A stretch of DNA of 64,000 nt from contig CAMDDG010000002.1 of NCBI GenBank assembly GCA_945890895.1, positions 40,048-104,047 of the forward strand. Direction: 5' to 3'. The notes beneath the pieces are model-generated. The model was not told the origin of the DNA. It made no database searches and worked only from the letters and a program-made list of their open reading frames with translations. Shown here one piece after another: positions 1 to 64,000 of this stretch. How positions within the stretch are numbered: position 1 is the stretch's first letter; the number at the start of each line of letters is the position of its first letter. The stretch comes from Chitinophaga pinensis. GTDB taxonomy: Bacteria; Bacteroidota; Bacteroidia; NS11-12g; UBA955. Made by a program: the position numbers and the translations under genes.

Positions 1-1
1 A

Positions 2-103
2 CTCGAGTTTCAAGATCTAAATGGTGAAATTTGTTCAATTCAAGCTGAATATCCCAAGGATTTTTCGGTATTCTTGAAATTACTCAATAAATACGATAAA
101 TAA
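2..103 (+). CDS. C-terminal fragment of an unidentified CDS truncated by the window start
   Basis: Frame 2 is open from the window edge to TAA at 101-103 (LEFQDLNGEICSIQAEYPKDFSVFLKLLNKYDK*). Too short for a family assignment. Confidence 0.3.
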   Translation, partial: LEFQDLNGEICSIQAEYPKDFSVFLKLLNKYDK

Positions 104-114
104 TATGCGCTGAA

Positions 115-585
115 ATGGAAGTTCCACAACTTGAAAAACTCCCAGAAAAAGAACTAAAAGCCGCTATTAAGCGAACAAAACAAAAGCCTCCAAAGAATTT
201 GGATGAACTTTTTTATAATTGGCATGAAGAAACATTTGAAAAAGTAGATTGTCTTACATGTGCGAACTGTTGCAAGACAACATCTCCCATGTTTTTCGAA
301 AAGGATATTGAACGTTTAAGCTCCTATTTTAAACTACGTCCAGCTCAATTTATTGAAAAATTTTTATTTCTAGATACCGATGGAATCTGGGCTTTAAAAA
401 GTAGTCCCTGTCCGTTTTTAGGAAGCGATAATTATTGTTCTGTTTATGATGTTCGACCTAAAGCTTGTAGGGAATTCCCACATACCAATCACCGTAAAAT
501 GCACACTCATTTGCATTTAATTCCTCAAAACATCCAAATTTGTCCGGCAGTAATAGAAATAGCCAAAAAACTGATGGCCATTTAG
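115..585 (+). CDS. YkgJ/UPF0153-family cysteine-cluster (Zn/Fe-chelating) protein
   Basis: ATG start. CxxCxxCC cluster (DCLTCANCCKTT) plus a second Cys cluster (SPCPFLGSDNYCSVYDVRPKACREFP), typical of the YkgJ family. Confidence 0.75.
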   Translation: MEVPQLEKLPEKELKAAIKRTKQKPPKNLDELFYNWHEETFEKVDCLTCANCCKTTSPMFFEKDIERLSSYFKLRPAQFIEKFLFLDTDGIWALKSSPCPFLGSDNYCSVYDVRPKACREFPHTNHRKMHTHLHLIPQNIQICPAVIEIAKKLMAI

Positions 586-1118
586 AATTTATTCTTCCAC
601 ATCATGCTTTCAACCGGGCGATTGGGTTGTCCACTGTATTTAGCATTTGCTTTAGAATTGTACGGCACCAAAATTTCACCCTCAACAGGGAAGTAAATTA
701 ATTGACCGATGGGCATTCCGGCGTAAACTCGAACCGGCATTTTTACGGAAATTTCTAGCGTCCAATTTCCGCAGAATCCCACATCGCCTTTACCCGCGGT
801 GGCGTGAATATCTATTCCCAATCTACCTGTACTGCTTTTCCCCTCCAGAAATGGAACATGTGCGTGGGTTTCCGTGTATTCAGCCGTAACTCCCAGATAT
901 AAAGTATCAGGTTGCAATACAAATCCTTCATCTGGAATCTCGAAATGTCGGATGGTATTGTGTTTTTTTGCATCTAAAACTTCAGACTCATAAACCGCCA
1001 AATGAGGCCCAAGATGCACATCATAACTATTGCTTCCCAAAGCGTTACGATTGTATGGCTCAATAATGATGGTTTTTTTCTCGATTTCTTCGAGAATTCG
1101 TTGGTCTGATAAAATCAT
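582..1118 (-). CDS. dcd: dCTP deaminase
   Basis: MILSDQRILEEI..., SYDVHLG, EGKSSTGRLGI and GxxIGQL motifs. ATG at 1118 is preferred over the track start at 1163 because a TATATTTG -7 box (1122-1129) lies inside the longer version. Confidence 0.9.
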   Translation of the reverse strand: MILSDQRILEEIEKKTIIIEPYNRNALGSNSYDVHLGPHLAVYESEVLDAKKHNTIRHFEIPDEGFVLQPDTLYLGVTAEYTETHAHVPFLEGKSSTGRLGIDIHATAGKGDVGFCGNWTLEISVKMPVRVYAGMPIGQLIYFPVEGEILVPYNSKANAKYSGQPNRPVESMMWKNKF

Positions 1119-1121
1119 GCG

Positions 1122-1129
1122 CAAATATA
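1122..1129 (-). promoter_or_regulatory. Candidate -7 box TATATTTG, 3 nt upstream of the dcd ATG
   Basis: CAAATATA on the plus strand is TAnnTTTG on the gene strand. Confidence 0.45.
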
Positions 1130-1239
1130 TCAAAATCCCTCCGAAATTCGGAACTACTTTCAATGAAACAGAAAGGATTCATTTTTGGCTTATTCTGCCA
1201 TAAAATTCAACCTCACAATTATTTAAAATCAAAGTTTGG

Positions 1240-2196
1240 CTAAAAACCACGATGAAGAATGCGGTCCACTTTTTTTAAATCATTCACAGGTCTAAAGTCT
1301 CCAATTCTCTGTATAAAACTGATACTGGGCAACGGTAAATTAAACTGATTGTTCAACTTTCTAACTTCCCCAAAACGACCTTCTTCCGTGTATTTTCCTC
1401 CCCAATTGGCAAAATACATTACTCCCAACGACCAGCTTTTATTTGGATTTTTATTACTTATCAAACGAAATTGCACATTCGCATAAATAGATTTTCGTCC
1501 AACTACCAAGTTTTTATAATCCAATAAATACGGTGACCCTAGCGGATTGGTTGGGTCTTCTAATATGGGATTATTTTGTTCATCTAATTGCCACTTACTT
1601 ACGTTACTCATGGTTTGATAACCTGGTGAATACCACAATTCACCCAATACGTAAATTGCCGGACTAAGACGTTTACATCCTCCAAGCTGGAACATCATCG
1701 AGGTTGAAGGTAAAAAGTTGGCAGACCAAATCCCCAAAGCTGCTGTTAAATGATCATGAATTCCACCGTAAGTATATCCACCAAAAACCATGTTGGTCGT
1801 TAATGAATTTCCATCACTCAGAAACATGGAATTCGCAAAGATGTCTCCAACAATTAAGCGTTGTTTAGGCGCCACTTCCACAGAATATTGGGGAGCAACA
1901 TAGGCATAAAAAGGAAGAACTACTCCAGCCGCTACGGAGATATTATTGGTAAAACCGTATTGAACATCATTCAAAACACCATTGAAATTTTGATATTGCA
2001 ATGTACGCTTTTCAACTGGGTAACCCGACTGCATGAAAATGTAGCGACCACCAATTAATTTAACCTCTTCAATAATTGGCAAGATAACGGCTTTCCCTTT
2101 TTCGGGGGACAGTGAATCTGCTAGAACAAAATTTCCACGAATAGAAGAAAATAATGTGGTAAAAGTCAAAGTCAGAAGTCCCCAATAAAGTTTCAT
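1240..2196 (-). CDS. Hypothetical secreted or outer-membrane protein
   Basis: 318-aa ORF with an N-terminal signal-like hydrophobic segment (MKLYWGLLTLTFTTLFSS). Aromatic- and Gly-rich alternating pattern and a C-terminal ...HRGF ending. No family recognised. Confidence 0.55.
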   Translation of the reverse strand: MKLYWGLLTLTFTTLFSSIRGNFVLADSLSPEKGKAVILPIIEEVKLIGGRYIFMQSGYPVEKRTLQYQNFNGVLNDVQYGFTNNISVAAGVVLPFYAYVAPQYSVEVAPKQRLIVGDIFANSMFLSDGNSLTTNMVFGGYTYGGIHDHLTAALGIWSANFLPSTSMMFQLGGCKRLSPAIYVLGELWYSPGYQTMSNVSKWQLDEQNNPILEDPTNPLGSPYLLDYKNLVVGRKSIYANVQFRLISNKNPNKSWSLGVMYFANWGGKYTEEGRFGEVRKLNNQFNLPLPSISFIQRIGDFRPVNDLKKVDRILHRGF

Positions 2197-2201
2197 TACT
2201 G

Positions 2202-2209
2202 CAAAGATA
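2202..2209 (-). promoter_or_regulatory. Candidate -7 box TATCTTTG, 5 nt upstream of the ATG at 2196
   Basis: CAAAGATA on the plus strand. Confidence 0.45.
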
Positions 2210-2217
2210 CAACGAAA

Positions 2218-3351
2218 TTAATGTTTGATTTTCCAAGAAATAATTTGGGAATCATCGCTACAGGAAATCAATGTTTCATGATCCAACCAAATAATCTTAT
2301 TAACTGAACTTTTATGAGCTAATTCTTTATGAATCAATATGTCTCCACCATCTACATCCCACAATCGGATACACTTATCCATGCTTCCAGAGGCCAGCAA
2401 TTTTCCGCAGGGAGAAAATGCCAAAGCATGAATACTGAACCAATGTGCATCAATCTGTTTATGGATATTCAAGAATTCATCAGTAATCCAGATTTTAGCA
2501 TCTCGACCTCCCAAAGCACAAATTTTCTGATGTTGAACCATTTGAAACAGTGTGTTTCTCCCTATGGTGTATTCTTTGATACGTTGGAATTCAAAATTAT
2601 CCCAGTTATCGCCTAAAATTTCCCATTCGTACACCAATCCTGATTGTCCACCCACTCTTACTCTGTTGCCCAAATTAAAGTTTGAATTGATGCATCTCAA
2701 ACTGCCTGGAATTGCAATCGATTTTACCAAAAATTTCATTGGATTATTTATATCCCAAAGAGCAAGTTTCCCATCTGCCGAACACGATACGATAATCCTA
2801 CTTTCTTTTGATTGAAATTCTGAATATTCATTAAAATCAAAAACCCCTTTTTCATGGATTCGAAACTCCCACATTTTCTCAAATTTCAATTCTACCGGAA
2901 TTTTCATTTGGGAGCTCAACTCATTACTACTGCCATTGGCTAAATTCACATTATCATCATTAAAATTATCTGATCGTAACTCCTCCGCTGAACGAACATT
3001 TTTATCTATGGAAACATCATTGCCATCCGATGTTTGCAAATCCTGATTACTGTGGTTAAGCCCGCTCTGTAGTACAGGAAAACCCATTTTTCGGAATGCG
3101 TAAACCGTTCCAGATTGACCTCCAGCAAGTATAAATTCACTTTGACTTCCTAAAACACAGAGCGAATAAATGGGCTCACCGGTTTGAGCAATTAATCTAC
3201 CGTGAGATTCAGTACCGCTTGGCCAATGAACAATCCACCCTTCCGATCCAGCAGAAAACCATCCCCCAAGACCATCTAACTGAATATCATAAACAGCTTG
3301 TTTGTGTCCCAAAAAACGATTTTCCAACAAAAGATTTAACTTTGAACTCAT
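2218..3351 (-). CDS. WD40-repeat protein with a low-complexity insertion
   Basis: Repeated WD-like blades: SCSADGKLALWDI, LASGSMDKCIRLWDV, ISCSDDSQIISWKI, GGQSGTVYAF. An Asn/Ser/Asp-rich insert is present (NHSNQDLQTSDGNDVS...NFNDDNVNLANGSSNELSSQ). Confidence 0.8.
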   Translation of the reverse strand: MSSKLNLLLENRFLGHKQAVYDIQLDGLGGWFSAGSEGWIVHWPSGTESHGRLIAQTGEPIYSLCVLGSQSEFILAGGQSGTVYAFRKMGFPVLQSGLNHSNQDLQTSDGNDVSIDKNVRSAEELRSDNFNDDNVNLANGSSNELSSQMKIPVELKFEKMWEFRIHEKGVFDFNEYSEFQSKESRIIVSCSADGKLALWDINNPMKFLVKSIAIPGSLRCINSNFNLGNRVRVGGQSGLVYEWEILGDNWDNFEFQRIKEYTIGRNTLFQMVQHQKICALGGRDAKIWITDEFLNIHKQIDAHWFSIHALAFSPCGKLLASGSMDKCIRLWDVDGGDILIHKELAHKSSVNKIIWLDHETLISCSDDSQIISWKIKH

Positions 3352-4213
3352 GATTTTAATAGATTCTTGGGTTTGCGAAGAAAGTGGCAGCCAACTTTGG
3401 TTTTACAAAACTAACGCATCGTGGTTGGAAAGCGAAACTCAAGAAGAAATTCCTGTTAAAATCAACGGACGCATTCTAGAGCAACGAGCAACTCATTGGA
3501 TTCAACAAGAATTGCACCCAGAAACATACATTCAAAAAAACGAATTTGGGAAACCCGAACTGGTTGCTACAGGAATGGAGTCTTCCCCAGATAAATTACA
3601 ATCCATATTACCTTACATCAATTACAGTCATACGTTATTGTTTCAGAATAACTCCAATTCAAACAAATCAATAAATTCAAATCCCAATATAAATAACCCG
3701 ATTTCAAAGAAAGATTTTGGAAAGGAATGTTGGGTTTTATGGGGTACCCATAAGGAAAAACCCATCGGTGTAGATGTTGAAAGCGTGCGACCACAAATTG
3801 ATAAAATCAAGTCCAAGTTTTGCAGGCCCGAAGAAATGGTATTTGCGAATACTTCAGTGAAGACACTCCTCATTTGGTCAGCAAAAGAAGCCATGTATAA
3901 GGCTTATGGCAAGAAAGAAATTGACTTCAGAGAGCAAATGATGGTACACCCATTTGTTGGGTTTTCTACAGATGATCAACTATTGGATTCAGACAAATTA
4001 CCAGAAAGTACTTCAGAATTATCTGAATCAACTGCATTTTCCCACCACACAACTGACTCTTCAAATTCGACTTCAAGGCAAAATTCCGAATTGCAAACCA
4101 TCCATTTTTCGGGGGAACTATGGGGCGATAGACACTACTACTTTGATCTTTTCGCTCGTTGGTATGAACCCTTTGTTGTAGTTTGGGCCATAGAAAGTAA
4201 ATCAGCCCATTAA
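3350..4213 (+). CDS. 4'-phosphopantetheinyl transferase superfamily protein (Sfp-type)
   Basis: PIGVDVESV and WSAKEAMYKAYGK motifs. ATG at 3350 is preferred over the TTG at 3302. Two low-complexity inserts are present (NSNSNKSINSNPNINN; STSELSESTAFSHHTTDSSNSTS). Confidence 0.7.
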   Translation: MILIDSWVCEESGSQLWFYKTNASWLESETQEEIPVKINGRILEQRATHWIQQELHPETYIQKNEFGKPELVATGMESSPDKLQSILPYINYSHTLLFQNNSNSNKSINSNPNINNPISKKDFGKECWVLWGTHKEKPIGVDVESVRPQIDKIKSKFCRPEEMVFANTSVKTLLIWSAKEAMYKAYGKKEIDFREQMMVHPFVGFSTDDQLLDSDKLPESTSELSESTAFSHHTTDSSNSTSRQNSELQTIHFSGELWGDRHYYFDLFARWYEPFVVVWAIESKSAH

Positions 4214-4251
4214 TTTCGTGTTTTACAACACATTCACCGGCCTAAATTCAC

Positions 4252-4259
4252 TATATTTG
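4252..4259 (+). promoter_or_regulatory. Candidate -7 box TATATTTG, 10 nt upstream of the lepA ATG
   Basis: Exact TAnnTTTG match. Confidence 0.5.
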
Positions 4260-4269
4260 CGGGCTAATT

Positions 4270-6060
4270 ATGGAACAAATCCGCAACTTTTGCATCATTG
4301 CACATATTGACCACGGTAAAAGCACTTTGGCTGATCGTTTGTTGGAATACACTAAGACCATCGATAAACGCCAAATGCAAGCTCAATTGCTCGACGATAT
4401 GGACTTGGAGCGGGAGCGTGGAATTACCATCAAAAGTCACGCCATTCAGATGAACTACGAATTGGATGGCAAAAAATATATTTTGAATCTTATTGATACC
4501 CCAGGTCACGTAGATTTTAGCTATGAAGTGAGTAGATCTATTGCTGCTTGTGAAGGAGCACTTTTGATTGTGGATGCAGCTCAAGGAATTGAAGCTCAAA
4601 CCATTTCAAATTTGTTCATGGCCTTGGAACACAATTTACACATCATTCCGGTATTAAATAAAATTGATCTACCTGGAGCCATGCAAGAGGAAGTTAAAGA
4701 CGAGATTGTGGATTTGTTGGGATGCGATCGCGACGCCATCATTCCTGCAAGCGGCAAAACCGGTTTAGGTGTATTCGATATTTTAAGAGCCATTATTGAA
4801 CGAATTCCTGCGCCTAAAGGAAATCCTTCTGGCTCGTTGAAAGCGCTTATTTTTGATTCCGTTTTCAATCCATTCCGCGGTATTATTGCTTACTATCGTG
4901 TTCTTGATGGCGAAATTCACAAAGGACAACACGTTAAGTTTATGAATACCGGCATGGATTATCATGCCGATGAGGTGGGTGTACTAAAATTGGAATTAAC
5001 CCCCAAAGATGTCATTAAAGCCGGTGATGTGGGATACATTATTTCAGGAATCAAAGATGCTAAAGAAGTTAAAGTCGGTGATACGATAACCGATTTTGCA
5101 AAGCCCGCTGAATCCGAAATTAAAGGTTTTGAAGATGTAAAACCCATGGTATTTGCTGGAATTTATCCCGTTGAAACCGAAGATTTCGAAGAATTGCGCG
5201 ATGCAATGGGTAAATTACAACTGAATGACGCCTCCATCGTTTTTGAGCCAGAAAGTTCTGCCGCTTTGGGATTTGGTTTCCGCTGTGGATTTTTGGGGAT
5301 GCTACACTTGGAAATCATACAAGAACGTTTGGAACGCGAATTCAACATGACCGTTATAACTACCGTTCCTAACGTTAGCTATATTGCTTACACTACCAAA
5401 GGCCAAACCATCGCCGTAAACAATCCGAGCGACCTTCCCCCACCCGATAAAATCGACTATGTGGAAGAACCTTATATTCACGCAACCATCATTACTAAGT
5501 CCGATTGGGTAGGTCCTGTGATGGGTCTTTGCCTAGATAAAAGAGGTATTCTTAAAAATCAAGTGTATATCACTGCCGATCGCGTAGAACTAACCTTCGA
5601 TATGCCTTTGGCCGAAATCGTGTTTGACTTTTACGATCGTTTGAAAACCATTTCTAAAGGATATGCAAGCTTCGATTATCACCCCATTGGATATAAAGAA
5701 AGTCACTTGGTAAAAATGGACATTTTGCTCAATTCCAAACAAGTGGATGCCTTAAGTGCCATCATTCACCGAGACAATGCATACGATTTAGGGAAAAAGA
5801 TTTGCAAAAAACTCAAAGATTTAATCCCAAAACAACAATTTGAAATTGCCATTCAGGCCGGAATCGGAGCTAAAATTATCGCCCGTGAAACCATCTCCGC
5901 GTTACGTAAAGACGTGACTGCCAAGTGTTACGGCGGAGATATATCTCGAAAAAGAAAGCTTTTAGAAAAACAAAAAGAAGGAAAAAAACGGATGAGAAGT
6001 GTTGGTAACGTAGACATTCCTCAAAGTGCCTTCATGGCTGTTTTAAAACTGAATGATTAG
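4270..6060 (+). CDS. lepA: Elongation factor 4 (translational GTPase LepA)
   Basis: [30 protein letters not shown] and NKIDL GTPase motifs. Conserved C-terminal [22 protein letters not shown]. Confidence 0.97.
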
Positions 6061-6068
6061 TAACTTTG
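6061..6068 (+). promoter_or_regulatory. Candidate -7 box TAACTTTG, 5 nt upstream of the dprA ATG
   Basis: Exact TAnnTTTG match directly after the lepA stop codon. Confidence 0.4.
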
Positions 6069-6073
6069 GGTGA

Positions 6074-7255
6074 ATGACACCCAAGGAAGAACTTTTATCA
6101 CTTTTAGTACTAAGTCAATTACCCGGTATTGGACCTATTTTAGGTAAAACATTAATTCGGCATTTTGGATCAGCAAATGCTGCAATTAATGCAAATAAAT
6201 CGTCTTTTTTAGCCAGTCCAGTTTCCAATGAAAAAATTTACAATCACTTAGTCAATCAAAAAGAACAGCTATGGAAAAAGGCAGAAACGGAATGGTTGTT
6301 TTGTCAAAAATACAATATTCAAATACTGAGCTTTTATCAAGAGGAATATCCTATCCGTCTAAAACAACTTGTTGATGCACCGCTCCTATTATTTTTCAAA
6401 GGCAAAACTACATTAAATGCACCTCGGACTTTAGCTATTATTGGAACTCGAAAACCTCGACCCGAAAGTTTAGAGTTAACCCAACAAATTATTCAAGATT
6501 TAAAAAATTTAGGTGTCCAAATCATTAGTGGTTTGGCTTATGGGATCGATATTTCTGCACATCGAAATTCTCTGCAAAATCAACTATCTACCATTGGAGT
6601 TCTCGCTCATGGATTAGATACGATTTACCCTACCAACCACCGACAAACTGCGCAAGAAATGGTGAATCAAAATTCTGGTTTACTCACTGAAATGATTCAC
6701 AGAACCAAATTACACCCGGACTTGTTTCCTAGAAGAAACCGAATAGTTGCTGGATTAAGTGATGCGGTATTGGTGGTTGAAAGTAAAAACACCGGAGGCA
6801 GCATGTCTACAGCTCAAATTGCACGTAGCTACGATCGCGAAGTCTTTGCCATACCCGGAAGTCCGTTTTTCGGATACAATACGGGTACAAATGCTCTAAT
6901 TAAACGCAATGTGGCGCATCTAATTGAATCTGCCGATGACATTATACACTGGATGAAATGGAACCCTGAGAAATCGAGTACAATCGATGCTAAAAATTTA
7001 AATAGTGGGGAAATAAATGGTTTTTTTGATCTAAACAGCGTCCAACATCCCCAGAAAAAACAAAAATCCCTTTTTGAAATTTTGAATCCAGTCGAAGAAG
7101 AGATTTTGAATTTACTTGCCAATCAGGCCAAGCACATTGATGAACTGTTGATATTAAGTCAAATACCGATTCACCAGCTAACGCTTTCATTGTTAGAATT
7201 GGAACTAAAAGGGCTTATAAAAACAATGCCCGGAAAGTATTTTTCCCGGGCATGA
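6074..7255 (+). CDS. dprA: DNA-processing protein DprA (Smf)
   Basis: IIGTRKP..., ISGLAYGIDISAHR, VVESKNTGGSMSTA and a C-terminal winged-helix-like tail. Typical length of about 390 aa. Confidence 0.9.
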   Translation: MTPKEELLSLLVLSQLPGIGPILGKTLIRHFGSANAAINANKSSFLASPVSNEKIYNHLVNQKEQLWKKAETEWLFCQKYNIQILSFYQEEYPIRLKQLVDAPLLLFFKGKTTLNAPRTLAIIGTRKPRPESLELTQQIIQDLKNLGVQIISGLAYGIDISAHRNSLQNQLSTIGVLAHGLDTIYPTNHRQTAQEMVNQNSGLLTEMIHRTKLHPDLFPRRNRIVAGLSDAVLVVESKNTGGSMSTAQIARSYDREVFAIPGSPFFGYNTGTNALIKRNVAHLIESADDIIHWMKWNPEKSSTIDAKNLNSGEINGFFDLNSVQHPQKKQKSLFEILNPVEEEILNLLANQAKHIDELLILSQIPIHQLTLSLLELELKGLIKTMPGKYFSRA

Positions 7256-7338
7256 TTTGGCCTTCATCATTTGGCATATTCAGATAATTTTGTTGTGGTT
7301 CAACTCATTTTCTATGTTAAACTAATAGGAGCCGCTAA

Positions 7339-9204
7339 TTATTTTTTCTTCGCTCTTGCTTGACTCACTTTCATGGCTTCTTCCATTTTTTGTTGGAAAG
7401 CCGATTTCTTTACCGGTTTTTTACGAGCTTCTGCAATTTGCTTGTGCAATTTGTCATCATCTACCATTTTACGAATAGCCCATTGTTGACCAAATGTAAT
7501 CATATTACTAACGAAGTAATACCAAGTCAAACCCGATGCGTAATCGTTCAAAACCCCTAAGAAAATTACGGGCATTAAATATCCCATCCACTTCATTTGA
7601 CCCGTAACTCCAGAAATTTGATTGTTCAAATGGGTATAAATCAAGGTAGAAGCCGTCATTAACAAGGTAAAGAAACTCACGTGATCTCCGTAAAAAGGAA
7701 TATTAAATCCTAAATACGGACCGTCCCACTGTGATAAATCGTGTGACCATAAAAACGTTTTTTGTCTGAGTTCAAAAGCATGTGGGAAAAACTGGAACAT
7801 GGCAAACAAAATAGGCAATTGCAATAACATTGGAACACAACCACTCAAGGGACTCACTCCTGCTTTTTTATACAACGCCATATTTTCTGCTTGCACTTTT
7901 TGCAAATCGTTGTTGTGTTTTTCTTTAATTGCGTCCATTTCGGGCTTCAAAATTCTCATTTTAGCTGTTGAAATGTACGATTTGTAAACCAATGGCAATA
8001 ACATGGTTTTTATGATGATGGTTAACAACATTATCATAATTCCCGCATTTCCGATTAAACCTTGAAGGAAGGTAAAAATGGGTAATACCAAACCTCTGTT
8101 TACCCAACCAAAAATACCCCAACCCATAGGAATGATGCGTTCAACCGAAGCTTCTTGAATACCAAAATCTACATTCTCTAATGTATTGTATTGATTGGGA
8201 CCGAAATAAAATTCAAAATCCAACTTTCGATTCGGCTCACCATTGTAAGCAGAGAATAATTGAATACCTACCGGTTTAACATCCACTGAATCCGAGGGTT
8301 TGTTCAATCCCATATTTAACTTAGCATCGGTTAAAATATCGCTTGGACTGGAAATAATACTTGAGAAATACTGCTGCTTAAACGCCACCCACTGTACCTT
8401 GTTTTTCAATACTTCGGAGGCTTCTTCAGTAGAAGTTAACGTAGTTAGTGATTCATCAGGCAGTTTGTACACAATTGCAGCATTTTGCGTTTCCCATTTC
8501 ATGTCGCGCTCTTGCTTTTGAAGAGTGGCATTCCAATTGAATTTAAAATCAGAATTTCCGCGTCGAACAAATCGCTCCATGCCCACAATATCCAATTTAT
8601 AATCAACCTGGTATGGTTTCTTAGGATCTAAAGTGTATGATTGTTGAATGTAAGAAGAATCATTTATTTTCAACTGAAGTTTTACCGAAGAATTGGTTTT
8701 AGCCGCTACTTCCCAAACAAATTGATCGCTGCTAAGTGGATTCCCATTTTCATCATTCCATTGCCAAACCATTTTGTTTTTCTGAGCATCAAGAAGGATA
8801 AGGTCGGATGAATCTGAACGCTTGAATTCTTTCAATTTCACTTGAGAAATTGTTCCACCCATTTTTGCAACAGTAATGGACAATTGGTTGTTCTCAATTA
8901 CAATGTCTTTAAACTTTTCGGGGGATGCAACCACCATTTCACGAGTTGGTTGTTGAAATGCTGTATTGTTGTTGTTTGCGGTTGCTAAACTAGAATCCGA
9001 TGAATTTCCGGTAGAATCCGATGAATTCATTTTTGCAGATTCACTTTTCTTAAGATTTTCAGCATTGATTTGCTCCACTTTAGCCAGAGAATCTTGAGTT
9101 CTTTGCAACTGTGCTGCTTGTTCGGGGGTCGGAGCTGTATACCAGTAATACCCGGCAAGAATTAAAAAGATTAATGAAAATCCAATTATTGTATTACGAT
9201 CCAT
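7339..9204 (-). CDS. yidC: Membrane protein insertase YidC
   Basis: MDRNTIIGFSLIFLIL N-terminus, a large periplasmic domain and the C-terminal 60-kDa insertase core (PLSGCVPMLLQLPILFAMF). ATG at 9204 is preferred over the track TTG at 9216. Confidence 0.93.
   Translation of the reverse strand: MDRNTIIGFSLIFLILAGYYWYTAPTPEQAAQLQRTQDSLAKVEQINAENLKKSESAKMNSSDSTGNSSDSSLATANNNNTAFQQPTREMVVASPEKFKDIVIENNQLSITVAKMGGTISQVKLKEFKRSDSSDLILLDAQKNKMVWQWNDENGNPLSSDQFVWEVAAKTNSSVKLQLKINDSSYIQQSYTLDPKKPYQVDYKLDIVGMERFVRRGNSDFKFNWNATLQKQERDMKWETQNAAIVYKLPDESLTTLTSTEEASEVLKNKVQWVAFKQQYFSSIISSPSDILTDAKLNMGLNKPSDSVDVKPVGIQLFSAYNGEPNRKLDFEFYFGPNQYNTLENVDFGIQEASVERIIPMGWGIFGWVNRGLVLPIFTFLQGLIGNAGIMIMLLTIIIKTMLLPLVYKSYISTAKMRILKPEMDAIKEKHNNDLQKVQAENMALYKKAGVSPLSGCVPMLLQLPILFAMFQFFPHAFELRQKTFLWSHDLSQWDGPYLGFNIPFYGDHVSFFTLLMTASTLIYTHLNNQISGVTGQMKWMGYLMPVIFLGVLNDYASGLTWYYFVSNMITFGQQWAIRKMVDDDKLHKQIAEARKKPVKKSAFQQKMEEAMKVSQARAKKK
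8915..8927 (+). repeat. Copy of the over-represented 13-mer TTTTCGGGGGATG (inside yidC, antisense to the gene)
   Basis: Exact match. It encodes ASPEK on the gene strand. Confidence 0.85.
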
Positions 9205-9213
9205 GATTTGGTG

Positions 9214-9221
9214 CAAAGGTA
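9214..9221 (-). promoter_or_regulatory. Candidate -7 box TACCTTTG, 9 nt upstream of the yidC ATG (9204)
   Basis: CAAAGGTA on the plus strand. Confidence 0.45.
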
Positions 9222-9444
9222 CAATAATTTCACCCTTTTCAAATAGACTAAAGTTATTTGCAGTTGCTCATGTATTCCAAATCAGGAATAATGCATTTCT
9301 AACGGTGATATACTCGTGGGAAATGATTTCTCCAATGTGCAATAAGTCATACAATCCATCACAAAAGTTGATAATTTTCAATAAGGAGTTTTACAAAGTA
9401 TTTGCAAATTCCAAAACTTGTTGTTTTTAAATTGTAAAAAATAG

Positions 9445-10998
<1,554 letters not shown>

Positions 10999-11018
10999 TT
11001 ATTTTAAATTAAACGGAA

Positions 11019-11249
11019 ATGTTTGTTGAAATTTTAACACCAGATAACACCCTATTCTCAGGAGAAGCTGATTTAGTTACTCTTCCAGGAAGCAAAGGAA
11101 GTTTTCAGGTAAAACACAATCACGCCGCTTTGATTTCTAGCTTAAATGCAGGAACTATAGAGGTAAAATCGAGTGCTTCATCCAACACCTTTAATGTTAA
11201 AGGTGGATTAGTTGAAGTACTTGCCAACAAAGTAACGGTGTTGGTTTAA
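11019..11249 (+). CDS. atpC: F0F1 ATP synthase subunit epsilon (short form)
   Basis: Lies immediately downstream of atpD. The N-terminal beta-sandwich pattern (EILTPDNTLFSGEADLVTLPGSKGSFQV..NHAALIS) is present. Confidence 0.85.
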   Translation: MFVEILTPDNTLFSGEADLVTLPGSKGSFQVKHNHAALISSLNAGTIEVKSSASSNTFNVKGGLVEVLANKVTVLV

Positions 11250-11276
11250 ACGAAAAATATCCACTAATTATATCAA

Positions 11277-11302
11277 GGCCACCTTTTCAGGTGGCCTTTT
11301 TT
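11277..11302 (+). terminator. Rho-independent terminator after atpDC
   Basis: GGCCACC (11277-11283) pairs with GGTGGCC (11290-11296). A 6-nt loop is followed by TTTTTT (11297-11302). Confidence 0.75.
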
Positions 11303-11855
11303 GTGCTGATTACGCGATCATATCCATAGCTCTATTGGTTATTAAAATTTGTTAATCTAATTCTACTTTTATTTCTAGATACTCCAATCCTACTCTCAGT
11401 TTTATATAATTCCATTATAACTTTCTGTCTTAGAATAACAAATTCTACTTCACTCTATTCAATTCTAATGTACTTTAAGCATCAATCAATTAAAAAACTG
11501 GAACGTAAATGTAAATGGTTGATTTTAATAAAACACCCTATTTAATCAGTTCCATTCTAAGGAATCCTTTTTCCGAAATACGAAATAAACCGATTTAGTT
11601 TTGTTTACTGTTTCAATCAACTAGATAAACAAGGAATAAAAATCAAAATATCCATTCATCCGAATTATGTTTAACTTTATCGATATCCACTTAAACATAA
11701 TAACAAATTTATTCTATACAACTATTGATTTTCAATTACTTAAAAAATAAAACATAAATTTATCAATATTATTGTTTAAGTATTTAACCACATACATTAA
11801 ACAATAAACGTTGAATAATACCTGAATACTATAGATATTTGTTTAACGATTTGCT

Positions 11856-12395
11856 ATGAAGGTTACACAATTGAATTTCGACAAAATGATGGAGCAAGAA
11901 CTAGCGCCACTAAGAAACTATGCTCTATCTCTAACTCACGATATGGATGATACTAAAGATTTAGTGCAAGACACTATCTTAAAAGCATATCGATATAGAG
12001 AGAACTTTAAAGCAGGGACCAACTTACGAGGTTGGCTTTATACTATTCTAAAGAATTCTTTTATCAACAATTATAGAAGAAATCAAAAACGAAATACGTT
12101 TTTAGATAGTACTGAAAATACCTATTTTTTAGATATACCTTCTCATAAGGTTGACAACGATGCGGAATTAAAATTCATTCGTAAAGATTTGGATTCAGCG
12201 GTAGAATCATTGCCTTATGATTTGAAATTGACTTTTAAGTTAAATGCAGAAGGATTTAAATATCACGAAATTGCCGAAGAACTCAACATACCTATTGGAA
12301 CAGTTAAAACCAGAATATTTATTGCACGCCGTGTTTTAAGAGAAAAATTGAAAGATTATGCTCTAGAATTTGGCTATCAATTACAACCAGCGTAA
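11856..12395 (+). CDS. ECF-type RNA polymerase sigma-70 family factor
   Basis: Region 2 (DDTKDLVQDTILKAYRYRENF...GWLYTILKNSFINNYRR) and region 4 HTH (YHEIAEELNIPIGTVKTRIFIARRVLREKL). Confidence 0.9.
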   Translation: MKVTQLNFDKMMEQELAPLRNYALSLTHDMDDTKDLVQDTILKAYRYRENFKAGTNLRGWLYTILKNSFINNYRRNQKRNTFLDSTENTYFLDIPSHKVDNDAELKFIRKDLDSAVESLPYDLKLTFKLNAEGFKYHEIAEELNIPIGTVKTRIFIARRVLREKLKDYALEFGYQLQPA

Positions 12396-12407
12396 ATTGA
12401 ACATTCA

Positions 12408-13115
12408 ATGTACGTTCCAGTTAGCAATCACTATACTTATATATTCTTAGATATTGTAACCATTGTAGGGCCACTTTTTCTATCTTTCGATAAAAAAGTG
12501 GCCTATTACAAGTACTTAAGAAAATTTGCAATTTCCACCTTCTTCACATCCTTAGTTTATATCATTTGGGATATTATTTTTACTCAACAGGGTGTCTGGA
12601 AATTCAACCAAGACTATTTAATCGGTTTAAATATTGTAAATCTGCCCATTGAAGAATACGGATTTTTTACGGTAGTACCTTATGCATGTATTTTTATTTA
12701 CATGTGTTTGAAAATTTATTTTCCAAAAATTGCTATCCCTTTCAATTTTACTTGGTCTCTTATTACTCTTGGTTCTATACTTCTAGGCATTATTTATTTT
12801 GATAAAATATACACGTTTATTACGTTCGGCTTAATTGCATTAACTCTGACATTAATGAGGACTTTTGCCAGTTCGTTTTTGAAAAAATATTGGAGTCATT
12901 TTTTTATCTCTTGGGTCATAGCTATTATACCCATGGCTTACGTAAATGGAGTTCTAACTTCAAAACCTGTACTCATCTATAATGACCTTCAAAATATGGG
13001 TTTCCGCATTGGAACCATACCATTCGAAGATTTCTTCTATAACTTTTTGTATATGCTCTGGAGCATTAGTATTTTCGAGTTACTGCTCCAAAAAAGTCAA
13101 TTCGATAAAAAGTAA
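12408..13115 (+). CDS. Lycopene-cyclase-domain membrane protein (fused CrtYc/CrtYd type)
   Basis: Polytopic membrane protein with two half-domains. Each carries the PxE(E/D) signature (LPIEEYGFF; IPFEDFFYNF). Size of about 235 aa is typical of fused heterodimer-type cyclases. It starts 12 nt after the sigma factor stop. Confidence 0.65.
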   Translation: MYVPVSNHYTYIFLDIVTIVGPLFLSFDKKVAYYKYLRKFAISTFFTSLVYIIWDIIFTQQGVWKFNQDYLIGLNIVNLPIEEYGFFTVVPYACIFIYMCLKIYFPKIAIPFNFTWSLITLGSILLGIIYFDKIYTFITFGLIALTLTLMRTFASSFLKKYWSHFFISWVIAIIPMAYVNGVLTSKPVLIYNDLQNMGFRIGTIPFEDFFYNFLYMLWSISIFELLLQKSQFDKK

Positions 13116-13418
13116 CAAAATCCAAAGAATATCTCTTATTGTAGTTGGCAATTTTCAATGAAGGGTAATTAAACACCACATTTTAAATCAAAGTCGTAAG
13201 TACACCAAAAAAAAAAAGTAAACTCTAGATAAATAAAAACTAGCTACAACTAAAGAGTTAACACACAATCGCTTTTAACGAGTAACAACGTTAGATTTGC
13301 ATATTCTAACCCAGAATAACATAGTGTAAATAGTAGAATATAAAGCGTATTAGACCCAAATTCAATGTTGATCTAAACTAAATTTTAATTGACAAACACT
13401 GAAAAAAAATGATAACCA

Positions 13419-14402
13419 CTAATTCCAGACAGCGGTATCATTTAAAGACATCTCCTTTGCTTGTTTACGTTGGCGTTTAGTGAAGGGAATCGGTACATAT
13501 TTTTCGGGATACCGTTTTAGATCTTTTAAAATTCTGTTTAATTCAACTGTAGTAGAGTTCAAATTTTGGTACAGCGACTCATCGTAAATCAATTTCCCCA
13601 GACTTCCTTTACCTGATTTCATTTGATTTGTTAAGGAATTCAAACCAGAAATCAAACTATCTGAATGTTCCAAAATACGAGCTATTTTAATAGTATCTAA
13701 TCCTTCTGTTGACTTATCTATTCGAGTCAATGTTGATCGGATTGACTTATTATATTCTTTAAGATTATCCGTAAACACAGCCAAATTTTTCATTGATGCT
13801 TCAACATATTCAGTATTCGATGAAATCATTCCACGTGAATCTCTTAATAATAATTTCAACTCATTCATTGCTCCTGGTAATTCTGTTAATGCCTGATCTA
13901 AACCCGGATGATGTAAAACACGATTCATTTGAGTTAGAAGCGAGTCTACCTTTGATGCTATGGGTAATACTTGTTCATTGATTGCAGAGAACTGATCACT
14001 TGCATAAGTTCCCAACAATGTATCACCATCTTCGGCGTAATTTTTAGATGCACCTAAAACCAATCGTACTTTTTGACCACCTAACAATTCCGATTGAATT
14101 TGAAACTTAGAATCCTTGGGTATTTCCAAACTCGACGCCACTTCAAATCGAGCTTCCATTCTCTTCCCATCATCAGTAATATCTATTGAGGATAACTGAC
14201 CAATTCTCAAACCATTATAAATAACGGATGTACCTACACCCAATCCTTGAGTACTATCGTAATAAACTATAAATTCTTTCCCTCGGGTAAATGGATTGTC
14301 TTTCCCTCGCATAAAATTGTATCCCAAGATAAGAATGGTGATTGCAATGGTGGTGAGTGTGCCAACTTGAAACTCTTTCGACAAACCTTTAAAAATAGAC
14401 AT
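13419..14402 (-). CDS. MlaD/MCE-family protein
   Basis: N-terminal TM segment followed by an MCE domain (YYDSTQGLGVGTSVIYNGLRIGQLSSI...QSELLGGQKVRL) and a long helical C-terminus. Confidence 0.8.
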   Translation of the reverse strand: MSIFKGLSKEFQVGTLTTIAITILILGYNFMRGKDNPFTRGKEFIVYYDSTQGLGVGTSVIYNGLRIGQLSSIDITDDGKRMEARFEVASSLEIPKDSKFQIQSELLGGQKVRLVLGASKNYAEDGDTLLGTYASDQFSAINEQVLPIASKVDSLLTQMNRVLHHPGLDQALTELPGAMNELKLLLRDSRGMISSNTEYVEASMKNLAVFTDNLKEYNKSIRSTLTRIDKSTEGLDTIKIARILEHSDSLISGLNSLTNQMKSGKGSLGKLIYDESLYQNLNSTTVELNRILKDLKRYPEKYVPIPFTKRQRKQAKEMSLNDTAVWN

Positions 14403-14407
14403 TAGTT

Positions 14408-14415
14408 CAAAATTA
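14408..14415 (-). promoter_or_regulatory. Candidate -7 box TAATTTTG, 5 nt upstream of the MlaD-family ATG
   Basis: CAAAATTA on the plus strand. Confidence 0.45.
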
Positions 14416-14730
14416 CTAATTTTAATTTAAATGCTGTTAAAACTCGATAAAACGAACTCGATATTTGATTCACTATAATTTAGAAATTAAATTTTATTGA
14501 ATCAGTAACCTAAATGATTCCTAGAAATTACCCAAGAGTACTCTTATTGAAAACAAATAGAAGCTTAAAACAATCTTAGGTTCTCCCAAAAATCAATACT
14601 AATACAAATTAGTTCTTATTCAAAAAACTTACCCTATCCATCTTTAATATTTCTATTTAAAATAAATATTAATATCTAAGAAAACGATTTAGTAAGGGAA
14701 TGTAATCCAAAAGCAAGAGTAATAGACAAT

Positions 14731-14763
14731 AAAAAAGGCCTTGGAAATTAATCCAAGGCCTTT
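14731..14763 (-). terminator. Rho-independent terminator downstream of the large T9SS cargo gene
   Basis: GGCCTTGGA (14737-14745) pairs with TCCAAGGCC (14752-14760). The A-run at 14731-14736 gives a U-tail on the minus strand. Confidence 0.7.
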
Positions 14764-14785
14764 CCTTAATATAGGTTATCTATAA

Positions 14786-17700
14786 TTAGTTATTTACAAC
14801 CAATTTTTTAACAGCTGTCTGACCGTTATTAGTGATACGAACGAAGTAAACACCTTTAGCGTTTCCAGCTAAGTTGAATTCTTCAGTTCCCATTCCACCT
14901 TTAACCACACGTGTTGCAACTGTAGCACCTACTGCATTAACTACTTCGATATTTACAGATTCGTTGTTGTTAACTGCGTAAGAAACATTCACTAAACCAG
15001 AAGTTGGGTTAGGATGAACGTTTACTGCATCTTCCAAGTTGAAGTTTTTAACATCCATGTAGGTGTTTTGGCAATTTGGAGGATACGCTACGAATACTGT
15101 ACGAGATACGATAGCGGCTTGATTACCACTTGGATCAGAAAGTGAGTAGTTGATGTAGTAAATACCAGCTTCCATAACATTCACGTTATGTGAAACAACT
15201 TTCACTAATGGTTCTAAATCACCAGCAGAATAGTAGTTATCTTTCACAATCAAACCAGTCAATGACCAGAATGGAGTACCAACGCAAGCAGATACTGGAG
15301 GCGCTGTTAATTCTGGAGCAATGCGGTCAACTACTTTAACAAATCTCTTCTTAGTAGCTTTATTGCCACTTGCATCTGTAGCGATGTAAGTTTCTACATA
15401 AGTTCCTAATGTGTAAGGATCTACTTTACCAGTGCGAACTACTGAAACTTGAGTAGGACCATAGTAGTTATCAGATACTGTAACACTACGAGATGAATAA
15501 TCATCATTCACGTCATGTAAAATGGTGTCTGAAGTATTCAATTCAATGTTTGGAGCGATGAAATCATCAACAATATAATTAATTACATAACCATCTTCAT
15601 CCGCTTTGTTACCAGATGGATCTACAGCGCCGTAGAAGATTGGATAAGTAGCACGTTGTTGGTTGTTAACAACACCGTTGAATCCAGGATCTTTCTTCAA
15701 GAAGATGTTACCATTACATGGATCTAAAGCGTAGATATCATCAACAAATGCAGTATTGATTTGTACGTTGATTGTCATGTTGTTGGTGATACGCTTACCT
15801 AAACGGTAGATACCGGGCTTCTGAGTATCGCGAACACGTACCAAACGAACTTTAGTAGATTCATTACCTTGAGCATCTTTCACGCTGTAAGTAATAGTGT
15901 AATCACCAGTAGCACTAGGATCTACAGTACCATTAACTTTAATAGCAGAAGTTAAATCACCATCAACAGCATCATTAGCAACAGCACCTGGATCAGAGAA
16001 AGTTCCACACTGCTCAACGGTTACTGTATCGTTACCTTGTAAGGTCAATACTGGACCGGTTCTGTCTAATACAACAATGATAGTACGAGTTTTAGGCATT
16101 GCTTTGTTACCAGATGCATCAACTAAGTTGAATTCCATACTGTAAACACCTGCAACTGAACAATCCAAATCAGAAGTGATAACCACTTTGTTTGTCAAAT
16201 CACCTTCAGTTCCATCAGATGCTTTATACGTTTGAGAAGCTACTTCTTGATAGCAAGCGCTAGCTGAAGATGTTCTTTCAACACGTACGGTATCTGAACC
16301 AACCAAAGAAATCATAGGAGCAGTGTTATCATTAGCCAATAAAATTGGATAATCTTCGAATTCACCAACTTGGTTTACACCACATGGGCTATTAGAGAAT
16401 GAACCGTAAGATGCACCTACACGCATTCTTGTTACACCTTCAAACGATTTAGCAATTTCAGGAACTGTGAAAGTAGCGTTAGCAATTAAACCCTTCATAG
16501 CACCTGTAGACATAACTTCTTCACCTGCATCATCAAAATCACCATCGATGTTCCAGTCGATCCAAGCTTTGTAGTTCACTTCGTTTGAGCTAGTTTTACG
16601 AGCAACACTCATGCTATAAGTAGCACCGAAAGTCATGTTCATAGCACGTCCATCCGTAAATGAAGTGTAAGAAAGACCTGATTCAGTTTCGCTATTCAAT
16701 AAGAATTTGTTGTTTTTGTCGATTACAGCAACTTTAGCGATAGCAACGTCTTTAGAAGTCATGTTGGTCAAAGGAATGCAATAGTCTAAACAAATTACAT
16801 ATTTAGCTTTGATAACTTTCTTCTCAGTAGTAGTACGACCAGCGGTACCATTGTATGCACTCAAAGTGAAGGTGTAAGCACCACCAGCAGTGAATTCAAT
16901 TTCAGGATTTTGGCTCTTAGAAGTAGTTCCATTTACATATTTAAATGTAGTTGGGAAAATACTCCATTCGAAAACGTCAGCATAATCAGAAGTGGTAGTG
17001 AATTTAACTGGCTGACCAATAGTTGGACGCAGGTTATCCGCTTTGAAATCTACAAATTCAGCTTTAGTTGGAGTGTATACAGTAATGTTTTTGCAAGCTG
17101 TATCGAAACCAGTACAAGTTTGGGCAACCATACATACTTTGTAAGTTCCGTCAGTGTAGAAACGCTCAGAAGCATCAGCAGTGTAGAAATTATTAGTTAC
17201 ATTACCTTGGTTATCAGAGATTTCCCAGAAATAATTAGGAACACCTTTAGTATTTGCAGTTTTGTTGAAGAAGTTAGCCGCAGCACCGTTACCAATTGGA
17301 TTGTATTCGATGTCGAAGTTAGCATCCGGTAAAGTTGGAGTTTCCAAATCAGAATCCCAGTTCAAAATAAATCCACGAGATACACCAGAACCATTCGTTT
17401 GGAAAGTGATAAACGCAGCACCTGACATCAATTTCAAGGTTGCTGTATCGTACATAATTTGATTGCTCTTGTTAATTTTCGCAACCACTTTGTTTGGATC
17501 CTCTTCGTCAGAATCGTAAATAGTCAAAATATCACCGTCATCAGCTAAAGAAAGGTCAGCAAATTTCAATCTGATTTCTTGAGCACCGCAAGGTAAAATT
17601 TGGAAATAGTCGATAGATGTTTTTCTGTTGTTTGCATAATCGCCAGTTGGACCAGCATGGTCAAACAAACGTCCAAAACGTGTTGTTGCCTCTTTTTGAG

Positions 17701-18835
17701 GACCCATGTAGTTGTCCAAAGTAGGTAAGCATTCTACGTAACGGTCTTTACAAACTGTTTTAGATGCACCTACACCATTTGAAGATGTCAAACATACTTT
17801 GTGCCATCCAGCTTCGTTCATGTAGAACTTAGGATTTTGAGCAACAGAAACGTCATCTCCAATACCAGTTGGTGAATAAATTTCCCAAGACCAAGAAGTT
17901 GGACCGTTAGAACTCAAGTCAAACAATTGTACTTCATATCCCAATTCCACTTCGTTGTTATCAGCAATAAAGTCAGCAGTAGGAACCACAGTAGGTGCAG
18001 TAATTGTAACTACTTTGGTAGTTGAATCCTTGATACCGCAATAGTCTACTACCATTTTCACATCGTACTTACCAGCAGATGTCCAACGAGCAGAACCTTT
18101 AGTACCAGTTCCAGCGATTACTTGAAGCGCTTGATCGAATGTCCATTTGTAAGAAGCACCAGGATTAGGACTGGTTGCAGGGAATACTACAGGGGAACCT
18201 TCCCAATTAGGACCGGTTGGAACAACAAAATTAGCCACAGGTGTTGGACCTAGCTTGTAGTTTACTTCCAAATCAAATACGTTACCGTAACCAGCGATTG
18301 CTCCACAACCTTGATTTTTAGTTAAGGTATTTGAAGTCATACAACCGCGGAAACGCATGTGACTCTTACCAGCTTTTGTGAAACAAGGAACTTTAACGTC
18401 GAACTTGTTTACAGAAGCGCCAATAGTGTACATACTTGGATCCACAACGCACTCAGCTGCTTCAAACTGAGAATTCAAACTTGCATCCATCCAAACACCT
18501 GGGCGTGTGTAGTAACCAGCCCACTCAGTTCCTGTAATTTCGATGGTGATTTCTTCTCCAGCAGTTAAATCGATGGGTGCACCTTGGTTCAATACACCTA
18601 CATAGGTGTTTGTTCCACTACACTTCAAACTGCTGTAAGAAGCCAAAACGGCTCCAGCTTTGTTTTTGATTGTTACCGCGTCGATGTCTCCGCAGTAGCC
18701 GTACTGACTGGGACAACCGTAACTAAACGATCCCGAGCACGGTGTCTGAGCTTCTAGGCGAGTTCCCGAGAATGCTCCCAAGACCATCGCACCAAAAACC
18801 AGCGCTTTTTTAAACATAGTAATTGTTGATTTCAT
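14786..18835 (-). CDS. Large multidomain surface protein with a T9SS type A C-terminal sorting domain
   Basis: Signal peptide (MKSTITMFKKALVFGAMVLGAFSG). PKD-like repeats (ANFVVP...YKWTFD...GKYDVKMVV). A CUB-like segment. A GEVED domain ending GVNQVGEFEDYPILL. Several Ig-like (HYR/DUF5011-like) repeats (GD..T..V..AVDG..DLT). C-terminal VHPNPTSG...GVYFVRI...KLVVNN tail. ATG at 18835 is preferred over the TTG at 18874. Confidence 0.85.
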   Translation of the reverse strand: MKSTITMFKKALVFGAMVLGAFSGTRLEAQTPCSGSFSYGCPSQYGYCGDIDAVTIKNKAGAVLASYSSLKCSGTNTYVGVLNQGAPIDLTAGEEITIEITGTEWAGYYTRPGVWMDASLNSQFEAAECVVDPSMYTIGASVNKFDVKVPCFTKAGKSHMRFRGCMTSNTLTKNQGCGAIAGYGNVFDLEVNYKLGPTPVANFVVPTGPNWEGSPVVFPATSPNPGASYKWTFDQALQVIAGTGTKGSARWTSAGKYDVKMVVDYCGIKDSTTKVVTITAPTVVPTADFIADNNEVELGYEVQLFDLSSNGPTSWSWEIYSPTGIGDDVSVAQNPKFYMNEAGWHKVCLTSSNGVGASKTVCKDRYVECLPTLDNYMGPQKEATTRFGRLFDHAGPTGDYANNRKTSIDYFQILPCGAQEIRLKFADLSLADDGDILTIYDSDEEDPNKVVAKINKSNQIMYDTATLKLMSGAAFITFQTNGSGVSRGFILNWDSDLETPTLPDANFDIEYNPIGNGAAANFFNKTANTKGVPNYFWEISDNQGNVTNNFYTADASERFYTDGTYKVCMVAQTCTGFDTACKNITVYTPTKAEFVDFKADNLRPTIGQPVKFTTTSDYADVFEWSIFPTTFKYVNGTTSKSQNPEIEFTAGGAYTFTLSAYNGTAGRTTTEKKVIKAKYVICLDYCIPLTNMTSKDVAIAKVAVIDKNNKFLLNSETESGLSYTSFTDGRAMNMTFGATYSMSVARKTSSNEVNYKAWIDWNIDGDFDDAGEEVMSTGAMKGLIANATFTVPEIAKSFEGVTRMRVGASYGSFSNSPCGVNQVGEFEDYPILLANDNTAPMISLVGSDTVRVERTSSASACYQEVASQTYKASDGTEGDLTNKVVITSDLDCSVAGVYSMEFNLVDASGNKAMPKTRTIIVVLDRTGPVLTLQGNDTVTVEQCGTFSDPGAVANDAVDGDLTSAIKVNGTVDPSATGDYTITYSVKDAQGNESTKVRLVRVRDTQKPGIYRLGKRITNNMTINVQINTAFVDDIYALDPCNGNIFLKKDPGFNGVVNNQQRATYPIFYGAVDPSGNKADEDGYVINYIVDDFIAPNIELNTSDTILHDVNDDYSSRSVTVSDNYYGPTQVSVVRTGKVDPYTLGTYVETYIATDASGNKATKKRFVKVVDRIAPELTAPPVSACVGTPFWSLTGLIVKDNYYSAGDLEPLVKVVSHNVNVMEAGIYYINYSLSDPSGNQAAIVSRTVFVAYPPNCQNTYMDVKNFNLEDAVNVHPNPTSGLVNVSYAVNNNESVNIEVVNAVGATVATRVVKGGMGTEEFNLAGNAKGVYFVRITNNGQTAVKKLVVNN

Positions 18836-19159
18836 AGATATACCTTTCGTATTAAGTTTTTCTTTGAGACGCAATAAACAAAAAAGGTTGCAATTCTTTT
18901 TAATAAGTCTTTAAAAAAATATTAACCGCAAAATCAACAAATGCGCTTAAAAACCTGTTTATCAAACACTTAATACACAAAGGCGTTTTTAATTTACATT
19001 GACATGACATATAGAATCAATTTTTTTCGCCACTCAGCGAAGCGAATTCGCAGTTCATCGAATTGTCTATTTAACATCAAATGCAAAAAAATGAAATGAA
19101 TCCCATTCAAAAAAAGGATCCACCACAATCAGAATAAAAGAATTTACTCCCGAAAAATT

Positions 19160-20026
19160 TTACTTCAATTTTCGAAGTTCAACATGTTGCTTATAGCGTT
19201 TAATGGCTCTAAAAATGCCTAAAGCAACGGTTTGCTGACCCTCAGCAGTTTTTAAGTATTTCCGGTTTTCAGAATTGGTTAAAAAACCGGTTTCTATTAA
19301 TATCGATGGCATTGAAGTCTGCCATAAAACCAAAAACCCTGCTTGCTTCACTCCCCTACTCCGTATATCACTGATTTTGGCGGTCTCTTCTTCAACATAG
19401 GTGGATAAACGCAAAGCTTGATTTAAAAACGCATTTTGTACCAACGAAAAAATGATGTGCCCTTCCGGCGAATTCGGGTCAAAACCACCATAACGATCGT
19501 TATTCTTATAGTCGGATTCATACACAATTGCTGAATTTTCTCGTTTTGCCACGTCTAAATTCCCTTTATTCTTGTGTAATCCCATAAAATAGGTTTCACT
19601 CCCCTCGGCTGAAGTATTATCGTTGGCATTGCAATGCACGGAAATAAATAAATCAGCCTCATTGCGATTAGCAATATTGGGCCGCTCCCATAGTTTCAAT
19701 GCCTTATCGGAAGTACGTGTGTAAATAACACGAACATCCTCCATACTGTCGGAAATTAACTTTCCCAATTTCAAAACAACACCTAAAGTAACTTGCTTTT
19801 CCCAAATTTCACCAGCACCATTACAACCGGGGTCGGATCCTCCATGTCCTGCATCCAAAACAATGGTTTTAACCTGGTCTACTTTCCTTAGAGGCTTTTT
19901 GGCAGACGGAAGAAATAGCATTAATATTGCAGAAACAAAAAATGGGAAACCGATTATGATAAATCGTTGGCTCATTTTTAACCATGAACCTGTAAAATGT
20001 TTCAACCCAATTTTCGTTTCTTTCAT
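19160..20026 (-). CDS. N-acetylmuramoyl-L-alanine amidase (Amidase_3)
   Basis: VLDAGHGGSDPG, FISVHCNA and ETGFLTN motifs. The start could alternatively be the ATG at 19975. Confidence 0.9.
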   Translation of the reverse strand: MKETKIGLKHFTGSWLKMSQRFIIIGFPFFVSAILMLFLPSAKKPLRKVDQVKTIVLDAGHGGSDPGCNGAGEIWEKQVTLGVVLKLGKLISDSMEDVRVIYTRTSDKALKLWERPNIANRNEADLFISVHCNANDNTSAEGSETYFMGLHKNKGNLDVAKRENSAIVYESDYKNNDRYGGFDPNSPEGHIIFSLVQNAFLNQALRLSTYVEEETAKISDIRSRGVKQAGFLVLWQTSMPSILIETGFLTNSENRKYLKTAEGQQTVALGIFRAIKRYKQHVELRKLK

Positions 20027-20078
20027 ATTGCCCAGCTACTACAAAATTCTTGCCGAATTTCGTATTGCAAATTCAATT

Positions 20079-22721
20079 ATGCTAATTCCTAAGTCAATAC
20101 ATATATATAGGGCAATGTGGATTGCCGTATTTGGCAGCTTAGTTTTTAGCTTCATTCCTTTGTTTTCGGGGGATGCACACAATCTGTCTAATAAATCAAA
20201 CAGTACTACAAAATACTATAACGACTCCACTCCAGCGAAAGATTCTAACTCAATAAAATCATCTCCCAAGAAAAAAAATGATTTTAACGACATAGTAACA
20301 TTCAATTCGAAAGATTCTATGGTGTTGGATTTTAATTCCAAGAAGGTACACTTGTATAGAGAAGCTCAACTAAAATCGGCACAAACCGAACTAGAAGCTT
20401 TTTATATCGATGTAAACCTTACAAACAAAGAATTATTTGCAAAAGGCAACGTGGATAGTGCCGGAAAATACTCCAACAAACCCGTTCTGATAGACAATAA
20501 AGAGAAATATACAGCCGATTCCATGAGATACAACAGTGTTTCTAAAAAAGGCAAAGTCTATGGTTTACGCTTGGTTCAAGATCAGGCTCACATTCATTTA
20601 GGCACGGTGCTGAAACAAAATGACGGTACATTTACAGGTGTAAATGGTAAAATAACCACTTGCGATGCTGACCACCCCCACTTCTATTTAAACGCTTCTA
20701 AAGTTAAAGTTATACCGAATAATAAAGCGTTATTCGGATTGTCGAATCTGGTTTTTGCGGAAATACCTACTCCCATAGCATTGCCTTTCGGGTTAGCCCC
20801 TCTTCAAAAGGGTCAACGCGACGGTATTATATTTCCCTCCTTGGGATTTAATGGAATTAACAGTGGTTTTTATTTGCAAAATTTTGGTTACTACCTGGGA
20901 TTAGGTCCGCATGCAGACGTACAACTAAATTCAGATGCCTACTTAAACGGAGATTTTCGTTTGGGGATGCAAACACAATATTTCAAACGCTATCGATTCA
21001 AAGGTACTTTGGGATTGCAATACAGTCAATTTTCCAATGGTGCAGAGGAAACATCGCCCGATTTTGATCGAAACCGAGATTTTAGTATAAAATCTCAGTT
21101 CAGTTTAGACCCTAAAGTTTTCCCTGGTTTTACTTTTGGTGGAAATATCGACATTGTAACCAAAGGTTTTAATCGCAGAAACAGTCGCGATATTAATAAT
21201 TTATCGAACAACCAATTTACTTCGAGTGTCAATATCAGCAAGCAATTATTTAAAAACAAATTGAACATATCTGCTGCAGTTCGTCATTCGCAAAACACCC
21301 AAAATGGTGATTTCAAATTGGATTTACCCTCCGTAAATATGGGTGTTTCATCATTAACTCCATTCGCAAGTAAAACGGGGAGTAACAACAAATGGTACCA
21401 ACAACTGCGTTTGAGCTATAGCGGTAACATTGCAAATCAAATTTTAACTAAAGACACTATCATATTCTCTGATCGATATACAGAAGCTTTTAATAGTATA
21501 AACTCGGGATTAAAACACAGCATTCCAATTTCCACAAATATTAAATTATTTAAAGGAATTTTAAATGTGTCACCTTCGTTTAATTATCAAGAAAACTGGC
21601 ATTTTAGAGGTCAATTTCAAACCGTAGATACTCAAACGAACAAAGCTATTTACAAAGATACTCAAGGATTCTTCAGGCAATATGGATACAATGTTTCAAC
21701 TAATGTAAAAACCAATATTTACGGGACATTAAACCAATTGAAGTGGGGAAAAATTCGAGCTATACGACATACCATCACACCATCGTTGGGATTTACTTAC
21801 GCTCCCGAAATTGATCCATTTAAAAAAGGATGGAGTAGTTATTTAACTGACACTTTTAATAAAATAAAATCATATAGTTTATTTGAAAAAAGTGCAGTTG
21901 GAAATTTAAATCAAAATAGAACGGGTTCGATTAATTTATCATTAAATAATAACTTTCAAGGGAAGCGGGTTGTAGCAGGAGATTCCACAGGGAAAAAAAC
22001 AGAAAAGTTCAATATTATTGATCAAATTCAATTATCCACCAATTACAATTTATTTGCAGATAGTTTAAAGTGGAGTGATTTAAGAGGTACTTTTAATACC
22101 GTTTTATTTAAAAAATTACGAATTAACACCAATGCCAATTTTAGTCCTTATTATAGAACATTCAATGGAATAACTTTAAATACATTTAACATCGACAAGG
22201 GGGGGAATTTATTACGATTTAAATCGGCTGGCGTAAATATCAACACGACCCTGAGTGCAGATGATTTCTCTAGAGACAAAAAAGGAAGCATTGGCAATCG
22301 CATCCCCCGAAAACAATACGATGAAGAGGAAGCTGAGTTAAATGATATTCGTAATAATCCTATGGGTTATTACGATTTCAATATTCCCTGGAGCATGACA
22401 TTTGGCTATATGTATAATTACAGCGGCGATGTTATCAATCCTTTAAATCGGGTTACAGCGAATGAATTTACAATATCTGGAGATATTTCTATAACCGAAA
22501 ATTGGAAAGTAAGTTACAGAACAGGTTATAATTTTAGATTGAATGAAATAGCCGGATCACAGTTTTCTGTAATTCGTAATTTGCATTGTTGGCAATTGGA
22601 ATTCATGTGGGTGCCAACCGGATATGGTAAGCAGTGGGTGTTTACATTGCGTCCTGTAAGCCGACTTTTGCAAGATTTAAAATTACCTAAACGGGTTTAT
22701 TCGAATCCCGCGTTGATGTAA
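20079..22721 (+). CDS. Putative LPS-assembly protein, LptD-like (Bacteroidota type)
   Basis: About 880 aa. OstA-like N-terminal region followed by a long beta-barrel-like region with alternating aromatic pattern. It is divergent from the amidase gene, as is commonly seen in Bacteroidota. ATG at 20079 is preferred over the track start, which overlaps the amidase gene. Confidence 0.65.
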   Translation: MLIPKSIHIYRAMWIAVFGSLVFSFIPLFSGDAHNLSNKSNSTTKYYNDSTPAKDSNSIKSSPKKKNDFNDIVTFNSKDSMVLDFNSKKVHLYREAQLKSAQTELEAFYIDVNLTNKELFAKGNVDSAGKYSNKPVLIDNKEKYTADSMRYNSVSKKGKVYGLRLVQDQAHIHLGTVLKQNDGTFTGVNGKITTCDADHPHFYLNASKVKVIPNNKALFGLSNLVFAEIPTPIALPFGLAPLQKGQRDGIIFPSLGFNGINSGFYLQNFGYYLGLGPHADVQLNSDAYLNGDFRLGMQTQYFKRYRFKGTLGLQYSQFSNGAEETSPDFDRNRDFSIKSQFSLDPKVFPGFTFGGNIDIVTKGFNRRNSRDINNLSNNQFTSSVNISKQLFKNKLNISAAVRHSQNTQNGDFKLDLPSVNMGVSSLTPFASKTGSNNKWYQQLRLSYSGNIANQILTKDTIIFSDRYTEAFNSINSGLKHSIPISTNIKLFKGILNVSPSFNYQENWHFRGQFQTVDTQTNKAIYKDTQGFFRQYGYNVSTNVKTNIYGTLNQLKWGKIRAIRHTITPSLGFTYAPEIDPFKKGWSSYLTDTFNKIKSYSLFEKSAVGNLNQNRTGSINLSLNNNFQGKRVVAGDSTGKKTEKFNIIDQIQLSTNYNLFADSLKWSDLRGTFNTVLFKKLRINTNANFSPYYRTFNGITLNTFNIDKGGNLLRFKSAGVNINTTLSADDFSRDKKGSIGNRIPRKQYDEEEAELNDIRNNPMGYYDFNIPWSMTFGYMYNYSGDVINPLNRVTANEFTISGDISITENWKVSYRTGYNFRLNEIAGSQFSVIRNLHCWQLEFMWVPTGYGKQWVFTLRPVSRLLQDLKLPKRVYSNPALM
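20163..20175 (+). repeat. Copy of the 13-mer TTTTCGGGGGATG (inside the lptD-like gene, sense)
   Basis: Exact match. It encodes FSGD. Confidence 0.85.
22301..22313 (-). repeat. Copy of the 13-mer TTTTCGGGGGATG (inside the lptD-like gene, antisense)
   Basis: CATCCCCCGAAAA on the plus strand. It encodes IPRK, a third reading frame. Confidence 0.85.
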
Positions 22722-22845
22722 ATTTGGCATGAATGCAATAATAACAAAAATAAATCGTTGGTATTAAGCGCATTAAAACACATCGAATTTGTTCATCAAT
22801 TAATTCATTTGTAAATTTATTTAAAATTTAAATACATCTATTTTT

Positions 22846-24225
22846 ATGACAAAATTTAAATCCCTGATTATTTCAACTCTCTATTATTTAGGGTACTCGA
22901 GCCAAGTTTTACTGGCCCAAAGCCATACTTACATACCACCTACTAAATATCACACAAAATATTATTTCAGGCATTTTGATTACCCGTTAAATGGAACGGA
23001 TATCACCAAGTTATCAAAATCATCAAACAAAGCCACGCCATTAACCATACATTTGAATAAATATTTTGTGCTATTGGGGGTGAAAGAAGAGGTAGCTTTT
23101 CAAAAAACCTACAAACACAATGCTTATTCACCATTTACCACAAGTTTAGCTTTGACGGATACATTATTGGTGTATTCTAATTGGGGATATGATACGATAA
23201 GATCGGTAGCTGAGTTATCGCCGGTTTCACCATTTTATATGTTCAAAACAGAAATCACCAATGCCCAATGGAGAGAATTCATAACAGATATAACAAAAGG
23301 TCAGTCCAAAAAATCGGGATTGGCTGATAGTTTTGGATGGAATCCAAAGGCATTAATGCCCGACACTAACGTATGGTTATCTCAAATGGTTTATAACGAA
23401 CCATTCGTACATTATTATTATCAGCATAAAGCTTATAGCGATTATCCCGTTGTTGGAATTAGCCAATTTCAAGCTACACAATACACAGATTGGTTGGAGC
23501 AGAAATGGAATCAGCAATACAAACAATTTCTACCCAAAGGGTATCGGATTCAAATTGATTTACCCACGGCTACCGAATTTGCTGCGGGGGTAAAATACAA
23601 CCAAACCTATTGGGGCATGAAATACAGTGGATTGGTTTCCAAAAAGACACTAAAAAACATCAGCATAAAACCTAGATACTTCGTTAACAATGAGGTAACG
23701 GAAAATCCAGAATTAATCAGTTGGATTAGTCAAGATCAGTTTTCTTTGAATGTTACATTATCCAGTTTGAGCGAGATCAATGGCGGTGAAATAATATCTG
23801 AAAGAGGTGTGTATTTAAGAAGTTCTAAACTATATAATCCTTTTGATCCTTTGTTTGTATCCAAACAGGGAATTTTTTATGTAAATGCGGTTGAATCTGG
23901 CAGATTTCCTATATCCAACTTGCAAGGCAATGTTGAAGAATGGACTTCCACCCGTGCAAAGGGACATTTATTTAACTCTAAACAATGGATGTATACGCGT
24001 CAAGGTAGATTGATCTTGAATCCAGATATTCATGTTACAGAATCGGAATTAGAAGGTTTGCTTTATACGGAAAATGAGCTTCTTACTCATTTTGCAATTA
24101 AGGGTGGAAGTATTAGTGACGAATTTCATTACTTAGACCCTTGGGCCGTAAAAATGCAACGTGGTGATTATAAAAGTGCTAATTTAGGCTTTAGAATTGT
24201 TGTACGAATCGTATCAGAAATGTAA
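22846..24225 (+). CDS. SUMF1/FGE-sulfatase-domain protein, GldK/GldJ-like paralogue
   Basis: Signal peptide. EITNAQWREFI, PDTNVW...YNEP...AYSDYPVVGIS, GNVEEWTS and ANLGFRIV motifs resemble the FGE-sulfatase fold of GldK/PorK. Confidence 0.6.
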   Translation: MTKFKSLIISTLYYLGYSSQVLLAQSHTYIPPTKYHTKYYFRHFDYPLNGTDITKLSKSSNKATPLTIHLNKYFVLLGVKEEVAFQKTYKHNAYSPFTTSLALTDTLLVYSNWGYDTIRSVAELSPVSPFYMFKTEITNAQWREFITDITKGQSKKSGLADSFGWNPKALMPDTNVWLSQMVYNEPFVHYYYQHKAYSDYPVVGISQFQATQYTDWLEQKWNQQYKQFLPKGYRIQIDLPTATEFAAGVKYNQTYWGMKYSGLVSKKTLKNISIKPRYFVNNEVTENPELISWISQDQFSLNVTLSSLSEINGGEIISERGVYLRSSKLYNPFDPLFVSKQGIFYVNAVESGRFPISNLQGNVEEWTSTRAKGHLFNSKQWMYTRQGRLILNPDIHVTESELEGLLYTENELLTHFAIKGGSISDEFHYLDPWAVKMQRGDYKSANLGFRIVVRIVSEM

Positions 24226-24248
24226 ATCATTGAAAAAAATAGTAAATG

Positions 24249-24256
24249 TAATTTTG
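24249..24256 (+). promoter_or_regulatory. Candidate -7 box TAATTTTG upstream of susC-like gene
   Basis: Exact TAnnTTTG match, 47 nt before the ATG at 24304. Confidence 0.4.
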
Positions 24257-24303
24257 ACACTTACTACTTTTTAGGTAAATTGCCGACCAAAGATTTACGA
24301 TTT

Positions 24304-27204
24304 ATGCGAAAAATTTACCGTAATGGAAAATTATTGGGGCTTTTGTTATGTGGAATAACGTGGGTTTCCCAATCGCAAGCGCAGTCGACTAGAGCGAATG
24401 CGAGTGCAAAAGATACCGCTGTAAATCCCAATGAAGTTGAAAGCATTGGGGACGTGGTTATCATTGGATATGGACGCCAATCCAAAAGAAATGTAGTAGG
24501 ATCTATTTCTTCCGTAAGTGGAAAGGAAATTTCTGAATTACCAACTCAGAGTTTTGAAGCGGCACTTCAAGGAAAAGCAGCTGGGGTTCAAGTAACAGTG
24601 GGTTCAGGTATGGCAGGTTCGGCATCCTTGATCCGTATTCGTGGAGCTGCATCTATTTCAGCAGCTGGCGACCCTCTGTATGTGGTGGATGGAATTCCCA
24701 TTACCCAAGATTATTTCATGAACAGAAGCAATGGATTTAATTTCGGTGGTGGATTTAACAACAATCCTTTAGCGAGTATCAATCCTGAAGACATTGAAAA
24801 TATTGAAATTTTAAAAGACGCAGCGGCTACAAGCATCTATGGATCACGTGGATCCAATGGGGTAATTTTAATTACCACCAAACGTGCTCGCAAAAGAGGA
24901 CTTAAATTTGATGTCAGCACGCGTTTTGGTGCTGCCGTTCCTACAAAAATGCCAACGATGTTATCCGGTAAAGAATGGTTACAATTATACGAGGAAGCAT
25001 GGTACAACGATGGAAACGTAGGAACTCCGAATTTGGATCGAATTGGTTTGCGATTAAATTGGGAAGACGTTCAAAATGTAAATACCGATTGGGTTGACCA
25101 AATGATAGGTGTAGGGATCAAGCAGAACTACAATATTGGAGCTAACTATGCCGGTAAAAATTTCGCTTTGAAATACATTATTTCATCAGACAATAACGGA
25201 GCTTACATAAAAGGCAATAAATACGAACGATTAAGCCATCGTTTGAATGCAGATTTGCGTCCAATTAAAGGACTGAACATTCAACTGTCTCATAGCTTGA
25301 GCCGTGGAACCAATTACCGCGTTGATGCTGCTTGGGCAGGTGGTTTGGGATCCGCAATGAGCACCATGCTAAACATTTATCCTTTAGAACCTATTTACGA
25401 TTCAGCCTCAAAAAGTTACTTGTCGCCTGTTGGTTTGCATACCATACGCGATTTAAAAAACTACCGCAGTCAAGAAATTCGTACAATCAACAATGCTAGT
25501 ATTAGTTACGAAATCACTAAAGATTTATCCATCAACGCAAGCGGTAGCATGGATTATATGGATTACAACGAATACTTGTATGAACCTAGAGAGTTAATTC
25601 GTTATTACAATCAAAATTATGCTCAAAAGGGGAACGCAAAATGGTATCCCGCTTGGACACGAAACTACAATTATTTCGTAACCGCTAACTGGAATAAAGA
25701 AATTACCAAAAACCAAAGTGTTTCGGTGATGTTGGGACATGAATATCAGAATTCTCTAACTCATTCTAAATACGTTGAAAATTACGATGCAACCGGGCCT
25801 ATTGATGAGGTTGCAATCCCTGATACTGCACTAGTTAGTCGATACAACACTCCTTACAATTGGGCGTTTCTAAGTTTCTTTGGTCGTTTGAACTACAACA
25901 TCAATAATAAGATCAACTTTCAGTTAACTTCACGCTGGGATGGAAGCAGTCGCTTTGGTAGCAACAACCGTTATGGATTCTTCCCCGCAGCAGCCATGGG
26001 ATACATCTTATCCGAGGAGAAGTTCATGAAGAAATTTAAAGCTATTAATTTCATGAAGGTTCGTGCGGGTATTGGTAAATCAGGTAATGCAAATTTCGAC
26101 AACTACGCTCGCTGGGGTACCGTAACTCCAAGTGGAAACTTGCCTTTATATAACGGCAATCAACAGCTTGCACCTGCTCGTTTGGAAAATCCGAATTTAC
26201 GTTGGGAAAGTACCATTAACTTCGATGCGGGTATTGAAGCTACTTTGTTCAGAGGTAGAGTTAGTACCGAGTTAACGTATTACAAAAAATCCACAAAAGA
26301 TGTTATCATGAACGTTTCTATACCTACTCATATTGGGTTTGGAAGTTTTTATGATAATGTGGGACAAATTGAAAACGAAGGGGTGGAATTCACTTTAAAA
26401 ACGGTGAATATTCGTACAAAAAAATTCCGTTGGACATCCAACTTGAACATTGCGCGAAACTGGAATGCTATTACAAGCATTGGAGTCTATCAACCCGATG
26501 CTATCAGCGGTGGAACCAACGATACTCGTGTAGTTGTTGGACAGCCAGTAGGAACGAACTTCTTGGTTAGATATGCCGGTGTAAATAAAGAAACGGGTGC
26601 ACCCATGTACTACGACATCAATGGCAACATTACCGACAAGTGGGATCCTTCTAACCGTGTTGCTGTAGGCAACATCCTTCCCGATGCATTTGGAAACTTG
26701 AATAACACCGTTAACTGGCGCAATTGGGAATTGAATGCAAATATTTACTTTAATATCGGGGGAAGCATTTACGAATCCTCTTTGAAGCGTCAAATGAGTT
26801 TGATTACCGACTGGAATCTGGATCCTCGTGTAATGGACAGATGGCAAAAACCTGGTGACGATGCCATTTATCCGAAAATGACCTTGAGTACATTCAATCA
26901 TGGCGCTACTACTCCTTGGATTAATACTGATTTATGGTTGCAAGATGGCACATACGCTCGTTTGAGAAGCCTATCTTTGGGATACAATCTTCCAAAAGGT
27001 TTAGTTAAACGTTGGAAACTAGAAAATGCAAAAATCATGTTCGTTGCTACCAATATTCTTACTTGGACGAAGTTTACGGGATTGGATCCAGAGATTGCTC
27101 GTGACTTTGAAAACGCAACAGATCGTAATATGAGTGGTAGCATTACCTATTTAACGCCACCGCAGGAAAAAAGTTACAGCATTTCAATCAATTTAAGTTT
27201 TTAA
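24304..27204 (+). CDS. SusC/RagA-family TonB-linked outer membrane protein
   Basis: Signal peptide, then IIGYGRQSKRNVVGSISSV. Plug motifs (AAGVQV, IRIRGA, PLYVVDGIP, DIENIEILKDAAATSIYGSRGSNGVILITTKR). C-terminal ...SYSISINLSF. ATG at 24304 is preferred over the TTG at 24280. Confidence 0.93.
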   Translation: MRKIYRNGKLLGLLLCGITWVSQSQAQSTRANASAKDTAVNPNEVESIGDVVIIGYGRQSKRNVVGSISSVSGKEISELPTQSFEAALQGKAAGVQVTVGSGMAGSASLIRIRGAASISAAGDPLYVVDGIPITQDYFMNRSNGFNFGGGFNNNPLASINPEDIENIEILKDAAATSIYGSRGSNGVILITTKRARKRGLKFDVSTRFGAAVPTKMPTMLSGKEWLQLYEEAWYNDGNVGTPNLDRIGLRLNWEDVQNVNTDWVDQMIGVGIKQNYNIGANYAGKNFALKYIISSDNNGAYIKGNKYERLSHRLNADLRPIKGLNIQLSHSLSRGTNYRVDAAWAGGLGSAMSTMLNIYPLEPIYDSASKSYLSPVGLHTIRDLKNYRSQEIRTINNASISYEITKDLSINASGSMDYMDYNEYLYEPRELIRYYNQNYAQKGNAKWYPAWTRNYNYFVTANWNKEITKNQSVSVMLGHEYQNSLTHSKYVENYDATGPIDEVAIPDTALVSRYNTPYNWAFLSFFGRLNYNINNKINFQLTSRWDGSSRFGSNNRYGFFPAAAMGYILSEEKFMKKFKAINFMKVRAGIGKSGNANFDNYARWGTVTPSGNLPLYNGNQQLAPARLENPNLRWESTINFDAGIEATLFRGRVSTELTYYKKSTKDVIMNVSIPTHIGFGSFYDNVGQIENEGVEFTLKTVNIRTKKFRWTSNLNIARNWNAITSIGVYQPDAISGGTNDTRVVVGQPVGTNFLVRYAGVNKETGAPMYYDINGNITDKWDPSNRVAVGNILPDAFGNLNNTVNWRNWELNANIYFNIGGSIYESSLKRQMSLITDWNLDPRVMDRWQKPGDDAIYPKMTLSTFNHGATTPWINTDLWLQDGTYARLRSLSLGYNLPKGLVKRWKLENAKIMFVATNILTWTKFTGLDPEIARDFENATDRNMSGSITYLTPPQEKSYSISINLSF

Positions 27205-27223
27205 TTGAAAAAAAATCAGATTT

Positions 27224-28600
27224 ATGAAAAAGACGTTAAAACTCGGAAAATATATAGCAATTCTTTTGGGATTCGGTATCTTGGGTACTTCCTGTGAAAA
27301 AATGATTGAAACTCCCCCACCCAATGAAATATTGGTAAAGGATGCTATTAAAAATACCCAAGACCTTCAAATGTTGCTAAATGGAAGTTACAATGAAGTT
27401 GCCAATACATTCGGCGGATTCTACCAAACCATGGCGGAATTGATGTCGGATAATTTAGCACTTCCGAATAACAATGATTACAGGGAAATTTACAATCACA
27501 ATGTATTGTTTTTTAACACTACGAGTGGATCATTCTATTCTCAATTGTATCGTGCCATTTTCCGTGCAAACTTTGTACAGGAACACATGGCAGATGCTAA
27601 AGACCTTACGGCAGAAGATTCAAAAAGAATCATGGGCGAGGTGGCCTTCATAAGAGCACTTTGCCATTTTACTGCGGTAAGGATGTATGCGCAACCTTGG
27701 GGCTATACGGCTGATAATTCACACGATGGAATCGCCGTAGTTCGTTCTGTAGTAACCATACCGCAAAAAAGAGAATCCGTTGCAGTAGCTTATGCGGCTA
27801 TAGAAGAGGATTTAAATACAGCCATTGCAAACTTACCGGAAACAAACAACGGTTATGCCACTAAGTGGGCGGCAAAAGCTTTAATGGCTCAGGTAGCCTT
27901 TCAAAAAGGCGATTACACTGTGGCGTCTAAAGAATCAAACGATGTAATTTCTTCGGGTGTATTTACGCTATCTGATACCGTAAATGTATTTACTACGGCT
28001 GCTGTTTCTGAACACATCTACTCCATAATTTCTTATGGTGTAAATGATCAAAGAAGTGGTTCCTATACCAGCAATTTTGCTTCGGGAGTACCAGCTTGTC
28101 AGATGGACAAAGCATTATATGCATCCCTCGAAAATAAAACAACAGACAAACGATTGATGATGTTAACCGTTGTAAATAAAGGTGCACAAAATGAATTTAT
28201 TCGAACCAACATGTTTAATCAACCCTACTTTGATGTTCCTGTGTTGCACTTAAAGCAAATGATGTTAATTCGTGCTGAATCGAACGCAATTTTAGGTACT
28301 GATTACGCGCTTGCGATTGCGGATGTGAATTCCATCATCAATAAATCCTACACCACACCCGTAGTTCTTGATGCCAATGCTACTCCTGCAGAAATTATTG
28401 CACGTATTCGCAACGAGCGAAGAGTAGAATTGATGTTCCAAGGCGATAGAATTCACGAAGTGAAACGTCTAGGCGCTATTGAAAAAGAACGCATGTTTAT
28501 TCGTGGACATGAATGGAATTGCAAGGGAATGCTAATGCAGTTCCCAATTACTGAAAAAACTGATATATTTAACATTAACCCAACAGGAGGATGTGACTAA
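27224..28600 (+). CDS. SusD/RagB-family nutrient-binding outer membrane lipoprotein
   Basis: Lipoprotein signal (LGTSC). Lies immediately downstream of SusC. TPR-like helical pattern (RALCHFTAVRMYAQPWG; ERRVELMFQGDRIHEVKR). Confidence 0.85.
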   Translation: MKKTLKLGKYIAILLGFGILGTSCEKMIETPPPNEILVKDAIKNTQDLQMLLNGSYNEVANTFGGFYQTMAELMSDNLALPNNNDYREIYNHNVLFFNTTSGSFYSQLYRAIFRANFVQEHMADAKDLTAEDSKRIMGEVAFIRALCHFTAVRMYAQPWGYTADNSHDGIAVVRSVVTIPQKRESVAVAYAAIEEDLNTAIANLPETNNGYATKWAAKALMAQVAFQKGDYTVASKESNDVISSGVFTLSDTVNVFTTAAVSEHIYSIISYGVNDQRSGSYTSNFASGVPACQMDKALYASLENKTTDKRLMMLTVVNKGAQNEFIRTNMFNQPYFDVPVLHLKQMMLIRAESNAILGTDYALAIADVNSIINKSYTTPVVLDANATPAEIIARIRNERRVELMFQGDRIHEVKRLGAIEKERMFIRGHEWNCKGMLMQFPITEKTDIFNINPTGGCD

Positions 28601-29106
28601 TGAAAACATTAAAATTAACCGCTATAATCGCACTAACAAGTACCTTGTTTTTTGCATGTAAGGAAGAAACACGTGAATTGGGACCAAAAGCGAACCAACT
28701 CGAAGGTATATCTGCTAATTGGACGCTTTACCGCGTTCAACAAATCGATGTAAATGTGCAATTAGCATTCCAAGAGAGCGATACTTTATTGGATGTAACC
28801 GAAACGATTATCGATCCATTATCATCGTTATCACCCATGGAAATTGCATTTAGTCAATCCGACTCCAGTTGCACTGTTACTCCCGGTCAAGGAAGCGATT
28901 TATTTGGCTTAAGTGATGGTGTTTGGAACTTTGACAACAACAATTATCCAAGTAAAGTAATCTTCAACAGAGGAACTGGAAATGAAAGGGTGTTCCCATT
29001 AGTGCGCCCTGTTCGTCCACAAGATAAATTCTTGGTGTTGAAGTACAATAAAATGTGTGGTTCTGATCGCACCGTTTCATATCATTTGTGGTTTGTGCGT
29101 AAATAA
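28600..29106 (+). CDS. Small lipoprotein (lipocalin-like?) of the SusCD locus
   Basis: ATG overlaps the SusD TAA (TAATG). Lipobox LFFAC. 168 aa. No family assignment is certain. Confidence 0.55.
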   Translation: MKTLKLTAIIALTSTLFFACKEETRELGPKANQLEGISANWTLYRVQQIDVNVQLAFQESDTLLDVTETIIDPLSSLSPMEIAFSQSDSSCTVTPGQGSDLFGLSDGVWNFDNNNYPSKVIFNRGTGNERVFPLVRPVRPQDKFLVLKYNKMCGSDRTVSYHLWFVRK

Positions 29107-29136
29107 CTAAGTATAAATCACTAATAACTAAAAAGA

Positions 29137-30027
29137 ATGAAAAAGCAATTGTTTATACTTTTAAGCGCATTCACAGCAGGAAGTGTTTTAGCGCAAAAGG
29201 CTTGGGTTGAGCCCGATCCCATCAATCCCAACGACAGCATTACCGTTTGGGTTGATTTAAATAAATGTGCAGATTTCGGGGGTCCTATATTAGCAAGCAC
29301 CACCGATGATGTATATATGTGGACTTGGTCTCCCAGGGAACATCCGGTAGGTCATCCATTGCACAATGGAACGTGGGGAGCTTCTAACGAAGCCTTAAAG
29401 CTTCAAAAAGCAGGAAATGGGTTGGTATATTACCGAATGATTCCTACTTCATTTTATGAGGTATCTGCCGCACAAGTTTACGGAAGTCCAATTAAATTAT
29501 TGGTAAAAAAGAAAAATGGATCGGATGATTGTGGTGGTCAAGAATGTAAAACCGAAGATTTGGAGATCAAAATTGAAGCTCCGAAAACAGGTCCAAAAAA
29601 ATTGTATTCTTTTCCCGGTTTAAAAACCAAGGATACGTTAAGTATTACACCCAACGATGTAATTACCATATTCTATGATAACAAACTAGAAACTACGGAT
29701 TCTTTAAAAGGAAGAAATGATTTCTACTGCATCGTAAAAGCTCGTGTAGGAACCGGAGCAGACGAATTTGTATTCTATGTTGACGGAGATAACATTAAAG
29801 CGGCGGACCGTGATATTGCTGGTAAACTGCCTCAAATGAAGATGAAAGATTACGGTGATGGCAAATTTGGATTTAGTTTCATCCCCAATAAATTAATGGC
29901 GGGTGCAAATACTCAAGGAAAACAAGTTTTGTCCATCAAATACAAGATCGTTCGCGGATATATCCGCAAACAATACGATTGGGTTGCTGAATCACCAGAA
30001 TACTGGTTTAATACAGTTTGCCAATAG
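29137..30027 (+). CDS. Secreted hypothetical protein of the SusCD locus
   Basis: Signal peptide (LLSAFTAGSVLAQ) and two beta-rich halves. No family recognised. Confidence 0.55.
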   Translation: MKKQLFILLSAFTAGSVLAQKAWVEPDPINPNDSITVWVDLNKCADFGGPILASTTDDVYMWTWSPREHPVGHPLHNGTWGASNEALKLQKAGNGLVYYRMIPTSFYEVSAAQVYGSPIKLLVKKKNGSDDCGGQECKTEDLEIKIEAPKTGPKKLYSFPGLKTKDTLSITPNDVITIFYDNKLETTDSLKGRNDFYCIVKARVGTGADEFVFYVDGDNIKAADRDIAGKLPQMKMKDYGDGKFGFSFIPNKLMAGANTQGKQVLSIKYKIVRGYIRKQYDWVAESPEYWFNTVCQ

Positions 30028-30078
30028 TTGTAAACAAAACGATTTAAATCCAAAAAAATTCGTTTAGTAATTGTGAAC

Positions 30079-30107
30079 AAAGGGCCGCTTTCGCGGCCCT
30101 TTTGTTT
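30079..30107 (+). terminator. Rho-independent terminator ending the SusCD locus
   Basis: GGGCCGC (30082-30088) pairs with GCGGCCC (30093-30099). Loop TTTC, followed by TTTTGTTT. Confidence 0.7.
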
Positions 30108-30205
30108 GATTCTCAGTTGATCCTAAACACAATCAAATCGGTCTAAAATTCAAATCGATTTAAGCATTAATAAAGTCAACACAATTAAAATTGCTGACGA
30201 TCCAA

Positions 30206-31423
30206 TCAAATTCCTATCACTTCAACTTCATTCCGAGTAATATCTTCTAAGGTTTCTTGTTTGCGAATTAAATGCGCCTTACCTTGATAAAACAGCACTT
30301 CTGCTGGACGCAATCGGGCATTATAATTATTGCTCATGGTATAAGCATAAGCACCCGAATTCTTGATTCTTAATATATCACCTTCCCGAACTTCTGCTAT
30401 TTTCCGGTCATATCCCAAAGTATCCGTTTCGCATATGTAACCTACAACGCTATACAATCGAGTCGTTGCCTTCGGATTACTGATATTCTCAATGTGGTGG
30501 TATGCGTCGTAAAACATAGGACGAATCAAATGGTTTTGACCACTATTAACACCAATAAATACAGTACTCGTAGTTTGTTTAATTACATTTGCCTTTACAA
30601 GCAATGAACCCGCCTCAGAAACGATAAATTTACCGGGTTCGAACCAAAGCTGTAATGGTCTTCCATAGCGCTCACAAAACGCTAGAAATGCCTCAGAAAT
30701 GCGATTTCCAATTTCCTCAATATCGGTAACAATATCACCTTCTTTATAAGGAACTTTAAATCCAGATCCAAAATCCATGAATTCCAAATCAGGGAATTGA
30801 TCAGCAGCTTCAAACAGCAACTCTGCCCCTCTTAAGAACACATCCGCATCCAAAATATCCGAACCTGTATGCATGTGAAGTCCATTAACATGTATTTTAT
30901 GCGATTCTATAACGCGCTGCACATGGCGTAATTGATAAATTGATATACCGAATTTTGAGTCAATATGTCCTACGGAAATATGCGAATGGCCACCAGCCAT
31001 GATATGGGGATTCAAACGAATGCAACAAGGCACAGAATTCCCGTATTCATTACCAAATTGTTCTAAAATTGAAATATTATCGATGTTAATTCGAACACCC
31101 AAGTCAACGGCTTGGCGAATTTCTTCAAAATCGACACAATTGGGAGTATACATAATCTGATCCGGTGTAAAACCAGCTCGGATTCCCAATTGAACTTCTT
31201 GAATGGAAACTGCGTCCAGCCCAGAACCTTGATTCTTGAGTATGCGCAAAATATTGATATTGTTTAACGCTTTCATGGCATAGTGCAAATGCACATCCAC
31301 TTGGCCAAAAGCCTTTTTCAAACGATTGTACTGATTTTCAATTTTCTCTCCATGGTACACATACAAAGGGGTACCGAATTCTTCAGCAATTTCTAATAGT
31401 TGTTTTGAATTTATGTCTTTCAT
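30206..31423 (-). CDS. lysA: Diaminopimelate decarboxylase
   Basis: GTPLYVYH, HYAMKALNN (PLP lysine), HMHTGS and EPGKFIV motifs. ATG at 31423 (MKDINSKQLL...) is preferred over the track extension, which runs across the secDF terminator. Confidence 0.92.
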   Translation of the reverse strand: MKDINSKQLLEIAEEFGTPLYVYHGEKIENQYNRLKKAFGQVDVHLHYAMKALNNINILRILKNQGSGLDAVSIQEVQLGIRAGFTPDQIMYTPNCVDFEEIRQAVDLGVRINIDNISILEQFGNEYGNSVPCCIRLNPHIMAGGHSHISVGHIDSKFGISIYQLRHVQRVIESHKIHVNGLHMHTGSDILDADVFLRGAELLFEAADQFPDLEFMDFGSGFKVPYKEGDIVTDIEEIGNRISEAFLAFCERYGRPLQLWFEPGKFIVSEAGSLLVKANVIKQTTSTVFIGVNSGQNHLIRPMFYDAYHHIENISNPKATTRLYSVVGYICETDTLGYDRKIAEVREGDILRIKNSGAYAYTMSNNYNARLRPAEVLFYQGKAHLIRKQETLEDITRNEVEVIGI

Positions 31424-31435
31424 TTTAATTTCTTT

Positions 31436-31448
31436 TTTTCGGGGGATG
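31436..31448 (+). repeat. Copy of the 13-mer TTTTCGGGGGATG (intergenic, 13 nt from the lysA ATG)
   Basis: Exact match in non-coding DNA between lysA and the secDF terminator. Confidence 0.85.
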
Positions 31449-31508
31449 ATTTTTCGTTCAAGAGATTGGGGAAGATTTTTTAAAGGAGTAAACTGGGGAT
31501 GATTATTC

Positions 31509-31538
31509 AAAAAAAAAGCGGGGTTTTTATACCCCGCT
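31509..31538 (-). terminator. Rho-independent terminator after secDF
   Basis: AGCGGGGT (31517-31524) pairs with ACCCCGCT (31531-31538). The A-run at 31509-31516 gives a U-tail on the minus strand. Confidence 0.75.
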
Positions 31539-31564
31539 TTTAATTGACTCGCAAGGTGCAAGGA

Positions 31565-34522
31565 TCAATTATCTTTTTTCTTAGAATTTACGTCAACAAC
31601 AATTGGAGTTGCAATGCAAATTGAAGAATATGTACCTACGATTACACCGATTAACAATGCCAATGAGAATCCTTTAAGTGCGTCACCACCAAAGATGAAC
31701 AACACCAACAATACGAAGAACACCGTTGCTGAAGTAATAATTGTACGGCTTAAAGTATCATTAATTGCATTATTGATTAATTTCTCATCGTTCATTTTAC
31801 CGCGGTTTTCGCCCAAGAATTCACGAATACGGTCAAATACAATTACCGTATCGTTTATTGAATAACCAATTAACGTTAACAACGCCGCAATTAAATGCTG
31901 ATCAAATTCGGTAGCGAAAGGCATAAAGCCATCGATGATGGCAAAAACACTTAATACCACAGCAACGTCGTGTATCAAAGCGATTGTTGCACCCAAACCG
32001 TAACCCACGCTTCTAAAACGTAAAACGATATATAGGAATATACCTACAATGGTCAATACCACAAGGAACGCACTTTTGTTTCTGGTTTCAGTTGCAATTG
32101 ATGCACCTACACTGGTTGTTTGCAATACTGGACTTTGAGTATCATCTGATTTAATCAATTCAAAACCGTTTAATGCAGCCAACAAATCAGTTTCCACCTG
32201 TTTGCGAGCTTCTTTAGAAGTCTCTTTGTATTTATAAGTTGTTACAATTTTAAATTGTCCTTCAGATCCGAAGGATTTAACTTCATTGCTTGAACCTTCT
32301 AATTTATCATCAAGGGTCTTTTTAATTTCTTCAGTACCGTAGTTTTTAGATGCGTCAAACTGAATTACGAATGCACTACCTCCTTTGAAATCGATACCTG
32401 TTGATATACCACCTTTAACAATAAATGCTGCTATACCCGCTACAATCACTAAGCCAGATGCCAAATAGTATTTCTTACGATTGCCAACGAAATCAATTTT
32501 TTTGCCTTTTAAGAAGTCTTTGTTCCATGATGTATCAAAAGAAATACTCTTACCTTTCGCAACACGACGCTCCAACATCAAACGAGTGATAAATAAAGCA
32601 GTAAACATGGAACTGAAAATACCAATTACTAAGATAACGGCGAAACCATATGCTGGACCCGAACCGGCAAAAGTTAATATGAAACCGGCCAATAAGGTTG
32701 TAATGTTTGAATCAACAATCGCACTTAACGCATGTTTGAAACCCAGATCAATTGCGGAACGAATTGCCTTACCTTGAGATAATTCATCTTTAATACGTTC
32801 ATAAATCAAAACGTTCGCGTCAACGGCCATACCCACGGTTAAGATGATACCTGCCATACCGGGCAATGTTAATGCAGCACCTAAGCTACTCAACACACCC
32901 ATAATCAAGAATACGTTACCTAATACCGCAACAATTGAAATCCAACCAGCACGATTATAGTAAAGAACCATGAACACGATAACCGATAAGAAACCGATTA
33001 ACAATGAATTCAAACCCTGTTTGATGGAAGCATCTCCCAAGGAAGGTCCTACGATTTCAGAAGCAACAATACGTGCAGGAGCAGGTAATTTACCCGCTTT
33101 CAAAACGTTTGCTAAATCTTGTGCTTCACGAATATCAAAATTTCCACTAATTTGTGAATTACCACCGGTAATTTTTTGATTTACCACAGGAGCAGAATAC
33201 ACGCGATTATCCAATACAATTGCAATGTATTTTCCAATATTAGCTCCAGTTACTTGAGCCCATTGAGAAGCTGCAGAAGCAGTCATCTGCATAGTTACTT
33301 CAATTTGACCCGTTTGATTGGTATTTTCACGTGCATCTTCAATGATGTTTTCATCACCAGAAGCTAAAGCTGCATTACCATCACGATCTCTTTTCAAGAA
33401 ATAAACAAAATAATCATCCGAGTTTGCTACTTCTTTTCCCGAAGCATCGTAATCAGCGGGTTTAGCACTATAAGCCACTTTAACCGCTGGTTCTAAAATA
33501 TTTTTAAACTGAGGTTGAGCAATGATTTTTTCTAACATTTCACGATCACCACCTTTAATGCTAGCAACCACTGGACCTTCACCTCTGCCGAATGGCTTTA
33601 AAATTGAAGCCAACGCGTTGTTCTTAGTGTTGTTGCTTGTAGCAGCAACATTGTTCGATGTTACTGAATCGTTGGATGCTAAACTATCGTTATTTAATGT
33701 ATCAGCAGCTGTGTTGTCAACAGCAGCAACCGCTGAACTATTACCTGCTTTCAACAAGTTGTTTAAAATACGAACCCCTTCAGCTCCGCTATACACTTCG
33801 TAAAACTCCAAGGCAGCACTCTTTTCTACCAAGTCTTCCATTCTGCGTGGATTATCAACACCAGGTAATTCAACACTGATACGACCACCATCAACTTCCT
33901 GAACAACGGGCTGAGTTACATTTGCTTGGTTAATACGCTTTTCAACAACGGATTTCACATTTGAAACGGCTGTAGAAATAGAACTTCTCAAATAATTAAT
34001 TACTTGAGCTTCAGATGCATCCGATTGAATGGAGGAACTATTTCCTTTAACAAATAAAACGGCCAACTTGCGGTCTTTAGCAACTGATTTAAATGAATTA
34101 ACAAAAGCAGTTACATACTCAGTACCTTTATCGCGTTCTTCAACATTCGCCATTTCTAATGCTTTCAACATATCTGCATCAGAAGGATCGTTTGCCAATA
34201 CTTTGATAATTGCGTCTTTCTCAACTTCCAAAATTACGTTCATACCCCCACGCAAATCCAGACCCAAATTGATTTCTTTTTGCTTACATTCAAAGTAGGT
34301 GTAGTCCACCATACCTAAGAAATTGTAATAAGGTTTGTTTCCTAAGCTGTCAATGTAACGGCGATAAGCATCTTTTTCACTGAATCCCATCTTGGCTTTT
34401 TTAGCCGCAAATTCCTTTGCTTCGCGCTCAAATCCCCTGGCTTTAAAAGTAAAGCTCAACTGGAATAAAGAAGCCAGCGCCAGAACGATGGAAAAAACTA
34501 CAAGCGATTTATTGTTTTTCAT
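31565..34522 (-). CDS. secDF: Protein translocase subunit SecDF (fusion)
   Basis: 985 aa. LGLDLRGGM, SecD and SecF transmembrane cores (GPSLG..., TLPGMAGIILTVGMAVDANVLIYERI; GYSINDTVIVFDRIRE). Confidence 0.95.
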   Translation of the reverse strand: MKNNKSLVVFSIVLALASLFQLSFTFKARGFEREAKEFAAKKAKMGFSEKDAYRRYIDSLGNKPYYNFLGMVDYTYFECKQKEINLGLDLRGGMNVILEVEKDAIIKVLANDPSDADMLKALEMANVEERDKGTEYVTAFVNSFKSVAKDRKLAVLFVKGNSSSIQSDASEAQVINYLRSSISTAVSNVKSVVEKRINQANVTQPVVQEVDGGRISVELPGVDNPRRMEDLVEKSAALEFYEVYSGAEGVRILNNLLKAGNSSAVAAVDNTAADTLNNDSLASNDSVTSNNVAATSNNTKNNALASILKPFGRGEGPVVASIKGGDREMLEKIIAQPQFKNILEPAVKVAYSAKPADYDASGKEVANSDDYFVYFLKRDRDGNAALASGDENIIEDARENTNQTGQIEVTMQMTASAASQWAQVTGANIGKYIAIVLDNRVYSAPVVNQKITGGNSQISGNFDIREAQDLANVLKAGKLPAPARIVASEIVGPSLGDASIKQGLNSLLIGFLSVIVFMVLYYNRAGWISIVAVLGNVFLIMGVLSSLGAALTLPGMAGIILTVGMAVDANVLIYERIKDELSQGKAIRSAIDLGFKHALSAIVDSNITTLLAGFILTFAGSGPAYGFAVILVIGIFSSMFTALFITRLMLERRVAKGKSISFDTSWNKDFLKGKKIDFVGNRKKYYLASGLVIVAGIAAFIVKGGISTGIDFKGGSAFVIQFDASKNYGTEEIKKTLDDKLEGSSNEVKSFGSEGQFKIVTTYKYKETSKEARKQVETDLLAALNGFELIKSDDTQSPVLQTTSVGASIATETRNKSAFLVVLTIVGIFLYIVLRFRSVGYGLGATIALIHDVAVVLSVFAIIDGFMPFATEFDQHLIAALLTLIGYSINDTVIVFDRIREFLGENRGKMNDEKLINNAINDTLSRTIITSATVFFVLLVLFIFGGDALKGFSLALLIGVIVGTYSSICIATPIVVDVNSKKKDN

Positions 34523-34610
34523 TATTTCTTATTTTCGTTTTTGGTCAAATTGCATTTTAAGGTTGCGAAAATAACGAAAAATTCGATGTTTCACGCTATC
34601 CAATAATGGA

Positions 34611-35663
34611 TTATAAATATTTTTCCATTGTGGTGCGAATTGACTGAGAATCTTGGTCCATCATACAACGAAAATGTTTATTTGGACACGCTTTAAAACC
34701 CAACTTAGAACAGGGCCTACAACTCAAATCTAACACATTAAAATGATGAGCATTAGCTTCCTCTTTTACAGGCGGTACCATTCCAAAATCTGGAACGGTA
34801 TTTCCCCAAATCATAATTAAATTGCATCCCAAGGCTGCTGCAATATGTGCCATTCCGGTGTCTCCCGAAACAACAACTCTGGACTTGGCTGCTACCCAAG
34901 CCGAATCATTTAAATTAAGTTTGCCGCAGTAATTAATAATGTTAAGGACGCTATTTGAATTCGCTAGCTGTATCTTTTCCTCCAATTGATCCGCCAAACT
35001 CACTTCGCTTGGCCCCCCTAACAGCACAATATTTCCCTCGAGTTTTTGCACAATTTCCAAAAGTAGTTCTAGTGGCATCTGTTTGGTAGCATACGTTCCA
35101 CCCAAAACCAAAGCAGCGAATTTTTGTGGAAGTTCTATGGGTTGATGGGGTTCTTCCACATAAAAATTCAATTCCAAATCACTCTTGAATATTTCACAAT
35201 CTTCGCTCCTTTCATTTAAATCTTTCACCAAGCCTAAATTCCGAACAACAATATTCTCTACGGCAAATCCGTTAAACTTTTGTTGAACCCAAGACAATCG
35301 CGTTGCAAAATTCAACAAACGAGACTGCGTTCGCCCAACAATCAGTGCTTTTAAGAAATTTTCCTTATTTAAAACTCGAATTGGTACTCCCCAAAATCGC
35401 AATTTCACGATTCGGGAGCGAAGATTATTATGTAAATCAACGATTAAATCGTACTCCGATTTAAACAATTCAGTCCGATCTTCCTCATTTTCCCATTCAA
35501 AAACACGATCCAAATTCGGGTTCCCATTTACTACGTGTTTAAATTTACTCTTGGTTAAAAAATGCACTTCCGATTCGGGCAAATTCGACTTTATCCATCG
35601 AAAAACTGGCGTGCACAATACAATATCACCAATGGAACTGAATCGGATAACCAGAATCTTCAT
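34611..35663 (-). CDS. Glycosyltransferase family 9 (heptosyltransferase-like)
   Basis: MKILVIRFSSIGDIVLCTP and GDTGMAHIAAALG motifs. The ATG overlaps the upstream PolX stop codon by 1 nt. Confidence 0.85.
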   Translation of the reverse strand: MKILVIRFSSIGDIVLCTPVFRWIKSNLPESEVHFLTKSKFKHVVNGNPNLDRVFEWENEEDRTELFKSEYDLIVDLHNNLRSRIVKLRFWGVPIRVLNKENFLKALIVGRTQSRLLNFATRLSWVQQKFNGFAVENIVVRNLGLVKDLNERSEDCEIFKSDLELNFYVEEPHQPIELPQKFAALVLGGTYATKQMPLELLLEIVQKLEGNIVLLGGPSEVSLADQLEEKIQLANSNSVLNIINYCGKLNLNDSAWVAAKSRVVVSGDTGMAHIAAALGCNLIMIWGNTVPDFGMVPPVKEEANAHHFNVLDLSCRPCSKLGFKACPNKHFRCMMDQDSQSIRTTMEKYL

Positions 35664-37351
35664 TAAATCCCTTTTTTGAATCTTCTTTGTTCCAAAAACT
35701 GCTCGAATTCATCTAAACTTAGTGCGTTCAATGTGTTCTGCAGAAGCAATCCCCCTTTACGAGCTGCTAAAGTGCCGAAGTACATATCTCCGTAGCCCGA
35801 TTTTTCATGTGCATCTGGATTAATACTGATTTTCACACCCTTTTTTTGAGCATACTGAAGCCAAGTCCAGTCTATATCCAATCTGTAAGGATGTGCATTT
35901 AACTCAATTACTACTTCATTAGCAGCACAAGCATCGATTATTTTTTGATGATTTATGGGATACCCTTCACGCAATAATAATAGTCGGCCAGTAGGATGTC
36001 CTAAAATTGTGGTATACGGATTCTCTATGGCTCGCATCAGTCGCATCTCGGCTTTTTCTTGTTCCATTTTCAAACCGCTATGAATCGATGCAACCACAAA
36101 ATCCAATAATTTTAATATTTCATCGGGATAGTCCAAACTTCCATCGGATAGAATATCACTTTCTACTCCTTTGAAAATTTTAAAAGGAGCCAATTTTTCA
36201 TTTAATTGATCAATTTCATTCATTTGAGCAATCAATCTTTCAGAACTTAAACCACGAGCATAGGCAGCCGATTTTGAATGATCGCAAATGCCTAAATACT
36301 GATATTTTTCATACTTTGCGAATTCAGCCATTTCACTCAACGTATTTAATCCATCCGAATACGTGGTGTGGTTATGTAGCACCCCTTTTAAGTGCCAAAA
36401 TTCAATGTAGTCACCCCTTAAATAATCCGATTCCAATTCGTCGAGTCCCTCACGCTGTTCAGGAATAACGTACGAATATCCCTTTGATTGATACATTTCC
36501 TCTTCAGAACTAAATGCGGTTTGGCCCGATATATATCCCAACTTCGCTAAGTGCGTATCACTTCCCGTTATCTCAAAATGGACTCGGTCAAAATCCTGCA
36601 TTTCAACACAATGTATAACAACTGGATATTGTCCTAAAAGTGTTAATACCACCTTTTCAAAACCCGATGAATCAATTAAATCACCACCTGATTGAACTTC
36701 CTTGTTATTTTTTACTAAAAACTCCGTTAATTCTCCATGCGGCAAATCTGTAATCAATTCAATTTCAGACAGTATCGTTGAACATCGACGCATTGCACCC
36801 GTAATTTCTATTTTATTTTGGGGGAAGCTAGACTTGATTTCAGACACCAATTCCGATGCCGGACCTAACAAGCGGGCATAATGCCAATTCCCTTGTGAAA
36901 TCAATGAAAATTCTATTGCATGAGCTACTTCAGATTGTGTTTTTAATCCAAAACCTTTGGCTTCAACGAGGCGATTCTGACGACAAGCGTCTAATAAATC
37001 AGCAACCGTATCTATTTCCATTTCCTTCCAAATAATGGATACTTTTTTGGGACCTAATCCTTTAATTCTAAGCATTTCTACAATGCCTGATGGTGTGATT
37101 TCGAGTAACTTTTCCAAATCCGAAAATGTTCCCGATGCTCCCATTTCACGAATGCTTTCTACCACTCCTTTCCCCACCCCAGGTATAGCGGTTAATTCGG
37201 CATCCGAAAATTGTAAATACGGTTCTTTAATTTTCTTCAAATTGAATGCCGCATTCGCATACGCCTTGATTTTAAAAGCATTTTGGCCGTGAAGCTCTCC
37301 CAATTTAGCATAGAGATTCAGCTTCGATAATATGTCAGAATTGTCGGTCAT
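35663..37351 (-). CDS. PolX-family protein (HhH + PolX core + PHP domain)
   Basis: HhH motifs (IPGVGKGV; IKGLGPKK), GAMRRCSTILSEIELI and ITGS. PHP motifs are HNHTTYSDG, GICDHS, ESDI, VASIH, LGHPTGRLL, ELNAHP and NPDAHE. Confidence 0.85.
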   Translation of the reverse strand: MTDNSDILSKLNLYAKLGELHGQNAFKIKAYANAAFNLKKIKEPYLQFSDAELTAIPGVGKGVVESIREMGASGTFSDLEKLLEITPSGIVEMLRIKGLGPKKVSIIWKEMEIDTVADLLDACRQNRLVEAKGFGLKTQSEVAHAIEFSLISQGNWHYARLLGPASELVSEIKSSFPQNKIEITGAMRRCSTILSEIELITDLPHGELTEFLVKNNKEVQSGGDLIDSSGFEKVVLTLLGQYPVVIHCVEMQDFDRVHFEITGSDTHLAKLGYISGQTAFSSEEEMYQSKGYSYVIPEQREGLDELESDYLRGDYIEFWHLKGVLHNHTTYSDGLNTLSEMAEFAKYEKYQYLGICDHSKSAAYARGLSSERLIAQMNEIDQLNEKLAPFKIFKGVESDILSDGSLDYPDEILKLLDFVVASIHSGLKMEQEKAEMRLMRAIENPYTTILGHPTGRLLLLREGYPINHQKIIDACAANEVVIELNAHPYRLDIDWTWLQYAQKKGVKISINPDAHEKSGYGDMYFGTLAARKGGLLLQNTLNALSLDEFEQFLEQRRFKKGI

Positions 37352-37418
37352 GAAAAGCAGAATAAACGGGAAGTTACAAAAGTCCTAACAATTAATCAAC
37401 TTGAATTTTATCATTTAA

Positions 37419-38552
37419 TTAATCCACCAAATCAGAAATTTTCTGAGCAACCAATGCGCTTAAAGCGACACCCATGCCGCCCATTCGAACTCCTAAATAT
37501 AAATTCTCAGCACGTTGTTCAATAATAGGTAAACGGCTATTAGACATACCCATAATACCCGCCCATTGATGATCAATTTCCACTTTTGCATACGGCGCAA
37601 TGATTTCCGTTATCCATTGGGTCAAAGACGCAACCAATTTGTCGTTCGAAATGGATTCTGTGGTTTCTTCCTCTTTAAATGCCAAATTTCTGGCTCCACC
37701 AATTAAAATCCGTGAACCCAATGAACGGAAGTAGATGTAACCTTTATCAGCATGAAAAATTCCCCTAAATGTTAACTCTGGAATGGGTTTTGTAACTAAA
37801 ACTTGCCCTCTAGCTGGCAAGACTTCTTCGTTTTCTAATAGCCATCGAGTATACCCATTGGTGCATATCACCAATTTTTGTGCTTCAATTTCAAAATGGT
37901 TGGTATTGTGTCCCCCGCTGGTACACGTTAATTTCCATTTTTTTGAGGGAAGATGTTCTAGTTGTCCAACTTGAATACCGCTAAACAATTCAACTCCCGA
38001 TGAAACAGCATGTTTTCTCACAGTTTCATACAATAAATGCGATTGAATTGCACCTTCCAACGGTGAATAAATGGCATGAGAATGAATTTTCATACCTAAT
38101 TTAGTCAGGTCTTTTAATTTAAATGCTGGAGTATCATGAAATTGAAGGAGTCCACGATTTAAATCATCGATTTTATTAGCAACTACTTCGAAATCATTTG
38201 CATTTGTAAATATTTCATTTCCTCCAGAATTTTCGTAACCAATTACAGTTTGACCGTATTTCTGAATCAGTTTCGTTAGACCTTGATAGCGCATTCCATA
38301 TAGAGAAAGTGCATTATCTAAACCCATTCGTTCGGCATCATCCAGGATTTCACCCGCCGATCCGAAGCAAGCAAATCCCGCATTTCGAACTGAAGCGGCA
38401 TCCCCCAAAACAGAAGATTCTAAAACCCAAATCTTCCGATGTGGAAATTTATTTTTCAGTTCTGTGGCAGTTTGCAATCCCACCAATCCACCACCAACTA
38501 CAACGATATCGGCTTTATCTAACCAGCGTTGTTCCCAGAAACTTAAAGCCAT
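37419..38552 (-). CDS. FAD-dependent oxidoreductase (DAO family)
   Basis: N-terminal Rossmann motif DIVVVGGGLVGLQTA. About 377 aa. C-terminal GMGGMGVAL. Confidence 0.8.
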   Translation of the reverse strand: MALSFWEQRWLDKADIVVVGGGLVGLQTATELKNKFPHRKIWVLESSVLGDAASVRNAGFACFGSAGEILDDAERMGLDNALSLYGMRYQGLTKLIQKYGQTVIGYENSGGNEIFTNANDFEVVANKIDDLNRGLLQFHDTPAFKLKDLTKLGMKIHSHAIYSPLEGAIQSHLLYETVRKHAVSSGVELFSGIQVGQLEHLPSKKWKLTCTSGGHNTNHFEIEAQKLVICTNGYTRWLLENEEVLPARGQVLVTKPIPELTFRGIFHADKGYIYFRSLGSRILIGGARNLAFKEEETTESISNDKLVASLTQWITEIIAPYAKVEIDHQWAGIMGMSNSRLPIIEQRAENLYLGVRMGGMGVALSALVAQKISDLVD

Positions 38553-38647
38553 ATCTTTCGTATTAATTGTTCTCGTTTACAAAAATCCGTACCTCATAGT
38601 TCCACTCTTCATACGTTTAGAATAGCGGACTTTTTGCAAAATTATAT

Positions 38648-40864
38648 TTATGCTAATTTCTCTGCAATGGAATTCTGGTATGTATGTTTGAATGAATCCA
38701 AACTTCCCCAATTCTGACCATTAATAATCACTTCGTTGGATGTTACAGTACCTATATGCAGTGCGGGCAATGAATATTTTGTTGCAAGCTCTTGTATTGA
38801 TAACCATTTGTCAGCACTCAAACTAAGTACTACACGACTTTGAGATTCACCAAACAACCAAGCGTCTAAGCGCACTGAATTATCAGAGCAAATATCAAAT
38901 CCTTTTCCACCGGCCATAGCACTTTCCGCACAGGCAACAAAAAGACCACCTTCAGAAATATCGTGTACGGAATTAACCAATCCAGCACCAGCTAAATCTC
39001 CTAAAAATTGATGCAATTGGTATTCTACTTCCAAATCAAAATCTGGGCAATTTGAATACTCAATTCCCAATAATTTCGCAGCATATTGTGAACTTCCAAT
39101 ATCGTTTTTGGTGTTTCCAATCAACACGATCATATCACCTTCGTTCTTAAAATTCAACGACAACACATGATCTTCATCTTCAATAATACCAACCATTCCG
39201 ATGGTAGGGGTTGGATACACAGCCTGACCGTTGGTACTTTGGTTGTAGAAACTCACGTTTCCACCGGTTACTGGCGTATCGAATTTACGACAAGCCACTC
39301 CCATTCCTTCAATGGCTGATTTAAATTGGAAATAAACCTCTTCATTATACGGATTACCAAAATTCAAACAGTTGGTAATTGCAGTTGGAACACCACCCGT
39401 ACAGCGAATATTTCTAGCTGCCTCAGATACCGCAATTTGAGTTCCGATATTCGGATCAGCAAAAATATAGCGGCTATTACAATCCACAGTTAAAGCCAAA
39501 CTCTTTTGGGTGCCCTTAATTTTCACAACAGCAGCATCGGATGGTCTATTCGTGGACTGATTCACGGTTCCCACCATGGAATCGTATTGCTCATAAATCC
39601 ATCTTTTGGAAGCGATATTGGGCAATCCCATTAATTTATTTGCAACATGTTGTGCTTCTTGCAAAGAAATGTCATTAACATTTTCAATGGAGAATTTATT
39701 GATTTCCTGCAAATAAGCGGGCTCTTTCCAAGTTCTTTTGTAAACTGGAGCACCTCCACCTAAAACCAATGATTCTGCTGGAATATCTGCTTCAAGCTCA
39801 CCATGCATGTAATAACGTACACGACCGGTATCAGTAACCATACCAATTTGAGCATAAGTCAATTCCCATTTCTGGAAAATCTTTTCCATTTCCGCTTCCC
39901 TGCCCTTCTCTACGATGACCAACATACGTTCTTGACTTTCAGAAAGCAGAAGCTCCCATCCTTTCATGTCCGCTTGGCGCATAGGAACTTTATCCAATTG
40001 AATATCCATTCCCACGCCTGTTTTTGCACTCATTTCAGAAGTACTGCACGTAATACCTGCTGCCCCCATATCCTGCATTCCTACTACGGCTCCTGTTTCA
40101 ATAATTTCCATACTGGCCTCAAGAATCAACTTCTCCCAGAAGGGGTCTCCCACCTGTACAGAAGGCAAATCATTGATGGAGTCTTCACTCATATCCTTAG
40201 AAGCAAAAGCAGCACCATGAATTCCATCTTTACCCGTTGCCGACCCAAATATATACACGGGGTTGCCTGGTGATCCAGCTCCGGCAGAAATGTTTTTACC
40301 TACTTCCACCAAGCCCACACTCATGGCATTGACTAAAATATTTTGCTCATAACAGTCGTCGAAATACACTTCTCCACCTACCGTTGGAATTCCAAAAGCA
40401 TTACCATAATCACCAATTCCTTTTACCACTCCTTTCACCAACCACTTGGTTCTATCGGTATCAATATTACCAAAGCGCAATGAGTTTAATTGTGCAATTG
40501 GACGAGCACCCATCGAGAAAATATCGCGATTGATTCCTCCAACACCCGTTGCAGCTCCTTGATAGGGCTCAATAGCACTAGGATGGTTATGACTTTCGAT
40601 TTTAAAACAACATGCTAGACCATCTCCAATATCCACCAAACCTGCGTTCTCTTCTCCAGCTTCGGCCAACATTTTACTGCCTTCTTTGGGAAGTGTTTTT
40701 AACCAAACGATGGAGTTTTTGTAACTACAATGTTCGCTCCACATTACAGAAAAAATAGATAATTCTGTAAAATTGGGTTCACGGTCAAGGATTTGACAGA
40801 TTTTGTCGTATTCTTCCTTCAATAATCCCAATTGAAGGGCTTGTTCTAGCAACGATGAGTTCAT
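38648..40864 (-). CDS. purL: Phosphoribosylformylglycinamidine synthase subunit PurL (FGAM synthase II)
   Basis: [30 protein letters not shown] and duplicated AIR-synthase-like domains. 738 aa. Confidence 0.96.
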
Positions 40865-40869
40865 CGATA

Positions 40870-40877
40870 CAAATTTA
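40870..40877 (-). promoter_or_regulatory. Candidate -7 box TAAATTTG, 5 nt upstream of the purL ATG
   Basis: CAAATTTA on the plus strand. Confidence 0.45.
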
Positions 40878-40952
40878 GTATCAAAGCATAGGAAAAACCT
40901 AACAACTTATCTACTAAATTCGATTGTGGTAGGGGAAATACGATTTTTAATA

Positions 40953-40965
40953 TTTTCGGGGGATG
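40953..40965 (+). repeat. Copy of the 13-mer TTTTCGGGGGATG (intergenic, upstream of purL)
   Basis: Exact match in non-coding DNA. Confidence 0.85.
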
Positions 40966-41081
40966 AAAACCCGCGTTGTTTGTACAATACAGTAACCTAA
41001 AAGCGCCCGAGTAATAGAATAGAATTGAAAATAAGTAATTTAAGTTCTATTGGATTTCAAATATTTTGAATGACTTCTAAA

Positions 41082-43208
41082 TTACTTCAAAATCATTACC
41101 GCACCTTTTATCGTTTGGCGGCGAATACGATCGCCCACTTTTTGTTCGTACCGATAAATAAATGGATAATTTCCTTCCATGCAAGGTTGTCCATTGGCAT
41201 CTCCATACCAACGATACTCTCCACTACGTTCAGAATCGAAAATAATTTCACCCCAACGATTGAAAATTTGCAATAACACTGGCTGAATATCGCGCCCTTG
41301 AATTTCAAAGTACTCATTTCTATCGTCGCCATTAGGAGTAAATGCAGTTGGAATAAATACATCACAGAATCCATCCGATACTTTAACTTCCATGAAATCA
41401 GTTGCCGATCCACAAGAGTTGGTCACTGCAACGGAATACACACCCGGAGATGAAACATATATTTGTGTGTCATTACTACCTGTGCTCCATGTTATAGTTG
41501 CATTTGGCCATGTCTGTTTTAGCACAATTAACGACCCTTTGCAAATTAAGGTATCACCCGGCAAAGATGCTTGTGGTGTTAATTGGTAACCCACATTCAC
41601 CGTATCTCTCCATTTACAACCATTATTATCTACTTCAGCCCAATAGGTTCCGGCTGAAAATATGGGTCGGGGATTTACAGATGAAGCATTTTCCCACAAT
41701 ATAGTTCCAGCTGAAGTAACGAATAAAGCCAATGGTTCATTATCACAAACTACGGTGTCTTTACCCAGCGTAAATCGAGGCAATGTGTTGATTTGCAATG
41801 AAGATATCACAGAATCCGGACAGAATGTATCCCGGATTACGTATTTAATATTGTGAGTTCCTGCTTTTCCCGGGGTATAAATGTTTCCATTAAACGTACC
41901 TTCGGTTGCAAAAAATAGTCCTTTATTGCTGGTAGGAGTTAAAGTAATGGGTGCACCGTTTTCACAAGTAAACGTTGGTAAACCGCTAAAGGATGCATCC
42001 ACATTGGGTTTAACATGAATCATGATGGTATCACGACTTTTACATCCTTCTGGACTTTCTGCTTCGTGAATAATTGGGAATGCTCCCACGCTTCCATAGG
42101 TATGAGTAATACTCTTATTGGTGCTTGTGGTACCATCCCCCAAATTCCAATAAAAACGTGATAGTCCGGGAAAGGTATTATCGAAAACAAATGAATTTCC
42201 ACTCTGACATTGTATCGAATCGTTAATTGTAATTCCACTTGAAGGATTGGGAATTACACGAATCCACAAAGAGGCTGTATCAGTACAACCGGTTGGGAAA
42301 TTATCGAAATAGGTCTCACTCTTGTACTTTATTTGAATGGTTCCTCCTTGGGTGAATTTCTTCACAGGTTTTGGTATGGTTGAAGAATCCGTTGCACTAA
42401 AGTACCAAGTTCGTGTATACGCCATTTTGGGCAAATTCTTCAGTGAAGTGTTATCTGCAAAAAAGAATTGATTTCCCTCTAAACATTGGGCTAAATTATT
42501 ATTCAACTCAATGGGCTTACTTACAGGACGAGGGATGATTTTTACTGCAAACGAATTGGTATATAAATCCGTACATCCATAACTTGGAGAGGCAACCAAT
42601 GTTACTTGATAATTACCTCCTTCTGCATAAGTGTGTTTTACCGATTTTGTACCTGTATCTTGTTTTCCATCTTGAAAAATCCAGGTGTATGAAACACCCG
42701 AAAAAGTAGATGATGACTTATTGTTGAACGTAACTACATTGGTTCGTGAACAGCTGTCGTTAATGGTAAAATCAAAATCTAAAACTAAATTTTGAGTTTT
42801 AAATGAAAAACTTGCATAAGAAGACGTTAAAAAGTCAGGACTTGCCGCACCGTCGTGTTCAAAAATGGCAACATGATAGGTTGTATTGGGCTTCAACCCT
42901 CTGAGTATAAAGTTATTGGTAAAATTATTAAAACATGCGTAGTTACCCGTACCTACTTGTTGACCCGATTTAAACGTATTGAACGCGGTATAATTGGTAC
43001 CATCGGAAGGGGTAGCGTCTACGGCACTACCTTCTTTAACTAACACGAAACGCCAAGATCCGTTACCATTTGTCCAGGAAATGCTTGCTTGATTACACGT
43101 AATGCCTGTAGCCTTAGCATTAGAAGGTGCTACAGTAGGTTCAGCTGCAAAAAGTTGTTGTATTCCCAAAGCAACAAACCAGATCATAACAAGGGCATTT
43201 TTCAGCAT
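41082..43208 (-). CDS. Surface protein with a T9SS type B (gliding-motility-associated) C-terminal sorting domain
   Basis: Signal peptide, an Fn3-like N-terminal domain and PKD-like repeats (WIFQDGK...HTYAEGGNYQVTL; WNLGDGTTS...HTYGSVGAF). The C-terminus IPTAFTPNGDDRNEYFEIQG...IFNRWGEIIF...WYGDANG...GNYPFIYRY matches the type B CTD pattern. Confidence 0.85.
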   Translation of the reverse strand: MLKNALVMIWFVALGIQQLFAAEPTVAPSNAKATGITCNQASISWTNGNGSWRFVLVKEGSAVDATPSDGTNYTAFNTFKSGQQVGTGNYACFNNFTNNFILRGLKPNTTYHVAIFEHDGAASPDFLTSSYASFSFKTQNLVLDFDFTINDSCSRTNVVTFNNKSSSTFSGVSYTWIFQDGKQDTGTKSVKHTYAEGGNYQVTLVASPSYGCTDLYTNSFAVKIIPRPVSKPIELNNNLAQCLEGNQFFFADNTSLKNLPKMAYTRTWYFSATDSSTIPKPVKKFTQGGTIQIKYKSETYFDNFPTGCTDTASLWIRVIPNPSSGITINDSIQCQSGNSFVFDNTFPGLSRFYWNLGDGTTSTNKSITHTYGSVGAFPIIHEAESPEGCKSRDTIMIHVKPNVDASFSGLPTFTCENGAPITLTPTSNKGLFFATEGTFNGNIYTPGKAGTHNIKYVIRDTFCPDSVISSLQINTLPRFTLGKDTVVCDNEPLALFVTSAGTILWENASSVNPRPIFSAGTYWAEVDNNGCKWRDTVNVGYQLTPQASLPGDTLICKGSLIVLKQTWPNATITWSTGSNDTQIYVSSPGVYSVAVTNSCGSATDFMEVKVSDGFCDVFIPTAFTPNGDDRNEYFEIQGRDIQPVLLQIFNRWGEIIFDSERSGEYRWYGDANGQPCMEGNYPFIYRYEQKVGDRIRRQTIKGAVMILK

Positions 43209-43215
43209 AATTACA

Positions 43216-43223
43216 CAAATATA
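43216..43223 (-). promoter_or_regulatory. Candidate -7 box TATATTTG, 7 nt upstream of the type B cargo ATG (43208)
   Basis: CAAATATA on the plus strand. Confidence 0.45.
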
Positions 43224-43408
43224 GTTAAATAGACACGTTTAGAAAGAATTCGTGGTCTACTTATTGTAAAATTATGGAAATATTACCAAACCTTTCAAAT
43301 AATGAGCTTCTATCAATATTGTTGCCTGCTTAAAGTAGATCATTAAAAATAACACTAAACCTCGTGAATGTTGGAATTAAGTTAAGTAAAATTTGAAATT
43401 TAATAAGA

Positions 43409-44137
43409 TCAAATTTTAGGTAATATGATTCGGTCTTCGGGGATAGCGGGTTGATTCATTAACTTCAAAAACAATTGACATAATGTTATTACATCTTTCA
43501 GGCAGTATTTTTCTATTCGGGGCAAATCGTTATTTCGATAATAAACATCAGCAACTTGGCTACCATCGATGTCGTCTTTGGGAGTAGGGATTCCAAATAA
43601 ATGAGCCAACAAATTTAAGGAAGTAAAGCTTTTATAATCTCCGAATTTCCAAAGTTCCATGGTATCTAAATTATTAATTTCCCACGGTTTTTTTCCCGCT
43701 GTATCTAACAAGTAAGGCAAAGTCAAGCCGTGAACAAGCATCCTCCGAGATAAAAAAGGAAAATCAAATTCCTTGCCATTGTGGGCACACAAGCGCGATT
43801 TATCAGTACTAAAATACACTTTAAGTAAATCAGAAAATTCCTTCAATATCAATTTTTCATCATCACCGGCTATTGACTTTAAACGCAAACTGGTTTGATG
43901 TGGAAACCCTGTAATAATTCCAACTCCAATGCAAATTACTTTTCCAAACTCTGCATAGATAGCCGAACGATCGTATAAGTCAGCAGCAGTAATATTCTCC
44001 GTTACCAAGGACTTTGCCTTCTTATCCCACAAGGATTGCCAATCGCTATTCAAGTGAGAATACGATGGCGTTGCGGGAACCGTTTCTATGTCTAAAAACA
44101 AAACTTTATTTAGATCCAGTTGTGAAAGTATTTGCAT
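43409..44137 (-). CDS. DEDDy-type 3'-5' exonuclease (PolB-exonuclease-like, RNase H fold)
   Basis: ExoI LFLDIETVP, ExoII CAHNGKEFDFPFL and ExoIII YCLKDV motifs. 242 aa. Confidence 0.7.
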   Translation of the reverse strand: MQILSQLDLNKVLFLDIETVPATPSYSHLNSDWQSLWDKKAKSLVTENITAADLYDRSAIYAEFGKVICIGVGIITGFPHQTSLRLKSIAGDDEKLILKEFSDLLKVYFSTDKSRLCAHNGKEFDFPFLSRRMLVHGLTLPYLLDTAGKKPWEINNLDTMELWKFGDYKSFTSLNLLAHLFGIPTPKDDIDGSQVADVYYRNNDLPRIEKYCLKDVITLCQLFLKLMNQPAIPEDRIILPKI

Positions 44138-44202
44138 GGTATTATTTATCTTAATCCGTTAATGATCTGGATTCACGACAAAACTACAAAATGCGGATAA
44201 CT

Positions 44203-44210
44203 TACTTTTG
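44203..44210 (+). promoter_or_regulatory. Candidate -7 box TACTTTTG upstream of ftsX
   Basis: Exact TAnnTTTG match, 36 nt before the ATG at 44247. Confidence 0.4.
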
Positions 44211-44246
44211 CGTTTGGCGTAATTTTTATGAATTTCGCATAAAATA

Positions 44247-45158
44247 ATGCAAGAAAATCCAATTAAACGCAAGAAACCATCGGCTTTACCGGGCATTTTA
44301 AGCTTAGCAGCTGTGATGTTCATGCTTGGACTTTTGGGTACCAGCATGGTAGGTTTTAAAGGGCTGGGGAAATATTGGCTGGAAAATACCAGCATTGATA
44401 TATATTTTCACGATAGCATTAGTGAATCTCAAGTTAGAATTTTAGAAACGGATATTCAAAAAAAATCATGGGTTAAACAAACCAAGTTTATTTCCAGAGA
44501 ACAAGCTATGAATGAAATGGGAGATAAATACGACCCTGATTTCATGAACTTTGTAAAAACGGTTCAACTTCCTTTAAGTGTCGAAGTATATCCCAAATCA
44601 GAATTTGCAAAATCCGAGTTTCTCAACAAAATGGCACAATACTACAAATCCAATCCATTGGTGGAAGACGTCATTTTTCAGAAAAATTGGCTAGAAAACA
44701 TTTCTCAAAATATTGTTAAAATTCAATATGCCCTTTTTTCAATTGCCGCACTTCTGATTTTAGTTTCCATTATATTAATTCAAAGTAATGTGCGACTGGG
44801 CATATACGCCAATCGGCATACCATAAAAAGCATGCAAATGGTGGGAGCAACAAATACCTTTATTATACGACCTTTTGTGCTTAAATTCATCCAATATGCG
44901 TTAATTGCTATTCCTATTTCGGGTGTTGCCATTTGGGCGTTATTTTGGCTGTTGCCTTCTATCAATGAATTTACGGGATTAGAAATTACCCAAACTACGG
45001 AATTGAATTTCACACAAGTCCTTGTTGAGCACATTGACATGAACGACCTCATTTTAATTTCGATAGCCATTTCCGTTTTTGGTGTTTTACTTGCTGCATC
45101 AGCTAGTTGGATTTCAACACGGAAATTCCTTAAAACGAAAATCGAAAATCTTTATTAA
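44247..45158 (+). CDS. ftsX: Cell division protein FtsX-like permease
   Basis: N-terminal TM segment, periplasmic domain and a C-terminal FtsX 3-TM domain (IKSMQMVGATNTFIRRPF-like: HTIKSMQMVGATNTFIIRPFVL). Confidence 0.85.
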   Translation: MQENPIKRKKPSALPGILSLAAVMFMLGLLGTSMVGFKGLGKYWLENTSIDIYFHDSISESQVRILETDIQKKSWVKQTKFISREQAMNEMGDKYDPDFMNFVKTVQLPLSVEVYPKSEFAKSEFLNKMAQYYKSNPLVEDVIFQKNWLENISQNIVKIQYALFSIAALLILVSIILIQSNVRLGIYANRHTIKSMQMVGATNTFIIRPFVLKFIQYALIAIPISGVAIWALFWLLPSINEFTGLEITQTTELNFTQVLVEHIDMNDLILISIAISVFGVLLAASASWISTRKFLKTKIENLY

Positions 45159-45206
45159 ATTTGTAAAAATCAACTTATTCATTCTAACAACATAATATAC
45201 CCTGCT

Positions 45207-45440
45207 ATGGCAATCAAAGAAAATAAATCCAATACTTCCCAGCAACCTAAGGTCATGATTTTCAATAAAAACAATTACTTAATGACCGCAATTAGTCTGG
45301 GCATCGTAGTTTTGGGATTTGTACTTATGAGCGGTACCGAAGGTGATATTTACGATTTTAGAAGAACTGTAATTGCTCCCATTGTTGTAATAGCTGGATT
45401 TGTTGTTGGTATCTACGCCATTTTCTACAAAAAGAAATAA
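45207..45440 (+). CDS. DUF3098-family small membrane protein
   Basis: 77 aa with two TM segments. FNKNNYLMTAISLGIVVLGFVLMSG motif. Conserved position between ftsX and uppP. Confidence 0.7.
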   Translation: MAIKENKSNTSQQPKVMIFNKNNYLMTAISLGIVVLGFVLMSGTEGDIYDFRRTVIAPIVVIAGFVVGIYAIFYKKK

Positions 45441-45449
45441 CTCGTATTC

Positions 45450-46211
45450 ATGACTTTAGTCGAAAATTTAATCCTTTCCGTCGTAGAAGGGCTAACAGAA
45501 TATTTGCCTGTTAGTAGCACTGGTCATTTAATGATGTTTCAGCATTGGTTGGGAATAAAAGATCCCAATATCGACACGTACATCATATCCATTCAGTTTG
45601 GCGCCATATTGTCGGTTGTTTTTTTATATTGGAAACGTTTTTTTCAGAAAAACTGGCTTCCCTTTTACACGAAACTCGTTATCGGATTCATACCTGCAGC
45701 TGTGTTAGGATTGTTGTTCGACGATGTTTTGGAATCCATGTTACAAACTCCCATAATTGTTGCTTTTTCATTAATTGCGGTTGGAATTTTCCTGGTCTTC
45801 ATGGATAAAATACTTAAAGAAGGCGATAAAACCGTTGATTCCATGTCGTACCTAGATGCATTTATTATCGGTATTATTCAGTCATTTGCCATGATTCCTG
45901 GAACCAGTCGTTCGGCTTCCACCATTGCAGGTGCTTTGGGTAGAAAATTAACAAAAACAGCGGCAACCGAATTTTCATTTTTCCTGGCTATACCCACACT
46001 TTCTGCTGCCGCTGCTTATAAAATGATAAAAAATTGGGACACACTCAGCGCTTCTAACATTTCCGATATTGCTATTGGAAATGTATTGAGCTTTATTACA
46101 GCATTTTTCGCTGTTAAGTTCTTTATTCAGATGGTGCAGAAGAATGGATTTCATATCTTTGGGTATTATCGAATCATCATAGGTATCATTTTTCTATTTA
46201 CACTTTTGTAA
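45450..46211 (+). CDS. uppP: Undecaprenyl-diphosphate phosphatase
   Basis: VEGLTEYLPVSSTGHL and PGTSRSAST motifs. Polytopic, 253 aa. Confidence 0.93.
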   Translation: MTLVENLILSVVEGLTEYLPVSSTGHLMMFQHWLGIKDPNIDTYIISIQFGAILSVVFLYWKRFFQKNWLPFYTKLVIGFIPAAVLGLLFDDVLESMLQTPIIVAFSLIAVGIFLVFMDKILKEGDKTVDSMSYLDAFIIGIIQSFAMIPGTSRSASTIAGALGRKLTKTAATEFSFFLAIPTLSAAAAYKMIKNWDTLSASNISDIAIGNVLSFITAFFAVKFFIQMVQKNGFHIFGYYRIIIGIIFLFTLL

Positions 46212-46240
46212 ATTAGTAGGGTACTTCAAGATACCTAACT

Positions 46241-46927
46241 ATGCACCCATTTAACCGGATTTCCATTTTACGCATTGCATTCTTATTTTGGGGGATGCAA
46301 GTAATCTCGGGTATTTCACAAAATCAAGCGAGTTCAATATCGCTTGCACGTTTAAAATATCAAGGCGGCGGAGACTGGTACAGCAGTAAAACTGCACTGA
46401 AAAATCTGGCTCTATTCTGCAATCAAAATTTAAAAACATCCCTTAAGACACAAGAATCCATTGTAGAAGTAGGGTCTGATGAATTGTTTCAATTCCCATT
46501 TGTCTTTATGACAGGTCACGGAAACGTAGTATTCACCGACGATGAAGCTGCAAATTTGAGGACCTACTTATTGAGTGGCGGATTTCTTCATATCTGCGAC
46601 AACTATGGAATGGATGTATTCGTGCGCCGTGAAATGAAAAAAGTTTTTCCGGAATTGGATTTCAAGCCCGTACCCTTTTCACATCCCGTATACCATCAAA
46701 AGTATGATTTCAATAGCGGTGTGCCCAAAATTCACGAACATGAAGGCAAACCCGCTGAAGGTCTTGGATTGTTTTGGAAGGGAAAATTAATTTGCTTTTA
46801 CGATTATGAATCCGATTTAGGTAACGGTTGGGAAGATCCAGAGCTTTATAATGACCCCGAGTATAAAAGAAAATTGGCACTCCAAATGGGTGCCAATTTA
46901 ATCAGTTTTGCCTTATTGGGCCAATAA
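46241..46927 (+). CDS. DUF4159-domain protein
   Basis: LARLKYQGGGDWYSS and PFVFMTGHG motifs, typical of DUF4159. Confidence 0.7.
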   Translation: MHPFNRISILRIAFLFWGMQVISGISQNQASSISLARLKYQGGGDWYSSKTALKNLALFCNQNLKTSLKTQESIVEVGSDELFQFPFVFMTGHGNVVFTDDEAANLRTYLLSGGFLHICDNYGMDVFVRREMKKVFPELDFKPVPFSHPVYHQKYDFNSGVPKIHEHEGKPAEGLGLFWKGKLICFYDYESDLGNGWEDPELYNDPEYKRKLALQMGANLISFALLGQ

Positions 46928-46940
46928 TTTTTAAATCCGA

Positions 46941-48320
46941 TTATCGAATTTCTCTTACCCAAACATTAGGAACAGAACCTTCAAAGTAGAACGTTCCTTT
47001 ATTTGCGTCTTTCTCGTTGGTGAAGTATTTTAAAAACACATAGAAACTCTTATTTCTAGGATCGTACACTTTAAATGCATTCACGTTCTTTAAATACAAT
47101 GATTTAATTTGTAAATTGGCTTTTTCTTCGGAAGCATGCAATCCCGCTACCAAATAGTAACCGGGTTCTGGTTTCAATTTTGGAATAGGAGGCAATTGAA
47201 TTCCTGAAGTATCATTCCCAAATCCAAAACCTTCCAAATCTTCTATTTTCTTAACAATTACATCCTTTTTGATGCGTTCACTTGGTGAATTTCCTTGACC
47301 TTCTCCATCACCATTTTCATCATCGCCATCGCCTTTACCTTTTTTATTTTTGCCATTTCCATCTTCGTCTTCATCATCGCTATCGTCATCGTCGCTACTG
47401 CCACCTTTCCCTTTTCCTGCACCTAAAGCAGCAAAACCAATGCGTGTTGTAAACTCATGCATTGGACCTAATAAACCACGTTGTTGGCCATCAGGAACCG
47501 TGTATGAATAGGATACTTTGATGTCCTCTTGCGGTGCAAATCCTAAATTAAACCCAGCTTGCCATATATTATTCACGCCAAAACCCATCCAAACCACATC
47601 ATCGTAATCTACCGAAACGTTGAACTGATAATATAAATAGTCCCAATTATACATCCCAACATGAACCGCTGGTTTCAGTGTGAAATTATCATCAATGGGG
47701 GCGTCATATCCCATGATAAAATTAGCCTGCGACTGTAGATCATAGCTCGCAGCATAATTATAGTACGAATAATCAAACGTAGGCTGCGGTAAACGTGTTA
47801 CTGAAAAACCAGTAAAGAAGCGATCCGTTCTGAAATAAGCAGATGCTCTTAAATCGGCACGAACAACTGGTGGACTAAACATTAAAGCCGTAATTTTAGC
47901 GTCGTTATCATCGTAAAAAATAGCTTTTGAAGGATCGAAGTTCTGCGACAAAACCCCAACACTTACACCCAATGCTAATTTTGAATTGGAAGTAATCCCA
48001 ACATTGTAGGCATAGGTAGCATAAGCATTGTGCATTTCTGAAAATGCAATATTTTCCTTCATATACATTAATCCAAAAGCCGTATTGGATTTTGGCAGCG
48101 GCATTGCTGAATTAAACAAGGTATGTTGGGGAGCTCCTGGCACATCCATGAATAACTTGTTATAATATAATGAAGCATAACCTTCATTGGTACGAGTGAT
48201 AGCTGCTGGAATGATTGCCGCGTGATCCATATAAAATTGATCCAAGCGAGCACCCATTTGTCCAAAGATATTTCCCACAGCCCCAACGATAGCGCAGGTA
48301 AGTATGGTTATTTTTTTCAT
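46941..48320 (-). CDS. PorP/SprF-family T9SS membrane protein with a C-terminal acidic linker and SPOR-like domain
   Basis: Signal peptide plus a PorP/SprF-like beta-barrel region (aa 1 to about 297; QFYMDHAAIIPA..., YSYTVP...GPMHEF). Then GGSSDDDDSDDEDEDGNGKNKKGKGDGDDENGDGEG. Then a beta-alpha-beta-beta-alpha-beta-like GYYLVAGLHASEEKAN...FYVFLKYFTNEKDAN segment. Confidence 0.8.
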   Translation of the reverse strand: MKKITILTCAIVGAVGNIFGQMGARLDQFYMDHAAIIPAAITRTNEGYASLYYNKLFMDVPGAPQHTLFNSAMPLPKSNTAFGLMYMKENIAFSEMHNAYATYAYNVGITSNSKLALGVSVGVLSQNFDPSKAIFYDDNDAKITALMFSPPVVRADLRASAYFRTDRFFTGFSVTRLPQPTFDYSYYNYAASYDLQSQANFIMGYDAPIDDNFTLKPAVHVGMYNWDYLYYQFNVSVDYDDVVWMGFGVNNIWQAGFNLGFAPQEDIKVSYSYTVPDGQQRGLLGPMHEFTTRIGFAALGAGKGKGGSSDDDDSDDEDEDGNGKNKKGKGDGDDENGDGEGQGNSPSERIKKDVIVKKIEDLEGFGFGNDTSGIQLPPIPKLKPEPGYYLVAGLHASEEKANLQIKSLYLKNVNAFKVYDPRNKSFYVFLKYFTNEKDANKGTFYFEGSVPNVWVREIR

Positions 48321-48489
48321 TTTACTGATTCAAAAAATTGAGTGATTGTTGATGTTTATTGTTCTTTCAATGAGCAGTTCAAATTTCTTTGTGTATATTT
48401 TTTGAACGGCGTATTATAAATGTAACTATTAATATTTCTAAATTTTTGTTTCTAATTCGACTTTGTCGACAGGGATTTCTATTATTAAA

Positions 48490-51400
48490 TTATCTAACCA
48501 ATTGAATGTATCCTTTGAATACTTCCTTGGTATATCGATTTTTCATATAATAAAAATACACGCCCTCTGGTACTTCATTTCCATTCTGATCTTGCCCTGA
48601 CCAGTCGTGTTGATAATTAGTTGACTCCCACACACGTTTACCTTGACGATCAGAAATCACGATATCATACAAGTGAATATCTGGGATATCTATTAAATTC
48701 CAAGTTTGATTCTGTTGATCACCATTTGGTGTAATGATGTTTGGTATTTTTACTAATGGAGGATCAATAATCTGCACCACTACAGAGTCGATATCATAAC
48801 AACCGTTGGAATCCAAAGCAGATACGTAAAATGTCATACTATCTGTTAATCTTTTTGTTGTAACCAATGCTAATGTTGAATCTTCAAAATAATCTCCAGG
48901 GAACCAACGAATATTGATCATAGCTTTGTCTACTCGCAACTTCGCTTGTCTTCCTCTGTAAATAATGGTATCAGAATATGCCTTAATGTCTGCGGCTTGA
49001 TACGCGTAAACCTGCACCGAATCAAAACCCTTACAAACTCCTCCATTAATTACTTCAAATCGGTAATTACCCGTTTTCGATAATCCTTTATACGAAGAGG
49101 TATCACCATCATCATACCAATAAATGGAATCACCACCTGAAATTCGGAAGAATGCTGAATCTCCTTTGCACAATGGCATACTACCCGAAACGAGTTGCCA
49201 ACTAACATTGGGGTAATCCGCCAGTGTATCTAAAGTCTTAACAATGGAATCGGCACATCCATTCTCGGTAAAAATGGTATACTTAACATCCCACGGTCCT
49301 TTATCTGTGTATAAAGATTTAAGCACTGTTTGGTTGGTATCCAGATCTCCGTTCCCAAAATCCCAAGTTCTCAAAACAATGGGTCGTTCAGATAGGCTTA
49401 AGGTATCAGTAAATGAAACGCTATCAGGCATACATTTTCCAGAATAATCAAATCCTGCTTTGGGAGATGGATGTACTACTATTTGTTGAACTGCACTATC
49501 GTTACAACCATGAATATTCTCAACATATAGCGAAACATTAAATGTATCGGGTTTTAAATACGTCTTGGTCGTAGAAATAGCCGGTTGCTCAAACACACTA
49601 TCTCCAAAATTCCATCGTGAGAATTTAATGGTGTCGTAAACATCAACTCCATAATTGTATACAAATGAATAATTGTGTCCGTTAAAACATTGGTTCGTGT
49701 CATTTCCGGCAACATTTAAATCCAATCCCATGGTAGGTTGTGGATTATAATACGACTGAATGGTACTTACCATTGAATCTTCACAACCTGCTAAAGATTG
49801 TCCCACCAATTTCAATGTATAAGCGCCTGGATTGGGCAGCAAATATTTAAAATTGGTATCATCGCTGATGTACTTATTATTCAAAAACCAGAAATACAGC
49901 ATACTGTCTCTGTGAGGATAACGCTGAATTTGACGACGTAGAGAAGTTGAATCTCCGAAACATACCTGCTGCACATCCCAAACAGGCGATGGTTTGGGAG
50001 AAATGATTACATCGCGATATACCGTTGCCCAACACAAATCCGTTGTCATAACCCGCAATTGGATCTTATATTTACCCGCTTTAGGATATTTAAAAGATGT
50101 AATTTTATTTGAATCAATCAGTCCACTTCCTCCGGGTGGTACCCAATTAAAATCCCACAGATGGCGATCAATGGTACCTCCAAAACTAACCACGGATGCA
50201 GAAGCATCTGCATACATAGTTTCATTATCGCAGGTATCATTCAATCGGATTACTGGGAAGGGCTTTGGGAAAATCATTACATCTCTGTATGGCATTGAAT
50301 CGATACAACCATTAATGGTTTCTACGATCAAAAATACTCTATTCGGCCCAGGGTGAGCATTTTGAAAGACCCAATCTTTCTTTGTTGTTTGCCATGGGGT
50401 GCGAAGTCCTTCGTAATTCCACATCCATTTTAGTGGTGCATTGGTAGCCCCTGGATACGGATTAGCCGTCATATTATTCACTCTTAACAATGAATTTGGT
50501 GGAGTTTCACATTGATCCGATGCATCAATGGAAGGTACTGGTTTACCATAAATAATTATATCTCGTACATCGGCAGCTACACACCCTCGATTGGTAGTTC
50601 TTGTAGCTACTACCTTATAAGAACCCGCTAACAATAACGTGTACTTAAAAGTATCCATAGATGCAACCGGATTGGGTATTGTGGTAGTCGGTTCAGGTGT
50701 CAAACCTTGAATCTTCCACACAGTTTGCACAACTACGTCATTATTTGGATTTCGAGAACCCAGTAATGAAGTTTCAAAATTATCGATCATCCAGAATCGT
50801 TCCTCCTGACAAATCGTTAAATCATCAAATGTGTCTTTCCCATTTAGGGGATATCTGAATACCTCCACACCATTAAAGCCCGTTAATTTGGGCGTAACAC
50901 CTACTGTAAAAACCAAATTCGCTTCATCGCTTACGTTGGATCCGTTGGTAATCTTCAATTTAAGTGTATAGGTACCGGCATGATTGTAGATGTGCCAGGG
51001 ATTTGGACCTGGATTTGCTGCAGATGGAATGGTTTTACCCGAAGCAGTACCAGTATATGCCTCATCTCCAAATGTCCATTGATATACTACATTCGATGCA
51101 TTCTGAGATTTGTTGGTAAATTTCACGGTATCTCCAACACAAGCTTTGAACATATTAATATCAAAACTTGCCATTGGATCCGTAAATCCAAGTGTGTTAA
51201 CCCCACCAATTGATGTGGTACTTCCCTTGCGATTTCCCAAAACAAAATACCCCAATGAAGGAGTATTAACAGCGTCAGAGGTAATGGTACCTTTTCTCGA
51301 AGCGGTTCCACCCTGCTTAACTATTGTCCATGCAGGTGGAGTTGTGCCACCTAGATTTTGTAACAATTGTAATTTGGTATGATCGTACACTCCGTCATTG

Positions 51401-52149
51401 GTTGAAACAGAATCATAATGAAAGGTTAATTCGAATGCATTGGTTTCAGTACCAGTTGCATTGGTTGTTGTAAACCAATGATTCAAAACCGAAATATTTC
51501 GAGTTGTTACAGGTAGACTTGCCGAAAACGAAGGCGCAGAGGGTATAAATTGTACATAAAACCATCGATCGGGCACAATCGTTTTATTAAACCCCTCTAA
51601 ATCAACTGGACGATAATTACTTCCCACACCCACTGGCCAACGAAATGTTTTCGGTGTATTTCCAGTATGATGCATATAAAAACCAGGCTCTACAAAACTA
51701 CTTTTATTTCCTCCGGTAACTTTGGCATTCGTTAATGCATGCAGTTCTACGTTAGCTGTAGTAACAGCACAAATACCCTGCCATAATCCTAATGAATCCA
51801 CTATTTCCAACTTACTACCCGCACTTCCGTTTAAAGTAAGCTTCTTGGATGCACCTATCATGCGAATAGCATTCACCGAAACGGTACCTGAAAGAGTGAA
51901 TTTCACCGTTTGAGAAATAGCAGCTATTTCTGGGTATGAGCCCGATGAAATCACTATTTCATCCGTTGTTCCTGTTAAAGAACTCAATGCTTTGCTAATG
52001 GTTTTAAATGGCGCACCTGCAGATTGCCCATTATTGGTCACATCATTTCCGTTAGTTGCAACATACCAAGTTTGTTGAGCTTGAATCAAGCTAGGGCCAA
52101 AAATGAATAGTATGAAGGTGAAAATGTATTGTAGAATTCTATTTCCCAT
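48490..52149 (-). CDS. Large surface protein with PKD-like repeats and a T9SS type B C-terminal sorting domain
   Basis: Signal peptide. Several PKD-like units (YQWTFGDE...HIYNHAGTYTLKL; WNFGDS..., WDFGNGD...). The C-terminus IPNIITPNGDQQNQTW...DRQGKRVWES...WSGQDQNGNEVPEGVYFYYM matches the type B CTD pattern. Confidence 0.85.
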   Translation of the reverse strand: MGNRILQYIFTFILFIFGPSLIQAQQTWYVATNGNDVTNNGQSAGAPFKTISKALSSLTGTTDEIVISSGSYPEIAAISQTVKFTLSGTVSVNAIRMIGASKKLTLNGSAGSKLEIVDSLGLWQGICAVTTANVELHALTNAKVTGGNKSSFVEPGFYMHHTGNTPKTFRWPVGVGSNYRPVDLEGFNKTIVPDRWFYVQFIPSAPSFSASLPVTTRNISVLNHWFTTTNATGTETNAFELTFHYDSVSTNDGVYDHTKLQLLQNLGGTTPPAWTIVKQGGTASRKGTITSDAVNTPSLGYFVLGNRKGSTTSIGGVNTLGFTDPMASFDINMFKACVGDTVKFTNKSQNASNVVYQWTFGDEAYTGTASGKTIPSAANPGPNPWHIYNHAGTYTLKLKITNGSNVSDEANLVFTVGVTPKLTGFNGVEVFRYPLNGKDTFDDLTICQEERFWMIDNFETSLLGSRNPNNDVVVQTVWKIQGLTPEPTTTIPNPVASMDTFKYTLLLAGSYKVVATRTTNRGCVAADVRDIIIYGKPVPSIDASDQCETPPNSLLRVNNMTANPYPGATNAPLKWMWNYEGLRTPWQTTKKDWVFQNAHPGPNRVFLIVETINGCIDSMPYRDVMIFPKPFPVIRLNDTCDNETMYADASASVVSFGGTIDRHLWDFNWVPPGGSGLIDSNKITSFKYPKAGKYKIQLRVMTTDLCWATVYRDVIISPKPSPVWDVQQVCFGDSTSLRRQIQRYPHRDSMLYFWFLNNKYISDDTNFKYLLPNPGAYTLKLVGQSLAGCEDSMVSTIQSYYNPQPTMGLDLNVAGNDTNQCFNGHNYSFVYNYGVDVYDTIKFSRWNFGDSVFEQPAISTTKTYLKPDTFNVSLYVENIHGCNDSAVQQIVVHPSPKAGFDYSGKCMPDSVSFTDTLSLSERPIVLRTWDFGNGDLDTNQTVLKSLYTDKGPWDVKYTIFTENGCADSIVKTLDTLADYPNVSWQLVSGSMPLCKGDSAFFRISGGDSIYWYDDGDTSSYKGLSKTGNYRFEVINGGVCKGFDSVQVYAYQAADIKAYSDTIIYRGRQAKLRVDKAMINIRWFPGDYFEDSTLALVTTKRLTDSMTFYVSALDSNGCYDIDSVVVQIIDPPLVKIPNIITPNGDQQNQTWNLIDIPDIHLYDIVISDRQGKRVWESTNYQHDWSGQDQNGNEVPEGVYFYYMKNRYTKEVFKGYIQLVR

Positions 52150-52196
52150 GTATTTATGATAAAGTGCTATCCTTGAATAGACGTGAATTTACACTA

Positions 52197-52267
52197 TTTG
52201 TGCGAATCAACCAAAAAGATGAGATAGCCGTGACAAACAAACTCATCTTTTTAGCAATTCGCACAAA
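52197..52267 (-). terminator. Two-tier 22-bp hairpin (candidate terminator or leader structure)
   Basis: TTTGTGCGAAT (52197-52207) pairs with ATTCGCACAAA (52257-52267). AAAAAGATGAG (52213-52223) pairs with CTCATCTTTTT (52242-52252). The internal loop is 5/4 nt and the apical loop is 18 nt. Confidence 0.5.
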
Positions 52268-52286
52268 TTATTACTAATCAATTGGT

Positions 52287-52691
52287 TTAAAATGGCAAGT
52301 CGTCGTCAGAACTACCCGAAGTTGCGAAAGGATCATTGATCACTTCTCCTGTATTCGCGAATGGGTCTGTTGCATTAGATGAGGACATGGAATCCATACC
52401 CGAATTCATGGATGCACCGCTTTGTTGACCTGGGCGTTCTACTTTCCAAGCTCGAACTTCCGTGTACCAACGTTGATTGTATTCACGACTTTCTAAATCA
52501 ACACCGATATTAATAAATTCACCCATTTGGACGTTGTGAGTTGCAATTTTTGCACCCCAAATAGAAAAACACACTTTTTTAGGGTATTGCCCTTGTGTTT
52601 CTACTACATATTCTTGCTTTTCCCAAGTACCGTTTTTGCCCTCACCTGTTTGCTTAGGCAGTATTTGAATAACTTTTCCAGATAACTCCAT
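52287..52691 (-). CDS. DUF3127-domain protein (OB-fold-like) with a low-complexity tail
   Basis: MELSGKVIQILPKQTGEGKNGTWEKQEYVVET...KKVCFSIWG is characteristic of DUF3127. The tail is Ser/Asp-rich and ends DDDLPF, which resembles an SSB tail. Confidence 0.75.
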   Translation of the reverse strand: MELSGKVIQILPKQTGEGKNGTWEKQEYVVETQGQYPKKVCFSIWGAKIATHNVQMGEFINIGVDLESREYNQRWYTEVRAWKVERPGQQSGASMNSGMDSMSSSNATDPFANTGEVINDPFATSGSSDDDLPF

Positions 52692-52695
52692 CGAA

Positions 52696-52703
52696 CAAAA
52701 ATA
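52696..52703 (-). promoter_or_regulatory. Candidate -7 box TATTTTTG, 4 nt upstream of the DUF3127 ATG
   Basis: CAAAAATA on the plus strand. Confidence 0.45.
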
Positions 52704-52722
52704 AGAATTAACTCTTAAAATA

Positions 52723-54975
52723 TCACATTCCGCTTTGTCCGTTTTCTTGTTTTAGGTCTTCGTTTTTAATTTTTAATTCACGCGGATTCTTCATTTCAGA
52801 TTCTACCTTGCCGAATTTATAATCAAAATTCACTCGAACACCCCAAACGTTAAGGTTTCGATCTTGATTAAAGGTAAATCCATTTCCTACATTTTTCGTT
52901 TTCAAATTGATAACTGGAGTAAATGGATTATCTAAACCAAAACCCAATCCCCACTTATCTTTATTGTAACGGCGTTTAATCCCAATGGTGTGAAACAACC
53001 AGTTCTGAGTGTATCCCTGAAGTGAAAAAGTTGGAGCATTAACACGACCAAATGCTTCGATTGCCCATTTTTCGTTGATGTTATAATTGGCCCTCAATCC
53101 CATACTGTACATCCACCCCTTTGCAGAAACATCTTTAACCGCACCTGTATCAACCGTACTTGAAATTTCTACATAGCTTAACCCACCATTCAAAAACACA
53201 CCCCAATCTTTACCTTTAATATTCATATTTAAATCGAATCCATTGTTGCGATTTTTACCAATATTTCCATAAGTCGTTACATATACACGATTCTCATTTA
53301 CGGTTCTATATGTCTCAATAGCATTATCTACACGTTTATGAAAAAAGTTTATACCGAATCCTCCTACTTTGGTGTAATTACCGAAAGATAATTCAAAATT
53401 ATCACCAATCTCCGGCTCCAAATACGGATTTCCTTGTTGAATGTTCAAAGGATCACTCAAATTTGTATACGGATTTAAATAAAACAAACTGGGTCTTTGA
53501 ATTCTTCGATTGTAATTGAAGCGTACAAATCCAGCCATACCAAACTTCCGAGATATTAAAAAAGATGGCACTAAATTGGCATAAGGCTGTCCGTTAAATT
53601 TAGTATTATCCGGCTTGGTCAATGCCCCTCCAAACTCGGTAAACTCATACCGCGCTCCAACACGAACTGAATAATACTTTAAAAAATTATACCCCAATTG
53701 AGTATAAACAGCGTAAACGTTTTGATAATATCTGAATTCATTATTACGCGCTTCAATTGCACGGTAATCTTGATCACCATAATTAAAGCTATCAAAGGTG
53801 TAATCGGAAGTAACCAAACGACCGATAAACTTAGCGCCTGACTCCCAAGTTGTATTCGCATTCAAAGGTTCTATCCAATCCATTTGCAATGAATTTTCAA
53901 TATTTATACCCAAATTGTGACTGCGTTCTTTCCAGAATGAAACGCTCGAATTATTCAAACGATCCGCCCAGTAATCATCCAAAGAATTTCCTTGAGTACT
54001 TAATCCAGAAACTGAAAATTCCCTACCTTTCTTTTTTGATTGATATCGGTAATCAAAACCTACATCATATCCATATCCATTATTCCATCTATCCGTTTTC
54101 TGCGACCAAAGAAAAGCGAGTGAACTATCTATTGGACCGAGTTTCGTATTCCAATTATTATAGGAATTTCTCAATCTACCGTTACCAGAAACCGTAAAGA
54201 TCAACGATTGTCGATCGCTAATTTGATAGTCTAAGCCAACCGTTAATCGTGGTCCCCCACCCCAATTGGTTTGATCACTCACTTGGAGCATTCTAAACGT
54301 TTCCCCAGAAGCATCTGTATTGATCCGTTCGGTAATTTCATCTCCCCAACTTCTCCAAAAATGACTTCCCAAATTAACGGAAACATTCGTTTTCCCTTTT
54401 TGATAGGAGTATTGTCCACCCAAATGTGCAGAACGTGTACCCAACCCCATGCGAACATTCCCTGTACTCCCTTGTAATTTTTTATTTTTCGTGATGATAT
54501 TAATAATACCACCTGAACCTTCTGCATCGTATTTACTTGAAGGATTGGTAATTACCTCAATTTTTTCAATATCATCTGCCGATAATGAACGCAACGCATC
54601 GGCTGGATTACCAGTAAGTAATCCCGAAGGTCTGCCATTCACTAAAAACCGAACATTTCGATTGCCCCGCATACTTACATTTCCATCCATATCCACTTCC
54701 ACCATAGGCACCTTGGAAAGTAAATCGCTGGCGGAAGCACCTTTGCTGGTAACATCTTCTGCGGCGTTATACACCAATTTATCTGCTTGATTTTCAATCA
54801 AATTCTTTTGAACACGAATTTCAACAGCTTCAATTTTTTCAGATGAATCCAATTTTTTTCTTTCGGGGGATGTTGAATCTGCCGCATTTTTAGTCTGTCC
54901 AAATGCCGATAAAGAACTCATCAAACCTAAAAACACAAAAACTCGTATATTTCTATTTGGCACAATTATATTCAT
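52723..54975 (-). CDS. TonB-dependent receptor / outer membrane beta-barrel family protein
   Basis: Signal peptide. Plug motifs (LLSKVPMVEVDMDGNVSMRGN, VRFLVNGRP, IEKIEVITNPSSKYDAEGSGGIINIITK). A long beta-barrel. C-terminal ...VRVNFDYKFG. Confidence 0.85.
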   Translation of the reverse strand: MNIIVPNRNIRVFVFLGLMSSLSAFGQTKNAADSTSPERKKLDSSEKIEAVEIRVQKNLIENQADKLVYNAAEDVTSKGASASDLLSKVPMVEVDMDGNVSMRGNRNVRFLVNGRPSGLLTGNPADALRSLSADDIEKIEVITNPSSKYDAEGSGGIINIITKNKKLQGSTGNVRMGLGTRSAHLGGQYSYQKGKTNVSVNLGSHFWRSWGDEITERINTDASGETFRMLQVSDQTNWGGGPRLTVGLDYQISDRQSLIFTVSGNGRLRNSYNNWNTKLGPIDSSLAFLWSQKTDRWNNGYGYDVGFDYRYQSKKKGREFSVSGLSTQGNSLDDYWADRLNNSSVSFWKERSHNLGINIENSLQMDWIEPLNANTTWESGAKFIGRLVTSDYTFDSFNYGDQDYRAIEARNNEFRYYQNVYAVYTQLGYNFLKYYSVRVGARYEFTEFGGALTKPDNTKFNGQPYANLVPSFLISRKFGMAGFVRFNYNRRIQRPSLFYLNPYTNLSDPLNIQQGNPYLEPEIGDNFELSFGNYTKVGGFGINFFHKRVDNAIETYRTVNENRVYVTTYGNIGKNRNNGFDLNMNIKGKDWGVFLNGGLSYVEISSTVDTGAVKDVSAKGWMYSMGLRANYNINEKWAIEAFGRVNAPTFSLQGYTQNWLFHTIGIKRRYNKDKWGLGFGLDNPFTPVINLKTKNVGNGFTFNQDRNLNVWGVRVNFDYKFGKVESEMKNPRELKIKNEDLKQENGQSGM
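54861..54872 (+). repeat. Copy of the 12-mer core TTTCGGGGGATG (inside the TonB-dependent receptor gene, antisense)
   Basis: Exact 12-mer, preceded by C rather than T. It encodes TSPER on the gene strand. Confidence 0.85.
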
Positions 54976-55153
54976 TACTTTTATTCTATTTATTTTTTAC
55001 ACTATTCTAACTGCCTCAAATCAATTATAACTGAGGGTAATATATACTTTTCTTATCCTATTTTTTTGTTTGATTCACAGTAGATATTTTTAACTCAACG
55101 GTAATTACTCAAAAGCTCTCTCTATTATTTTTGTTACAACACCTATATTTTTG

Positions 55154-56422
55154 TTAAACACTTCTCATAGCCTCTACAGGACTCATCTTCGCTGCGGACT
55201 GAGCGGGTAAAAATCCAGCTAATAATCCCACAACAAATGATGTAATTACTCCCATATAAATATCTTCAAGTCCTAAACTTAATTCTACACCATTACCCAT
55301 AGATTGTTTTGCAAAAACATCCAAAACCAATAATAAAAGCCAAACAAAAATCAATCCTATACCGCCTCCAGCAATAGAAAGCCAAACTGATTCGAGTAAA
55401 AACTGCGTCCTTATAAACCAGTTTTTAGCCCCTAAACTCTTTTGAATTCCTATTTCCCTGGTTCGCTCTTTTACCGAAACGAACATTATGTTAGCAACAC
55501 CAAAACTACCAACCAACATCGCAAAACCACCAATAACAATACCTATTTTTTGAATCTGACCAAACATACCGGAAATTGCATCCGTAATCATGGTCATTTG
55601 ATTCACTGAAAAGTTATTCTCTTGGTTGGGCTTAAGTTTTCTAAACTGCCTCATCAATCGATTCACTTCAATTTTCAAATCGTCTAATTTTGCACCTTTA
55701 GCCGATTTTACCATAATTTGAACTTCGTTAGAATACCGATAAGGCATAATATTTAAAGCCCATTTGGACGGAATAAAAACAGCATCATCCACCGAACTTC
55801 CCATCATATTACTGCCTTGATATTCACAAATACCCACAACAGTAGCTACAAAACTACCAATTCGTACTTGTTTACCTAAAGCAGTTGAACCGGGGAATAG
55901 ATTTCGTGCAACATCATTTCCCAAAATCACTACAGCCCTTCCCGCAGAACTCTCATCCCCCGAAAAATACCTTCCCTCAGCAACAGGAACATCTTGAACT
56001 TGATTGTAATCGTGTGAAATGCTTCGAATATTGGCTGATTTAACTGCTTCTTTACCTGCTGAGATGTCGCGATTAAAATTGTAAGTGAACGCAATGGAAG
56101 AAACCAAAGTTGGATCCAATCTTCTACTCAAGAATTCTGCTTCTTCCGGTGAAGATTCAGGACGTTTCAAAAAATTCCACCACGGATAATTCTCCCCAAA
56201 ATCGTCCCACGACCATTTTTGCACAAACAATACATCCGAACCATACTTAGAGAACTGGTTATTCAAGCTCTTTTCTAACGAATGCACCAACGCATACACT
56301 GAAACCACGCAAAATATACCAATAGTTATGCCCAAAACAGACAACGCACTTCTCAGTTTATTATTGACTAATGCCATAAAAGACATTTTCAACGCTTCGC
56401 CGTATACAGGAAAAATGCGCAT
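55154..56422 (-). CDS. ABC transporter permease (MacB/FtsX family)
   Basis: MacB-like periplasmic domain plus a C-terminal FtsX domain (VSVKERTREIGIQKSLGAKN). ATG at 56422 is preferred over the TTG at 56446 because a TAAATTTG -7 box lies at 56428-56435. Confidence 0.85.
   Translation of the reverse strand: MRIFPVYGEALKMSFMALVNNKLRSALSVLGITIGIFCVVSVYALVHSLEKSLNNQFSKYGSDVLFVQKWSWDDFGENYPWWNFLKRPESSPEEAEFLSRRLDPTLVSSIAFTYNFNRDISAGKEAVKSANIRSISHDYNQVQDVPVAEGRYFSGDESSAGRAVVILGNDVARNLFPGSTALGKQVRIGSFVATVVGICEYQGSNMMGSSVDDAVFIPSKWALNIMPYRYSNEVQIMVKSAKGAKLDDLKIEVNRLMRQFRKLKPNQENNFSVNQMTMITDAISGMFGQIQKIGIVIGGFAMLVGSFGVANIMFVSVKERTREIGIQKSLGAKNWFIRTQFLLESVWLSIAGGGIGLIFVWLLLLVLDVFAKQSMGNGVELSLGLEDIYMGVITSFVVGLLAGFLPAQSAAKMSPVEAMRSV
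55954..55966 (-). repeat. Copy of the 13-mer TTTTCGGGGGATG (inside the ABC permease gene, sense)
   Basis: CATCCCCCGAAAA on the plus strand. It encodes FSGD on the gene strand. Confidence 0.85.
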
Positions 56423-56427
56423 AAACA

Positions 56428-56435
56428 CAAATTTA
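56428..56435 (-). promoter_or_regulatory. Candidate -7 box TAAATTTG, 5 nt upstream of the ABC permease ATG (56422)
   Basis: CAAATTTA on the plus strand. Confidence 0.45.
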
Positions 56436-56512
56436 CAAATTACCAAAGGAAAGATCGTTGTTCAAACAACAACTTTTCGATAAGCGTACGATAAATACCA
56501 ATGGATTCCATT

Positions 56513-59500
56513 TTACTTCCCTGCGGTTGTATCGCGAGATTTTCGCTTAAACGTATCAAACTCACGTCGATACAATATACCCGTACCTAGAGTATTGCCG
56601 GATACACCATTGGTGGTTGTGGTATTGTTATTTTGAAGAATTAAATTATTTGAGCGTGAAAATGCTTTTAACCTCCAATTTTCATCACGTGTTTTATATT
56701 CTAAATTAAAATTAATTGGAACGGCCACGCTGTTTACGAGAACTGCCACGGTCGGATCGTAATTCAGATCCAACCGTAAACGATCGGATAAAAACCATTC
56801 GCTGTTAACAAATAATTGAGTATTACTGCTACCACTTGCATTTCGAACATCATCGAGATTCACCTGAATTCGAGTTGGGATTCCATATTTGGAAAACAAG
56901 TCATTCACCACCGAGCTTGCCAAAGTAGAAACGCTATTACCGGCAAAACCCGCACTACTGAATGAGGAGCTTGGAGCAGCAGAAGCGGCAGCGAATGAGG
57001 GCGGTAAAAAATTCCCAAACAGCAAAAGCGCAATGGATTGTCGCATCGTTTCATCTCTATCTAATCGGATTCGTTGAATTACGGAATTCACCTCTGCTGC
57101 AGCCGTACCCGAAGTTGTGGCTAAATCAGGAGCTTGAATATCAAAACCGATGTTTGGACCGAATAAGTTGCCCGTCATATACAAAGTAGAAACGAACCGA
57201 GTGGCAGGATAACTGCTACCTGAAGATCCTGCACTAATCATTAGAGTGGAAGGCGATATTTTCTTTTCAAAAGAACCACTTAAATCTACTTTAGCATTAA
57301 ATGGATCTCCTTGCCACGTTATATTTCCTCCCTTGTTTACATTAATTTTCTTTAACAAATTGATACCTGGTAGGGAAAAAGCATATTCACCCGACTCAAT
57401 ATTGTATCGTCCGAAAAGATAAATTTTCTCATCGCGATCGTAAATCAAACGCATGGCGCCATCACCAAATCCTTTGATAATATCACCCAATTTTTTATCA
57501 ATTACAAACTGTACTTCGGCATCATTCGTAGCTTGAACATCCAAAGTAATTTTGCCTAGGGCATCATCTTCAGCTTCGGATTTTTTTGCTGTTTTTTTTG
57601 ATTTATCTGTTTTAGAAACAAATGATATTGAACCTGAAACATAATTGGATGAAACTTGAGGGTATTGAATCGCCAACTTAGTTTTCTTCCGAGTTTTCAG
57701 CGCTATATCCATATCGATTTCGGAAAATAAACCATAAATATGTGCATTACCATCGGCATAAGCCGTACCATAAAACAAATCATTCATTTGCTCCGTGGTC
57801 TGTAAAACTTTCATGTTTTTTAAGCTATCTAACTTCAAATCCAAAGCAAAATCAGAAAAATTTTCATGGGTCAATGCTAAATCAATCAATCCAAAATTCT
57901 TTTTGGTATCGTCATAAAACTTAATCGGGCGCATGGTAAATAAACCTTGATCGGTTAATTTAAAATTACCCGACATACTGTATTCTGTGCCCAAATAATC
58001 TACACCCAATCGAGCACCATTTACAGTAATCAATCCTACCAATTTAGGTTTCCGCGTAGTTCCAGTAATTCGAATGTTGCCTCCAATATTTCCCGACTTG
58101 AAGGTTACGATTTCCGTTAATAACGGTTGCAAAATATTGAGTTTTGATTGCATGGGGATTACTCCTAACACATCCAACTCGGCATCACTTCCTTCTTTTA
58201 ATTGTACAAACCCCTTAAAATTGGTGCGCTCTAGCGGTCCATTTCTAAAGTTGGCCAATACTTTTAACTGACCAGGTGTTGTTGTTTCCTCCACTGCCAA
58301 GCCAAGCGCCCCATAATCGAATCCTAAATATTTCAAACGATTAACATCTAAATTCCCCAAAAAATGAAAATCAGAAAGAACAGAACTTATTTTTAAATTC
58401 CCATTTACCTTGAAACTGAGACTATCAAAGGTACCTTCTGGAAAAAATGGTTTCAATACTTTTTGGGAAAGGTTACTGAATTCAATTTTTAATGTGTCGC
58501 GTGCGTTATCGGAAACGTCGCCTTTCAATTCCAAATAGTGACGATCATCTGCCAAGAAGAAATCGTTCAAGTGCCAATGATCTTCATTAAAATCAATACT
58601 CGCATGATCGTCTAATTTCCAGGTTTGATCATAAATTTTCAGTACCGTTTTCTTAAAATCTAAGTTAGCGGTTTTTTCAGAAATCGAACCATTACCACCC
58701 AATTTCAATCCGTATCTATCCAATTTATCGTGCAAAACGGAAGAAATGGTGTATCCACCGTTGGTAATTTCAAATGCAAATCCCAATGTATCGTAAACGG
58801 TATTTTCAACCAAAACGTAATTGGTAGTAAATTTTGATTTTAACAATCCATTAGCAGTGGGTTTTTGTATTGAAACTACTGCACGTTCCATGTAAGTTCG
58901 ACCGTATTCTATAGACATAGGTCCAATTTTCAAGTCACATATATTGTTAGAAGCGTAATAATTACCACGGATTCCAACAGGTCCCAAATACAAACCAGGA
59001 ACAATGAAAGCTTCAATCCAAGAAGTTTGAGTTATGTACAAATCAATTTCAATGGAATCCAATATGGGTTGATCGATCTGTTTAAACCTTTCGGGAGCAA
59101 CATTATGTGCGAAATGTTGAAACCATTGCGGAGTATTGGTCAACTTCCAAGGACCTTTTACAGTTCCGTCAACCCAATCACCTCTAAACTCAAGTAAAGC
59201 ATTATTGGGTCGATTAATGGCTTGAAAACGCAATTGAAATTCATCTTTCCCACGTAGCAACCTAAAATCCGATAGACTCACATTACCCGTTAAATCATCT
59301 AAGTTCCAGCCTTGCAAATTGGCTGAATAATTTCCACCAAAATTCAAATTTACCGTATCGAAACCCAGCTGTTTTAGATCTACTTTATTTACTTTACCCG
59401 ATAAATTCCAATGAGGTTGATCCGAAAACAATTGCTCAAATTCCAAGTCGGAGTTCAACTTAAATACCGGATCATCCGCAATCAGACTTGCTGACAAATT

Positions 59501-60976
59501 TCCGTTATCTAAACTTCCAACTGCTTGAATTTTATTTACAAATCGATCATTGATTAAAGCTTGATTCAATCTAATATCAAAATCGGAAACAGCAGATTCA
59601 TCAAAATTATATCCTTCGGCTTTAACTTCGGCATCAATAGATTTAAAGGCTTTAAAATTGTCACTAAATACCCCAGGATTAAATTGCTTAACCAAACCGT
59701 GAGCTTTGTAAGCTAAACTGTCGTCCAATCGTTTGTGATCAATAAAAAAATGCCCATCATACGTACCTAAAGCAGTTTGACATTCGCCTTTAAAGTCAAC
59801 CGAAGTCATTGGAATATGAAGAAATGCATTAATTAATGCATCCCCAAATGGCAGCAACGAGGGAGTAAATGATTCTACTTCAAGTATTTTTTGGATATCT
59901 GATTGTTTAAAAACACTTTCGGTAAGTAACACTTCGTTGATCATTTGTTCGGTATGCACCACATCGAAAATATCCACTTCTGCATTCAAACGCGAACCCA
60001 TGGGAGTTGTAATTCTACAATCTCTTGATTTCAAATGCATTAGGGGGCCTTTGATGTGTAATTTGGCATAGATGTCAATGGAATGATCTTTCAACCAGGG
60101 GATAAAGTAGCCTACATCGGAAAGTCGAATTTTACTTTGTTCTACTCCGATAGCGTATATTACTTCTTCGTAATGATTGTTGATGCTTCCGGGTTTGGAC
60201 CAATCCATGGAAAAAGCTCCTTTGATTTGGGTTGATCCTGATTGTAAATCCAACGGTTTCAACTTTAAAATTCCTCCCTTTATTGCAAGAATTCCATGAA
60301 GGGAATTTACCGGAAAACCCGATCGTTCTTGGGCTTCAAGATGATTTATATCTAACTCAAATCCCTTTGCATCGGAAATTTCACCCGAAGAGATTTCCGC
60401 ATTCAAACTGGAAAATCGTATATAATCAGGGTTAAATTCGCCCTTAACATTGCTTGTTAATGGTGATTTTCCATAAAAATAGCAAAATTCCGACTCAATG
60501 AGGTTAATATTCGACAAAAACACATCCCACGATTTACCTGTAGTTGGCGTTGTATGTTGAGTAAAATACTCTTCAATAAATTCGTAATTGAGTTTGTTTT
60601 CTCCAGAGTATTCTCCCATTTTTACCAGCAACTTGTAGAAATCCAAGTCACTTATCAACATTTTTTTATTTGAAACGGATGCTTCTTGAATTCTAAAATC
60701 CAATGTTTTTGAGTATAAAATCGTGTCTGAGTGTTTATCGTAAACACATATCGATTCCAAATGGAAATTTCTTAAAAAGTCTACCTCAACACCGCCAATC
60801 TCAATTTTTGTTCCCAGTTCTTTTGCCAATTCTCGGGCTAAATATTGGGTAACTTTGGTTTGTACAATTTTGTTACGGGTAAGTACTGCCAAAACACTAG
60901 AAAGAAATACCACGATCAGCAGAGATCGTAATATAAACTTTCGTAATTTTGAGCCTCGTCTTTTCAAATCTATCAA
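56513..60976 (-). CDS. tamB: Translocation/assembly module protein TamB (DUF490-containing)
   Basis: 1487 aa. N-terminal TM anchor (FILRSLLIVVFLSSVLAVL), a long beta-rich body and a C-terminal DUF490-like region (GGNITWQGDPFNAKVDLSG...). The only available start codons are TTG (60976 or 60967). Confidence 0.8.
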   Translation of the reverse strand: MIDLKRRGSKLRKFILRSLLIVVFLSSVLAVLTRNKIVQTKVTQYLARELAKELGTKIEIGGVEVDFLRNFHLESICVYDKHSDTILYSKTLDFRIQEASVSNKKMLISDLDFYKLLVKMGEYSGENKLNYEFIEEYFTQHTTPTTGKSWDVFLSNINLIESEFCYFYGKSPLTSNVKGEFNPDYIRFSSLNAEISSGEISDAKGFELDINHLEAQERSGFPVNSLHGILAIKGGILKLKPLDLQSGSTQIKGAFSMDWSKPGSINNHYEEVIYAIGVEQSKIRLSDVGYFIPWLKDHSIDIYAKLHIKGPLMHLKSRDCRITTPMGSRLNAEVDIFDVVHTEQMINEVLLTESVFKQSDIQKILEVESFTPSLLPFGDALINAFLHIPMTSVDFKGECQTALGTYDGHFFIDHKRLDDSLAYKAHGLVKQFNPGVFSDNFKAFKSIDAEVKAEGYNFDESAVSDFDIRLNQALINDRFVNKIQAVGSLDNGNLSASLIADDPVFKLNSDLEFEQLFSDQPHWNLSGKVNKVDLKQLGFDTVNLNFGGNYSANLQGWNLDDLTGNVSLSDFRLLRGKDEFQLRFQAINRPNNALLEFRGDWVDGTVKGPWKLTNTPQWFQHFAHNVAPERFKQIDQPILDSIEIDLYITQTSWIEAFIVPGLYLGPVGIRGNYYASNNICDLKIGPMSIEYGRTYMERAVVSIQKPTANGLLKSKFTTNYVLVENTVYDTLGFAFEITNGGYTISSVLHDKLDRYGLKLGGNGSISEKTANLDFKKTVLKIYDQTWKLDDHASIDFNEDHWHLNDFFLADDRHYLELKGDVSDNARDTLKIEFSNLSQKVLKPFFPEGTFDSLSFKVNGNLKISSVLSDFHFLGNLDVNRLKYLGFDYGALGLAVEETTTPGQLKVLANFRNGPLERTNFKGFVQLKEGSDAELDVLGVIPMQSKLNILQPLLTEIVTFKSGNIGGNIRITGTTRKPKLVGLITVNGARLGVDYLGTEYSMSGNFKLTDQGLFTMRPIKFYDDTKKNFGLIDLALTHENFSDFALDLKLDSLKNMKVLQTTEQMNDLFYGTAYADGNAHIYGLFSEIDMDIALKTRKKTKLAIQYPQVSSNYVSGSISFVSKTDKSKKTAKKSEAEDDALGKITLDVQATNDAEVQFVIDKKLGDIIKGFGDGAMRLIYDRDEKIYLFGRYNIESGEYAFSLPGINLLKKINVNKGGNITWQGDPFNAKVDLSGSFEKKISPSTLMISAGSSGSSYPATRFVSTLYMTGNLFGPNIGFDIQAPDLATTSGTAAAEVNSVIQRIRLDRDETMRQSIALLLFGNFLPPSFAAASAAPSSSFSSAGFAGNSVSTLASSVVNDLFSKYGIPTRIQVNLDDVRNASGSSNTQLFVNSEWFLSDRLRLDLNYDPTVAVLVNSVAVPINFNLEYKTRDENWRLKAFSRSNNLILQNNNTTTTNGVSGNTLGTGILYRREFDTFKRKSRDTTAGK

Positions 60977-61009
60977 AGTTAATATTTACAAAATTTGGGC
61001 AATCCACCA

Positions 61010-62011
61010 ATGCAATCCGATTCCATTATATTAGGCATTGAAAGCAGTTGCGATGATACATCAGCCGCTGTTCTTATTAACGGCAAAGTGTGTTCCAACA
61101 TTACCGCTAATCAAGACGTTCATCGAAAATTTGGTGGAGTTGTTCCAGAATTGGCATCTAGAGCCCACCAAAGTAATATCATTCCGGTTATTGATCAAGC
61201 CATAAAAACCGCCGGTATTGAAAACCAACAAATTTCTGCCATTGCCGTTACCCAAGGTCCAGGACTGATGGGCTCTTTAATTGTTGGATTGAATACCGCT
61301 AAATCGCTTTCCTTGGGTTGGAACATTCCTCTCATTGGTGTCAATCATTTGCAAGCTCATGTGGCAGCCCTTTTCATCGATCACAAAGTAGAATTCCCCA
61401 TGCTCTGTCTTTTGGTTTCCGGGGGACACACGCAATTGATTTGGGCCGAATCATTTACTCACACAGAAATTATCGGCGAAACGATTGATGATGCCGTAGG
61501 CGAAGCCTTCGACAAAGCTTCTAAACTCATGGGATTGGGTTATCCAGGTGGACCAATCATATCTAAGTTAGCTTCAACTGGAAATGCAAAGCGATTTCAA
61601 TTCAACGATTCTCAAGTTGGACCCTATGATTTTAGTTTTTCAGGTGTTAAAACTTCATTATTGTATTTTTTGAGGGATGAAAAAGCTAAGAACTCTGAAT
61701 TTATTGAGCAAAACCTGAATGATATTTGTGCTTCATACGAAATTTCATTAATTCAAATGTTGACAAAGCGATTTAATAACGCAATTAAAGATAAGAAACC
61801 CAAGAGTATTTCTATTGCTGGTGGAGTTTCTGCCAATTCAGCGTTGCGAAGTGCAGTGATGGAATTATCTGCTAAGTATAACTTACCCGCTTACATTCCC
61901 GATTTTCAATATTGCACCGATAATGCTGCCATGATTGCTAAAGCCGGACAATTTCTGTTGGAAGCCGAAAAATTCATATCCTACGATGCCTTGCCTTATT
62001 CTCGAAGTTAA
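61010..62011 (+). CDS. tsaD: tRNA N6-adenosine threonylcarbamoyltransferase
   Basis: ILGIESSCDDTSAAV, GVNHLQAH, LLVSGGHTQL and IAGGVSAN motifs. ATG at 61010 is preferred over the TTG at 60995. Confidence 0.95.
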   Translation: MQSDSIILGIESSCDDTSAAVLINGKVCSNITANQDVHRKFGGVVPELASRAHQSNIIPVIDQAIKTAGIENQQISAIAVTQGPGLMGSLIVGLNTAKSLSLGWNIPLIGVNHLQAHVAALFIDHKVEFPMLCLLVSGGHTQLIWAESFTHTEIIGETIDDAVGEAFDKASKLMGLGYPGGPIISKLASTGNAKRFQFNDSQVGPYDFSFSGVKTSLLYFLRDEKAKNSEFIEQNLNDICASYEISLIQMLTKRFNNAIKDKKPKSISIAGGVSANSALRSAVMELSAKYNLPAYIPDFQYCTDNAAMIAKAGQFLLEAEKFISYDALPYSRS

Positions 62012-62032
62012 ATATAATTGCGCTCATATATA

Positions 62033-62317
62033 CAATCTGAAATTTGAGTACAACTGACTATTGATATAACGATCCATTTAGAACATATAACCTGAAAACA
62101 CACTTGAATATCGCTGAAATCAATAAAGCCAACTTAATTGAATACAACCTGAAAATACTCACGAATACTGCTGAAAACAATAAAGCCCACTTAATTGAAC
62201 ACTATCTGAAAATACTCGCGAATATTGCTAAAAATTGATATACAGCCTATTAAGCAAACACAACCTGAAAATATTTCTTGCTAAGAATAATAGTGTCGCC
62301 AAAAACAACCTGAATAG
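62033..62317. repeat. Degenerate tandem array of about 56-59 bp units (about 5.5 copies) filling the tsaD-meaB spacer
   Basis: Units start at 62033, 62089, 62146, 62203, 62262 and 62307 (the last is truncated). Units 2 and 3 are AACCTGAAAA(C/T)AC(A/T)C..GAATA..GCTGAAA.CAATAAAGCC.ACTTAATTGAA.AC and are about 80% identical. Confidence 0.75.
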
Positions 62318-62372
62318 AAAAATTAAACTATAAGTTCCGAAACCATTCAAATCCTACAAAATCCGTCCAAAT

Positions 62373-63263
62373 ATGTTACAACCTCAAATTGAAGAAATTA
62401 AAAAAGGAAATGAACGACACATTGCTCGAGCAATCAGCTGGGTGGAAAACAAATCGGATGGCTATTTAGACTTACTAAAAAAACTGAATGGACATACTAA
62501 AGTAATTGGAATTACAGGCCCTCCTGGCGCAGGGAAAAGTACACTCGTAAATTCTTTGGTTCAACATTGGTCCAATCAAGGACAAAGAATTGCGATATTG
62601 GCGGTAGATCCTTCAAGTGTATTCAATTTTGGGTCGTTATTAGGGGACCGATTAAGAATGCAAAGCCTCTTTTTATTGCCCAATGTTTATATTCGCTCCA
62701 TTTCATCTCGCGGATCATTGGGAGGTTTATCAGCTGCAATTATTGAAATCGTGGAAGTTCTAAAACACGCTTCTTTCGATCGAATTATTATTGAAACCGT
62801 TGGTGTAGGACAAAGTGAGGTAGAAATAGCAGGTGTTGCAGATACTACGGTTGTTGTTTCGGTACCAGAAAGTGGAGATGAAATTCAAACTTTAAAAAGC
62901 GGTGTCATGGAAATTGCCGATGTTTTTGTGGTTAATAAATCCGATCGAGAGGGTGCCTTAGCATTCGTTTCATACTTGAAAAAATTAGCCCATTCTCGAG
63001 CAACTTCAAATTGGGAAGTTCCAGTAATTGCAACTCAAGCCTTGAGTGGAGTTGGAATTAAGGATTTATCAATCGCAATTGATCAACATGCATCATTTAA
63101 CACATCCCCAGAAAGAAAACTGATGCTGTTAGCTGAAAAAGCTCATCTTTTAATTCAACAAAAGCGAATGGCTAACCTCTCTGTGAATGCCATAAAAGAA
63201 CGATTAACGATAGAGTCACAATTACCCGATTTCAATTTATTTAATTGGATTGAACAATTTTGA
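62373..63263 (+). CDS. meaB: Methylmalonyl-CoA-mutase-associated G3E GTPase MeaB/ArgK
   Basis: GITGPPGAGKSTL, AVDPSS, ETVGVGQSE and VVNKSD motifs. Confidence 0.9.
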   Translation: MLQPQIEEIKKGNERHIARAISWVENKSDGYLDLLKKLNGHTKVIGITGPPGAGKSTLVNSLVQHWSNQGQRIAILAVDPSSVFNFGSLLGDRLRMQSLFLLPNVYIRSISSRGSLGGLSAAIIEIVEVLKHASFDRIIIETVGVGQSEVEIAGVADTTVVVSVPESGDEIQTLKSGVMEIADVFVVNKSDREGALAFVSYLKKLAHSRATSNWEVPVIATQALSGVGIKDLSIAIDQHASFNTSPERKLMLLAEKAHLLIQQKRMANLSVNAIKERLTIESQLPDFNLFNWIEQF

Positions 63264-63380
63264 TCTGAATGTAATTAATAGGTGCTTGATGTTAATCCAA
63301 ATTTACCGTTTGAATTGTTTAAATGTGTTGATTTAGGGATTCTTTCACGAGAACCCATGCGGCTTAAACTCAGAACAAAA

Positions 63381-63507
63381 TCAGGGTTGTACTATTACCA
63401 TCAAAGTTGTACTATTAACATCCTTGGTGATGCGGATGTTGCAAATTCAGCGGTTGAACTAAAAACATCAAGGTTGTACCACCAAAATCAGGGTTGTACT
63501 ATTACCA
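63381..63507. repeat. Five tandem copies of a unit of about 20 bp that duplicates the 3' end (last codons plus TGA) of the adjacent T9SS cargo gene
   Basis: TCAGGGTTGTACTATTACCA (63381 and 63488), TCAAAGTTGTACTATTAACA (63401), TCAGCGGTTGAACTAAAAACA (63447), TCAAGGTTGTACCACCAAAA (63468). The 24-mer AAAATCAGGGTTGTACTATTACCA is identical at 63377 and 63484. Confidence 0.7.
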
Positions 63508-64000
63508 ACTTGGTCAAGGAACCCGGAGTTTTCAAAAAGTACACTCCACTTTGAACAGACTCGATGGAAAGCGTTTTTTGATTTTGGGATATTACACCTT
63601 TTCGAATTTCATTTCCTGCTGTCCCCAATAATACCCATTCAGAACCGTATTCTTCAGGAATCCATTCCACTTGAAATGTTCCTGTATTGGGATTGGGGAA
63701 TACGGAAAGGGCTATGGGTGAGAGTTTATTCACTCCTACTTTTGCATCGATTATATTCACCGCACAATTTTCAGATCTTCCCATCCACTCGGAATCGAAA
63801 TCTACGAGTGCTATGTTATCAATTACTGTTGATACACCCAATTTTTGATATAAGTCAATTTGATATTGAACCCATCCACTTGCCTGAGATGGATTTGATT
63901 CATAGGTTTTTAAATTCGCTGGGTTGAAATTCACCACCAGAATTCGTCCTTGTTGGATAGAGTATGAAGCTTTATTTGGATAGAATGATTTCAATAACAC
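63488..64000 (-). CDS. C-terminal part of a T9SS type A sorting-domain protein (5' end outside the window)
   Basis: The ORF is open to the window edge. The C-terminal tail VFPNPNTGTFQVEW...GVYFLKTPGSLTKLVIVQP* fits the type A CTD pattern. Confidence 0.8.
   Translation of the reverse strand: MLLKSFYPNKASYSIQQGRILVVNFNPANLKTYESNPSQASGWVQYQIDLYQKLGVSTVIDNIALVDFDSEWMGRSENCAVNIIDAKVGVNKLSPIALSVFPNPNTGTFQVEWIPEEYGSEWVLLGTAGNEIRKGVISQNQKTLSIESVQSGVYFLKTPGSLTKLVIVQP

Follow-up and report, generated by a model that had tools for sequence, protein, structure and literature searches.

The stretch of DNA analysed here (64 kb), referred to as the window, carries in and between its genes a 12-letter DNA word, TTT(C/T)GGGGGATG, which is about 100 times commoner in one small lake group of uncultured Bacteroidota than in related genomes. 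A count of TTTTCGGGGGATG in the window gave six exact 13-mers, all of the C-type, and one 12-mer, and every copy reported in a preliminary description was found. One exact copy (8915..8927, plus strand) lies antisense in yidC, 282 nt from the start codon, and is read as ASPEK in a variable periplasmic linker; it is missing at the orthologous site of the compared sequences L119 and L120. Two further copies share an LptD-family gene, which matches PF19838 (LptD_2). The copy at 20163..20175 (plus) is in the sense strand, 307 nt from the start, and is read as FSGD, and that at 22301..22313 (minus) is antisense and read as IPRK at relative position 0.85, being among the few sites that lie far from a gene start. 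FSGD is also the reading of the copy at 55954..55966 (minus), which is in the sense strand of a MacB/FtsX-type ABC permease gene, 463 nt from its start. The 12-mer core, CTTTCGGGGGATG, lies antisense in a TonB-dependent receptor gene (54860..54872, plus; 108 nt from the start) and is read as TSPER. Translation at the sites thus returned the peptides that had been claimed. The remaining two exact copies are intergenic, as had also been described. The first (31436..31448, plus) follows the secDF terminator hairpin and precedes the probable lysA start codon, an ATG at 31423, by 12 nt; it is kept in L202 amid indels. The clear terminator hairpin found upstream of lysA does not contain the word. 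The second (40953..40965, plus) precedes the purL ATG by 88 nt and the TAnnTTTG -7 box of this gene by about 75 nt, and is conserved in L199 and L201.

T-type copies with T in place of C were found at three loci. The 12-mer TTTTGGGGGATG (38399..38410, minus) is in the sense strand of a DAO-family oxidoreductase gene, where it is read as VLGDA, 148 nt from the start. Every letter of this word is the same in 5 genomes and the word is absent in outgroups; flank identity to the window is 72-82% in three species and 98.75% in the same-species contig L199. An 11-mer, (A)TTTGGGGGATG, falls on the conserved peptide NLGDG in the middle of a T9SS cargo gene (42134..42144, minus). Another T-type 12-mer (46286..46297, plus) is in the sense strand of a DUF4159 gene and is read as FWGM, 51 nt from the start; it sits in the poorly conserved N-terminus of that gene. 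Among the near-copies, TTTTTCGGGGGAC (2098..2110, plus) lies 92 nt from the start of the gene at 1240-2196 on the minus strand, and its L119 orthologue reads TTTTTCGGGGGATAG. The near-copy (C)TTGGGGGATGG (3257..3268, minus) lies 84 nt from the start of a WD40 gene, and L119 has TTTTGGGGGATGG at this site. About 160 nt upstream of lepA the window has TTTTTCGGGGGAA (4105..4117, plus). A full word also precedes lepA in each of L119, L120 and the second species studied (S2), placed and oriented differently. Four near-copies (2098, 4105, 38399 and 46286) had been listed before, and those at 42134 and 3267 are added here. One-mismatch copies were present inside dprA (TTTTCTGGGGATG, 7046..7058, minus) and inside a SusD-like gene (TTTTCGAGGGATG, 28122..28134, minus). 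The gene dprA, to which the preliminary description had drawn attention, is indeed present at 6074. Of the uptake machinery expected in hosts of USS- or DUS-type words (ComEC/Rec2, ComEA, ComF, a pilus or pseudopilus, DprA), dprA was the one gene seen; it is nearly universal and says little by itself.

It had been estimated that far fewer than one copy should occur by chance, and the background models agree. The order-3 Markov expectation for the window was 0.007 for the 12-mer, which was observed 7 times, and 0.002 for the 13-mer, which was observed 6 times. The word and its sub-words ranked first in enrichment in the window at every k from 8 to 13. Within one mismatch of TTTTCGGGGGATG there were 9 matches in the window, compared with 0.15 expected from dinucleotide shuffles, and none of 100 shuffles reached this number. 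The count in relatives that had been proposed as a check was also made, using 2.17 Mb from relatives outside the clade with similar GC content. The 12-mer TTTYGGGGGATG occurred 9 times in the 64 kb window and 3 times in these 2.17 Mb, giving a roughly 100-fold excess. This empirical control agrees with the model-based expectations. USS and DUS, the self-recognition uptake words of Pasteurellaceae such as Haemophilus and of Neisseriaceae such as Neisseria, exceed composition-based expectation tens- to thousands-fold and so reach such ratios, whereas known transcription-factor or Chi sites do not. The suggestion that the word forces rare codons was correct for GGG (10% of Gly) and TCG (12% of Ser), which are minor codons, but not for CCC, which makes up 24% of Pro codons and is not rare.

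The basic unit consists of TTTYGGGGGATG preceded by a T-rich flank. This word lacks palindromic symmetry and a second half-site, and no extended repeat surrounds it. A sequence logo of the aligned word sites showed conservation confined to about 14 nt. The earlier statement that an extended flanking consensus is missing was accurate, except that a weak T-rich 5' flank is present beyond the 13-mer. Searching the literature for this word gave nothing beyond unrelated primer or eukaryotic matches, and a comparison of the 14-mer pattern with viral contigs gave, among the matches listed, single chance matches only. Many dispersed copies of a word that contains GGATG, a FokI-type core, could be remnants or targets of a mobile element (MITE, REP or IS end) or sites of a GGATG-centred restriction-modification or methylation system. 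However, the conserved flank is limited to the T-rich stretch, the logo and flank analysis found no hairpin or palindrome at the copies, and an Rfam search of the window returned zero matches. Moreover, the copies stand in frame within conserved genes without insertions. GGATG occurs 132 times in the window against 105-146 expected and is neither enriched nor avoided, which leaves the proposed type IIS or methylation role without support; restriction sites are usually avoided rather than enriched. We consider a mobile-element or GGATG-centred origin highly improbable.

By walking along contigs, we obtained 69.7 kb from S2 and 39.6 kb from a third species for comparison. There were 10 sites in the 64 kb of the window, 17 in the S2 sequence and 12 in that of the third species. 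Among the genomes compared, the word was found in a single well-supported clade, made up of freshwater Bacteroidota MAGs. In a YidC tree the word-bearing genomes formed a single clade (support 100/99) with a sister clade that lacks the word, and the word was absent from relatives with a PurL identity of ≤86%. Site density was 1.6-2.4 per 10 kb in the clade and 0.07 per 10 kb in relatives, where the 16 loose matches in 2.17 Mb were mostly single conserved peptide sites. The variable fourth letter differs between species: the window has 7 C and 3 T, the basal species S2 has 16 T and 1 C, and the third species is mixed. A strong plus-strand G5 asymmetry in some PurL-neighbour loci was considered as another dialect; it turned out to be an ordinary coding-strand G bias and did not involve a shared word. 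Public records currently give MAGs of this clade wrong labels, Rhizobium and Chitinophaga among them.

In alignable orthologous DNA, near-words were found to become words by 1-2 substitutions, as in the change from TTTTGCAGATG in the outgroup to TTTTGGGGGATG. These alignments show that the sites originate by point substitution in homologous genes and not by insertion. Words are retained across species, and some stay letter-perfect where the flanks share only 74-82% identity. Between species, word columns were 88% identical compared with 76% for the flanks, and the retention includes synonymous positions. Coding copies use at least four combinations of frame and strand and encode several peptides. 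About one quarter of the sites lie in non-coding DNA, which itself makes up about 10-12% of the sequence; intergenic sites are enriched roughly 2-fold, as for USS. In yidC the word was gained twice, at different places in the variable linker (ASPEK in the window, ESPKI in S2). The frames, strands, missing flank consensus, substitution origin and synonymous retention support the view that the pattern reflects selection or drive at the DNA level, as opposed to a peptide in common or pieces of some longer repeat. On this analysis, TTTYGGGGGATG with its T-rich 5' flank is best explained as a signal that would be read on double-stranded DNA and that has been accumulated and maintained in a genus-level clade.

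The words could alternatively be by-products of sequence-biased repair or mutation, with an enzyme converting near-words to the word and no signalling role. HIP1 of cyanobacteria and the footprints of very-short-patch repair are thought to arise through biased repair or mutation. Like the word described here, the HIP1 palindrome GCGATCGC is hyper-abundant, occurs in and between genes and is conserved across species, and its function is unsettled; it is, however, a palindromic 8-mer and much denser, while the present word is asymmetric, 12 nt long and located near gene starts. The origin of words from near-words through point substitution fits such a process, as do the enrichment of one-mismatch variants (about 6 in the window, where about 0.5 were expected) and the clade specificity, which would be expected from dependence on one enzyme. 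A transcription-associated process could in principle also favour gene starts. Nevertheless, no known repair bias yields a 12-bp asymmetric word at 100- to 1000-fold excess, GGATG itself is unskewed and an associated enzyme was not found. Letter-perfect synonymous retention is equally expected under drive or selection. A repair by-product is regarded as improbable.

Sites were split 6 plus to 4 minus in the window, where the GC skew at 4-fold sites is steady (-0.116), and 6 plus to 11 minus in S2. With respect to gene direction, the G-rich form was in the sense strand at about 11 sites and the C-rich form at about 14. Orientation thus appears balanced relative to both DNA strand and gene direction, and these small numbers fit an absence of bias. 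A single close inverted pair of words was noted, separated by 79 nt within an S2 gene, and the sequences examined showed no DUS-type inverted-repeat terminator pairs. These data bear on the idea of a polar signal on one chromosome strand, either Chi-like (AddAB/RecBCD) or a KOPS-like guide for FtsK. Chi (GCTGGTGG and the AddAB variants) and KOPS (GGGNAGGG) resemble the word in being G-rich and over-represented, are read by DNA-processing machines, and the 6:11 split in S2 could fit a moderate skew. Known Chi and KOPS signals have 5-8 nt, are strongly co-oriented with replication and exceed expectation just a few-fold, whereas the word has 12-13 nt and no clear polarity. Its excess is at least 100-fold and surpasses that of Chi by orders of magnitude, and neither signal predicts clustering at gene starts. 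The 6:4 split in a window of steady skew is incompatible with the skew of at least 85% seen for KOPS, although a weaker, Chi-level skew would still fit these counts. The Chi-like reading raised in the preliminary description is weak in view of word length, excess and orientation, and a polar signal of either type appears very unlikely.

Analysis of site positions demonstrated clustering near gene starts, which is a new result. The preliminary description had recognised neither this clustering nor the confinement to one small clade nor the lineage-dependent choice of C or T in TTTYGGGGGATG. With the three species pooled, 31 of the 39 sites were within about -250 to +500 nt of a gene start, compared with 18.1 expected (P about 1.5e-5). 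The median distance to the gene start was +215 nt in the window against 723 for all positions (P = 0.012) and +90 in S2 against 422 (P = 0.0003); for the third species alone, 8 of 12 sites were in range (P = 0.11). The bias was not found for control sub-words. We considered weak constraint on N-terminal protein segments as a cause. Amino-acid identity was 0.67-0.72 over the first 300 residues and 0.77 beyond, and since conservation is nearly flat along genes, N-terminal tolerance is not the explanation of the clustering. The clustering points towards a function linked to gene starts and counts against a plain uptake reading.

The main rival to the uptake reading is accordingly a candidate binding site of a clade-specific DNA-binding protein near gene starts, which might be a global regulator, a nucleoid-architecture factor or a machinery loader. 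Selection would then keep approximately one site per few genes, near promoters and in either orientation. Such a role is favoured by the gene-start clustering, which is seen in the window and in S2 when each is tested alone, and by the nearly flat protein constraint. It is also favoured by the retention of intergenic copies amid indels, and by three lineages keeping a word upstream of lepA although positions and orientations differ. Both yidC and a gene of 158-178 aa carry the word in the 5' part in two lineages each, and this would again fit a binding site; however, co-occurrence of words in the same gene of two lineages was not significant overall (odds ratio 2.2, P = 0.30). Genes with words had longer upstream spacers (median 130 vs 63 nt, P = 0.013), a comparison that is biased because intergenic sites need spacers, and a test for promoter-like upstream context (operon-first genes) of word-bearing genes was not significant (P = 0.15). 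About three quarters of the sites lie in coding sequence, as far in as +500 nt, and such placement is uncommon among regulators. The distance to the TAnnTTTG -7 box ranges from 5 to 130 nt with free orientation, and the motif is asymmetric and has no second half-site. Furthermore, hundreds of letter-perfect copies of more than 20 bits far exceed what binding needs and are typical of a copying or drive process. Taken together, we regard a protein-binding site as rather unlikely, though clearly more plausible than a repair by-product.

Our best reading, which we hold tentatively and at somewhat less than even confidence, is an uptake-sequence-like word spread via biased DNA uptake and recombination. 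Among the three mechanisms proposed in the preliminary description, an uptake signal remains the best analogue. A DNA-uptake or DNA-processing component would prefer fragments that carry the word, as is the case behind USS in Pasteurellaceae and DUS in Neisseriaceae. Word-creating point mutations would consequently be over-transmitted by transformation and recombination, and words would build up wherever they are tolerated. The preference for C or T at position 4 would drift between lineages in the manner of a dialect. This scheme supposes that these bacteria are competent and that their uptake is biased by sequence, and it would take the gene-start clustering to mark where words are tolerated, with no second function.

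The closest parallel is the USS of Pasteurellaceae (AAGTGCGGT or ACAAGCGGT core with AT-rich flanks), which is likewise short and asymmetric, borders on AT-rich DNA and hugely exceeds expectation. Both occur on both strands and in several coding frames, are enriched between genes and are clade-specific with subtypes one letter apart. Variable protein segments are occupied in both cases, and the USS of Pasteurellaceae is also somewhat biased to gene termini (PMC2346458, PMC2817400). The present word differs in belonging to another phylum, in its unrelated sequence with a G5 core and in a much stronger gene-start bias that holds in both orientations; competence and an uptake bias would be predictions here. 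To our knowledge, this gene-start bias exceeds any reported for USS. The DUS of Neisseriaceae (AT-GCCGTCTGAA and its dialects), which is bound by the minor pilin ComP, shares with the word a length of 12 nt, dialects between lineages (here C/T at position 4) and orthologous sites that are conserved between species, but DUS forms inverted-repeat terminator pairs, which were not seen for the word. Density is also lower here. Classical USS and DUS occur about once per 1-2 kb, and the word, with one site per 4-7 kb, is several-fold below this (about 3-6 times below USS). Candidate G-run words of Saprospiraceae, such as TACTGAGGGG, differ from the TTTYGGGGGATG word in both sequence and lineage.

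From this analysis, TTTYGGGGGATG may be a self-recognition tag for DNA exchange outside the Proteobacteria that has undergone a dialect shift from T to C, or else the site of a new protein that marks several hundred genes per genome at their 5' ends; we put this forward as a proposal that is quite possibly, though not probably, correct. The word provides a sharp taxonomic marker for binning this clade. We know of only two families, both proteobacterial, in which sequence-specific DNA uptake has been established. Within the Bacteroidota, Riemerella columbina has been reported to prefer its own DNA in transformation competition, and an uptake sequence was not found there (PMC7965970). If the uptake reading is true, a defined Bacteroidota word would turn this own-DNA preference into a testable hypothesis and would offer a tool for tracing barriers to gene flow in abundant uncultured lake bacteria. 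The gene-start clustering matches no known class of genomic word (USS/DUS, Chi, KOPS, HIP1 or REP), and whichever explanation is right, something new on how genome-wide words are written and read is likely to emerge.

A sequence search of the window located six exact copies of TTTTCGGGGGATG, four in plus orientation (8915, 20163, 31436 and 40953) and two in minus orientation (22301 and 55954), its 12-mer core at 54860 and one-mismatch copies at 7046 and 28122, which showed the coordinates of exact copies in the preliminary description to be right. With up to one mismatch, 9 matches were found against 0.15 expected from dinucleotide shuffles. An excess over a k-mer background had also been proposed, and was borne out by an order-3 Markov model of the window (12-mer: 7 seen, 0.007 expected). 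At each length from k = 8 to 13, the word and its sub-words were the most enriched strings of this 37.5% GC window, whose host is a member of the Bacteroidota according to its T9SS type B sorting domains, SusC/SusD and PorP/SprF. The analysis covered the window together with DNA retrieved for its relatives.

Among all listed G5 runs, the word occurs as either TTTCGGGGGATG or TTTTGGGGGATG. The pattern TT[CT]GGGGGAT matches at ten window sites. Eight of these are genic and use at least four frame/strand combinations (FSGD, VLGDA, FWGM, ASPEK/TSPER, IPRK); the other two lie in intergenic DNA, one upstream of lysA and one upstream of purL. The codons forced by the word had been described as apparently rare; window codon usage agrees for GGG and TCG, which are minor, but not for CCC. 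Three very long genes of 1219-1487 aa (14786-18874, 48490-52149 and 56513-60976), two of which were shown to encode T9SS cargo, have no copy, an absence that is statistically not meaningful with ten window sites. Elsewhere in the window, a PolX-like gene with HHH_8, HHH_5 and PHP domains (35663-37351) adjoins a family 9 glycosyltransferase.

A logo was built from 47 non-identical copies of the clade described below, in which G5, A and T were set by the search pattern and hence carry no independent information. A T-rich stretch begins at about -10 and is followed by three nearly fixed T; the Y position (position 4) is C in 17 copies and T in 30, and G follows G5-A-T in 79%. These copies showed no palindrome, second half-site or hairpin, and no other conservation within 40 nt on either side. 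The word is therefore no piece of some longer repeat, in agreement with the earlier impression from the window. Two window copies (2104-2125 and 54865-54885) share an extra TGAATCTGC (TTTCGGGGGA-N3/4-TGAATCTGC), which could be chance or the trace of a longer common context. A mobile-repeat origin, for which the window offers no Rfam matches, is very unlikely. So is a restriction-modification origin: the word contains the type IIS core GGATG, earlier considered as a possible methylation site, but GGATG itself occurs at the expected frequency.

The distribution of the word was surveyed in a YidC-based scan with one genome per species, which yielded 80 loci, all from freshwater Bacteroidota MAGs. 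Only L119, L120 and L121 carried it. In the YidC tree the word-bearers form one clade (support 100/99), and the word is missing from the sister clade (L123-L127). Scanning of metagenome contigs with PurL added L199, the same species as the window (96.7% nucleotide identity), and the close relatives L200-L202 (PurL identity 95-96%), all with the word; none was found there in relatives with PurL identity ≤86%. Outside the clade, 2.17 Mb of similar GC held 16 loose matches (0.07 per 10 kb), mostly at one conserved CDFGGFN-type peptide site, and only 3 full 12-mers versus 9 in the window, a model-free excess of about 100-fold. Sequencing runs containing the window sequence were lake and freshwater metagenomes. 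Organism names on public MAG records were plainly wrong for L119, L120, L121, L123, L124, L138, L171 and others, with Bacteroidota MAGs labelled uncultured Rhizobium sp., Chitinophaga pinensis, Chryseobacterium gleum, Sphingobacterium thalpophilum or Vulcanococcus limneticus.

Two comparison sequences were assembled by walking along contigs: S2 (69.7 kb, from the L121 organism) and a third species (30.8 kb from the L119 contig together with 8.9 kb of a nearly identical one). S2 has 17 sites, 16 T-type and one C-type, the third species has 12, about half of each type, and the window has seven C-type and three T-type sites. Given the basal position of S2, T may be the ancestral form, and C usage may have expanded towards the lineage of the window. 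Within each genome the two forms occur side by side and are stably inherited, so that position 4 is more aptly called degenerate, with a preference that shifts, than a clean switch between dialects. A single close inverted pair was seen (S2, ENA contig k141_1110729, 52879-52968; L121 16709-16798), with its copies 79 nt apart inside a WD40-repeat gene. In L289 (2322-2360), the first 52 nt of a HAD-hydrolase gene include a C-type and a T-type copy in the same orientation, separated by 21 nt. The S2 organism also encodes a RES toxin/Xre-MbcA-ParS antitoxin pair (L284 1-837; L285 10001-10951).

Orthologous alignments demonstrated that words arise via point substitutions in alignable DNA, not by insertion: outgroups have CGCTTTTGCAGATGC where five clade genomes have CTGTTTTGGGGGATGC, and GATTTGGGTGACGG where clade members have AATTTGGGGGATGG. 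That the word is a by-product of repair or mutation bias is improbable. At site 38399 every letter is the same in five genomes, including four synonymous positions, while flanks in the three other species share only 72-82% identity with the window. Other species retain the intergenic lysA and purL copies amid indels, and over all alignable pairs, which are not independent, identity between genomes was 88% in word columns versus 76% in flanks. Turnover was also observed: the yidC copy is missing in the two closest species, and in S2 the variable linker of yidC has a copy of its own at another position (ESPKI versus ASPEK in the window). This linker past the first membrane helix (8950-9060) is of low complexity, rich in Ser, Asn and Asp and different in each relative, and the window copy lies at its edge.

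The window lies probably inside one replichore, since its 4-fold-site skew is steady and negative (-0.116). Six of the window sites have the G-rich form on the plus strand and four on the minus strand; the corresponding ratio in S2 is 6:11, and relative to gene direction G-rich and C-rich forms are about equal. These counts reject KOPS-type polarity and lend no support to the Chi-like signal proposed earlier, although they are too small to argue against a moderate skew; we regard a Chi or KOPS function as highly improbable.

Sites cluster near gene starts. Measured from the start codon (negative, upstream), the median was +215 nt in the window versus 723 for all positions (Mann-Whitney P = 0.012) and +90 versus 422 in S2 (P = 0.0003). 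The range -250 to +500 held 8/10 sites in the window, 15/17 in S2 and 8/12 in the third species (binomial P = 0.11), pooled 31/39 versus 18.1 expected (P ~1.5e-5); this range was picked after the data were seen, and the rank tests are independent of it. The control strings GGGG, TTTTYG, GGATG and TTTYGG, each a piece of the word, had no gene-start bias. Protein constraint was rejected as the cause, amino acid identity to relatives being 0.67-0.72 in the first 300 residues versus 0.77 beyond, and individual sites lie in poorly as well as well conserved segments. The distance from intergenic copies to the Bacteroidota -7 box (TAnnTTTG) downstream of them varies between 5 and 130 nt, which excludes a core promoter element. 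Genes with words have somewhat longer upstream spacers in a biased test, and a promoter-context test was not significant. The lepA upstream region, yidC, a 158-178 aa gene and a 303-318 aa gene of unknown function have words in two lineages each, a recurrence that is suggestive, not significant (P = 0.30). Canonical -7 boxes before purL, lepA and yidC (40864-40890, 4250-4270 and 9204-9230) end only 4-8 nt before the annotated ATG, which implies putatively leaderless or near-leaderless transcripts. Downstream of secDF, and a short way upstream of the lysA word, lies a strong intrinsic-terminator-like hairpin, AAAAGCGGGG-TATAAAAA-CCCCGCTTTTTTTTT (31490-31530), which contains no word itself.

Less probable is that the word acts near gene starts as a site bound by a clade-specific protein; the letter-perfect copies hold much more information than binding requires. 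We tentatively favor an uptake-type sequence, which would have accumulated through biased uptake and recombination, as in the uptake signal sequence (USS) of Pasteurellaceae and the DNA uptake sequence (DUS) of Neisseriaceae. Taken together, the large excess, letter-perfect copies, an apparently free orientation, use of several frames, emergence through substitution, confinement to one clade in which variants shift, and placement in variable protein segments form the signature of these systems. Against this reading, density is several-fold below classical USS/DUS, DUS-like terminator pairs are absent, and the gene-start clustering exceeds anything described for USS. Two precedents are relevant: in Pasteurellaceae, USS has a modest bias towards gene termini (PMC2346458), and Riemerella columbina, also of the Bacteroidota, is reported to prefer its own DNA in transformation, with no uptake sequence identified (PMC7965970). 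In the literature searched, neither the word nor an uptake sequence in Bacteroidota was mentioned. New here are the clade delimitation, the empirical control with its 100-fold excess, the C/T usage gradient, the evidence for a substitution origin and for cross-species retention, and the gene-start clustering, for which any final explanation must account.
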